Both the position numbers and the translations under genes were made by a program. Below the pieces are notes generated by a model. The model did not search any database, had not been told where the DNA came from, and saw nothing but the letters and a program-made list of their open reading frames with translations. From Acidobacteriota bacterium (GTDB taxonomy: Bacteria; Acidobacteriota; UBA6911; JACQSX01), in assembly GCA_036507075.1 (NCBI GenBank), contig DASXQR010000148.1, forward strand, positions 1 through 42,993: 42,993 nt of DNA, written 5' to 3'. This document shows, in pieces, positions 1 to 42,993 of this stretch (position 1 is the first letter of the stretch; each line of letters opens with the position of its first letter).

Positions 1-1
1 T

Positions 2-142
2 GCCACGAAGGCACGAAGACACGAAGAATCGCTATTCATTTTTAAGTGAAACTTCTCATAACTCGATTCAGATTGGCGGAGAAGTGGCACTTCTAATTCA
101 ATCGTTGTCCTTTGTGTCTTCGTGGCTTCGTGTCTTCGTGGC
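2..142. repeat. Inverted-repeat hairpin element, (CACGAAGN)n 8-mer arm family, copy 1
   Basis: Left arm gccacgaaggcacgaagacacgaag (2-26), right arm ctttgtgtcttcgtggcttcgtgtcttcgtggc (110-142), AT-rich spacer. May extend beyond the window start. Confidence 0.9.
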
Positions 143-167
143 TAATCCTCGTTCGTGGCTGATCGAG

Positions 168-1076
168 TTACAGAATCTTCTTGCCAAAGACCGATGCGCA
201 TAGCTCGACGGCCAGTTGCGCGGTGGCGTTGCGCTCATCCAGGATTGGGTTTACTTCTACAATATCGAAGGCGAGCATCCGACCCGAATCTGCCAGAATC
301 TCCATTGCCAGGTGGCTCTCGCGATAAGTGATTCCGCCCCACACCGGAGTGCCCACACCGGGCGCCTCGGTCGGATCCAGCAGGTCAAGATCCAGACTTA
401 CATGAAAACCCGCCGTGCCCTCTGAGGCCAGCGTGATGGCTTTCTCCATCACTCCGCGCATTCCAATCTCATCGATCTCTCGCATGGTGAAAACATGAAT
501 TTTGCTGTTGCGGATCATCTCCCGTTCCAGCGGATCCAGGTCGCGCGCGCCGATGAGAACTGTGTTCTGGGGACGCGCCTTCTCTTTGAAGTCTCCGATT
601 GCCGACAGGGCATCGGGCCCGTACCCAAGGATCGCCGCCAGCGGCATGCCGTGGATGTTCCCCGTGGGACTTGTTTCAGGCGTGTTCATGTCACCATGCG
701 CATCCATCCAGATCAGGCCAATGCGCTCGTTTTTTTGCCTGTAGTATTTGGAAACCCCGGCGATGCTGCCGATGGATATGGAATGGTCTCCTCCAAGGAT
801 CACCGGAGTTGTTCCGTCGCGCATCATGGCAACCACTTTCTCGCACAGGTGCGCGCAGACTTCGGAAACCTCGGCCATGAAGCGCTGCTTGGTTTCTCCT
901 ACCGGGTGGGTTTCAGGGACCGATACATGAAGATTGCCAAGGTCCTGGACGGCGTATCCCAGGTCCCGCAGCCGCTCATTCAGACCGGCGATGCGGATGG
1001 CGGAAGGTCCCATGTCGACGCCGCGGCGACCGGAGCCAAAATCGAGCGGGGCGCCGATGATATTTATCTTCTTCAT
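168..1076 (-). CDS. rocF: Arginase
   Basis: Ureohydrolase motifs GGDHS, DAHGD, SLDLDLLDP..APGVGTP; the N-terminal GAPLDFGSGRRGVDMGP is typical of bacterial arginases. Confidence 0.93.
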   Translation of the reverse strand: MKKINIIGAPLDFGSGRRGVDMGPSAIRIAGLNERLRDLGYAVQDLGNLHVSVPETHPVGETKQRFMAEVSEVCAHLCEKVVAMMRDGTTPVILGGDHSISIGSIAGVSKYYRQKNERIGLIWMDAHGDMNTPETSPTGNIHGMPLAAILGYGPDALSAIGDFKEKARPQNTVLIGARDLDPLEREMIRNSKIHVFTMREIDEIGMRGVMEKAITLASEGTAGFHVSLDLDLLDPTEAPGVGTPVWGGITYRESHLAMEILADSGRMLAFDIVEVNPILDERNATAQLAVELCASVFGKKIL

Positions 1077-1104
1077 CGCCGCTCATTCTGCCACAAAGAG
1101 GATT

Positions 1105-1239
1105 GCCACGAAGTCACGAAGACACGAAGGATTGGTATTTGTTGTGAAGTGACACTTTGGCAAAGACGACGTTAAGTGTTTGGAATAGTGGTACTTCCAA
1201 ATAAATTCATGGATCTTCGTGCCATCGTGTCTTCGTGGC
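1105..1239. repeat. Inverted-repeat hairpin element, (CACGAAGN)n family, copy 2
   Basis: Arms gccacgaagtcacgaagacacgaag (1105-1129) and cttcgtgccatcgtgtcttcgtggc (1215-1239). Confidence 0.9.
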
Positions 1240-1268
1240 GGAACACTGTGGGAACGGAGCCGGCAAAC

Positions 1269-1304
1269 AAAAAAGCCCCAAAACTTGCCTTCAAGTTCCG
1301 GGGC
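1269..1304 (-). terminator. Rho-independent terminator
   Basis: Minus strand reads gccccggaacttg-aagg-caagttttggggc followed by TTTTTT; it lies downstream of the 1446..4517 gene. Confidence 0.75.
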
Positions 1305-1445
1305 CCTTCACTGCTGTACGACCGTGCTGTAGCGGCACGTCCTCGACATGATACGAATGTGCCAAAGTGGTCAAATGTGATCAACGTCACATTTCGGGAG
1401 ATTCGACCTTATTTCGTAAAGTTCCTACAACTCAGACAAAAACTC

Positions 1446-4400
1446 CTACTTCAATTCAGCCTTCTTGGAGATATCCGGCGGAACCGCGGAAAGGAAATCC
1501 AGCGTTTCATTGCCGAATAACTCCTGAATTACGAGGCCACCGTCGGCTCTGAGGACGATAAATCCTCCCAGTTGCACTCCCGCTGCCGGGACAAACTGGC
1601 TGAGCAGTTGAGAGGTCCTCTGCCCGGGCTGCAGCACAATCGGGTTTGACCGCGTCGAAGCTCCCTGCGCCGTGAATACCTCCAGCGTAAAAGTAACCGG
1701 GACGGTGTTGGGATTGTAAATCGCGATTCCAGTGAAATAACCCGTTTCAGCCAAAGCCGGATTCAACCTTCCATTGGCCACGTGGCTGAAAGAGGCCTCC
1801 GCCGCCAGTTCAGTCTGCAGCGGCAGGGCCGCGGCGAACCGGACGTTGGCAGAGGGGTCGCCAAAAACCACATCTCCCAGGACTCCGGGGATGTCGGCGC
1901 TCACTTCAATCGAACCGACAGAGAGCGGAGCGGTACGCGCATCGCCCAAACCGAAGAGATCCCTGGCATCCATTTGTGTCGATCCAAAACTGCCAAGCGT
2001 CTTTGTGAAGCGGCTTCCGATCGGCTGGTGACTCTCGTTGAACGCCTGGACGGTCACCGTCACTGAAAAGCCCGTGGTGTTGACCAGATTCAAGCTGGTA
2101 AAGAACGCAGTTGCGCCACTGCTTCCATGCCCCAACTGCGCTGAGTAGGCCCTGGAACTAAGCGTCGGCGCGATGGCGGTGATTCCAATAGTAGTGTCGC
2201 CGGCGCGGACCAGCTCAAACGCCGCCACCCCTCCGCCGACGGCTTGTATGGAAATGTAACCGCTGCTGCGCGGAAAGGAGACGTCTTTGAAGATATTGCT
2301 GAGGCGGTCGTAAATCATCCCGTGAACCGGAACTTTCAATTCCTGCCGCGAAAGGCGCAGCCCACTTTCGGCATAGAGCGAAACCACCAGCCGTGTCTGT
2401 ATATTGTTCGGATTCGCTATACTGAGCCAGCCTTGGGCGTCCTTTCCCTGGAAAGCCCCCGCTCCTTCGAAAACACGGCTCAGGTAAAGATGAGTTCCGA
2501 TTTCACCGGCGGCGGCCGCGCCATCCAGCCACTTGCCGCTGAAACCACCCACCTGGTAAAAGCTGCTGACCGAGTCGCTGTCCGATTTCAATTCAATCCA
2601 TCCGCTGGATGAACTTCCGCTCAGACCGAGCAGCTCTCCGGCGAGCTTGGCCAGTTGAGCATTCGGCGCAACCTGATTATCGACAGCCGCAATCGTGCTT
2701 CCGTCGGCCCCGAATGCGGTCGCCCTAACTCTTGCAGTGGAGTTCCCGGCATTGCTTATGGCTACGGCCGTGAACTGCTCGCTGTTTCCCTGCAGGAATG
2801 GAATTACCAGGGTCCTCTGCTGCGGGACGGGCGTAGTGCTGCCGCTGCGGAACAAAATGGTTTTTCCGGCCAGATCAATCGCACTGGTGAACACTTCAGC
2901 GATCCCGTTCGAGGTGCCGTAAATTAGAGAATTGTTCTGGGAAAGGTCCACTTGCTGCGGAACAGCCCCCGAACCGGGGGTAACTCCCACGACGCCGATC
3001 AGCTCTTCCTGCTGATCCACGGTGACCTTCAGATTCCCGTACTTGAGCTCCACGTCGCCGTTGGAGAACAATGTAATGCTGAACTGATTGCCATCCGACG
3101 CGTTCAGGCTTGTCTTGCTGTTGAACTCGGGAACATTCATCCAGGTAAACGTGACGCTCTTGTCCCGCTGTGTGAACAACACTTCCCCGGCCTGTTCGGG
3201 ATTCAGATCAGAGAATAAGCCGCCGATACGGGGAGGGCCTGCCGTAAAGCGCGCTAGATCTCTCTCGGTGGATGAAAACTCGCCGCGGCCGAAAGTAAGA
3301 TTGCCGTCCGAGTTCACAAACACGCGATCGTATACCTGGCCGAAGAATGGAAATTTGAAACCGTTGGGAAATTCGAACCCGATGGCATCATCATCGGCCA
3401 GTGTGGGGAGATTGTTGGGGATTTCGTTGGCAATCATCACCAGATTTTCGACTTTTGCATCGGGGGCGACTGTAATGGTGACCCTGGCATCGGGCGGATC
3501 GGCGTCCGTATCGCCGCTTTCTCCACTGCCGTTATAAAAGTCCCGGGGAAATTTTGTAAATCGCGAGTCAAACGGTCCTACGCCGGAGCCTTCGGTGAAC
3601 TCGTCGAAAATCGGTTCAATAAAAAGCTCGTAATCACCGGGTGTGATTCCCTCAAACCGAAACTCGCCGTTATTCCCAATCAGGTAATCCGACACGACCG
3701 AGTAAATCCGCACTTTTTTCTGCGCGGGACTGTAATCCGCGCCCCGCAGCACCACATTGGCGCCCGGAAAGTAATCGCCGCTGGAACGCTTCACAAAGCC
3801 CGTCACCGCCCCGCTTCCGGCACGGTTCCCGGGATAAAGACTGCTGAACCACAGGATTTCATCATCCTGCAATTCTTTTGGCCCACCGCTAAATACGATC
3901 GGAAACATAATCGGAATGAAGGCACGGGCGCCCAAAACGAAGTTGTCCCGCTGCAGGCCCGTGAATTCAATTCCTGCCTGCGTATGATCGAGACCCAGCA
4001 GATGTCCGAATTCATGCAGCATCACCACACCCAACAAGCTCTCACCGACGTCTAAGGAACCGTTAATAACTGCATGTCCCTCAAGGATGGCGTGTGTTTT
4101 CCCATCAATTACGGCGGGTCCTGCAAATCCCAGAACATTCCTGCTGGCGCCTGCGCCAATCAGAAGATCGATAATCGACCCGTCCCTGTCCAGAACGATC
4201 GGTGTCAACCCGTCAGCCATGCTCCTCAGGAAATCACGCGCGTTATCTTTCGTGACATCCACATCGAGGAATCGGTCGAATTGAATGGTCAGGTTGGCCG
4301 TGCTCACGTCGGACCATTTCTTGAAGATGCTCTGAACCAGATCAAGCGACTTCTGCTGATCGATGCCGGCATTCAGGCCGCCAATATCCATCTGGTATTT

Positions 4401-4517
4401 AACGGTTCCCTTCCAGCCGTAAGGTCCGCCTTTATCCACCACCAGGTAGCCGCCGGCAAACGCGCTGGCGGCATTGAAAGCAAAAAGAGACAACAAATAG
4501 AATAAGAGTTTTTTCAT
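1446..4517 (-). CDS. Secreted multidomain metzincin (matrixin/M10-like) metallopeptidase with carboxypeptidase-regulatory-like, NIDO-like and C-terminal beta-sandwich modules
   Basis: Signal peptide; HEFGHLLGLDH zinc motif plus PIMFP Met-turn; GAVTGFV...GANV...GEFRFEGITPGDY; FPFFGQVYDRVFVNSDGNLTF (NIDO-like); repeated T(A/S/G)xxxxN modules at the C-terminus. Confidence 0.8.
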   Translation of the reverse strand: MKKLLFYLLSLFAFNAASAFAGGYLVVDKGGPYGWKGTVKYQMDIGGLNAGIDQQKSLDLVQSIFKKWSDVSTANLTIQFDRFLDVDVTKDNARDFLRSMADGLTPIVLDRDGSIIDLLIGAGASRNVLGFAGPAVIDGKTHAILEGHAVINGSLDVGESLLGVVMLHEFGHLLGLDHTQAGIEFTGLQRDNFVLGARAFIPIMFPIVFSGGPKELQDDEILWFSSLYPGNRAGSGAVTGFVKRSSGDYFPGANVVLRGADYSPAQKKVRIYSVVSDYLIGNNGEFRFEGITPGDYELFIEPIFDEFTEGSGVGPFDSRFTKFPRDFYNGSGESGDTDADPPDARVTITVAPDAKVENLVMIANEIPNNLPTLADDDAIGFEFPNGFKFPFFGQVYDRVFVNSDGNLTFGRGEFSSTERDLARFTAGPPRIGGLFSDLNPEQAGEVLFTQRDKSVTFTWMNVPEFNSKTSLNASDGNQFSITLFSNGDVELKYGNLKVTVDQQEELIGVVGVTPGSGAVPQQVDLSQNNSLIYGTSNGIAEVFTSAIDLAGKTILFRSGSTTPVPQQRTLVIPFLQGNSEQFTAVAISNAGNSTARVRATAFGADGSTIAAVDNQVAPNAQLAKLAGELLGLSGSSSSGWIELKSDSDSVSSFYQVGGFSGKWLDGAAAAGEIGTHLYLSRVFEGAGAFQGKDAQGWLSIANPNNIQTRLVVSLYAESGLRLSRQELKVPVHGMIYDRLSNIFKDVSFPRSSGYISIQAVGGGVAAFELVRAGDTTIGITAIAPTLSSRAYSAQLGHGSSGATAFFTSLNLVNTTGFSVTVTVQAFNESHQPIGSRFTKTLGSFGSTQMDARDLFGLGDARTAPLSVGSIEVSADIPGVLGDVVFGDPSANVRFAAALPLQTELAAEASFSHVANGRLNPALAETGYFTGIAIYNPNTVPVTFTLEVFTAQGASTRSNPIVLQPGQRTSQLLSQFVPAAGVQLGGFIVLRADGGLVIQELFGNETLDFLSAVPPDISKKAELK

Positions 4518-4559
4518 GCGTTTTGACGGCCGCGTCGGCCGGAAATCACTACTCCGTGT

Positions 4560-5105
4560 TTATTGAATTTGTCTGATCAGTGCCAGAAAATCTGCGAGCG
4601 GCAGGCTGCCGGCGGGAATTTCTCTCGTCGCTGGTTGCGCCGCGCCTTTGGCTTGAGCTTGAAGCCTGGCAACCGAGGGTATCATCGTGCCTGCTCGGAT
4701 TACCCTTTCGCCGTTGGCTGCGCGGATCACCGGGTAGTAGCCCTGCTGCATGCCAACCGGACTTGTCAGGCCGATTTCACTGGGGCGGTGAAGAAATAAG
4801 AGCACATCCTGGCCTTTTTTGTAGGCCGGAAGCCCGGGAATGAGAAATGGCCGGGCCAATTGCCTCACCTTGACGGTGCGGGCACTTCCGCCCTTCACCC
4901 AGTCGTTCACCGCGAAGGTGTACTCCGTGTAGCCAAAATCGGTTCCGGCAACCGTGCCATGGTGCATGTCGACTACTCGACCAACAAAAATCTGGTTACT
5001 TTGCCGGACCAGCTCCTCAAGTTCCAGGGGGCGGACGGAAGTCGCATACGCCACAGCCGTGCAGGCCAATAACGTAAAGACTATCAGGGGATAACGTAAT
5101 CTCAC
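4560..5105 (-). CDS. Secreted hypothetical protein resembling the N-terminal module that accompanies matrixin-like proteases
   Basis: GTG start at 5105 preceded by GGAGA (the ORF track start at 5153 looks too early); signal peptide, then TSVRPLELEELVRQSNQIFVGRV...PGLPAYKKGQDVLLFL...PVGMQQG; directly upstream of the protease on the same strand. Confidence 0.7.
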   Translation of the reverse strand: MRLRYPLIVFTLLACTAVAYATSVRPLELEELVRQSNQIFVGRVVDMHHGTVAGTDFGYTEYTFAVNDWVKGGSARTVKVRQLARPFLIPGLPAYKKGQDVLLFLHRPSEIGLTSPVGMQQGYYPVIRAANGERVIRAGTMIPSVARLQAQAKGAAQPATREIPAGSLPLADFLALIRQIQ

Positions 5106-5174
5106 TGGTGGGTTCTCCAATCTCTTCAGAGTCGTACGTACAGAACATATCATTATAATATGCCGCAGTGCTGT

Positions 5175-5235
5175 TTTGTGCCTTCGTGCCTTGATGGTTC
5201 AGATCCCGACACCAAGGAACCAGGACACCATCAAG
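5175..5235. repeat. Degenerate tail-to-head mini hairpin of the CACNAAG arm family
   Basis: tttgtgccttcgtgccttgatggt, ~11 nt, then caccaaggaaccaggacaccatcaag. Confidence 0.55.
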
Positions 5236-5254
5236 AGACAGCGGTAGCTCTCGG

Positions 5255-6565
5255 ATGCCGGAAAATCAGACATTAAGACGCCTTACAGAACAAGAAGTCT
5301 CAAACATTTTTGTCGATCCTCACTCTGAAGCGGCTCGCCGGTGGGTGCAGTACTGGTCTTCGACGGAATCCCGCAACCGGGTATTGCTCACCCAGTTCCG
5401 TGAGGTTGTTTCGCTTGGATTCGAAGGAAAAACGGTCCTGGACGTCGGTTGTGGCAGCGCGGGACTGGCCGCTTCGATTATTTCCGAAGGCGGACATTAC
5501 GCCGGTCTTGATTACTCGCCCTATGTTTTGCAGATGGGACACCTGTGGCTTCGTCGAAACGGTATAAACCCTCTGTTGGTACGCGGTTCTGGATCAGAGC
5601 TACCTTTACGCGACCATGCCTTTGATTACATTTTCGCCTTTGATGTAATCGAGCACCTTGAAGGAGGTTTGCCCCAGCAACTGCAATTCCTGCAGGAACT
5701 TCGTCGAGTGATTCGGCCCTCCGGAATGATTTTTCTGACTACTCCGAACAAGTGGTATCCCTTTGAAGGGCATACTTTCCTGTATTTTCCCCAATTCCTG
5801 CCGATCTCTCTTGCCGATGCTTATATAAGAAGGAAGAACCCCGGATTCTTGCAGGAACACGCTTCCTTTCGCGCGATAAAGCTCTTGACGCCCGGAGATT
5901 TGAAACAATTACTGGATCAGTCCGGCCTTTCGCTGCTGCATCAGTTGCCCTGCGCTCTGGATCTTCGGGATCTTCCCGAACCCCGGCGCTCGGCTTTCCG
6001 ATGTCTTTCCCTGTTTGGCCTGGCCTGGCACCCCTTGCAGGAATTCTGGGGCTGTCTGGTGCGAAGCGAAAATCGTCAGGCATTGCGCGTGAAGTGCCGC
6101 AAGCACCACCAGATTGCGCTGCACGAGTCTCAGGTCGCCACACGGGAGTTCGGCAATGAGGTGGACTTTGACCGCAGTCCGTCGGCTCACCAGTTGAAAA
6201 GAGGATGGTTTCCCCACGAACGCAATGAAACGGGGTTTCGATGGACCGCCCGCGACGCCGAGCTTTGGCTGCAGGCGTCCGGTGGCGAGGATTTTCTCTC
6301 TTTGTCAGGATACTGCAACGGGAGCGAACGCCCAGGACCCGTGGTGATGGACGTCTATTGCGATGGCCAGTGGATCGGCCGTCATGTAATGACCGAGAAT
6401 GAGACAATCGATGCAAGGTTTCTGCTACCACGGAAGGTGGAGCGGCTGCAGATCTGCACGGTGAGAATCGAGGTGCATCCCACTCACACGCCCGGTGGCG
6501 CGGACGAAAGAAAGCTGGGAGTTATCCTGGCGAAAATCGGTCTCGTGAAGACGGCCGATCTGTAA
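5255..6565 (+). CDS. Class I SAM-dependent methyltransferase with C-terminal beta-sandwich domain (surface-glycan locus)
   Basis: VLDVGCGSAG motif I, FDYIFAFDVIEHL, LRRVIRPSG...TTPN; C-terminal GWFPHE...FRWT...D.RKLGV module. Confidence 0.85.
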   Translation: MPENQTLRRLTEQEVSNIFVDPHSEAARRWVQYWSSTESRNRVLLTQFREVVSLGFEGKTVLDVGCGSAGLAASIISEGGHYAGLDYSPYVLQMGHLWLRRNGINPLLVRGSGSELPLRDHAFDYIFAFDVIEHLEGGLPQQLQFLQELRRVIRPSGMIFLTTPNKWYPFEGHTFLYFPQFLPISLADAYIRRKNPGFLQEHASFRAIKLLTPGDLKQLLDQSGLSLLHQLPCALDLRDLPEPRRSAFRCLSLFGLAWHPLQEFWGCLVRSENRQALRVKCRKHHQIALHESQVATREFGNEVDFDRSPSAHQLKRGWFPHERNETGFRWTARDAELWLQASGGEDFLSLSGYCNGSERPGPVVMDVYCDGQWIGRHVMTENETIDARFLLPRKVERLQICTVRIEVHPTHTPGGADERKLGVILAKIGLVKTADL

Positions 6566-6572
6566 CACTAAA

Positions 6573-6885
6573 CTCCGTGCCCTCTGTCCCGGCCGTAGGC
6601 CGCAACCAAAGAAAAAGCCGAGGAAGGTCACGTGCACGTGCACGTCAACGATAGACGTCAACGTCCACGCTCACGAAGAAAAAATCGCAGTTTGTAACGC
6701 ATCGTGTCAATGTTGACCAAAATGATTATGCGCTAAATCTGCCAAGCAGCTTGGACGTGTTCCGTGGACATTGACGTGCACGTGGACGTAGACGATAAAC
6801 GTCGACGTTGACGTGATCGGATGTCTTCTGAAATCTTGTCGAAAAAACAAGAAGTTGCCAACTTGTTACGCAGAGGACGCCGGGA
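6573..6885. mobile_element. Nested non-autonomous element: a GCCGCAACCAA-ended insert carrying a 6-mer (NACGTN)n inverted-repeat hairpin, inside a CACAGAGG-type arm pair
   Basis: Outer ctccgtgccctctgt (6573-6587) and acgcagaggacgccggga (6868-6885); left end cggcc-gta-ggccg-caaccaaa (6590-6610); inner arms ~6629-6675 and ~6762-6816; right end aaatcttgtcgaaaaaacaagaagttgccaacttg (6831-6865), homologous to 22805-22838. Confidence 0.65.
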
Positions 6886-6897
6886 AAGAATTTTTCA

Positions 6898-9312
6898 ATG
6901 CTTGCTCGACTGCGCCTGTCAGGGGTTCTCTTAAGTCTGGCGGCCATTCCTGTTTCAATTCTGCTTGCCGCAATCCTGACAACCAGTGATTTGCTGAGAG
7001 CAGTGCTGCTGCTGTTTCGAAAACGCCCACTTTATTCGGGGGATATTCATGCCAACGCTGCTGGAATTGAGCCGGCTGGTGAAACTCCTCGCGCTGTTTC
7101 CATTGTCATGCTCAACTGGAATGGCCACGCCCTGCTCCAGGAATCTCTGCCGCAGTTGCGGGAAATGCTGCGTAACTGTTCCATCGAGCGCGAAGTAATC
7201 ATTGTCGACAACGGCAGCACCGACGACAGTGTTGATTTTGTGAAGCGGCAGTTCCCGGAGTTTCGGATTGTGGCCCTGCCTGGCAATCTCGGCTTTGGTG
7301 AAGGCAATAACGCCGGCGTGCGGGCCGCCGTCCATCCCTATGTTCTGCTTTTGAACAACGACATGTTCGTGCAGCAGGGTTTCCTTGAACCGCTGGTTGA
7401 AAGCATGAGTGCGGACACTTTCGCGGCTTCGAGCCAGGTGTTTTTTACCGAAGGGCTGAAACGGGAGGAAACGGGAAAGACCATGGCACGTTTCCAGCAT
7501 GGCCGGCTGCAGGTGGGCCACGAAGCAATCACCGTCTCGGACGAGCGCAACAGAGTGCTCAATATTTTTTGGGCCGGCGGCGGAGCGTCTCTTTATCGGC
7601 GGGACCTCTTTCTGCAGCTTGGCGGATTCGACTCGCTCTTTTCCCCCAGTTATGCCGAAGACGCCGATCTGTCCTTTCGGGCCTGGAAAGTCGGGTACCG
7701 TTCCGTGCTCGCCACCGCCAGCAGGGTGATCCACAAGCACCGCAGCAGCTCCCGGAGGCGCTTCGGCGAGGCTGGAACGCAGCGCTTGATGCAGCGTAAC
7801 ATCCGTCTTTTCCTGCTCAAGAATTTTTCCTCCCGCGTCCTGTGGCGGTATCTTGCAATGCTGCCCGCCAACTCACTGGCAAAGGCGGAACTGTCTTTCC
7901 TTCTTGCCACAATGCCGCGCTGGCCATTGCTTTTCCTGAGGCGCGCCGGACGCCCGCGGGCACTGCTGGCAGACAATCAAATCCTGCTCCGAGCCGGCAC
8001 GCCGTATCCGCCAGGTTCCCTTTCGCAGGGTAGCGCCGGCCTCCGGCCGGCAATGAAGAAGCGGCCCTCGCAGGAAGAATCGACCCCAGGCCGGCAAGAT
8101 GCCGGCGCCACAGGCGCGCTTGGCGCTGCGCGCATGCCCAGACCGCTGCGGATTCTTTACGTATCCGCGTATGTCCCGCATCTGTGGCGACACGGAGGGG
8201 CGGGACGCGTATTTCAATTGCTCAGTCGGGTGGCGAATGTTCACCAGGTGAGCGTGGCCACCTTCTACGAGAATGATTTTGAATTGCGTGAATGCGACAA
8301 ACTGCGCCCCTTCTGCCGGTTCTTAGTTCCGGTTTATCGCCGCGGAAAGCCCGCCAAGAACATCTTTCCATATGAACCATTCGATGAATTCAACCTGCCT
8401 GAAATGTGGCAGGCACTGGACTGTCTTCGCCGCGAATCGTCATTCGACATCGTCCATTTTGAGTACACTCAGATGGGCGTCTACGCTGATCAGTTCCCTG
8501 ATTCCCGCAAATTCCTGACCGAGATCGAAGTCAACTACGGTGCAGCCTATAGCAAGCTCGCCCAAATCAATAACCCGGCAAAACGCCTCAAATGGTACTA
8601 CAACGCACTGCAGGTTCTGGATCGGGAGCTGGCACTTTGCCGCAAAGTGGACCATGTAATTTGCGTCAACGAAACAGATGCCGGACTGCTGCGGGATTAC
8701 CTGCCGAGGGGGCATGTGCATGTGGTGCATACGGGTGTGGACATCCATCACTTCAAGCTCAATGGACCTCAATCCGAGGAATCTGATTCGATCGGATTTG
8801 TGGGCGCCTTTCGACATGAACCGAACGTGGACGCAGCGCTGTTTTTTACGCGCGACGTTCTTCCACTGATACAGGCGGAAAACCCGCGCGCGAAATTTTA
8901 CTTGATCGGCGCTAATCCTTCCGATGACATTAAGCGACTGCACAATGGATGCGACATTTATGTCACAGGATTTGTGGACGATCTGCTCGATTACTATCAC
9001 CGCATGTCGGTGATTGTCGTGCCGCTGCGCACCGGGGTCGGGATCCGGGGGAAAATACTGGAAGCGTGGGCTGCCGGCAAGCCGGTGGTTGGGACCGCGC
9101 TGGCGGCTGCCGGAATAGAGGCAAGGCAGGGAGAAAACATATACATCGCCGATTCTCCCGCGGAATTGGCTCAGTGGACCACGAGACTGCTCGAGAACCG
9201 CCCTGCCCGGCAACGGATGGCCCTTCATGGCCGAAAAACCGCCGAAGATCATTACGACTGGGACAGGCTGGCGCAGAGACTCTGCGATTTATACAAGCGG
9301 GCAGTGAAATGA
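6898..9312 (+). CDS. Fused glycosyltransferase: N-terminal GT2 (GT-A) plus C-terminal GT4 (GT-B)
   Basis: SIVMLNWNG...IIVDNGSTDDS...NLGFGEGNN...LLNND...YAEDADL (GT2); RILYVSAY...GFVGAF.HEPNVDA...VVPLRTGVGIRGKILEAWAAGKPVV (GT4). Confidence 0.9.
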   Translation: MLARLRLSGVLLSLAAIPVSILLAAILTTSDLLRAVLLLFRKRPLYSGDIHANAAGIEPAGETPRAVSIVMLNWNGHALLQESLPQLREMLRNCSIEREVIIVDNGSTDDSVDFVKRQFPEFRIVALPGNLGFGEGNNAGVRAAVHPYVLLLNNDMFVQQGFLEPLVESMSADTFAASSQVFFTEGLKREETGKTMARFQHGRLQVGHEAITVSDERNRVLNIFWAGGGASLYRRDLFLQLGGFDSLFSPSYAEDADLSFRAWKVGYRSVLATASRVIHKHRSSSRRRFGEAGTQRLMQRNIRLFLLKNFSSRVLWRYLAMLPANSLAKAELSFLLATMPRWPLLFLRRAGRPRALLADNQILLRAGTPYPPGSLSQGSAGLRPAMKKRPSQEESTPGRQDAGATGALGAARMPRPLRILYVSAYVPHLWRHGGAGRVFQLLSRVANVHQVSVATFYENDFELRECDKLRPFCRFLVPVYRRGKPAKNIFPYEPFDEFNLPEMWQALDCLRRESSFDIVHFEYTQMGVYADQFPDSRKFLTEIEVNYGAAYSKLAQINNPAKRLKWYYNALQVLDRELALCRKVDHVICVNETDAGLLRDYLPRGHVHVVHTGVDIHHFKLNGPQSEESDSIGFVGAFRHEPNVDAALFFTRDVLPLIQAENPRAKFYLIGANPSDDIKRLHNGCDIYVTGFVDDLLDYYHRMSVIVVPLRTGVGIRGKILEAWAAGKPVVGTALAAAGIEARQGENIYIADSPAELAQWTTRLLENRPARQRMALHGRKTAEDHYDWDRLAQRLCDLYKRAVK
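8030..8111. repeat. REP-like doublet (REPIN) inside the GT2-GT4 linker
   Basis: gtagcgccggcctccggccggc (8030-8051) and gccggcaagatgccggcgccac (8090-8111) are inverted with 18/22 identity; each is an imperfect palindrome with a GTAG/GTGG foot. Confidence 0.7.
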
Positions 9313-9329
9313 AACTTCAGCCGATCCTT

Positions 9330-9517
9330 TTCAAATGCGGATTTGGGAATGCGGAATGGAGAATGTGGAATGGGGAACGGAATGTGGAATACGGAATGCG
9401 GAATGCGGAATATATCCGCGTCACTTTTCGAAGCCGAGGGACAAATCACTCCTCATTCCGCTTTCTCCATTCCGCATTCCGCATTCACCATTCAGCATTC
9501 CCCATTCCGCATTTGAA
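9330..9517. repeat. Inverted-repeat hairpin element, (GCGGAAT)n 7-mer family with TTCAAATGCGGA termini
   Basis: ttcaaatgcgga...(gcggaat)n, spacer, (attccgc)n...tccgcatttgaa. Confidence 0.9.
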
Positions 9518-9525
9518 GGGGCTCA

Positions 9526-11289
9526 ATGGATAAAACGCTCATAGTTCAAACCGGCTCTGTTCCCGCATTACTGTGGCTGCTCCGCCGGCACGCACTGCAA
9601 ACCGGGGTGTGTGTGGTGGCCCTGAATGCCGAGAATGTGCGACAGTACCTGCGTGTGGCGGCGAGCCTGGATGTCCGGTATTTCCGCGATAACCGGGATG
9701 CTGAACGAATTCTTCAGGACTGTTCACAATACAGCCGCGTCCTGTACCTGGGCGGAACCGCGTTCCCTGTTTTACGCCGCACGGTGCGCAAAGTCTTTCC
9801 CAGCGCCGAGCAAGTAGCCCCCGAGCAGTCCCCCGATTGGCCTGAATTCCTGGATGATTTTGATCGCAACGTTCGACGCGACAGCGTGCTTCTGATTCAA
9901 ACCACGGACGCGGCATTTGTCGCAGATTACGTGAGTAAGATTCTTCCCCGGCTCGGACTGGCGCGGCCCTCCATCAATCTGTTGTGCAGCCGGGATGAAG
10001 CTGCCCGCTGGAGAAGCCTGCATCCTGATTGGCGCTGCTGGATCGCTGAGTCAAAGCAAGGCTTTTTTACCCTGGCGGGAGAGCTCCGCAGGCAAAAATT
10101 CGATGCTGCCATTGCCTTTTTTACAGGAGACAAAAAGTTTAACCGCCTCAAGCTTCTGCTTATGGCGACCGGAGCGCGCCAAAAAATCGCCGTCAACGAA
10201 CACATGCAGTTCCTGCCCGCGCGATTAGGCAGCCTGCTGTACCTGAACTGGCAGAGCATGCGGCATCGATCAGCCGGCAAAGGCTTGGACCACGCGGTCA
10301 CCCGAGTGCTCTTTGTGCAAACCTGGGATACCGAGCGCACACTCATTGTTCTAAAGCACCTGCGCGAGATAGCTCCTTTTTATAAACCGAAGTACACGCT
10401 GCTTACGCGGGAAGATCACGCGCCCGCCTTTTCAAACGTGCCGCCGATCAACGAAATCCTCAGCTATCCGGTCGACTCCGGGGTAAAAGCGCAACTGAAA
10501 ATGCTGCGAACCATTCGGGACAAATGTTTTGACGGTGTGATCGTGACGTTCACCGAAGAACCTTCATTTCGCAAACTAAAGCTCCTGCCGTTCGTTCTTT
10601 CCATCCGTTACAAGCTGATTTTCAACCGTCATTATGATTGCTTCTTTCTCACGCCGGCCAAATTTGCGGCATATACCGCAAAGCTGAGCGCCCACCGTTA
10701 CCAAAGATTGTTTCGACACGGACGCGGGTACAACAAGGTGGTGATCGTCCAAACGTGGGATGACGAGAGGACGTTAGAGATTTTGAACCGTCTCTCCAAC
10801 CTCCGGCTTTTCCATAAGCCTCGCTATACGATGGTTGCGCGCGAAGACAAGGTCCCGGTATTTTCGCGATACGGGTGGATTGAAGAGTTCATCACCTATC
10901 CCCGCACGGGAAGAGCCATCGACTATTGGCGGTGCTTGCGCCGGCTGCAGAAACAGGGATTTGATGCCGCCGTGCTTGCGCTGACCGAGCAACCCACCTA
11001 CCGGCTGTGGAAATGGATCCCCTTCCTGGCGGGAATCCGGTCCAAGCTGGTCTTCAACCGCCATTTGGACTGCTTTTTTTACACCCCCGGGAAGTTTCTG
11101 CAGTACTGGGCTCAACGGCATCTGGATGACGCCGGCCGGGCGCGAGCTGCTGTGCCGACACTGATCTGGCTGATCTTATTGCCTTTGGTGAGGGGGATTC
11201 TGTTTCCTGGAAGGTTTTTCTATCTCGTGACTTCTGTCACATTAAGGAAACTGGCCAGAGCCTATAATGCGAATCGTCCAATGAGTTAA
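9526..11289 (+). CDS. Hypothetical protein with four tandem ~120-145-aa modules resembling the N-terminal Rossmann half of GT9/GT-B glycosyltransferases, with a C-terminal hydrophobic helix
   Basis: Modules start TLIVQTG, VLLIQTTD (~9883), VLFVQTWD (~10303) and VVIVQTWD (~10735); modules 2-4 share R..xFD....(F/L)T....(F/Y)..xK......R.K...N.H. Confidence 0.7.
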   Translation: MDKTLIVQTGSVPALLWLLRRHALQTGVCVVALNAENVRQYLRVAASLDVRYFRDNRDAERILQDCSQYSRVLYLGGTAFPVLRRTVRKVFPSAEQVAPEQSPDWPEFLDDFDRNVRRDSVLLIQTTDAAFVADYVSKILPRLGLARPSINLLCSRDEAARWRSLHPDWRCWIAESKQGFFTLAGELRRQKFDAAIAFFTGDKKFNRLKLLLMATGARQKIAVNEHMQFLPARLGSLLYLNWQSMRHRSAGKGLDHAVTRVLFVQTWDTERTLIVLKHLREIAPFYKPKYTLLTREDHAPAFSNVPPINEILSYPVDSGVKAQLKMLRTIRDKCFDGVIVTFTEEPSFRKLKLLPFVLSIRYKLIFNRHYDCFFLTPAKFAAYTAKLSAHRYQRLFRHGRGYNKVVIVQTWDDERTLEILNRLSNLRLFHKPRYTMVAREDKVPVFSRYGWIEEFITYPRTGRAIDYWRCLRRLQKQGFDAAVLALTEQPTYRLWKWIPFLAGIRSKLVFNRHLDCFFYTPGKFLQYWAQRHLDDAGRARAAVPTLIWLILLPLVRGILFPGRFFYLVTSVTLRKLARAYNANRPMS

Positions 11290-11293
11290 TGTA

Positions 11294-11375
11294 ACGGTGG
11301 CGCCTTACCACCGTGGACCGGGTTTGGCAATAAATCGGGCCCCCCTAACCGTCATGCCAAATCCGGTCTTTTTTT
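11294..11375 (+). terminator. Double hairpin ending in a U-tract (terminator of the glycan operon, possibly a structured RNA)
   Basis: acggtgg/ccaccgt stem, then a 14-bp stem gaccgggtttggca/tgccaaatccggtc followed by TTTTTTT. Confidence 0.6.
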
Positions 11376-11448
11376 ATCCCCGTTTTTATCCCCGGAAAAA
11401 CTTCACCGCGAGGACGCAGAAGCGCGAATGTGACAAGGCTCACAGTTG

Positions 11449-11696
11449 AGCCGAGCCGCGCGCCAGCAAAGGTCATTGGTCATTGGTCATTCGTCATTGG
11501 TTGTCATTGGTCATTCGTCCATTGGTAGTCATTGGTGATTAGTCATTAGTCGTGCAGTGGTCATTATGAAAGTGCAGGCGCTTGATGCCTTGGTTGCAAA
11601 AAATTTGAGCCACCGAGGCGCAAAGACAGTTTTCCAAAATGACGAATGACCAATGACCAATGACGAATGACCAATGACTAATGACGAATGACCTTT
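11449..11696. repeat. Inverted-repeat hairpin element, (GTCATTG)n 7-mer family, with a nested CACNAAG mini hairpin
   Basis: aaaggtcattggtcattggtcattcg... (from 11468) and ...aatgaccaatgactaatgacgaatgaccttt (to 11696); the lead-in agccgagccgcgcgccagc is shared with the 42054-42184 element; inner cttgatgccttggttgc...gccaccgaggcgcaaag at 11581-11628. Confidence 0.88.
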
Positions 11697-11703
11697 CGAC
11701 TGT

Positions 11704-12129
11704 TTAAGGTTTTGAGACTTCTTCGAGCACTTCTGCCTTGTCGCCGCTCGATGTCGCGCTGGCGGCAACGTCGGCCATGGCGATGATTCCGACCAGTTTG
11801 CCCCCCTTCTCGACGATCGGAATGCGCCGCACCTGATGTTCTTCCATCAGTTCCATGGCATCTTCCAGATCGTCATCCGGCGTGCAGGTGACCGGATTGC
11901 GCGTCATGCATTCTTCTACTTTGACCCTTGAGGGTTGCCAGTCTTCAACGATTACCTGCAGGCACAGGTCGCGATCCGTCACGACTCCCACAAGTTTTCT
12001 GGACGTAGTGTCTTCCACCACGGGAACGATCCCGACATTCTCCTCTTTCATGATTTGGGCAGCTTCGGGGGTCGGCGCCGAAGGCGTGCAAAACCTCGGA
12101 TTGGACGACATAACTTCTCTGCACTTCAT
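11704..12129 (-). CDS. CBS domain pair protein
   Basis: VMSSNP...AAQIMKEENVGIVPVV...LVGVVTDRDL...CMTRNPVTC.PDDDLEDAMELMEEHQVRRIPIV...GIIAMADV. Confidence 0.92.
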   Translation of the reverse strand: MKCREVMSSNPRFCTPSAPTPEAAQIMKEENVGIVPVVEDTTSRKLVGVVTDRDLCLQVIVEDWQPSRVKVEECMTRNPVTCTPDDDLEDAMELMEEHQVRRIPIVEKGGKLVGIIAMADVAASATSSGDKAEVLEEVSKP

Positions 12130-12228
12130 AATGGCCTCCTGGAATATTTTTCTGACAGCACCGGAGATGTTCGTCCGGTAATTTCAGTATAGTTGGGAGG
12201 TCGATGAAGGCAAGCCCGCGCGTCAAAT

Positions 12229-13779
12229 TCAGACTTTCCCCTTGACCGCGGGGACTTGGATCTCGCCGAGGATCTGTTTTTCATGCAGCGCTTTGTTTAC
12301 CGCGTTCAGGTAGGCGCGCGCGCTTGCATCAATCAGGTCCGTGCTGGCCGCCTTACCGGTGTAGGTCTTCTCCCCGAACAGAACATGGACGAACGCTTCG
12401 CCGAGCGCGTCCTTTCCGCGAGTGACCGATGACAGCGTGTAGTCCAGCAGCCTGCCCGACAGGCCGGTAATCTTATCGATCGCCCGATAGGTGGCGGCAA
12501 TCGGGCCGTCGCCTGTGCACGAGTCAAGCCAGGATTCGTCTCCGCGCGCCAGCCGCACGGTAGCGGTGGCAACCGGCTGGTTTCCACCAATAACCTGCAG
12601 GTACTTCAGCGTGTAAGTGTCGGGAATGATCTTAATGCCATCCTGAATGATGGTGACCAGGTCTTCGTCGTACACTTCCTTTTTCTGGTCTGCGATTTTT
12701 GTGAAGAAGAAGTACGCCTTGTCGAGCTCTTCACCGGACAGTTCGTAGCCAAGATCCTCAAACTTCTTTTTCAGCGCATGGCGGCCGGAGTGCTTGCCCA
12801 GGACCAGCGTGCTGCTGGAAATACCCACCGACTGGGGAGTCATGATCTCGTAGGTGAGCGCGTTCTTCAGCATGCCGTCCTGATGAATCCCCGCCTCGTG
12901 CGCAAAAGCATTTTTCCCCACAATCGCTTTGTTTGGCTGCACGAAAATGCCCGTCAGATTGGAAAGCAGGCGGCTGGAGCGGTAGATTTCGTCGGTTCTG
13001 ATATCGGTGTGATGTTCCAGCGCTTCGCCGCGCGTGCGCAGCGCCATCACAATTTCTTCCAGCGAAGCATTCCCCGCCCGCTCCCCGATGCCGTTGACCG
13101 TGCATTCGACCTGCCTGGCGCCGTTCTGGATCGCCGCCAGCGAATTCGCCACGGCCAGTCCAAGATCGTTGTGGCAGTGACTGCTGAATACCGCCCTTCC
13201 GCTGTTGGGAACGCGCTGCAGAATGTTCCGAAAGAGCGCGCCAAATTCGCCGGGAACGGCGTAGCCGACCGTGTCGGGAATGTTGATGACCGCAGCTCCG
13301 GCCTCGATGGCGGCTTCAAATATTTTGCACAGGTAATCGATATCGGACCGCGTCGCGTCTTCGGCTGAGAACTCCACTTCCTCGCAAAGCGAACGGGCGT
13401 AGCGAACTGCATCGACAGCCTGCTCGAGGACCTGTTCGCGCGTCTTCTTCAATTTATGTTGAAGGTGGATGTCTGAAGTGGCAATGAAGGTGTGGATGCG
13501 AGCCTTGCGCGCATGCTGAACAGCCTGCCAGGCGCGGTCAATGTCGCCCCGGGTGGCGCGCGCCAGCGCCGCAATGGTCGGCCGGCGAACCTTCTGCGCG
13601 ATGGCGCTGACGCCTTCGAAGTCGCCCTCGGAAGTTATGGGAAATCCGGCTTCGATGATGTCGACGTTCAGCCGCTCCAGTTGCTGCGCCATCTTGACCT
13701 TTTCTTCAAGGTTCAAACTGGCGCCGGGAGATTGTTCTCCGTCGCGCAGCGTGGTGTCGAAAACAAAGATCTTGCTCAT
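12229..13779 (-). CDS. leuA: 2-isopropylmalate synthase
   Basis: [52 protein letters not shown]-terminal regulatory domain. Confidence 0.97.
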
Positions 13780-13863
13780 AAGCCTCCTGTACGACTTCCC
13801 CTCACGCGAGCAAGGAATTTAGCACAGCCAGACGGCGCCGGTCAAAAGTCGGTTTCCGCTTCA

Positions 13864-14181
13864 GGTTACGGGTCGTCGGGTTCCGGGTTGGCGCGTTGCG
13901 GGTTGACGGGTTCCGAATTGCGGGTTTGAGAAAAGTCGAATGCCCGAATGTCAAAGGTCGCGAAACTCGAGTGCGTAAGTTCAGATTTTCTAGGTATGAT
14001 TGTGGTCGATACCTCTGGATGTCAAGCTCTGGAAGATCTTCTACCTTCGACGCTTCTAAACGCGAAACTCAACCCGCAACCCGTCAACCCAAAACCCGGA
14101 ACCCGAAACTCGACAACCCGCAACCCGGAACTCGACAAGCCGGAACTCGACAACCCGACAACCCGGAACCCGGTAACCCGT
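13864..14181. repeat. Inverted-repeat hairpin element, (CGGGTTN)n / (AACCCGN)n 7-8-mer family
   Basis: Left arm 13864-13930, right arm ~14068-14181; the spacer holds a remnant gtcgaatgcccgaatgtcaaagg...ccttcgac pair. Confidence 0.85.
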
Positions 14182-14203
14182 ATCACGCGTTAACGTGTTC
14201 ATT

Positions 14204-14231
14204 TTGACTAAGCTTTGTTTTTTCTTATAAT
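14204..14231 (+). promoter_or_regulatory. Sigma70-type promoter for ku
   Basis: TTGACT-N16-TATAAT; GGAGGA RBS at 14244-14249 before the ATG at 14256. Confidence 0.7.
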
Positions 14232-14255
14232 TAAGATGGTGCTGGAGGAAAACTC

Positions 14256-15089
14256 ATGAGACCTATCTGGTCCGGTTCGATTACGTTCGGTTTGGTTTCT
14301 GTTCCGGTGCAATTGCATTCCGCGCTCAATTACAACGACATCTCCTTTAACCTGTTGCACGGCGTTTGCAAAACGCGCATCAAGCAGCAGACTTATTGCC
14401 CGCATTGCGAGCGCGTGGTAGACCGCAAGGAATTGGTGCGCGGCTACGAATACGCCAAGGACCAGTATGTGATCATGGAGGACAAGGATTTCGAAAAACT
14501 GGAAGTGTCCGCCACGCGCAATATCGACGTGCATGCGTTTGTGAATCTGGCCGAAGTCGATCCGATATTTTTCAGCCGGCCCTATTTTCTGACGCCTGAG
14601 GGAGAGAGCCAGAAGCCTTTTGTCCTGTTCACCCAGGCCATGGAAGAGAGCCACAAGGCGGCGGTGGTCAAGTTTGTGATGCGCGAAAAGGAATATGTCG
14701 GATGCATTGCTCCCCACGGAAAGGCCCTGGTGCTTTATGTGATGCATCACAAGGACGACGTAAAAGACGTGAAGGATTTCGGCGTCGATTATAAGGGCCA
14801 GGTGCGGGACAAAGAGGTCCAGTTGGCGCAGCAGATCATTGACAACCTCACCGAACGCTTCGACCCCGACTTTCTGAAGGATGACTACCAGGAAAAGCTG
14901 CGGGAGATTCTCGAGCAGAAGGCCAAAGGCCGTGAAATCAAACTGGCCCCGGCAAAGCGTCCTCCTGCGAAGGTGGTGAATCTGATGGACGCGCTCAAGC
15001 AAAGTGTGGCCGTCACAGCCAAGGAAAAAGGAAGGCCGGCGGCCCATGCGTCTTCCATCGAAAAGAAACGACGCAAGGCCTCGGGGTAG
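14256..15089 (+). CDS. ku: Ku protein (non-homologous end joining)
   Basis: MRPIWSGSITFGLVSVPV, RIKQQTYCPHC...ELVRGYEYAKDQYV, FVNLAEVDPIFFSRPYFL, VVNLMDALKQS and a basic tail. Confidence 0.95.
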   Translation: MRPIWSGSITFGLVSVPVQLHSALNYNDISFNLLHGVCKTRIKQQTYCPHCERVVDRKELVRGYEYAKDQYVIMEDKDFEKLEVSATRNIDVHAFVNLAEVDPIFFSRPYFLTPEGESQKPFVLFTQAMEESHKAAVVKFVMREKEYVGCIAPHGKALVLYVMHHKDDVKDVKDFGVDYKGQVRDKEVQLAQQIIDNLTERFDPDFLKDDYQEKLREILEQKAKGREIKLAPAKRPPAKVVNLMDALKQSVAVTAKEKGRPAAHASSIEKKRRKASG

Positions 15090-15105
15090 GAAGAGCGAAA
15101 GGGGA

Positions 15106-15963
15106 ATGTACAGCGCAAAAGAGGCGTCGAAGATTCTTAACGTAGGCGAATCGAAAATCCGCTACTGGGCACGCATCGGTCTGGTCAAGCCCAGCATTCG
15201 CACCTCCAATCGAAAACATTACAGCTTTCAGGACCTGATCTGTCTTCGCACCGCAAAAACGCTGGTTGAGAATGGTTATGCCCCTCACCGCATCAAGGCC
15301 TGCCTTCGTAATCTGCAGGCGTTTTTTCCGGAAGGCAATCACCGGCTTCACGCGCTCAAGATTTTCGGCGATGGACGCAAGCTGATTGTCGACGTGGGCG
15401 GACGTCTGGTGGATTCCAATACGGGGCAGCAGATCCTGCACTTTCACGTCGACCGGGAAGTGCGCGATCTGCGCATTAAGATTCGCGACATCGCCGGACG
15501 CACCGAAGATGCGCAATTCTGGTTTGAGCGCGGCACTTACCTTGACGGCGATCCGGAAACCTACCAGGAAGCGATCCAGGCGTACGAAAACTGCATTCGT
15601 CTGGACTCGTCACACACGCATGCCTATGTCAACATGGGAAACGTCTACTACAACATGGGACAGACGGCTCGAGCCGAGCAGCTCTACCGGCATGCGCTCG
15701 AGCGGGACGCCGATCATCCTCAGGGACACTACAACCTGGGAAACGTGCTGGAGGAACATGGAAGGCTGCAGGAAGCCATTTTCCACTGGAAACGCTCCTT
15801 CGAGCTTGACGCGGGATTTCCCGATCCCCTGTTCAACCTCGCGTTGATCTATCAGAAGATGAACATGCGCAAGGAAGCCAAGGCTTACTGGAAAAAGTAC
15901 CTGCAACTGGATCCGAGCAGTCCCTGGGCCGACATGGCTCGAAACCAACTAAAGAATCTCTGA
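15106..15963 (+). CDS. MerR-type HTH + tetratricopeptide-repeat protein
   Basis: YSAKEASKILNVGESKIRYWARIGLVKP...HYSFQDLICLR (MerR HTH), then about four TPRs (AYVNMGNVYY, GHYNLGNVL, PLFNLALIY). Start re-called at ATG 15106, after the ku stop. Confidence 0.88.
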   Translation: MYSAKEASKILNVGESKIRYWARIGLVKPSIRTSNRKHYSFQDLICLRTAKTLVENGYAPHRIKACLRNLQAFFPEGNHRLHALKIFGDGRKLIVDVGGRLVDSNTGQQILHFHVDREVRDLRIKIRDIAGRTEDAQFWFERGTYLDGDPETYQEAIQAYENCIRLDSSHTHAYVNMGNVYYNMGQTARAEQLYRHALERDADHPQGHYNLGNVLEEHGRLQEAIFHWKRSFELDAGFPDPLFNLALIYQKMNMRKEAKAYWKKYLQLDPSSPWADMARNQLKNL

Positions 15964-15965
15964 GT

Positions 15966-16030
15966 ACACGAAAAGATTCGTGTAATTCGTGTAATTCGTG
16001 TAATTCGTGCTCGACTCTGAAATTCGTGTT
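15966..16030. repeat. One-armed (ATTCGTGTA)n 9-mer repeat remnant
   Basis: acacgaa-aaga-ttcgtgt hairpin overlapping four near-perfect attcgtgta units, plus aattcgtgtt; starts 2 nt after the TPR gene stop. Confidence 0.75.
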
Positions 16031-16130
16031 CAAGTCCCATATTTTTACTTTCTTTTATCGTTAACATAGGGTTATATTGGCCTCAAACACTAAAAGCAAT
16101 CGTTTGCCGCATTGTTAAAGGGAGGGGATC

Positions 16131-19100
16131 ATGGCGGTTTTCACCCGTGTCGCATTGGTTTCTTTAATACTCACCTCAATACTCACCTCGTCGATCTTCG
16201 CGCAGGACCCGAGGGGAACCATTACCGGGCGGGTGACCGACAGCACGGGTTCTGTCGTGCCCGGAGTAGAAGTACGGGCCACCAAGCTTGATACCGGGGT
16301 GGCTGCCACCGCCATCACCAATGACTCGGGAGCCTATGCGCTTCCCTTCCTTCTTCCCGGCAACTACCGGATCACCAGCGAGCTGCCGGGCTTTAAGAAA
16401 TATGTGCGGGACGGCGTTCAGGTGCGCGTGAGCGAAACGGTTGAACTGAATATCCAAATGGAAGTCGGTGAGGTCACCGAAAGCGTGATCGTCACGGCCG
16501 AGACCCCGCTTCTAGACGTGAGCGGCTCTTCACTGGGACAGGTCATTGACCAGCGCCGCGTGCTCGAACTTCCGCTGCTTGCGGGCAATCCCATGGAGCT
16601 GACCCTGCTCACTCCGGGAGTGATCAACGGAACAGACATGCGGCTGCGCAAACCCGCCTTCAACAACGGGCAGTCGCAGATCGCCACCGATGGGAACGGC
16701 CTGAAAAATAATGAATTTCAGATCGACGGAGTGTCCAATACTTTTGCCGAAGGAGGAGGAGCTGCCCGCGTGGCCTTCAGCCCGCCCACGTCATCAGTCA
16801 AAGAATTCAAGATGCAGACCAGCCCCTACGATGCAAGCATCGGCCACACGATCGGAGCCGTGGTGAACGTCAGCACCGCCAGCGGAACCAATCAGGTTCA
16901 TGGAGAGGCGCACTACTGGGCTCGAAACAGCGCTTTTGACGCGCCAAATTTCTTCAATAATAAGAATGGCACGCAGGTCCCCGTCTACCAGGACAATCGA
17001 TATGGCGCATCGGCCGGAGGACCGATCTACATTCCGAAACTCTACAAAGGCAAGAACCGCACCTTCTGGTATTACACCTGGGAGGCGAACAAGTGGGGAG
17101 TTCCGGGAACGTTTACCGGAACGGTTCCCACGGCAGCGCAGCGCCGCGGCGATTTTTCAGACCTCCTGAAGCAGGGCACCCGGTACCAGATCTATGATCC
17201 CGCTACCATCGCAACAGCCCCCGGGGGGCGTTTCAGCAGGCAACCGTTCGCAAATAACATCATCCCCGCCAACCGTCTTGATCCGGTCGGGTCGAAGCTG
17301 GTCAACCTGTATCCTTTGCCAAACCGCCAGGGAACCGCCGACGGCCGCAACAATTATTTCAACACGACAAAGGCGATCGAGGATTACTACGTTCATCTGG
17401 GACGCGTCGACCACGCCTTCAGCGAAACCCATCGCATGTTTGTGCGTTTCCATTACGACTTCTGGGAAGAAGACAAGAACGATCATTTCGGCAACCGCGT
17501 CAACGCCCTGATTTTGAATCGCATCAACCGGGGTCTGGCCGTGGATGACGTGCTCGTCTTAAGACCGACGCTGGTGCTGAATCTCCGCTATGGGATCACC
17601 AGCCAGGATTTCCCTGAGCACCGAGCCTCGCGAGGCTACGATCTGGCGTCTCTGGGGTTCTCCCCCGCTCTGGTGGGTTTGGTTGAAAAACCACTGGCCA
17701 CGATTCCGCGCGTCAATGCCGGGGGCTATTCCACGCTTGCTCCGTGGGAAAGCGGCGATGGATCCAACACCAGCCTTACTCACAGCCTGTCGGCCAACTT
17801 CACAAAACTGCAGGGAAGCCACAACCTGAAATTCGGAGCCGATTTGCGCGTTTATCGCGCTTTTGGAAACCGCTTCCCGCAGGCCACTGCTCCCGATCTT
17901 AACTACCCGAGCCTGTACACGCGCGGCCCGTTCGACAACGCCGCGACCGCGCCTATCGGACAGGAACTGGCTGCGATGCTTCTGGGAATCCCGGGCGGAA
18001 CGATGCAGACCAATGCCAGTTTTGCAATGCAGGACAAATTCCTCGGGCTGTATCTTCATGATGATTTTAAGTGGAATGACAAGCTCACGCTTAATCTGGG
18101 GCTTCGATACGAAATCGAGACTCCGATTACGGAAAGATTCGACCGTCTGGTAGCGGGATTTGCCTACGGCGCGTCCAATCCGATCGAAGCCGCGGCACGC
18201 GCCAATTACGCGCGCAATCCGATCCCCGAGCTGGCGCCGGAAAATTTCCGGGTGCTGGGCGGAGTGACATACTTGAACGCCGCCGGGGTGGGACGCAGCC
18301 CCTTCCGCGGAGAAAAGAACAATTTAATGCCTCGAATCGGTCTGGCCTACAAACTGACAGAGCAGACCATTCTTCGCGCCGGTTATGGAATCTTCTACGA
18401 CACCAATGGAGTGAACGGTACGGCTCCCATACAGGTCGGCTTTTCGCAATCGACACCGATCCAACCTTCCCTGGACAATGGCCTGACCTTCATCGCCAAC
18501 AATGCCAATCCATTTCCCAGCGGCCTTCTCAAGCCGCGCGGAGCCGCCGGCGGCCTGACCACCAATCTCGGCCAGGATCTGAACTTTTATTTTCGTGATT
18601 TGACTCAGCCGTACGCGCAACGCTGGTCCTTTGGAGTGCAGCAGCTCCTTCCCTATCAATTCCTGGTGGACATGAGCTACGTGGGCAACCGCGGCACGCG
18701 CCTGGGGGTGTTTCGCGAACTCAATGCCACGACGGCCAAATACCTCAGCACCAGTCCGGTGCGCGACCAGAAAACGATTGATTTTCTTACCGCGCAATTC
18801 CCCAGCCCCTTCCGCGGCACAGACCCGATTTTTGGCGCGAACATTCAGCGCGCCGGCTTGCTTCGTGCGTATCCTCAGTTCGGAAATATCCAGGTGGAGG
18901 AACCGATCGGTTACTCCTGGTATCACTCGCTGCAGATGCGCGGCGAACGACGATTTTCTCAAGGCTACACGTTTCAGCTTGCCTACACCTGGTCAAAATT
19001 GATGGAGGCGCTGCAGTTTCTCAATTCAACCGATCCGTTGCCCTACGAAATAATCGGCGGTCTGGATAGAACACACCGTCTCGCCATGAGCGGAATCTGG

Positions 19101-19598
19101 GAAATCCCTTTCGGCAGGGGAAGGCGTTTTGGAGCGAGCGCGCCGGGCGTAGTCAATAAAATCCTCGGCGGCTGGCAGATCAGCGGCGTAATCTCGCAGC
19201 AGTCGGGTGCTCCGCTCGGTTTTGGAAATGTGATTTTCACGGGAGACATCAAGAAAGTCGCATTGCACGGCTCTGCGCGGGACGTGGATCACTGGTTCAA
19301 CACGGACGGATTCAACCGCAACACCGCCGAACAATTGAGCCAGAATATCCGCACCTTCCCGCTGCGATTCGGCGGAATACGCGGAGACGGACAGTCACGG
19401 TGGGATTTTTCGGCGATCAAGAACTTTCCTATCCGCGAGCAGGTGGCATTTCAGCTCCGCGCCGAGGTGTACAACGCGCTCAATCATACAAATTTCGGCA
19501 ATCCTCAATTGGCTCCGACCAACTCCACGTTCGGTCAGATCACCAGCACAACTTCGGATGCCCGCAACTGGCAGTTTGCTTTGAAGGTGACGTTTTAG
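16131..19598 (+). CDS. TonB-dependent receptor (Oar-like, N-terminal carboxypeptidase-regulatory domain)
   Basis: AQDPRGTITGRVTDSTGSVVPGV...GNYRITSELPGFK; plug region LPL.AGNP..L..LTPG; NNLMPRIGLAY; C-terminal RNWQFALKVTF ending in Phe. Confidence 0.93.
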   Translation: MAVFTRVALVSLILTSILTSSIFAQDPRGTITGRVTDSTGSVVPGVEVRATKLDTGVAATAITNDSGAYALPFLLPGNYRITSELPGFKKYVRDGVQVRVSETVELNIQMEVGEVTESVIVTAETPLLDVSGSSLGQVIDQRRVLELPLLAGNPMELTLLTPGVINGTDMRLRKPAFNNGQSQIATDGNGLKNNEFQIDGVSNTFAEGGGAARVAFSPPTSSVKEFKMQTSPYDASIGHTIGAVVNVSTASGTNQVHGEAHYWARNSAFDAPNFFNNKNGTQVPVYQDNRYGASAGGPIYIPKLYKGKNRTFWYYTWEANKWGVPGTFTGTVPTAAQRRGDFSDLLKQGTRYQIYDPATIATAPGGRFSRQPFANNIIPANRLDPVGSKLVNLYPLPNRQGTADGRNNYFNTTKAIEDYYVHLGRVDHAFSETHRMFVRFHYDFWEEDKNDHFGNRVNALILNRINRGLAVDDVLVLRPTLVLNLRYGITSQDFPEHRASRGYDLASLGFSPALVGLVEKPLATIPRVNAGGYSTLAPWESGDGSNTSLTHSLSANFTKLQGSHNLKFGADLRVYRAFGNRFPQATAPDLNYPSLYTRGPFDNAATAPIGQELAAMLLGIPGGTMQTNASFAMQDKFLGLYLHDDFKWNDKLTLNLGLRYEIETPITERFDRLVAGFAYGASNPIEAAARANYARNPIPELAPENFRVLGGVTYLNAAGVGRSPFRGEKNNLMPRIGLAYKLTEQTILRAGYGIFYDTNGVNGTAPIQVGFSQSTPIQPSLDNGLTFIANNANPFPSGLLKPRGAAGGLTTNLGQDLNFYFRDLTQPYAQRWSFGVQQLLPYQFLVDMSYVGNRGTRLGVFRELNATTAKYLSTSPVRDQKTIDFLTAQFPSPFRGTDPIFGANIQRAGLLRAYPQFGNIQVEEPIGYSWYHSLQMRGERRFSQGYTFQLAYTWSKLMEALQFLNSTDPLPYEIIGGLDRTHRLAMSGIWEIPFGRGRRFGASAPGVVNKILGGWQISGVISQQSGAPLGFGNVIFTGDIKKVALHGSARDVDHWFNTDGFNRNTAEQLSQNIRTFPLRFGGIRGDGQSRWDFSAIKNFPIREQVAFQLRAEVYNALNHTNFGNPQLAPTNSTFGQITSTTSDARNWQFALKVTF

Positions 19599-19605
19599 CT
19601 GTATT

Positions 19606-19638
19606 GGGGACAGACTCTGGGAAAAGGGGTCTGTCCCC
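19606..19638. repeat. GGGGACAGAC/GTCTGTCCCC hairpin (REP-like or terminator stem)
   Basis: Perfect 10-bp inverted repeat with a 13-nt loop, 7 nt after the TBDR stop; no U-tract. Confidence 0.55.
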
Positions 19639-19658
19639 TCAGAATACCCGCCCCGTAA

Positions 19659-19786
19659 TTTGCCACGAAGGCACGAAGACACGAAGGCAAGATTCAGTTA
19701 GAAGTTTACCTCTGCTACAAACAGGATTGATTTAATAGAAGTGTCACTGCAAGGCGAAATCCAGTTCTTCGTGGCTTCGTGGCAAA
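19659..19786. repeat. Inverted-repeat hairpin element, (CACGAAGN)n family, copy 3
   Basis: tttgccacgaaggcacgaagacacgaag (26 nt identical to positions 1-26) and cttcgtggcttcgtggcaaa. Confidence 0.9.
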
Positions 19787-19876
19787 CTGGTTCCGTGGGC
19801 GGCTCTCTGACCGGAGGTATGATAACAACAGCGCCCGGGTGAGTTGCAACGATGGGGGGTTTGCAAACGGAAGGTA

Positions 19877-20386
19877 ATGTCACTAAGCATGACTCGAGAA
19901 AATCTGGACTTCATACCGGCATTCGATTTACCGCCGGATTATTTTTTGAGATGGTACCGTCCTGGAGATGAAAGGCATTGGGTTGAAATTCAGCGGCAGG
20001 CAGACCGTTATAATGCGATCACGCCCGATTTGTTCGAGCGGCAATTCGGAGCGAACAAGGACATGCTGCTCCAGCGCCAGTGTTTTTTGACTGATCGAAG
20101 CGGCGCGCCCATCGGCACGGCAACCGCCTGGTTCAATCCCGACTATCGCGGAAAACCGTACGGCCGCGTACACTGGGTCGCCATTGTTCCTGAGATGCAG
20201 GGTCGGGGTTTGTCGAAGCCCCTTCTGAGCGCGGTGTGCAATCGCTTGCGTCAACTGGGGCATCTGCGCGCTTATCTGACCACGGCGCCTCAGCGCACGC
20301 CCGCGATACACCTCTATTTGAAATTCGGTTTTCTTCCCGAGATAACCGGACCTGAGGACGCGGAAGTATGGTCCAGACTGATTTGA
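19877..20386 (+). CDS. GNAT family N-acetyltransferase
   Basis: VHWVAIVPEMQGRGLSKPLL acetyl-CoA motif A; PAIHLYLKFGF motif B; ATG 19877 preceded by GGAAGG. Confidence 0.88.
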   Translation: MSLSMTRENLDFIPAFDLPPDYFLRWYRPGDERHWVEIQRQADRYNAITPDLFERQFGANKDMLLQRQCFLTDRSGAPIGTATAWFNPDYRGKPYGRVHWVAIVPEMQGRGLSKPLLSAVCNRLRQLGHLRAYLTTAPQRTPAIHLYLKFGFLPEITGPEDAEVWSRLI

Positions 20387-20435
20387 ATTACGTAAGGATT
20401 TCTTGACCAAAAATTACCCTGCGACTGAGGTAAAG

Positions 20436-22727
20436 ATGCGAAATTGTGGCCGTTGGATTCGAGCAGTTCTGCTGTCACTACTTTTATTTGTGCTTTTGAT
20501 CTTTTCCGGCGCGGCCGGCCAGCCGCTCCAATGGGTCTCAAAGGGCGTGGGCGGAGGCGGGGCTCTCTTTTCACCAGGCTTCAGTCCAAACAATCCCGCT
20601 GAGATGTATGTGGCGTCCGACCTGGCTGCTCTTTTTCATTCGACAGATCTGGCATTGACCTGGTCGGTTGTCGATTTCAGACAGATCCAGGCGAATCGTG
20701 GCTGCAATGTACAATTCACCAGCGACCCGTCGATCCTCTATTGCCTGAATTTCAAACAAGACGCGAGGGTTCCCTACAAGAGCGCCGATGGCGGGTCCTC
20801 CTGGAACCGCCTGGCGAGCGATCCTACAAACGGTGAAGCCTACAGCCTGTTTGTGGACCCGGTAAATCCGAGGCGCGTTGTAATCTCCGACTTCACCCGT
20901 GTTTTCTTTTCCAATGACGGCGGATCCTCTTTCTCGCTCAAGTATCAGACGGCTGACCAAAGCGCCGGAATTCATCTTGGAGGAGCCTTTTTTGACCTGG
21001 ACAATATATTCGTGGGCAGCAGCAAAGGGTTGCTGGTCTCTCCAAACGGCGGAATGAACTTCTTCCTTGCTGATAACGGAGGAATTCCCGGCGGCGAGTC
21101 AATCTTTTCATTTGCCGGGGCAAAGCAGAACGGCATCGTGCGTCTCTACGCCGTAACCCTCTTGGCGCCCAGCGTGTTTGCCGGAGTCTTGATTGAAAGC
21201 GAGTCGACCGCCTACAAAGGAATCTACTCGCTCGACTGGGGACAGGCAAACTGGATTTCCAGGGGAAGCGGTATACCCGCAAATCACTTCCCCAGTTTTG
21301 TAGCGGCCGCATCAAGCAATATCTCGACTGTGTACGTCGCGGGCGGCGACGATCGGGAGTTTCCCGTGATTTATAAGAGCGTGAATGGGGGAGCTGCCTG
21401 GCAGAGCGTGCTGCTGACTTCAAACAATCAGAATGTCTTTACCGGCTGGGCGGGAACGGGCGGCGACCGCGATTGGTCCTATGGCGGCGCAGCTCTGGGG
21501 TTGGCGGTTGCTCCCAACGACCCGAACAGAGTGGCATATACCGACCTTGGCTTTGTGCATTTGAGCACCGACGGCGGGGCCAGTTGGAGACAGGCATACG
21601 TGCAGAGCGCGGACCAGAATCCCAGGGGTGCTCCCATCCCGAAAGGAAAGAGCTATCACGGCAACGGAATGGAAAATACCAGTTGCTGGTGGCTTACCTG
21701 GTCGGATCCTTCGAACTTTTTCGCTTCCTTCACAGACATCCGCGGCATTCGCACGATTGATGCCGGAAACTCATGGTCATTCCAGTACTCTGGTCACACA
21801 CTCAACACCATGTACCAGGCAATCAGGCATCCGGAAAGCGGAGTCCTGTACGCCGCCACGTCGTCGGTTCACGATATCTACCAGAGCACGTATTTGATGG
21901 ACAGCAGGATTGACGGCGCGCCGAATCGTGCCGGAAGAGTGTTGTTCTCCACGGACAAAGGCGCAACCTGGCAGGTATTGCACGATTTTGGTTTCCCGGT
22001 AATCTGGGTGGCAGCCGATCCCAACCGTTCCAACCGACTTTACGCCAGCGTGATTCATAACGGTGAAGGAGGAATCTACGTATCAAATGACATCAACAGC
22101 GGCGGAGTCTCGAGCTGGCGCAAGCTGGCCAATCCTCCGCGCACCGAGGGACATCCATTTAACATTGTCGTGCTCAACGATGGCAACATTGTCGCCACGT
22201 ATTCGGGAAGGAGAGCAGGAGATCCGCTGAACTTCACTGCCAGTTCCGGTGTGTTCGTAAGCGGCGACGACGGAGCCACGTGGTCAGACCGCAGCGCACC
22301 GGGAATGCTCTACTGGACCAAGGACATCACTATTAATCCGCACGATGGTGGTCAGAATACCTGGTATGCGGCCGTGTTCAGCGGTTGGGGCGGGCCGTCG
22401 AACGGCCTGGGTGGACTTTACAAAACACAAAACCGCGGGCTTATTTGGAGCCGGGTTTTTGCGTCCGATCGTGTGGAATCCTGCACCATTAACCCCAAAG
22501 ACCCCAATGAGATGTACTTGACCACAGAGCAGCAGGGGCTCTGGTACACGGGCAATCTCACTTCAAGTTTTCCCGCCTTTACCGAAGTCGCGTCCTATCC
22601 GTTTCTGCATCCGGTTCGAGTTTTTTACAGCCCCGTCAACAACAACGAGATCTGGGTCACGAGCTTTGGGAACGGCTTGCGAGCCGGGGGCCAGGGCGTA
22701 ATCACCCGCCTCCGCCGACGGCCGTGA
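20436..22727 (+). CDS. Secreted BNR/Asp-box repeat beta-propeller protein (sialidase/VPS10/GH74-like fold)
   Basis: Signal peptide; many SxDGGxxW Asp-boxes (SADGGSSW, SNDGGSSF, STDGGASW, STDKGATW, SGDDGATW); ATG 20436 after GAGGT. Confidence 0.8.
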   Translation: MRNCGRWIRAVLLSLLLFVLLIFSGAAGQPLQWVSKGVGGGGALFSPGFSPNNPAEMYVASDLAALFHSTDLALTWSVVDFRQIQANRGCNVQFTSDPSILYCLNFKQDARVPYKSADGGSSWNRLASDPTNGEAYSLFVDPVNPRRVVISDFTRVFFSNDGGSSFSLKYQTADQSAGIHLGGAFFDLDNIFVGSSKGLLVSPNGGMNFFLADNGGIPGGESIFSFAGAKQNGIVRLYAVTLLAPSVFAGVLIESESTAYKGIYSLDWGQANWISRGSGIPANHFPSFVAAASSNISTVYVAGGDDREFPVIYKSVNGGAAWQSVLLTSNNQNVFTGWAGTGGDRDWSYGGAALGLAVAPNDPNRVAYTDLGFVHLSTDGGASWRQAYVQSADQNPRGAPIPKGKSYHGNGMENTSCWWLTWSDPSNFFASFTDIRGIRTIDAGNSWSFQYSGHTLNTMYQAIRHPESGVLYAATSSVHDIYQSTYLMDSRIDGAPNRAGRVLFSTDKGATWQVLHDFGFPVIWVAADPNRSNRLYASVIHNGEGGIYVSNDINSGGVSSWRKLANPPRTEGHPFNIVVLNDGNIVATYSGRRAGDPLNFTASSGVFVSGDDGATWSDRSAPGMLYWTKDITINPHDGGQNTWYAAVFSGWGGPSNGLGGLYKTQNRGLIWSRVFASDRVESCTINPKDPNEMYLTTEQQGLWYTGNLTSSFPAFTEVASYPFLHPVRVFYSPVNNNEIWVTSFGNGLRAGGQGVITRLRRRP

Positions 22728-22732
22728 TCTCA

Positions 22733-22843
22733 AAGGCAGAAGGCAGAAGGCGGAAGGCAGACGGCGGAAGGCAGAAGGCGGAAGGCGGAAGAGCAGTGCA
22801 CGACAAATCTTGCTAAAGAGCAACAAGTTTCAACTTGCTGCAC
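22733..22843. repeat. One-armed (AAGGCRG)8 heptamer array fused to the right end of the GCCGCAACCAA-type element
   Basis: Eight 7-mer units at 22733-22788; aaatcttgctaaagagcaacaagtttcaacttg (22805-22837) aligns with 6831-6865. Confidence 0.75.
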
Positions 22844-22850
22844 ACAACAT

Positions 22851-25274
22851 TCAAAAGATCTGTATCGGATCTACGTCAATGCTGAATTTGCTGGTGTTTT
22901 GTTTGCCGGCTTCAAGGCGCTCCAGCGTCGATTCAAGGACTTCGTGGAGCAACCGGCGGCTTCCGGACTTAAGCAGGATTTGAAAGCGGTAGGCGCCTTT
23001 CAATTTTGCCAGCGCTGCTTCAGCCGGACCCAGCACGCGCAGGTTTCCTTCCACGTTCCGCTCCCGCAGGATATCATTAAGAGCATCTCCAAAGACGCTG
23101 GCCCGGCGGGAAGCCTTGTTCAAGTCAGGATCCTGGACCGAGACGTTCGCCAAGTACGAGAAAGGCGGATAGGAAAACAGGCGCCGATAACGGAGCTCCT
23201 GCCGGTAGAAATTCGGGTAATCCTGCAGACAGGCGTACCTGAGGGCGTAATGTCCCGGATAGTACGTCTGCACGATCACTTCGCCGGCAGTCTCTCCTCT
23301 TCCGGACCTTCCTGCGACTTGGGTAATAAGCTGGAAGGTGCGTTCGGCTGAACGGAAGTCCGGAATGCGCAAACCGGAATCCGCATTCAGCACCGCCACC
23401 AGCGTGACGTTTGGGAAGTCATGGCCCTTGGCAATCATCTGCGTTCCCACCAAAATCTGCGTTTCGCCCGAATCAAAGCGACGCAGAATCTTTTCATGCC
23501 CCCCCTTCAGCCGCGTTGAGTCGCGATCAAAGCGGTCCACTTTCGCATCCGGGAACAACTTTGCGACGATTTCCTGAATGCGTTCGGTTCCCTCGCCCAC
23601 CATGAAGAGATACTCTCCTTCACATTGAATGCAGTTTTTGGGTAGAGAACGCGAATAACCGCAGTAATGGCAACTTAGGCGGCGCCCGTCTTCGTGATAC
23701 GTGAGGCTGACACTGCACTGTTCGCAAGTCATCACATGGCCGCACGAGCGGCACAGCAGGATGGGCGCGTAGCCACGCCGGTTCAGCAAAACGATCACCT
23801 GTTCGCGCCGCGCCAGCCTGTTTCGGATAGCCCGCTTTGCCAATTCAGAGATCAGTGCGGCCTTGCCATGCTTCTGGAACTCGGAGCGCATATCCACGAC
23901 GTGCACGACCGGCATTGACCGGTTCTGAACACGCTCAACAATCGTGATGAAGTCGTGCTTTCCTGTTTCCGTCGCCTGAAAGAACGTTTCCAGCGATGGC
24001 GTGGCTGAGCCCATCACCACCACCGCATTTTCAAAACGGGCACGCACCAGCGCCGTGTCACGCCCGTGATACATCGGATTTTCTTCCTGCTTGTAGGAAC
24101 CGTCATGCTCTTCATCGATCACGATCAGCCCAAGCGAGCGCAACGGACAAAATACCGCCGACCGCGTCCCGATGACTACCCGGGCCTGGCCTCGACGAAT
24201 CCGCTGCCATTCGTCATGCCGCTCGCCGGCGGAAAGAGCGCTGTGAAGAATGGCCACGTTCTCTCCAAACCAGCTTCGAAAATTGCGCGCCAGGGCCGGT
24301 GTAAGCGCGATTTCCGGAACGAGCATGAGCGCGCTTTTGTCGAGCTTCAGCGCCTCGGAAATCGCGTTCAGATAAATCTCCGTTTTGCCGCTTCCGGTCA
24401 CGCCGTGAATCAGGAAACTTTGAAATGCTCCCGACTGCTGCGCCGCCTTTATGCGGTTGACGGCGGCTGCCTGGTCCGAAGTCAATGTCAGGAATTCGGT
24501 GCGTCTGGGGATTTCGGTCCTGAACGGGTCCCGCCGGATTACTTTGGCCTCGATGCGCAACCGCCTCTTCTTCTCCAGACTCTTTACGGTGGCCGGGGAA
24601 ATTCCGTGGCGAAGCAGTTCCGAGAGCCGAACCGGCAGCGCGATGCTGCGCAGCTTTTCCAGGGCGATCGATTGCTGCAGCGTAAGCTTGCTTTCTTCAG
24701 CCGGCGGCAGCAGATCAACAAACAGCGCCGTCTTGGCCGGCGACTTCTCCTCAAGCCATTCGCGTACCTGCACGATCCCCTCTTTTTCGAGCTGCTGGAT
24801 CTGCTGCCACAAGTTCGCTCTCCCCAGCTTGCGGGCCAGCGTCAAGAATCGAATCGGCCCTTTTTCCAGGACCGCAAGAAGTTGGTTTTGATCCAACAGC
24901 AAGGCCTTTTGGAGGGGCGGTTTCACCAGCGTGATTTCGTAATCGCCGCGAAAATTCAAGCCTGAGGGAAGCATGGAACGGAATACCTCTCCGGGCGAGG
25001 CAAGGTAGTATTCGGCCAGCCAGAAGCCGAGACGAAGTAAACCGGAATCGAGCAGCGGCTCAAAATCAAGCGCCTTTCGCACCGGACGAAGCAACTGTAG
25101 AGGAACATCGGTGGTGCGTGGAAAAGCGACCACGTAGCCGGTCAACAGTTTGCGGCCGAAAGGCACCAGCACCCGCATTCCCGGCTTGAGATCCAAATCG
25201 GGGCCGAACGTGTAGGTAAATGTTTTCCGGACAGGGGCCGCAACCGCCACCTCAACCAGACGCATATTTGCCAT
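22851..25274 (-). CDS. priA: Primosomal protein N' (replication restart helicase)
   Basis: GVTGSGKTE, LVPEIALT, IDEEHD.SYKQ, two Cys-rich Zn modules, GTQMIAKGHDFP, C-terminal IDVDP. Confidence 0.97.
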   Translation of the reverse strand: MANMRLVEVAVAAPVRKTFTYTFGPDLDLKPGMRVLVPFGRKLLTGYVVAFPRTTDVPLQLLRPVRKALDFEPLLDSGLLRLGFWLAEYYLASPGEVFRSMLPSGLNFRGDYEITLVKPPLQKALLLDQNQLLAVLEKGPIRFLTLARKLGRANLWQQIQQLEKEGIVQVREWLEEKSPAKTALFVDLLPPAEESKLTLQQSIALEKLRSIALPVRLSELLRHGISPATVKSLEKKRRLRIEAKVIRRDPFRTEIPRRTEFLTLTSDQAAAVNRIKAAQQSGAFQSFLIHGVTGSGKTEIYLNAISEALKLDKSALMLVPEIALTPALARNFRSWFGENVAILHSALSAGERHDEWQRIRRGQARVVIGTRSAVFCPLRSLGLIVIDEEHDGSYKQEENPMYHGRDTALVRARFENAVVVMGSATPSLETFFQATETGKHDFITIVERVQNRSMPVVHVVDMRSEFQKHGKAALISELAKRAIRNRLARREQVIVLLNRRGYAPILLCRSCGHVMTCEQCSVSLTYHEDGRRLSCHYCGYSRSLPKNCIQCEGEYLFMVGEGTERIQEIVAKLFPDAKVDRFDRDSTRLKGGHEKILRRFDSGETQILVGTQMIAKGHDFPNVTLVAVLNADSGLRIPDFRSAERTFQLITQVAGRSGRGETAGEVIVQTYYPGHYALRYACLQDYPNFYRQELRYRRLFSYPPFSYLANVSVQDPDLNKASRRASVFGDALNDILRERNVEGNLRVLGPAEAALAKLKGAYRFQILLKSGSRRLLHEVLESTLERLEAGKQNTSKFSIDVDPIQIF

Positions 25275-25287
25275 AGCGACAGGGTTA

Positions 25288-25490
25288 TGAAGGGGAATGA
25301 AGGGTGAGGAATGTGGAATGGGGAATGCGGAATGCGGAATGAGGAATGCGGATGACGGAATGGCGAATGTAGAGAGAGGAGTATGTCAAAACCTAATGTT
25401 CCCTAAGTCGAGATCAGAATCTCTACCTATTCCGCATTCCCCATTCCCCATTCCGCATTCCTCCCCCTTCACCCCCCTTCACCCCCCTTA
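25288..25490. repeat. Nested hairpin element: outer (TGAAGGGG..)n 9-10-mer arms, inner (GCGGAAT)n arms
   Basis: tgaaggggaatgaagggtga / cccccttcaccccccttcacccccctta enclose ggaatgcggaatgcggaat... / attccgcattccccattccccattccgcattcc; overlaps the udg stop codon. Confidence 0.85.
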
Positions 25491-26140
25491 CTCTTCAAAC
25501 CAAGCATGCCACGGATCGCTTTCATATCTTCCCAGACTTCCCGCTTGGCGGCGGGGTTTCGAAGAAGGTAAGAAGGATGAAAGGTGGGGATCACCTTGAT
25601 CCCGAACTTGTCAAAAAACTTGCCGCGCAGTTGAGAAATCGGCGTCTGCGTCTCCAGCAGCGTTTGAGCGGCAAACTTGCCAAGAGCGCAAATGATCTGC
25701 GGTTGAATAACTTCGATTTGCCGGAGCAAAAAAGGCTGGCATTTTTCTATCTCGTCCGGCTCCGGGTTGCGATTCTGCGGCGGCCGGCATTTGATCACGT
25801 TGGCAATATAAACCTGATCGCGTGTCAATCCGATCGATTCAATGATGCGAGTCAGCAACTGTCCCGCCTTGCCCACGAAGGGAACGCCCTGTTCGTCTTC
25901 ATCAGCTCCCGGTGCTTCACCCACGAACATCAAATCGGCGTTCAGGTTGCCTGTGCCGAAGACGATCTGCGTGCGATAACGATGCAGCTTGCAGCGGACA
26001 CAGTCTCCCAGCTCCTCGCGCACGCGCGCCATCAGGTCTGAGACATCGCACTCCTCCGGCGCCTGGGGCATGGCAGCCCGGATGTGGTCCACTCCGATCT
26101 CTTTGAAAAACTCCAGATATTGCTTCATCTCAGGTTTCAT
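25469..26140 (-). CDS. Uracil-DNA glycosylase family 4 (Fe-S)
   Basis: [39 protein letters not shown]...E...[13 protein letters not shown]. Confidence 0.95.
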
Positions 26141-26153
26141 TTCAGTGCGCCAG

Positions 26154-26209
26154 CCTTTGTGCCTTTATGGTGAATCAAAATCAACCACAAAGGCACGAAG
26201 GTCACAAAG
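26154..26209. repeat. Tail-to-head mini hairpin of the CACAAAG arm family
   Basis: ctttgtgcctttatggt, 12 nt, accacaaaggcacgaaggtcacaaag; fills the era-udg gap. Confidence 0.75.
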
Positions 26210-26211
26210 AA

Positions 26212-27114
26212 TCACCCCTCAATTCCAATCTGGTCCAGGAAGCGATCCATTTCCCGCCAGTTCTCAATGACTTTCACAAAAAGATCCAGGTACAGACGGC
26301 AGCCCAGCAGTCTTTCAATCTCCACTCGCGCCTTCGTTCCGATCTGCTTGATCCCTTCCCCGGCCCGTCCGATGATTATCTTCTTTTGTGATTCTTTCTC
26401 CACCACAATACTGGCAGCGATGCGCACCATGTTGCGCTGCCGGTCCGACTCGTCGAAGCGGTCGATTACCACGGCCACCGAATGAGGAATCTCCGCCCGC
26501 GTTCTGCGCAGTACCTGCTCCCGAATCAGTTCGGAGACAATAAACCGCTCGGAACGATCGGTCACCGTTTCCGAATCGAACATGGGCTCGGCTTGAGGCA
26601 AATACTCAAAAATCCCGGCCAGCAAGCGATCAACATTGTCCCCCTTTAGAGCCGAGATCGGAAACACCTCAGCATAGGCCCCCGTCTTCCAGTAAAAGTC
26701 AATCTGGGGCAAAAGACGCTGCTTGCTGACCAGATCGATTTTGTTGAGGATGAGGAATGCTTTCGGCCCGGCGGCTTTGACTTTCTCAATGGCCTTCTTT
26801 TCCCCGGAACCGAATGCGATCGCGGCGTCCACCATGTGAAGAAGCAGATCGGCTTCTCTCAGCGATTCATCCACCAGGTGTGCCATCCGCCGGTTCATCC
26901 GATAATAAGGACGATGAATCCCCGGCGTGTCAATGAACACAACCTGGCCCCGCTCTTCGGTCAGTATCCCGAGAATTCTATTGCGCGTGGTCTGGGGGCT
27001 GGATGAGACAATGGAAATCTTCTGTCCTACGAGAGTATTGAGCAGGGTGGATTTGCCGGAGTTCGGGCGACCCGCGATGCAGACATAGCCGCTGCGCGGG
27101 GCAAGCTTCTTCAC
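26212..27114 (-). CDS. era: GTPase Era
   Basis: GRPNSGKSTLLN, PQTTRNRI, DTPGIH, NKID, ELIRE, EIPHS, KH domain IIIGRAG. Confidence 0.97.
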   Translation of the reverse strand: MKKLAPRSGYVCIAGRPNSGKSTLLNTLVGQKISIVSSSPQTTRNRILGILTEERGQVVFIDTPGIHRPYYRMNRRMAHLVDESLREADLLLHMVDAAIAFGSGEKKAIEKVKAAGPKAFLILNKIDLVSKQRLLPQIDFYWKTGAYAEVFPISALKGDNVDRLLAGIFEYLPQAEPMFDSETVTDRSERFIVSELIREQVLRRTRAEIPHSVAVVIDRFDESDRQRNMVRIAASIVVEKESQKKIIIGRAGEGIKQIGTKARVEIERLLGCRLYLDLFVKVIENWREMDRFLDQIGIEG

Positions 27115-28313
27115 GAGATTACGCGTTCCGGTCGGATGAGCAGCTCCACTTCGTCCAGGATGCGGTCGGCCATCTCCGACTTACGCATGGATTCGAATTC
27201 CTTCCTGCTGCCATCGGCGCGCAACAGCAGCGCGCGATTGTAATCGGAACCAAAGCCCCACTCCGAGGAAGTAATATCGGTGGCGATGATCAAGTCCAGT
27301 TTCTTGCGACGCAACTTGCGGGCCGCGTTTTCCTCGAGAGACTCGGATTCGGCGGCGAATCCCACAACCGTCTGACCGGGCCGTCGGGGGAGGTCAGCCA
27401 GAATATCCTCTGTTATCTTCAGGCGCAGAACCAATTCACCTTCCCTCTTTATTTTTTGCGGCGAAGGCTCCACCGTGTAGTCTCCCACGGCAGCCGACAT
27501 TATCAGAGCATCCGCTGCGGGAAAGTGACGATAGACTTCCGCTTTCATTTCCGCAGCGCTGCGCACGGAAATTAACTGAACTCCGTGAGGCGCATCCAGG
27601 CGGGTGGGCCCGGAAATCAAAGTCACAGCAGCCCCGCGCGCCGCGGCCCGCCGCGCGAGCGCATACCCCATCTTTCCCGAGGAGCGGTTGGTCAAAAAAC
27701 GCACCGGATCGATGTCTTCACAAGTGGGACCGGCGGTCACCAGGACTCTGCGGCCCGCCAGTGACGTGCTTTGCGCCAGAACAGAGCAGGCCTGGGAGAT
27801 GATCTCGCCGATCTCCGCCAATCTTCCTTCTCCTTCGACCCCGCAGGCCAGGTAACCCGAATCGGGGTACACGATATGAACACCGCGCTCCCGAAGCTTC
27901 TCCAGGTTTTCCTGCGTGGCCGGATGCCTCCACATTTCCACATTCATCGCGGGAGCGACAACCACCGGACAGGTGACGGACAACTGGACCGTGGTGAGAA
28001 AGTCATCCGCCACGCCGTGGGCGAATTTCGCGATTGTGTTTGCGGTCGCAGGTGCGACCAGAAAGAGGTCCGACTGCCGTGCGACATTGATGTGCTCGAT
28101 GCCGCCGGTCGTCGCATGACCGAACATTTCCAGCCACACGCTCTTACCCGAGAGGCCTTCAAACGTGATCGGTCCGACAAATTCCGCGGCATGACGAGTC
28201 ATAACCACCTGCATCTCATGCCCCAGTTTCTGAAGCTCACGAAGAATGAAGGCAGCTTTGTATGCCCCAATGCAACCTGTCACACCCAGGAGAATACGCG
28301 CCATTGGTTTCAT
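27111..28313 (-). CDS. coaBC: Phosphopantothenoylcysteine decarboxylase / phosphopantothenate-cysteine ligase
   Basis: LLGVTGCIGAYKA, APATANTIAK, APAMN..MW, TAGPT.E.IDPVRFLTNRSSGKMG, VGFAAE. Confidence 0.97.
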   Translation of the reverse strand: MKPMARILLGVTGCIGAYKAAFILRELQKLGHEMQVVMTRHAAEFVGPITFEGLSGKSVWLEMFGHATTGGIEHINVARQSDLFLVAPATANTIAKFAHGVADDFLTTVQLSVTCPVVVAPAMNVEMWRHPATQENLEKLRERGVHIVYPDSGYLACGVEGEGRLAEIGEIISQACSVLAQSTSLAGRRVLVTAGPTCEDIDPVRFLTNRSSGKMGYALARRAAARGAAVTLISGPTRLDAPHGVQLISVRSAAEMKAEVYRHFPAADALIMSAAVGDYTVEPSPQKIKREGELVLRLKITEDILADLPRRPGQTVVGFAAESESLEENAARKLRRKKLDLIIATDITSSEWGFGSDYNRALLLRADGSRKEFESMRKSEMADRILDEVELLIRPERVIS

Positions 28314-28330
28314 TTACCCCCAGAAAGAAC

Positions 28331-28503
28331 CTGAACCGCCAAGAACGCCAAGAACGCTAAGATTTCTTTTTAAATCAGATAACACAGTCGCGCAGGGCTC
28401 GATAACAATTCTCTAACCTGGGAATCTTCTGCAGTCAGCAGATTGCCAAGACGAAATCAAAGTCTTGGCGCTCTTGGCGCTCTTGGCGTTCTTGGCGGTT
28501 CAG
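28331..28503. repeat. Inverted-repeat hairpin element, (CGCCAAGAN)n 9-mer family, copy 1
   Basis: ctgaaccgccaagaacgccaagaacgctaag / cttggcgctcttggcgctcttggcgttcttggcggttcag, between rpoZ and coaBC. Confidence 0.92.
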
Positions 28504-28514
28504 TCTTTTCAGGC

Positions 28515-28706
28515 CTACTCTTCCTCAGTAATCTCGAAGTTAATCAGCTTCTGCCCCACTTCCTGCATCGCAATATAGGTGGATTTGCGCGACTTTGTTT
28601 CAAGTCGGGCCCGAGCCCCGTTCTGCAACTGCTTGGCACGCTCTGCGGCCACCAGAATGTAACGAAATTTGCTGTCCATATTGTCAGGTAACTTTGTTGC
28701 CACCAT
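28515..28706 (-). CDS. rpoZ: RNA polymerase omega subunit
   Basis: DSKFRYILVAAERAKQLQNGA...K.TYIAMQEV; gmk-rpoZ-coaBC synteny. Confidence 0.93.
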   Translation of the reverse strand: MVATKLPDNMDSKFRYILVAAERAKQLQNGARARLETKSRKSTYIAMQEVGQKLINFEITEEE

Positions 28707-28724
28707 TATTTTTCGGCCTCCATA

Positions 28725-29351
28725 TCAATCGCCAAACGTCTTTAAGATCTCTTTTCCAACCCTGTCCATGCGTGAAATGCGGCTTCGGGCCGCCAGGACG
28801 ATGGCTTTCAGCCTCGCCACAGCGTCATCTATGTCCCAGTTCACGATAAGGTAATCGTACATTTTATAATCTTTAATCTCTTCACGGGCAATTTTTAGCC
28901 GGTTCAAAATCTGCTCGGCGTCGTCGAGCCCCCGTCCCCGGAGCCTCTTTTCAAGTTCCTGGTAGGAAGGAGGCATGACAAAGACCAGGATGGCGTCCTT
29001 TCGCTTTTCCCGGACCTTCCTTGCTCCCTTCACGTCGATGTCGAGGAGGACGTCCTGGTTTCTAGCAAGTGTTTGTTTTACAGGCACTTCCGCCGTTCCA
29101 TAGTAGTTCCCATAGACATTTTCCCACTCCAGGAACTCATTGCGGTCGATCATCTGCCGGAACACCTCCCGGTCCACAAAGTGATATTCCCGACCCGACA
29201 CCTCATTGGGGCGCGGCGGCCGAGTCGTATAAGAGACCGAAAAGGTCAAGTAAGGAACCTCATGGATCAGGCGATTGGCAAGCGAGGTTTTGCCCGACCC
29301 GGACGGAGCTGAAATCACAAAGAGGTTCCCCGCGAGCGCTTCATTCGACAT
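28725..29351 (-). CDS. gmk: Guanylate kinase
   Basis: ISAPSGSGKTSL, SVSYTTRPPRPNE..GREYHFV, GNYYGT, LDIDVKGA. Confidence 0.97.
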   Translation of the reverse strand: MSNEALAGNLFVISAPSGSGKTSLANRLIHEVPYLTFSVSYTTRPPRPNEVSGREYHFVDREVFRQMIDRNEFLEWENVYGNYYGTAEVPVKQTLARNQDVLLDIDVKGARKVREKRKDAILVFVMPPSYQELEKRLRGRGLDDAEQILNRLKIAREEIKDYKMYDYLIVNWDIDDAVARLKAIVLAARSRISRMDRVGKEILKTFGD

Positions 29352-30222
29352 TCTGCACCTGCTCTCTGAGCTTCTCGACTTCAGCTTTAAGCAGAACCCC
29401 CAGCTCAGAGATTTTGTGATGCAAACTTTTTGAAAGGATAGTGTTGGATTCCCGATTCATCTCCTGAAGAAGAAAATCCAGCTTCTTGCCTACTTCCCTG
29501 CCCTGGGTGACCAGGTCTCGAAACTGCCCGAAGTGGCTGCGCAGCCTCGTGATTTCCTCCGTGATATCTCCGCGCTCCGCAAACATGACAACTTCCTGGC
29601 TGATCCTGTCGTGATCGATATGAACCGAATCCAGATGTTCCTGAAGCCGTTGTCCCAGCCGGTCCCGGAACGCCTGTTTGCCGGGCTCGATGTAAGATTC
29701 AATGCCGCTCAACAGTTTCTGCGATTCGTCCAGTCGAGTGAGGAGCTCTTCGGCCAGCAGCCGGCCTTCCTCGATGCGCATCTGATTGACCGCAGCCAGC
29801 GTCTGTGAAAGTCCGCCGCGCATCTGCTGTTGAAAGTTTTCCGCGTCGCGCGAAAATGACGGGGTGCGAAGCTCGAGTACCCCGGGAAGCTGCAGCACCG
29901 TCCCGAAGGTCAGCTCGCCGTCAATCCGAAACTCTTCCTTTAACGCGTCTGCAAGCGCTTTGTACGAAGCGACGACTTCGCGGTTGATCTGGTACAGTCC
30001 CGCCTCGGTGGTCTGCAGGTTGACAAACACTTCCACCCGGCCGCGAATCACCTGCTCTTTCACCACAGACCTGACAAACATCTCCAGGTGCTGCAGCTCC
30101 TTGGGAAGACGGACATTGATATCCAGGAAGCGGCTGTTGAAGGTTTTGATTTCCAGGGTGATGCGGTAATCAGGGCCTGAGAATTCACTCTGGCCGAAAC
30201 CGGTCATGCTGCGCAGAGCCAT
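29341..30222 (-). CDS. yicC: YicC/YloC family endoribonuclease
   Basis: SMTGFG, N.RFLD, RGRVEV, DITEEITRL.SH, GKKLDFLLQEMNRE.NTI.SK, EKLREQVQNVE. Confidence 0.95.
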   Translation of the reverse strand: MALRSMTGFGQSEFSGPDYRITLEIKTFNSRFLDINVRLPKELQHLEMFVRSVVKEQVIRGRVEVFVNLQTTEAGLYQINREVVASYKALADALKEEFRIDGELTFGTVLQLPGVLELRTPSFSRDAENFQQQMRGGLSQTLAAVNQMRIEEGRLLAEELLTRLDESQKLLSGIESYIEPGKQAFRDRLGQRLQEHLDSVHIDHDRISQEVVMFAERGDITEEITRLRSHFGQFRDLVTQGREVGKKLDFLLQEMNRESNTILSKSLHHKISELGVLLKAEVEKLREQVQNVE

Positions 30223-30228
30223 GGTGTG

Positions 30229-32055
30229 TTATTTTAGAAGATGCAGGGACTTTAAGGCCGGAATGCTGCCATCGTCAACATCGTGGAACTGCATCCGGTA
30301 AAGCCTCTTATACTGCCCATCCACGCCTACCAAATCATCGTGTGAGCCCTGCTCGATGATCTCGCCCTTTTCCAGCACGACGATCCGGTCGGCACGCCGA
30401 ACGGTTGAAAGTCGATGTGCGATCACCAGCGTAGTCCGGCCGCGCATCAAGTTTTGCAGCGCCATCTGCACGAGCTTTTCCGATTCGGTGTCCAGCGAAC
30501 TGGTGGCTTCGTCCAGAATGAGCACCGGCGCGTTCTTCAGCAGGGCCCGCGCGATAGCCATCCGCTGGCGCTGGCCTCCCGACAGGCGCTGGCCCCGCTC
30601 GCCGATCACCGTGTCATAACCGCCGGGAAGCTGGAGGACGAAATCATGGATCCAGGCCGCGCGCGCGGCCCGTTCGATCACTTCCTGCGAAATATCGCTG
30701 ATGCCGTAGGCGATGTTGTTCCTGACCGTGTCATTGAAGAGAAAAGTCTCCTGCGTCACGATGCTGACCTGGCTGCGCAGGGAGGCGACGGTGACATCGC
30801 GAATATCAACGCCATCAAACGTTATTTTTCCCGTCGTCACATCATAGAAGCGGGGAATCAGGTTTACCAGAGTCGATTTGCCGGCGCCGCTGCTGCCTAC
30901 CAAAGCAATCATTTCTCCTGCTGAAATCTTGAGATTGATCTGCTTCAGGATCGGCTCGGACCGTTCTCCATCGCCATATTTGAACTCCACATTGCAAAAT
31001 TCAATCTCTTGCCGCAAAGGCTCAATCACCACGGCGTCGGGTTTGTCGCGGACCTCAAGATGAGTCTCCAGGAGATCAAAAATTCTGGAGGAAGAAGCAA
31101 AGGCCTGCTGCATGTGCAGGTGCAATTTGCTCAACCGCCGCAGCGGATCGTAGAGACGAAAGAGCGCAACCAGAAAAACCACGAAAGATCCGAGAGTGAG
31201 GGTCTGGTGGTTCATCTTTACCTGCGCGTAAATCAGCAGCGGAACAAATGCAAGGTAGCCCAGAAACTCCATCACAGGCGAATTCATGGCTGTTACAACG
31301 GTAGACCGCATGTTCGTGCGCATCAGGCTGCGGGTAGACCGCTGAAACTTCTGGTTTTCAAAATCCTCCATTCCGAATGCCTTCACCACGCGGATGCCGG
31401 TAATGGACTCCTGCAGGAGATTGGAGATGGAGGCGATCTTTTCCTGGCTGTTCCAACTGATCTTTCTCATTTTTCTGCCAAAAGTCCCGGTGAGCACGGC
31501 CACCAGGGGGGCCAGCACAAACGCGATAATGGCCAACTTCCAGTCCGTCCACAGTACGATGGAAAGAAAGACCAGCAGCAGAATTGCCTGCCGGAGAAGA
31601 TCGGCAAGCGTCTTGGAAACAGTCTCCTGGATTCTTTCCACGTCGGTAATCACGCGCGACATCAGCTTGCCGGTGGAAGTGCGATTGAAAAAACCGACGG
31701 ACTGATCCAGCAGATGAGCGTATAAGCGGTTTCGCAACTGCATGACAACCCGCTGTCCTGCGTAGCCCATCAGATATTCGGCAATGAAGAGGAAAACGCC
31801 TTTTAACAGGGAAAAGACAATCAACCAGATTGAGATCTGTACCAGGGTGATCCGGCCTAAATGAAGCCACCGATCCAGGAAGTGAAAGATTCCCGCGCCT
31901 CCGGAGCGCGTCCCCGGCAGAACATCGAAGATCGGCTGGAGCAAAACGGTGGTGAGGCCTTCCATTACTCCACTCAGCAGCAGGGACCCGAGCGCCAGCA
32001 CGAGCAGGCCAAGATTGGGCCGGATGTAAGGAAGGAGCTTCTTGAAATCTTTCAT
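30229..32055 (-). CDS. msbA: MsbA-like ABC exporter (permease + ATPase)
   Basis: Multi-helix transmembrane domain, GSSGAGKSTL Walker A, LSGGQRQR signature, LILDEATSSLD.ESE. Substrate assignment is by similarity only. Confidence 0.82.
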   Translation of the reverse strand: MKDFKKLLPYIRPNLGLLVLALGSLLLSGVMEGLTTVLLQPIFDVLPGTRSGGAGIFHFLDRWLHLGRITLVQISIWLIVFSLLKGVFLFIAEYLMGYAGQRVVMQLRNRLYAHLLDQSVGFFNRTSTGKLMSRVITDVERIQETVSKTLADLLRQAILLLVFLSIVLWTDWKLAIIAFVLAPLVAVLTGTFGRKMRKISWNSQEKIASISNLLQESITGIRVVKAFGMEDFENQKFQRSTRSLMRTNMRSTVVTAMNSPVMEFLGYLAFVPLLIYAQVKMNHQTLTLGSFVVFLVALFRLYDPLRRLSKLHLHMQQAFASSSRIFDLLETHLEVRDKPDAVVIEPLRQEIEFCNVEFKYGDGERSEPILKQINLKISAGEMIALVGSSGAGKSTLVNLIPRFYDVTTGKITFDGVDIRDVTVASLRSQVSIVTQETFLFNDTVRNNIAYGISDISQEVIERAARAAWIHDFVLQLPGGYDTVIGERGQRLSGGQRQRMAIARALLKNAPVLILDEATSSLDTESEKLVQMALQNLMRGRTTLVIAHRLSTVRRADRIVVLEKGEIIEQGSHDDLVGVDGQYKRLYRMQFHDVDDGSIPALKSLHLLK

Positions 32056-32089
32056 GCGACAGGGATTATAGCGGTTTCAGGAGGATTTT

Positions 32090-32302
32090 TCTGTGTCCTC
32101 TGTGCCTCTGTGGTAAAAAATAATCACCACAGAGGCTTAGCGCGGCGAAGCCGCAACCAAGAGTCAAGGAGAGACGGCCTGAGGGCCGTCTCTCTGCGGT
32201 GCCCTGCCAAGCTGAGACGGCCCTCAGGCCGTCTCTCCGCTCCCGAATGGTTTGCGCAGGCCGCGAAAATTCTCATGGGTAGTAGTACGGAGGGCACAGG
32301 GA
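32090..32302. mobile_element. Triple-nested element: CACAGAGG mini hairpin interrupted by a GCCGCAACCAA-ended insert that carries a REP doublet
   Basis: Host arms tctgtgtcctctgtgcctctgtggt (32090-32114) and accacagagg|gcacaggga; insert ~32136-32293 bounded by acagagg/acggagg; perfect 25-bp inverted pair at 32168-32192 and 32214-32238. Confidence 0.75.
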
Positions 32303-32362
32303 TCGGGCCTTGGCGGGAGAATTTTTTCACCCGTTTGGCCGCACAATTCGTACAATATAAAG

Positions 32363-32803
32363 ATGATCAGCAAGACCTTTAAATCACTTGCCGCCTTTGC
32401 CCTGGTTTGTTTTGTCTGCCCGGCAGTTTCCTCGATCGCGGCTGACGACGGCCAGACGCGCCATGAGCCGTTGAAGATCAGTTACACCGCCAAGGCTGTT
32501 TCCAGCGGCAAGTACACGGTGACTTTTAAGTTTGATCAAAACCCGCGCTACACCATTAACCTGAAACCCGAACCCAAGTTCGATCTGGTCAAAGGTGAAA
32601 ATTCGATCCTGAGCGGCGCCAAACTTGTGCCCGGCAACGTACCAAGAGAGGCCGGCTCGAACTATTACGGCAAGATCGAGCCGATCAATCTTGTCGTTCA
32701 GAAGATCGAAGGGCTTCAGGCGCGTTTCACTTACTTTTTCTGCTCAAAGAAAGACGGCTTCTGCGCGCGCAAGGTAGAGACCGTTGATGTCAAACTGCCA
32801 TAA
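32363..32803 (+). CDS. Secreted hypothetical protein, possibly DsbD N-terminal-like Ig fold with a C-terminal Cys pair
   Basis: Start re-called at ATG 32363; signal peptide MISKTFKSLAAFALVCFVCPAVSSIAA; C-terminal YFFCSKKDGFC. Confidence 0.6.
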   Translation: MISKTFKSLAAFALVCFVCPAVSSIAADDGQTRHEPLKISYTAKAVSSGKYTVTFKFDQNPRYTINLKPEPKFDLVKGENSILSGAKLVPGNVPREAGSNYYGKIEPINLVVQKIEGLQARFTYFFCSKKDGFCARKVETVDVKLP

Positions 32804-32814
32804 CGAAAAACTTT

Positions 32815-32968
32815 AACCGCCAAGAACGCCAAGAGCGCCAAGACCCTGATGGATCTATCCGATTCACATTGTCAAAGGGTCCAGACGAAGTAAATCCCGA
32901 CCATTCACCGGAGATCCCGTCAGACTAAGGTAATACTCTTGGCGCTCTTTGCGTTCTTGGCGGTTCAG
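32815..32968. repeat. Inverted-repeat hairpin element, (CGCCAAGAN)n family, copy 2
   Basis: aaccgccaagaacgccaagagcgccaag / cttggcgctctttgcgttcttggcggttcag; the terminal tca is the PHP gene stop. Confidence 0.92.
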
Positions 32969-33666
32969 GTCTTTTGCGGCTTCGAGGTTTGCAACCCGTG
33001 GAGTATCCGGTCCACCGCAAGCTGGCCGGTAATGCTTCCGATTTCGAGCCAGGTAAGGGGATTGCTGCGGATTTCAACGCGACCTTTTCGGATAGCGTCA
33101 CATACCGATTCTGCGGTCGGCTCAGAATCGACGAGTGAATAGGTCTTGCCAAGTTGTGACAGATGATGCACGTCCGAGTTTCCCACCACTCCTTTGCCGT
33201 TCGCTTGCGCCCACTTCCAGGCACGCCGGTTAAAGTCAATAGTGCGGGTATAGAAGTGGTTGATTTCCACCGCATCGAAAAGCTCGCGATAACGGTCCAA
33301 CAGTTCCCGAAGGCAGGAAGCACTTGGGTAGAAAGGATGCGGCGCAACTACCAGACCGTCGCAGCGGCTCTTTAGAACGGCAATTTCTTCAAAGCTGCGA
33401 ACCTGGGCCGCTTCCTCCGGGAAGTTGATCAGCAGGATGTGCTTGCCAAAGAGCGTTCTCTCCACTCCCGGCATTAGCAGCAGACCTCGGTCGCGGGCGT
33501 ATCCCTCCAGCCAGGATGATCTCAACTGGCGGTTGTGCAGCGTAATCGCCAGCACTTGATAGCCCAGGCCGGCCGCGCGGTCGATCAGGTCGGTTGCGCT
33601 ATGCGGAATGTGATCCTCGGGGTCATCGGAGGTATGCGTGTGCAGTTCAACTTTCAAAATCGCCAT
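32965..33666 (-). CDS. PHP domain metal-dependent phosphoesterase
   Basis: KVELHTHT, AITLHN, PGVE, HIL, APHPFYP, AVE, GNSDVH. Confidence 0.88.
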   Translation of the reverse strand: MAILKVELHTHTSDDPEDHIPHSATDLIDRAAGLGYQVLAITLHNRQLRSSWLEGYARDRGLLLMPGVERTLFGKHILLINFPEEAAQVRSFEEIAVLKSRCDGLVVAPHPFYPSASCLRELLDRYRELFDAVEINHFYTRTIDFNRRAWKWAQANGKGVVGNSDVHHLSQLGKTYSLVDSEPTAESVCDAIRKGRVEIRSNPLTWLEIGSITGQLAVDRILHGLQTSKPQKT

Positions 33667-33694
33667 TTCAACCAGATTCCATGATGAAAAATCT

Positions 33695-33781
33695 GAACCG
33701 CGAAGAACGCCAAGAGCGCAAAAGACCCTTAATGCAAGCTTGAGAGAAAAGTCTTGGCGTCCTTAGCGTTCTTGGCGGTTC
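33695..33781. repeat. Inverted-repeat hairpin element, (CGCCAAGAN)n family, copy 3 (short spacer)
   Basis: gaaccgcgaagaacgccaagagcgcaaaagac / gtcttggcgtccttagcgttcttggcggttc. Confidence 0.9.
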
Positions 33782-33791
33782 CATTCTTGGA

Positions 33792-35012
33792 TCAAAAGGC
33801 TTCCGACCAGGGACACAAGGGACGCGTTTCTTCGCGTTCCTTCCACTCCTTGTCAAAGTATACAAGCGCGGTTCCAAAACCTGACCGTGGTATGGAAAAT
33901 CTCAGGTCCTTGATGGAAACAACCCAGCCGTCGGACCGCTCCTTCCAATCCACAAAGGGATAGCGGGCAAAGCGCATCATTACTTTTCCGGAACAGGTCT
34001 GCAGCAGTTTCTCAAAAGGCAGGCCCTTTAGATTTTTTGAGACGATATGCACCGAAGGGACCCGGTTGTCGAACACATCAAATTGTCCGCTGTAATAGAA
34101 CTGCTGCGTGTCAAGGTAGAACGTCCACAGAAACGGGTTCCCGGCTACGGCAACAGCCGACAAGCGGGGCGGCGCGCTTTCATGCCAAAACCGTTGCCCT
34201 ACATCCGCGCGTAAATGCTGCAGGGCGCGCCGATGCAATTGCCAGCAGAAAATGTAATATGCCGAGAGGAGAACCAGTGATCCGATGGCGATCCGTTGCG
34301 ACAGGGCCGCAAGCCTCGGATGCAGTCGGCGCCGCAGCACCCACGCAATCGGTATCCAGGCAAACCAGGTCACTCGCACCACACGAAGCGGATCGACCGG
34401 CGCGCCTCGCCCGAACCACAGCACAAGCAGCGAAATCAGTCCCACGCCGATCGCCCAGAACAAGCTGCGCCGTAGGCCGCGACTGTGGACCCAGAACATC
34501 GCGGTCCCCAGGATAAGATAAATCCAGGGGTCGACGACGGCGATGAAATCGCCATAAATCCACCGCTGCGAAAACGGCCGGGCCGGTCGAACGCCGTAGG
34601 AATTGGTGTAATCAAGAAACAGGTGGCCCGCCGTGCCAATCAGCGACACAAATGCCAGATACCAGTACTTCTTTCCCCAGGGAACAGGCGCGCGCCTTAG
34701 GCTTCGACTCCATTTCAGAAACGGAAGCGGCAGTAAGAGAGCAAGCATCAAAATTCCCCAGAACGTATGCGTGTAGCCGCGGTGGTGCTCGAGATAAATG
34801 AGCCGCGCCGGAGTGGTAATGATGTCAATGTCGATGACATTGGCGGCAACGACCGACACCAGAGTGATCGCCGAGCGACATGAAGACACCGGCAGTGTCT
34901 CCGGCTGCGCAGAAGCTCCTCGCGCCGGCGCGAAAGGAGCCGGAGAAAGACCCCGATTCAAGCCAGCGTACGCCAGTGCGGCACCCAGAAGTGAGTGCGT
35001 GATGTTATCCAT
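33792..35012 (-). CDS. Membrane metal-dependent hydrolase (YdjM/YfhP-like)
   Basis: MDNITHSLLG, ANVIDID, HHRGYTHT, HLFLDYTNSYGVR, VVDPWI; several transmembrane segments; C-terminal FARYP...DLRF. Confidence 0.85.
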   Translation of the reverse strand: MDNITHSLLGAALAYAGLNRGLSPAPFAPARGASAQPETLPVSSCRSAITLVSVVAANVIDIDIITTPARLIYLEHHRGYTHTFWGILMLALLLPLPFLKWSRSLRRAPVPWGKKYWYLAFVSLIGTAGHLFLDYTNSYGVRPARPFSQRWIYGDFIAVVDPWIYLILGTAMFWVHSRGLRRSLFWAIGVGLISLLVLWFGRGAPVDPLRVVRVTWFAWIPIAWVLRRRLHPRLAALSQRIAIGSLVLLSAYYIFCWQLHRRALQHLRADVGQRFWHESAPPRLSAVAVAGNPFLWTFYLDTQQFYYSGQFDVFDNRVPSVHIVSKNLKGLPFEKLLQTCSGKVMMRFARYPFVDWKERSDGWVVSIKDLRFSIPRSGFGTALVYFDKEWKEREETRPLCPWSEAF

Positions 35013-35145
35013 AGTCGGAATTCAAAAGGAGCTGCGCTTCGAAGCGAGTCACGGTGGCCCGGGCTACCGGTCGATATTAAAAAAACCAATCATTAAAACC
35101 ATTTAAGATAACTTACCTCGACTTTACTTTGGTCGTGTTTGGCTG

Positions 35146-35175
35146 CTGACAAGTCTGAAATAAGGCTGATATACT
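35146..35175 (+). promoter_or_regulatory. Sigma70-type promoter of guaA-dnaE
   Basis: CTGACA-N18-TATACT with an extended TG; the ATG follows 9 nt after the -10. Confidence 0.55.
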
Positions 35176-35184
35176 CGGTTGAGG

Positions 35185-36726
35185 ATGCCAGCGGGACACG
35201 AGACAATCATTATTTTTGACTTCGGTTCGCAGTACACCCAATTGATTGCCCGCCGTGTCCGGGAAGCGGGAGTTTACAGCGAAATCCATCCTTATAACAG
35301 CCCGCTGGAAACCTTCCAAAACAAAAACATCAAAGGTTTCATTCTTTCCGGGGGACCGGATTCCGTCTACCAGGCAAACGCACCCAAAGGCGATCCGCGA
35401 ATTTTCGCCGACTCGGTCCCCGTGCTCGGAATCTGCTATGGGCTGCAGTGGATGGCTCACGATCAGGGCGGAGAGATCGGGCGCGGCAAGCGGCGCGAAT
35501 TTGGCCGGGCAGAACTGAACATTTTGAAGCCCAGCCTGTTGTTCGATTCCCTGCCATCCAGGTTCAACGTTTGGATGAGCCATGGTGACCATGTCGAATC
35601 GCTCCCTCCCGGTTATGATGTTTTGGCCCAGACCGGAGACATCATTTCCGCAGCCCAGCATCGAGAACGGCCGCTTTACGGAATCCAGTTCCATCCCGAA
35701 GTCGTCCACAGCGAAAACGGAGCTCAGATTTTAAGGAACTTCCTCTTTAAGGTTTGCACCTGTACGGCCGATTGGACCGTGGGCTCCTACATCGACCAGG
35801 CGGTCGGAAATATCCGTTCGACAGTCGGCTCGGGCCGGGCCGTCTGCGCATTGAGCGGCGGCGTCGATTCCACGGTGGCAGCAGTGCTCGTCGATCGGGC
35901 CATCGGCGATCGACTTATCTGCGTGTTCGTCGACAACGGATTGCTGCGTAAAAATGAGTCCGAAGAAGTCTTGCAGCGATTTCGCGACAAGCTGAAGTTG
36001 AATGTCATCGGAATCGACGCGCGCGCGAACTTTTTGTCCAGACTCGAAGGGGTTTCCGATCCCGAGGAGAAGCGCAGAATCATCGGAGAGGAATTTATCC
36101 GCATCTTCGAGCGCGAATCAAACAAGCTTGGAAACGTGGACTTCCTCGTTCAGGGGACTCTCTACCCGGACGTGATTGAATCGGTTTCCGTGCGTGGACC
36201 TTCGGTCGTGATTAAGACCCATCACAATGTGGGCGGTTTGCCCGAAAAGATGGACCTGAAGCTCATCGAGCCGCTGCGGGAACTGTTCAAAGACGAGGTA
36301 CGCCAGGTGGGACGCGAGCTTGGTTTGGATGCCGAATTGCTTCAGCGACAGCCGTTTCCCGGCCCCGGTCTCGCCGTCCGGGTTCTCGGTCCCGTTTCCG
36401 AAGAGCGACTGCACATTCTCAGGGAAGCCGACAAAATTGTAGATCAGGAAATTCGGGCGGCCGGTCTGTATGAAGAAATCTGGCAGTCTTTCGCGGTGTT
36501 GCTTCCCGTCAGCAGCGTTGGAGTGATGGGCGATTATCGTACATATGAAAATGTCATCGCGGTGCGCGCCGTGCACAGCCAGGACGGAATGACCGCAGAC
36601 TGGGTCCACCTGCCCTATCCACTGCTTTCCCGATTGTCGAGCCGAATCGTAAACGAAGTGCGCGGAGTGAACCGGGTCGTGTACGACATCAGCTCCAAAC
36701 CCCCCAGCACGATTGAATGGGAGTGA
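35185..36726 (+). CDS. guaA: GMP synthase (glutamine-hydrolyzing)
   Basis: [64 protein letters not shown]. Confidence 0.98.
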
Positions 36727-36731
36727 ATGGG

Positions 36732-39700
36732 TTGTCCGATTTTGTCCATCTTCATCTCCATTCCGACTACAGCCTGCTCGACGGTGCATGCAAAATCAGC
36801 GCCCTGGTTGAAAGAGCAAAAGCGCTGGGGATGGATTCACTGGCGATCACCGACCATGGAAATCTCTTCGGGGCGGTCGAATTCCATGACGCCGCGCTGG
36901 CTGCCGGGATAAACCCTATTATCGGCTGCGAGGTTTACGTCGCTCGCGAAAGCCGCCTCAGCCGCAACGGCAGGTCTGATAACAGCAATCACCTGGTGCT
37001 TCTCGCCAGAAACACCATCGGCTATCACAATCTGATCAAGCTGGTCTCGGCCGGATTCATCGAAGGCTTCTACTACAAGCCTCGGGTGGACAAGGAACTG
37101 CTTGCCCGCCACAGCGAGGGCCTGACGGCCCTGAGCGCGTGTCTCAAGGGTTCCGTTGCCTCGCACCTGATGCAGGACGAGACGGACGCGGCAGTCGGGG
37201 AAGCGGGAAGCTATCAGGACATTTTCGGCCGGGAGAATTTTTATCTGGAACTGCAGGACCATGGACTGGACGCGCAGCGAAAAGTAAACAGCGCCCTTTT
37301 GGAACTCTCGCGCAAGACAGGCGCCCCTCTGGTGGCCACCAACGACTGTCATTACATTTCCCGCGAAGATTCCTTTGCCCACGAAGTGCTTCTCTGCATT
37401 CAGACCGGCAAGACCATCAACGATGCCAACCGCATGAAATATGCGGCCGAGCAGTTCTACCTGAAGTCCTACGACGAGATGCTGCGCTCATTCGGCGACG
37501 CGAAAGACGCGCTGCTGCGCACCCGGGAGATTGCCGAACAATGCCAATTTCGCATGGAGAAGGGCAAGATCCTGCTTCCCGCTTTTCAGGTTCCTCCCGG
37601 CTACACCGTCGACACCTTTTTGGAAGAGGTGGTCCGCAAAGGCTTCGAAGAACGGCTTTTGGAATGGAAGCGCCTTCAGAATCTGGGAAAGCTGCGCAAT
37701 CCGATCTCCGTCTACGAAGAGCGTGTGAACCGCGAAATTCAAATCATCAAGCAAACGCAATTCCCGAGCTACTTTCTGATCGTCTGGGATTTCATCCGGT
37801 TTGCCCGGGAGCGCGGCATTCCAGTGGGACCGGGTCGCGGCAGCGCCACCGGCAGCCTGGTCTCCTATTGCCTGCGCATCACCGATTTGGATCCGCTTCA
37901 ATACGACCTGCTTTTCGAAAGGTTCCTCAATCCCGAACGGGTCACTCCGCCGGACATCGACATCGATTTCTGCATGAACCGGCGAAATGAAGTGATCGAT
38001 TACGTGATGAACAAGTACGGCCGGGAGAATGTCTCGCAGATCATCACTTTCGGCACCATGGCAGCCCGCGGCGTGATCCGCGACGCGGGACGCGGTTTGA
38101 ACATCCCTTACGCCGAAGTGGACCGCATTGCCAAGCTGGTTCCCCTGGCGCTCGATACCACTCTGGACAAGGCACTCTCCGCCGTCCCTGAACTGCGCCA
38201 GATGCAGCAGGACACGCGTTATCGGCAGTTGATCGAGGTGGCACAGCGACTGGAAGGGATGGCGCGCCATGCTTCCACGCACGCCGCCGGCGTGGTGATC
38301 GCGCCCAAGCCGCTTACCGAATACGTGCCCCTATACCGGTCAAACAGAGACGAAATCATGACGCAGTACTGCATGACCGACCTGGAAAAGCTCGGCCTGC
38401 TGAAAATGGACTTCCTGGCGCTCACCACGCTCACCGTACTGCAGGATACGATCAAACGTGTCCGGGAGGAGCTGAGAGTGTCGGTCGACTGGACGGCTCT
38501 CGGGCTTGAAGATCCGGAAACATTTCGTCTGTTTTGCGAAGGCCGCACTTCCGGCGTGTTCCAGTTTGAAAGCGGCGGGATGCGCGACATCCTGCGCCGC
38601 CTCAAGCCGGATCGTTTTGAGGACCTGATCGCGTTGAACGCCCTCTACCGGCCGGGACCGATCCAGGGTGGAATGATCGACGAGTACATCAAGGGACGCC
38701 ACGGGAAAGAGGTGCGCTACGAGCTGCCGCAACTGGAGGAGATTCTGCGCGAGACCTACGGCGTGATCGTATACCAGGAACAGGTGATGCAGATCGCCAG
38801 CCGGCTGGCCGGTTTTTCACTGGGAGAAGCGGACCTGCTGCGCCGCGCCATGGGAAAGAAGAAGGCCGACGTAATGCAGGCGCAGCGCGAAAAGTTCATC
38901 AGCGGCGCCCGAGCCAACGGCATCCAGGACAAAAAGGCGGGCAAGATTTTCGACTTGATGGAGCAGTTCGCCAGCTACGGATTTCCCAAGGCGCACAGCG
39001 CCGCTTATGCGCTGGTGGCCTATCAAACCGCTTACCTGAAAGTCCATTACCCCGTCCAGTTCATGGCCGCCATGCTCACTTGCGAAATGGACAAGAGCGA
39101 CAAGATGGTCAAGCACCTGCTCGAATGCAAAGAAATGGGAATTGAAGTGCATCCGCCGGACATCGATTCCAGCGAGATATTCTTCAAATCTGCGCAGGAC
39201 AAGATCATCTTCGGCCTTGCCGGCATTAAGAACGTCGGGGAGACGGCCATCCGCAGCATTCTCCAATCGCGGCAGGACAAAGGCCGCTTTACATCTTTTT
39301 TTGATTTCTGCGAGCGGGTAGACCTGCGCATGGTCAACAAGCGCGTGATCGAGAGTCTGGTCAAAGCGGGCGCTTTCGATAAATTGAGCCAGGGACGCGC
39401 CCGCATGTTTCTTTCCATCGACCGCGCCATGGAACACGCTCAGAAGTCACAGAAGGACCGCGAAAGCGGGCAGACCAATCTATTCGGAATGATGCAAACC
39501 CCGGACACCGCCGGCGGCGATGACCTGGTTCCGGCCGACGAATGGATTGAGGCGGAGCGACTGGCGTTTGAAAAGGAGACGCTCGGCTTTTACGTCACCG
39601 GTCACCCGCTGAAGAAATACGAGCAGGAAATCAAGTATTTCACCAGCGCCATGGCTGCGCATATCGGGGAAGAAACGGCTGGAAGTGAAGTGACGCTGGC

Positions 39701-40193
39701 CGGCATGATCACCTCGCTTCGAAAGATGCAGACCAGGAAGGGAGATACGATGGCCGTATTTCAGCTCGAAGATCTTACGGGCACTCTTGAAGTGATCGCT
39801 TTTCCGCAGGTGTATGAGCGTTCGGCTGCGCTGCTGCTGACCGATTCGGCCATTCTGCTCAAGGGTCGCTGCGAATACGACGAGACGGCCCGCGCGCGCA
39901 TTCTTGCCTCCGAGATTCGCTCTTTGAAAAACGTCTGGGACCGGGGCATAGCGTCGCTTAAGGTGAAAATCCCGCTGGAGCGGGTCACATCCGACTTTGT
40001 CAGCAGGCTGAAGACTACCGTGGAGCAATATCCGGGCGAATGTGACCTGGAGTTCGAACTCTTGCAATACAGCGATTACCGGCTCATACTATTTCCCCTG
40101 CAAATGAAAATCCATGCTTCGGCCGAAGTATTGGGAACACTGGGTAAGATCTGCGGGCAGGATTCCATTTCCGTGATCTGCAGAACTCAATAA
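36732..40193 (+). CDS. dnaE: DNA polymerase III alpha subunit
   Basis: FVHLHLHSDYSLLDGA PHP domain, GPGRGSATGSLV, PDIDIDF, KMDFL, C-terminal OB fold. Start is probably TTG 36732 (alternatives 36717, 36723). No intein-sized insertion. Confidence 0.97.
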   Translation: MSDFVHLHLHSDYSLLDGACKISALVERAKALGMDSLAITDHGNLFGAVEFHDAALAAGINPIIGCEVYVARESRLSRNGRSDNSNHLVLLARNTIGYHNLIKLVSAGFIEGFYYKPRVDKELLARHSEGLTALSACLKGSVASHLMQDETDAAVGEAGSYQDIFGRENFYLELQDHGLDAQRKVNSALLELSRKTGAPLVATNDCHYISREDSFAHEVLLCIQTGKTINDANRMKYAAEQFYLKSYDEMLRSFGDAKDALLRTREIAEQCQFRMEKGKILLPAFQVPPGYTVDTFLEEVVRKGFEERLLEWKRLQNLGKLRNPISVYEERVNREIQIIKQTQFPSYFLIVWDFIRFARERGIPVGPGRGSATGSLVSYCLRITDLDPLQYDLLFERFLNPERVTPPDIDIDFCMNRRNEVIDYVMNKYGRENVSQIITFGTMAARGVIRDAGRGLNIPYAEVDRIAKLVPLALDTTLDKALSAVPELRQMQQDTRYRQLIEVAQRLEGMARHASTHAAGVVIAPKPLTEYVPLYRSNRDEIMTQYCMTDLEKLGLLKMDFLALTTLTVLQDTIKRVREELRVSVDWTALGLEDPETFRLFCEGRTSGVFQFESGGMRDILRRLKPDRFEDLIALNALYRPGPIQGGMIDEYIKGRHGKEVRYELPQLEEILRETYGVIVYQEQVMQIASRLAGFSLGEADLLRRAMGKKKADVMQAQREKFISGARANGIQDKKAGKIFDLMEQFASYGFPKAHSAAYALVAYQTAYLKVHYPVQFMAAMLTCEMDKSDKMVKHLLECKEMGIEVHPPDIDSSEIFFKSAQDKIIFGLAGIKNVGETAIRSILQSRQDKGRFTSFFDFCERVDLRMVNKRVIESLVKAGAFDKLSQGRARMFLSIDRAMEHAQKSQKDRESGQTNLFGMMQTPDTAGGDDLVPADEWIEAERLAFEKETLGFYVTGHPLKKYEQEIKYFTSAMAAHIGEETAGSEVTLAGMITSLRKMQTRKGDTMAVFQLEDLTGTLEVIAFPQVYERSAALLLTDSAILLKGRCEYDETARARILASEIRSLKNVWDRGIASLKVKIPLERVTSDFVSRLKTTVEQYPGECDLEFELLQYSDYRLILFPLQMKIHASAEVLGTLGKICGQDSISVICRTQ

Positions 40194-40216
40194 CAAAGTT
40201 TGCTCATGAAAGCTTC

Positions 40217-40359
40217 ACCACAAAGACACAAAGGACACAAGGGGGACGCGGGGAAGGCAGAGGTCAGTCAGCTTCAATAAATCGTCGATATATCTCATCT
40301 TTGATAGCTGACCTCTGCCTGCCCCGCGTCCCCCTTTGTGTTCTTTGTGCCTTTGTGGT
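40217..40359. repeat. Composite long hairpin: (CACAAAGR)n outer arms plus GGGGACGCGGGG-AGGCAGAGGTCAG inner arms
   Basis: Near-perfect ~50-bp inverted arms with a ~40-nt AT-rich loop, between dnaE and accA. Confidence 0.9.
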
Positions 40360-40370
40360 TAAACGTTCTT

Positions 40371-41324
40371 ATGAACGACTTCGAGCGCAGTATTGCCGAG
40401 CTGAAAGAGAAAATCGAGGATTTTGAGACCCGCAATGTCGCCGAGGATCAAGAGGTTGAATTGCGGACAATGCGCGCGCAGCTCGAAGAATTGCAGCGCC
40501 AGCTTCAGGATGATGCTTCAAGGAATCTGGACGCCTGGGAGAGGACTCTGCTCGCACGCCATGAGCAGCGGCCGTATACGCTCGACATTATCGGGCACAT
40601 CTTTCAGGACTTCACCGAAATCCACGGAGATCGAAAATATCACGACGATCCGGCAATGGTCTGCGGCTTGGCTTTTTTTGACGGAAAGCCCGCCGTCATC
40701 ATCGGGCAGCAGAAAGGCCGAAACATGAAGCAGCGGATCTATCGCAACTACGGCATGCCCAAGCCGGAAGGTTACCGCAAGGCTATTCGCGTCATGAAAC
40801 TGGCCGATAAATTCGGCCTTCCGATCTTCTGCTTTGTGGATACTCCCGGCGCCTATCCGGGAATCGGCGCCGAGGAAAGGGGACAGGCGGAAGCTATCGC
40901 CTATAACCTGCGCGAAATGGCAAAGCTGCAAACGCCGGTCATAGTCACGATCGTGGGCGAAGGCGGCAGCGGTGGAGCGCTGGCTATCGGTGTGGGCGAT
41001 CGGGTTTTGATGCTGGAGAATTCGATCTACTCGGTGATTGCGCCGGAAAGCTGCTCGGCGATTCTGTGGAAGGACCAGCTGCACGCGCGGGAGGCGGCCA
41101 ACAACCTTCGCTTGTCGGCGCCCGACCTGTTTCGATTCCAGTTGGTCGATGAAATCGTGCCCGAACCGCCCGGTGGAGCGCATACGGACCATCGCAAGAC
41201 GTCGACTATACTGGCCGAACGCCTGAGATTTCATCTTTCCGAACTGGAAACCATGAGCGCCGGCGAGCGGGTCAATAGGCGCTACGAGAAGTTTCGGAAA
41301 ATGGGATCCTTTGCCCACTGTTAG
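40371..41324 (+). CDS. accA: Acetyl-CoA carboxylase carboxyltransferase alpha subunit
   Basis: ARH..RPYTLD, HGDR...DDPA, GMPKPEGYRKA.R, DTPGAYPG.GAEERGQ, GEGGSGGAL. Start re-called at ATG 40371, since the upstream GTG lies in the repeat arm. Confidence 0.97.
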   Translation: MNDFERSIAELKEKIEDFETRNVAEDQEVELRTMRAQLEELQRQLQDDASRNLDAWERTLLARHEQRPYTLDIIGHIFQDFTEIHGDRKYHDDPAMVCGLAFFDGKPAVIIGQQKGRNMKQRIYRNYGMPKPEGYRKAIRVMKLADKFGLPIFCFVDTPGAYPGIGAEERGQAEAIAYNLREMAKLQTPVIVTIVGEGGSGGALAIGVGDRVLMLENSIYSVIAPESCSAILWKDQLHAREAANNLRLSAPDLFRFQLVDEIVPEPPGGAHTDHRKTSTILAERLRFHLSELETMSAGERVNRRYEKFRKMGSFAHC

Positions 41325-41332
41325 ATCGTCGC

Positions 41333-41553
41333 CCAAATCCGAACCGCGCGCGTCCTTCAAATGCGGATTTCGGAATGCGGAATGCGGAATAAAAGCTGTC
41401 AGTGGTCCGTAGTCGGTGGTCCGTTGTTCGTGGTCCATTATTCGCTAGGTGATCACGTAGCCATGCACACAACTGGCTACGGACCACCGACCACGGACAA
41501 TTATTCCGCATTCCAAAATCCGCATTTGAACGACGCGCGCGGTTCGGATTTGG
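41333..41553. repeat. Nested hairpin element: long near-perfect terminal inverted repeats with (GCGGAAT)n arms enclosing (GTGGTCC/GTAGTCG)n arms
   Basis: ccaaatccgaaccgcgcgcgtc-c-ttcaaatgcggattt-c-ggaatgcggaat / attccgcattcc-a-aaatccgcatttgaa-c-gacgcgcgcggttcggatttgg; inner arms ~41397-41437 and ~41471-41499. Confidence 0.92.
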
Positions 41554-41570
41554 TTCGTAATTAACGAAAT

Positions 41571-42047
41571 ATGGAAAACTTAACCACGCGATTTGCCGCT
41601 GACGTGATGCTGGGCCGGCTGGCTCGATGGCTGAGGGCGGCCGGGCTGGATGTCAGCTATGACAACTCCTTTAGCGATGATCAACTGGTGCAGATTTTTC
41701 TGAGGGAAAAGCGCTGGATCATCACGCGCGACCGCGGTCTGGTGAAAAGGAGAATCCTGCAGCGCGCCGTGCTTTTGGAAACGGACCTGATCGAGGATCA
41801 GCTCCAGGAATTTTTTGTAAAGACCCGTTTCGTTCTCGACAGCCATTCGCTGCAGCCCTTCTCGAGGTGCATCGAATGCAACCTTTTGCTTGATTCTGTT
41901 CCGGCACACTCGGTACAAGCAGAGGTTCCACCCTACGTTTTTGCCACGCAGCAAAAATTTAAACGCTGCTCTGCCTGCCATAAAATCTACTGGGCCGGAA
42001 CCCACCGCGCAAAAATCCAGGCGATGCTGGAAAGGGCACAGTTGTAG
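41571..42047 (+). CDS. Mut7-C RNase (PIN-fold, DUF82) domain protein
   Basis: FAADVMLGRLARWLRAAGLD, IITRDRGL, FSRCIECN, F.RCSAC.KIYWAGTH. Confidence 0.92.
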   Translation: MENLTTRFAADVMLGRLARWLRAAGLDVSYDNSFSDDQLVQIFLREKRWIITRDRGLVKRRILQRAVLLETDLIEDQLQEFFVKTRFVLDSHSLQPFSRCIECNLLLDSVPAHSVQAEVPPYVFATQQKFKRCSACHKIYWAGTHRAKIQAMLERAQL

Positions 42048-42053
42048 CTATCA

Positions 42054-42184
42054 GCAGCCGAGCGCAAGTTCCCGCGATCAGCATCCGCGAATAATGGGAA
42101 CCTGGCTTGAACTTCCACTCAGCATAACCGATGACTAATGACTAGTGACCAATGGAAATTGCTGACACGCGCAGGCTCGGCTGC
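42054..42184. repeat. Degenerate copy of the (GTCATTG)n family with GCAGCCGAGC termini
   Basis: gcagccgagc / gctcggctgc 10-bp inverted repeat; gatgactaatgactagtgaccaatg arm; the right end reverse-complements to the 11449-11480 lead-in. Confidence 0.7.
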
Positions 42185-42189
42185 GGGTA

Positions 42190-42993
42190 TTATTCTTGAC
42201 ACGCCGGACAGTAATACGTCGTGCGCTGTCCCTGCGTGATGCTTTTCAGGTCCATGCCGCAGCGTGGACACTTGCGATCGCCGTGACGGTGCGGAAGAAG
42301 AAAACGCTTCGGATGCCGTTCCAATTCAGTGCGCAAACGGATCGACTCCTCCAAAACCGTCTTCATATTGTGATGCAGGGACTTCCATTCGCCCCGCTTC
42401 AGGGAAGAAGGCCGGCGGCGGGGATTGATGCGGCTCTGAAACAGAATCTCATCGGCGTAAAGATTTCCGATACCTGCCACCAGCTTTTGATTCATCAAGG
42501 CCTGCTTGATCGGCTGTTTTGACCTGCCGAGGATACTTCGCAAAACATCGGAAGACGAAATGCCTGCGATCGGATCGGGCCCGAGAATAGCCAATCGCGG
42601 AAAACCTTGTACATTGTCCACCAGCCAGATCCCGCCAAAGCGGCGCATGTTGACGTAATGCAGCGTGCCGTGGGTGAAACGAAAAGCAGTGCGCGAGTAA
42701 AGCACCGGTTTGTCTGATCTGGTGAACTGAAGGTCCCCTGTCATGCCGAAATGGATCACCATCGCAGGGTCTCCGGTTGCCCTTTCCCGGAGCTTTGGCT
42801 CGTGGTCGACGGACACGATCAAATACTTTCCGCGCCGGCTGGTTGCCGTCACACGTCGTCCGGACAACATCTGCCCTACCTGCCGCGACGTCATGCCCGG
42901 GAAGTTTTTTGAGTCGGACACAATGATGTCACGAATCGTTTTTCCCAGGGCGTACCGCTCAAAGTATCGCCGGAACATTTCTACTTCAGGCAA
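42190..42993 (-). CDS. mutM: Fpg/Nei DNA glycosylase (5' end just outside the window)
   Basis: ...LPEVE, RRGKYL, HFGMTG, RRFG, LGPDP, NQKLVAGIGNLYADEILF, C-terminal CPRC...TTYYCPACQ zinc finger. Confidence 0.9.
   Translation of the reverse strand: MPEVEMFRRYFERYALGKTIRDIIVSDSKNFPGMTSRQVGQMLSGRRVTATSRRGKYLIVSVDHEPKLRERATGDPAMVIHFGMTGDLQFTRSDKPVLYSRTAFRFTHGTLHYVNMRRFGGIWLVDNVQGFPRLAILGPDPIAGISSSDVLRSILGRSKQPIKQALMNQKLVAGIGNLYADEILFQSRINPRRRPSSLKRGEWKSLHHNMKTVLEESIRLRTELERHPKRFLLPHRHGDRKCPRCGMDLKSITQGQRTTYYCPACQE

Follow-up and report, generated by a model that had tools for sequence, protein, structure and literature searches.

Intergenic hairpins built from short tandem repeats recur along a 42,993-nucleotide contig of an Acidobacteriota bacterium (the whole stretch that was analysed, hereafter the window), and they raise the question of what moves such elements. 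A preliminary description of the same DNA had claimed about 19 repeat-bearing intergenic regions and no mobilizing gene. We counted 19, with all of its named unit families present, and found no match to IVP, GxxExxY or Y1 transposase on the contig, no transposase or recombinase among 18 window ORFs scanned in Pfam, and no Rfam match in the window. On balance we lean towards the view that the hairpins are dispersed gene-less, likely emptied copies of one-gene cassettes, and that during competence the cargo proteins of these cassettes likely place copies at further gene junctions.

Hairpin elements in the window and across the genome

When folded as DNA, 16 of 20 stretches were stable at z <= -4 relative to shuffles, the remaining four (5170, 15964, 22731 and 42129) being degenerate or single arms. 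The elements outside the CACGT series are as follows (no strand is assigned unless given).

1-143: empty element, TGCCACGAAG arms (GxxExxY-type 8-mer), at the contig end; in a 64-copy internal family
1104-1239: empty, arms of TGCCACGAAG; matches the 64-copy internal family more weakly (E 2e-5)
5170-5232: degenerate back-to-back CACCAAG/CACGAAG-type pair, folding no better than shuffles
9329-9517: empty, with GCGGAAT heptamers as arms and TTCAAATGCGGA at the ends; period of IVP type
11462-11693: empty element, GTCATTG heptamer arms, with a small nested 8-mer hairpin
13863-14180: empty element, CGGGTT arms, with TCGAA[AG]G-type arms nested within
15965-16029: ATTCGTGTA array with a short partner only, unpaired in the arm pairing (z -2.9)
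19606-19638: REP-like GGGGACAG hairpin (by eye), a separate system; the same kind flanks a RAYT-like gene on contig C163
19660-19786: empty, arms of TGCCACGAAG; a further member of the 64-copy internal family
22733-22796, plus strand: lone AAGGCRG arm between convergent genes, no partner
25287-25489: empty element in the udg-priA gap, outer TGAAGGGG and inner GGAAT arms; 14 gap positions in one strain contig
26160-26208: CACAAAG pair, back to back, between era and udg
28332-28503: empty, between rpoZ and coaBC, with the 9-mer AACCGCCAAG as arm unit; the relatives' site is empty
32089-32300: back-to-back CACAGAG pair, its right arm split by a second insert
32136-32286, plus strand: nested insert (CTTAGCGCGGCGA...TAGTAGT) with a GAGACGGCC REP-like doublet; 31 such starts genome-wide
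32814-32968: empty element, AACCGCCAAG arms
33694-33780: short empty element, AACCGCGAAG/CGCCAAG arms
40215-40360: empty, between dnaE and accA, arms of TTCACCACAAAG; member of the internal family with 48 copies
41355-41531: empty, arms of GCGGAAT; a GTGGTCC element is nested inside at 41397-41498
42130-42154, plus strand: lone short ATGACTA arm, no partner

Some elements of the window have opposite polarity, with their ends back to back (for example 26160 and 32089), and several are nested composites (6590-6822, 13863, 32089 and 41355). The termini that had been described as shared proved exact for the 26-nt identity between 1 and 19661 and for TTCAAATGCGGA at 9330 and 41356, while the ends of CGCCAAG type (28333, 32815 and 33695) are related variants and not identical.

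The 19 regions are part of a much larger set: about 1,225 short elements with paired arms are spread over the genome, make up 3.2% of it and are nearly all intergenic (only 13 of the 1,225 lie deep within called genes). Arrays of period 6-10 number 112 in 280 kb of real sequence versus 2 in its shuffle. Internal sequences form common families of 64, 48, 42, 39 and fewer members, and together with family-specific termini they bear out the earlier claim of dispersed copies rather than local slippage. A terminal consensus for 11 families consists of tandem units ending in, for example, TTTGCCAC, TTCACCAC, TGAACCGC or TCAAATGCGG; in heptamer families the ends are fuzzy. Flanking repeats equalled the control in 339 elements of the CACGAAG/CACAAAG and CGCCAAG families, giving no sign of target duplication there. 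Elements start 0-10 nt past stop codons and occupy 251 of 721 convergent, 646 of 2,679 co-directional and 170 of 689 divergent gaps, a mild convergent excess. Where ends stand back to back, the gap between them is fixed at 11-15 nt; circular permutation of such elements was considered and, by eye, was not borne out by their flanks.

At orthologous sites, the rpoZ-coaBC element was missing in 19 of 19 relatives, and the era-udg gap measured 74 bp here versus 2 bp in the single readable relative. Arm hits range from 0 to 668 per genome within one class, and arm length varies between strains. The earlier reading of the elements as mobile DNA is supported by their dispersal and by the empty orthologous site. 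Movement itself was not observed: four soil runs compared over 23100-42993 showed no clean empty allele, these being of the same or a near-identical strain, or fragments, and one of them possibly the source, and no spacer pair was at least 99% identical.

Cargo genes and emptied cassettes

The suspicion that such arms flank IVP-like and GxxExxY genes elsewhere was confirmed at all 13 genome loci, seven with a four-helix-bundle IVP gene and six with GxxExxY. The cassettes are of two kinds, one carrying an IVP gene with 7-base-repeat arms on either side and the other a GxxExxY gene, of probable nuclease fold, between CAC/CGC arms of 8-9 bases. All seven IVP loci are full or broken cassettes with protein-coding genes as flanks, none of them in the window save a remnant. 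Arm type goes with protein family across phyla: IVP loci in relatives had period 7-8 arrays in 29 of 29 cases and CAC/CGC-type arms in 0 of 29, and GxxExxY loci had CAC/CGC-type arms in 90 of 106. A GxxExxY gene was present in 14 of 19 genomes with at least two GxxExxY-type arm hits versus 10 of 41 with fewer, counts in which kin are not independent; two genomes with 200 and 113 such hits (G162 and G165) nonetheless had no GxxExxY match. No convincing other cargo emerged from 64 arm pairings with 230-1100-nt spacers, the long ones spanning unrelated host genes, and loci fetched by six internal-family profiles contained no cargo genes. In GxxExxY, E73-x-K75 is invariant and D63 nearly so, and PD-(D/E)xK nucleases top its fold comparison at a middling level (best Z 8.0, rmsd 3.1 over 95 residues, Foldseek E 0.02). 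For IVP we know of no catalytic site.

Descent from a cassette can be followed most closely in the CACGT series, which is represented in the window by four features.

6590-6612, plus strand: end of a separate carrier insert of GGCCGCAACC type, which precedes most CACGT-series copies
6628-6815, plus strand: CACGT-armed element, an IVP cassette with an internal deletion; belongs to a set of 16 related copies
6675-6690, plus strand: competence-type promoter-like motif, upstream half only; the downstream half is deleted, and sister copies keep both
6698-6736, plus strand: IVP gene remnant, the final 12 codons and stop (E 3e-4; 8 of 10 aligned residues equal the intact IVP of contig C37)

Taken as a whole site, the half motif scores -3.2 bits. 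Four of the 16 copies have a further deletion in common, and since the IVP codons lie within a deletion series of this size, at least the CACGT family consists of emptied cassettes. Elsewhere, the IVP cassette of C231 also has a truncated copy, and C152 and C17 hold truncated genes within intact arms. Spacers matched a cargo protein in 16 of 837 cases versus 6 for shuffles, which establishes descent for one family and a few single copies; the claim of empty forms therefore holds for the CACGT family, and for most families it rests on arm type. As the series mostly lies behind a carrier end, the carrier may account for its spread.

Competence-type motif in the genome and its relatives

A promoter-like motif precedes comEA, comEC, comF, comM, dprA, ssb, recA, radC and a prepilin gene in this genome. 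Scored with a matrix built from 12 Pfam-confirmed host genes, the same motif stands before 11 of the 13 cassettes (6/7 IVP and 5/6 GxxExxY, at 17-41 bits) and at 10 of 12 HUH (Y1) transposase loci, against a background of 67 in 4,214 gene upstreams at 12 bits or more, training genes included. Column-shuffled matrices gave 2, 6 and 0 sites versus 58 for the real one. An SOS motif was considered and rejected, as the scores of lexA and of two uvrA genes are negative. We regard an ECF sigma factor encoded on contig C17 as the candidate regulator. Pneumococcal ComX and SigH head late-competence regulons with a comparable gene set; the present set differs in its motif, in having an ECF sigma candidate and in including selfish cassettes. 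The predicted promoter common to cassettes and DNA-uptake genes is new here, as is the CACGT deletion series that we read from the sequence. For a soil lineage that is uncultured, the result provides a predicted competence regulon together with a candidate sigma factor.

Relatives were scored with host-only, leave-genome-out matrices. Their cassettes carried the host lineage's own motif variant at 23 of 55 cargo loci and cross-matched at 1 of 55, the other 32 loci within the class falling below threshold. In family f6 the own-type motif was found at 12 of 29 loci and the other type at 1 of 29; outside f6 the corresponding values were 11 of 26 and, for the f6 type, 0 of 26. Control ORFs, from which 66 comM, recA or recA-operon-leader rows had been excluded, gave 0 of 94 and 4 of 148, three of those four being of the same excluded type and missed by the filter. 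A third variant was seen by eye at one cargo locus of family f13, and f6 dprA has yet another motif, which also stands before one f6 IVP gene. This tracking of the host variant by the cassettes indicates in which condition activity could be sought.

The single-genome matrix fails across lineages because spacing and motif differ by lineage: it recovered 1 of 30 GxxExxY loci in the phylum (the genome's own) and 1 of 30 dprA loci at 12 bits or more. In other phyla and classes, no common motif was seen by eye in 26 comM, 22 dprA and 29 IVP upstreams; there, cassettes mostly begin directly behind the host stop codon, which leaves most of them no room for a promoter. A sigma-54-type motif was also considered and is unsupported in those lineages (1/29 IVP and 1/22 dprA upstreams).

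Possible modes of spread and relation to known systems

Since the cassettes and the host's DNA-uptake genes stand under the same motif, the cassettes likely spread during DNA uptake. In the scheme we favour, a competence sigma factor would read the motif as a promoter, and the IVP and GxxExxY proteins would recognise, in trans, arms of the type that flanks their own genes; the substrate would be incoming single-stranded DNA folded to a hairpin, which may be cut by GxxExxY or chaperoned by IVP before the host's recombination functions help to join it to the chromosome. Natural transformation is usually regarded as purging selfish DNA. Judged from their upstream sequences, three small selfish cassette kinds in one genome appear to use the host's DNA-uptake promoter.

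The arms could instead come from cassettes and be moved by HUH (Y1/RAYT-like) transposases with the competence promoter, or by a hairpin-targeting carrier insert, with IVP and GxxExxY as passengers. We consider this unlikely, even though the motif at Y1 loci, the position of the CACGT series behind a carrier end, the REP-like hairpins nested in arm elements and the lack of large target duplications with IS200/IS605-family enzymes (PMC2817692; this and the other articles cited are represented by portions of their text) all speak for it. The preliminary description had proposed looking for RAYT/HUH genes flanked by the arms, and the Y1 loci read turned out to have GC-rich REP-type repeats of their own as flanks, not microsatellite arms. 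Moreover, the genome with 200 arm hits, which is 90% complete, has no Y1 match at E <= 1e-10, the host motif occurs at 0 of 7 f6 Y1 loci, and arm type goes with IVP versus GxxExxY.

Somewhat less probable still is that the cargo proteins bias transformation, shielding filled alleles from purging or cutting empty ones, whether incoming or resident, without any new insertion, and that spread between sites occurs by rare host recombination at the arms. The motif evidence from cassettes and host applies equally to this possibility, some nucleases of mobile elements are known to attack transforming DNA (PMC12378983), and the GxxExxY fold is nuclease-like, not that of an integrase or transposase; bias alone, however, leaves unexplained more than 1,000 unrelated sites with crisp family-specific ends and the fixed back-to-back junction gap. 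We give least weight to host-kept RNA signals (terminators, stabilisers or RNase III sites) growing by slippage, to which the cassettes would be incidental. Stable hairpins just past stop codons, the convergent excess, arm length differences between strains and the cutting of Coxiella IVS stems by RNase III (PMC4990558) would suit such signals, but slippage accounts for unit number only, and the empty site in all 19 relatives, the spread in hits per genome within one class, the common internal sequences, the gene remnants and the occurrence in divergent gaps all argue against them.

Beyond copying by cargo proteins in this genome, we put forward more tentatively a class of transposase-free mobile DNA, in which microsatellite-armed hairpins would be copied in trans on transforming single-stranded DNA by IVP and GxxExxY, two large orphan protein families with genes wired into the host's competence regulon, orphan heptamer repeats would be the empty forms, and ORF-bearing 23S intervening sequences (IVSs) the forms landed in rRNA. 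Three old puzzles would then fall under one test, namely IVP/GxxExxY function, the origin of bacterial heptamer repeats and the spread of rRNA intervening sequences. Our literature search, with most subscription papers and all supplements outside its scope, found none joining the arms to IVP, GxxExxY or competence. The cassettes share their protein family with the 23S rRNA IVS carrying an S23p/IVP ORF in Coxiella burnetii (PF05635, TIGR02436; PDB 2gsc, 2rld), which also resembles them in a terminal complementary stem and tandem heptamers ahead of the ORF (PMC4990558); they differ in lying outside rRNA genes at many junctions, in their own promoter-like motif and in hundreds of gene-less copies. 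Avd of diversity-generating retroelements, a reported structural homologue of PF05635 (PMC10053308), suggests nucleic-acid chaperoning; no reverse transcriptase or template repeat occurred within the cassettes read.

Cyanobacterial STRRs are comparable orphan repeats. Intergenic heptamer arrays are likewise formed by inverted GGGAATC pairs in Xanthomonas (70-75 convergent pairs per genome) and GGGGA(T/C)T in Nostoc (PMC4692102), and by TAACTGA in Beggiatoaceae (PMC4679880). These two papers found no mobile-element link for the repeats, with IVP terms absent from the Xanthomonas text and our search terms from the Beggiatoa text; the present repeats differ in comprising a dozen unit families side by side and in their ties to cargo genes. 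MITEs are similar as short elements with terminal inverted repeats that arise by internal deletion from an element with a gene, but here target duplication does not exceed control and the gene of the parent element does not encode a DDE transposase. Similar in organisation are REP/BIME/REPIN-RAYT systems, with abundant extragenic hairpins, few repeat-flanked gene-bearing masters and no target duplication (PMC2817692). In contrast to REPs as defined there, the arms are tandem 7-9-mers rather than a GT(A/G)G head with a short GC-rich palindrome, and they enclose an IVP or a GxxExxY gene, none of the Y1 loci read being flanked by these arms. As a separate observation, the Y1 unit of C85 itself sits inserted within a GGAAT arm.

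Arm-paired elements in the window and across the genome

The source genome (6.1 Mb, 56% GC, 96% complete) contains 3209 merged arrays of short tandem repeats, of which 2177 can be matched to an inverted partner. The resulting pairings number 1324, and 1225 of them have spacers of at most 230 nt, a count that takes nested elements separately. Arm-paired elements make up 3.2% of the genome, with 13 of the 1225 deep inside genes by our own gene calls, and occupy 251/721 convergent, 646/2679 co-directional and 170/689 divergent gaps. Their starts are most frequent between 2 nt ahead of a stop codon and 10 nt past it. Within the window, where the preliminary description had reported about 19 intergenic repeat regions with shared ends and no mobilizing gene, we counted 19 such regions, the shared ends were exact or close variants of each other, and 16 of 20 stretches folded far better than shuffles. 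The adjoining genes are housekeeping genes; the contig (C148) has no match to IVP (four-helix bundle, PF05635), GxxExxY or Y1 (HUH, RAYT/IS200-like transposase), and no mobility gene was found among the 18 ORFs scanned in Pfam (the others were named from their translations), in agreement with that description. An Rfam search of the window gave no match. The repeat system is real rather than an artefact, and its earlier interpretation is supported. Further features of the window are as follows.

29-107, 1133-1209 and 19689-19761: 64-copy internal family (94 profile hits) in which a palindromic GAAGTGnCACTT word, resembling a protein-binding site, is kept twice
14256-15963: Ku gene, then a MerR-HTH/TPR gene, adjoining the CGGGTT element; no ligase D gene is adjacent in the window
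25153-25380: the alignment to a contig from another run has 14 gap positions over the GGAAT arm, as would fit a between-strain length difference of two heptamer units
32136-32286: 150-bp insert of a type with 31 starts genome-wide, placed at one fixed spot within CACAGAG arms and carrying a GAGACGGCC REP-like doublet that resembles those beside RAYT pseudogenes on contigs C17 and C82

Termini are specific to each arm family. Shared families (64, 48, 42, 39, 35, 30, 23 and smaller) account for 448 of the 849 spacers and the other 401 are singletons, with best matches 70-99% identical and none above; direct repeats flanking 339 elements were at the level of a random control. The elements were very likely dispersed by copying. 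The number of matches to one arm pattern differs widely among 61 genomes of the class, from none to 668 per genome. At rpoZ-coaBC, an orthologous site singled out earlier for comparison, the gap is ~200 bp here. The rpoZ frame was read in 11 of the 19 relatives, where the gap measures -2 to 12 nt; in the remaining 8 it leaves no room for an element. Since all 19 relatives lacking the element belong to other genera, this shows lineage-specific gain and not recent movement. Back-to-back ends lie at an 11-15-nt gap in 45/52 CACAAAG and 68/72 CACCAAG junctions, a tightness expected of an end-to-end junction or dimer site, although this is only a hint.

Cargo genes and probable emptied cassettes

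The suggested association of such arms with IVP and GxxExxY genes held throughout this genome: arms flank 7/7 IVP and 6/6 GxxExxY loci, intact or broken, and the 13 loci mostly have a different arm family each. Arm type follows protein family, with period 7-8 arms at 29/29 IVP loci and CAC/CGC-type arms at 0/29, while the latter occur at 18/26 GxxExxY loci in the class and 72/80 across phyla. Sorted by arm type, the empty elements comprise 648 of IVP type, 541 of GxxExxY type and 36 others. The element at 6628-6815 retains RIVSMLTKMIMR followed by a stop, which corresponds to how the intact IVP gene on contig C37 ends. It belongs to a deletion series of 16 copies that join the arm and the promoter-like motif directly to the final 12-20 IVP codons. 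A further deletion is common to four of the 16, including this one. Copies thus multiplied after gene loss. Judged from these sequences, descent from an IVP cassette is direct for this one family. Two observations limit this: most copies of the series come after the end of a separate insert, the carrier, and cargo-protein matches were found in only 16 of 837 spacers versus 6 for shuffles. The empty elements in general very likely derive from cassettes.

A competence-type motif, and how the elements may move

The motif first seen before cargo genes also stands before host genes, and a matrix built from seven sites outside the cargo loci recovered 58 sites of at least 17 bits versus 2, 6 and 0 for shuffled matrices. 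Among 22 scanned proteins downstream of motif sites, Pfam recognised SSB, RecA, prepilin, ComEA-type HhH, ComM, DprA, ComF-type, ComEC, RadC, RecG, RecQ, UvrD, an ERCC4 nuclease, a Y1 transposase and a TPR/zinc-finger protein, with no family for 7; lexA and both uvrA genes of the genome lack the motif. This gene set matches a late-competence regulon as known from established work. Two features suggest a promoter: the motif has a two-block form and lies a few bases ahead of start codons. With a 12-host-gene matrix (at least 17 bits; background 67/4214 gene upstreams at 12 bits or more, training genes included), it precedes 6/7 IVP, 5/6 GxxExxY and 10/12 Y1 loci, the missed cargo loci being two broken copies, and it is very likely a competence promoter. 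The genes at the 12 Y1 loci are RAYT-like or IS200-like and of several distinct kinds, and each is accompanied by REP-type hairpins of its own. Other motif-linked genes (L010 on C28, L003 on C48, L009 on C97, L008 on C87 and L017 on C192) encode the ERCC4 nuclease, flanked by two coiled-coil genes, and four proteins without Pfam match, three of which, all but L008, were also scanned in NCBIfam, again with no match.

In the reading that we consider slightly more likely than not, cassettes would be the gene-bearing forms of the elements, switched on during competence, and each cassette's protein, working in trans, would target its own type of arm in incoming single-stranded DNA. That the cargo proteins are the mobilisers has roughly an even chance. 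The GxxExxY structure is predicted confidently (pLDDT 96), and the model shows middling similarity to Cas4, Hjc and other PD-(D/E)xK proteins; IVP corresponds to the family of 2gsc, for which homology to Avd has been reported (PMC10053308). Mobilisation by HUH transposases or by the carrier insert would fit the motif at most Y1 loci of this genome and the fact that most deletion-series copies come after the end of the carrier, but in family f6 of the same class the host motif precedes 0/7 Y1 genes, and we consider such mobilisation unlikely. It is less likely again that cargo proteins bias natural transformation without inserting elements, and improbable that the hairpins are host RNA signals.

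In its workings the system resembles those of REPIN/RAYT and MITEs, yet it does not pass the defining tests of either. The Coxiella IVS (PMC4990558) shares the protein and a heptamer stem but sits in rRNA, whereas the elements here lie outside it; Xanthomonas heptamer inverted pairs are described without function in PMC4692102. We found no account of arm-cargo pairing or its competence link in the largely open-access literature searched. The elements are a variety of the hairpin-repeat-plus-helper-gene kind and may, with fair probability, represent a new class.

Motif variants in relatives and candidate sigma factors

The comM and recA genes of relatives bear lineage variants of the motif. Cargo genes carried their own host-lineage variant in 12/29 cases versus 1/29 for the other type in f6, and in 11/26 versus 0/26 for the f6 type in other families (control ORFs 0/94 and 4/148), with one or two best loci taken per genome and kin not independent. 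Outside the class, no shared cargo-host motif was seen, and cassettes are mostly promoterless, directly behind a host stop codon. A small test for sigma-54-type promoters in other lineages gave one hit each among 29 IVP and 22 dprA upstreams and so did not support them. GxxExxY cassettes directly follow the apparent 3' end of comM, as judged by eye, and dprA, as judged by coordinates (L058; G001:C383:8760-10006), a possible co-expression route for GxxExxY genes without their own promoter.

Several f6 genomes (L074-L095) have a second motif, GGAAATA-N12-CGAAACA, before dprA, unlike f6 comM and recA, which use GCTCA...TT[AG]GATA; the two motifs possibly reflect two competence sigma factors. On contig C17 (L328:360-2121), an XRE regulator, an ECF sigma and a zinc-finger/TPR anti-sigma-like gene lie together, with the competence-type motif in the 3' end of the sigma gene and divergently upstream. 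For 8 of 12 best orthologues in relatives, the locus holds a motif match of at least 11 bits, mostly antisense or divergent, and homologues are weak in f6, which has the other motif. We regard this ECF sigma as a candidate competence sigma factor.
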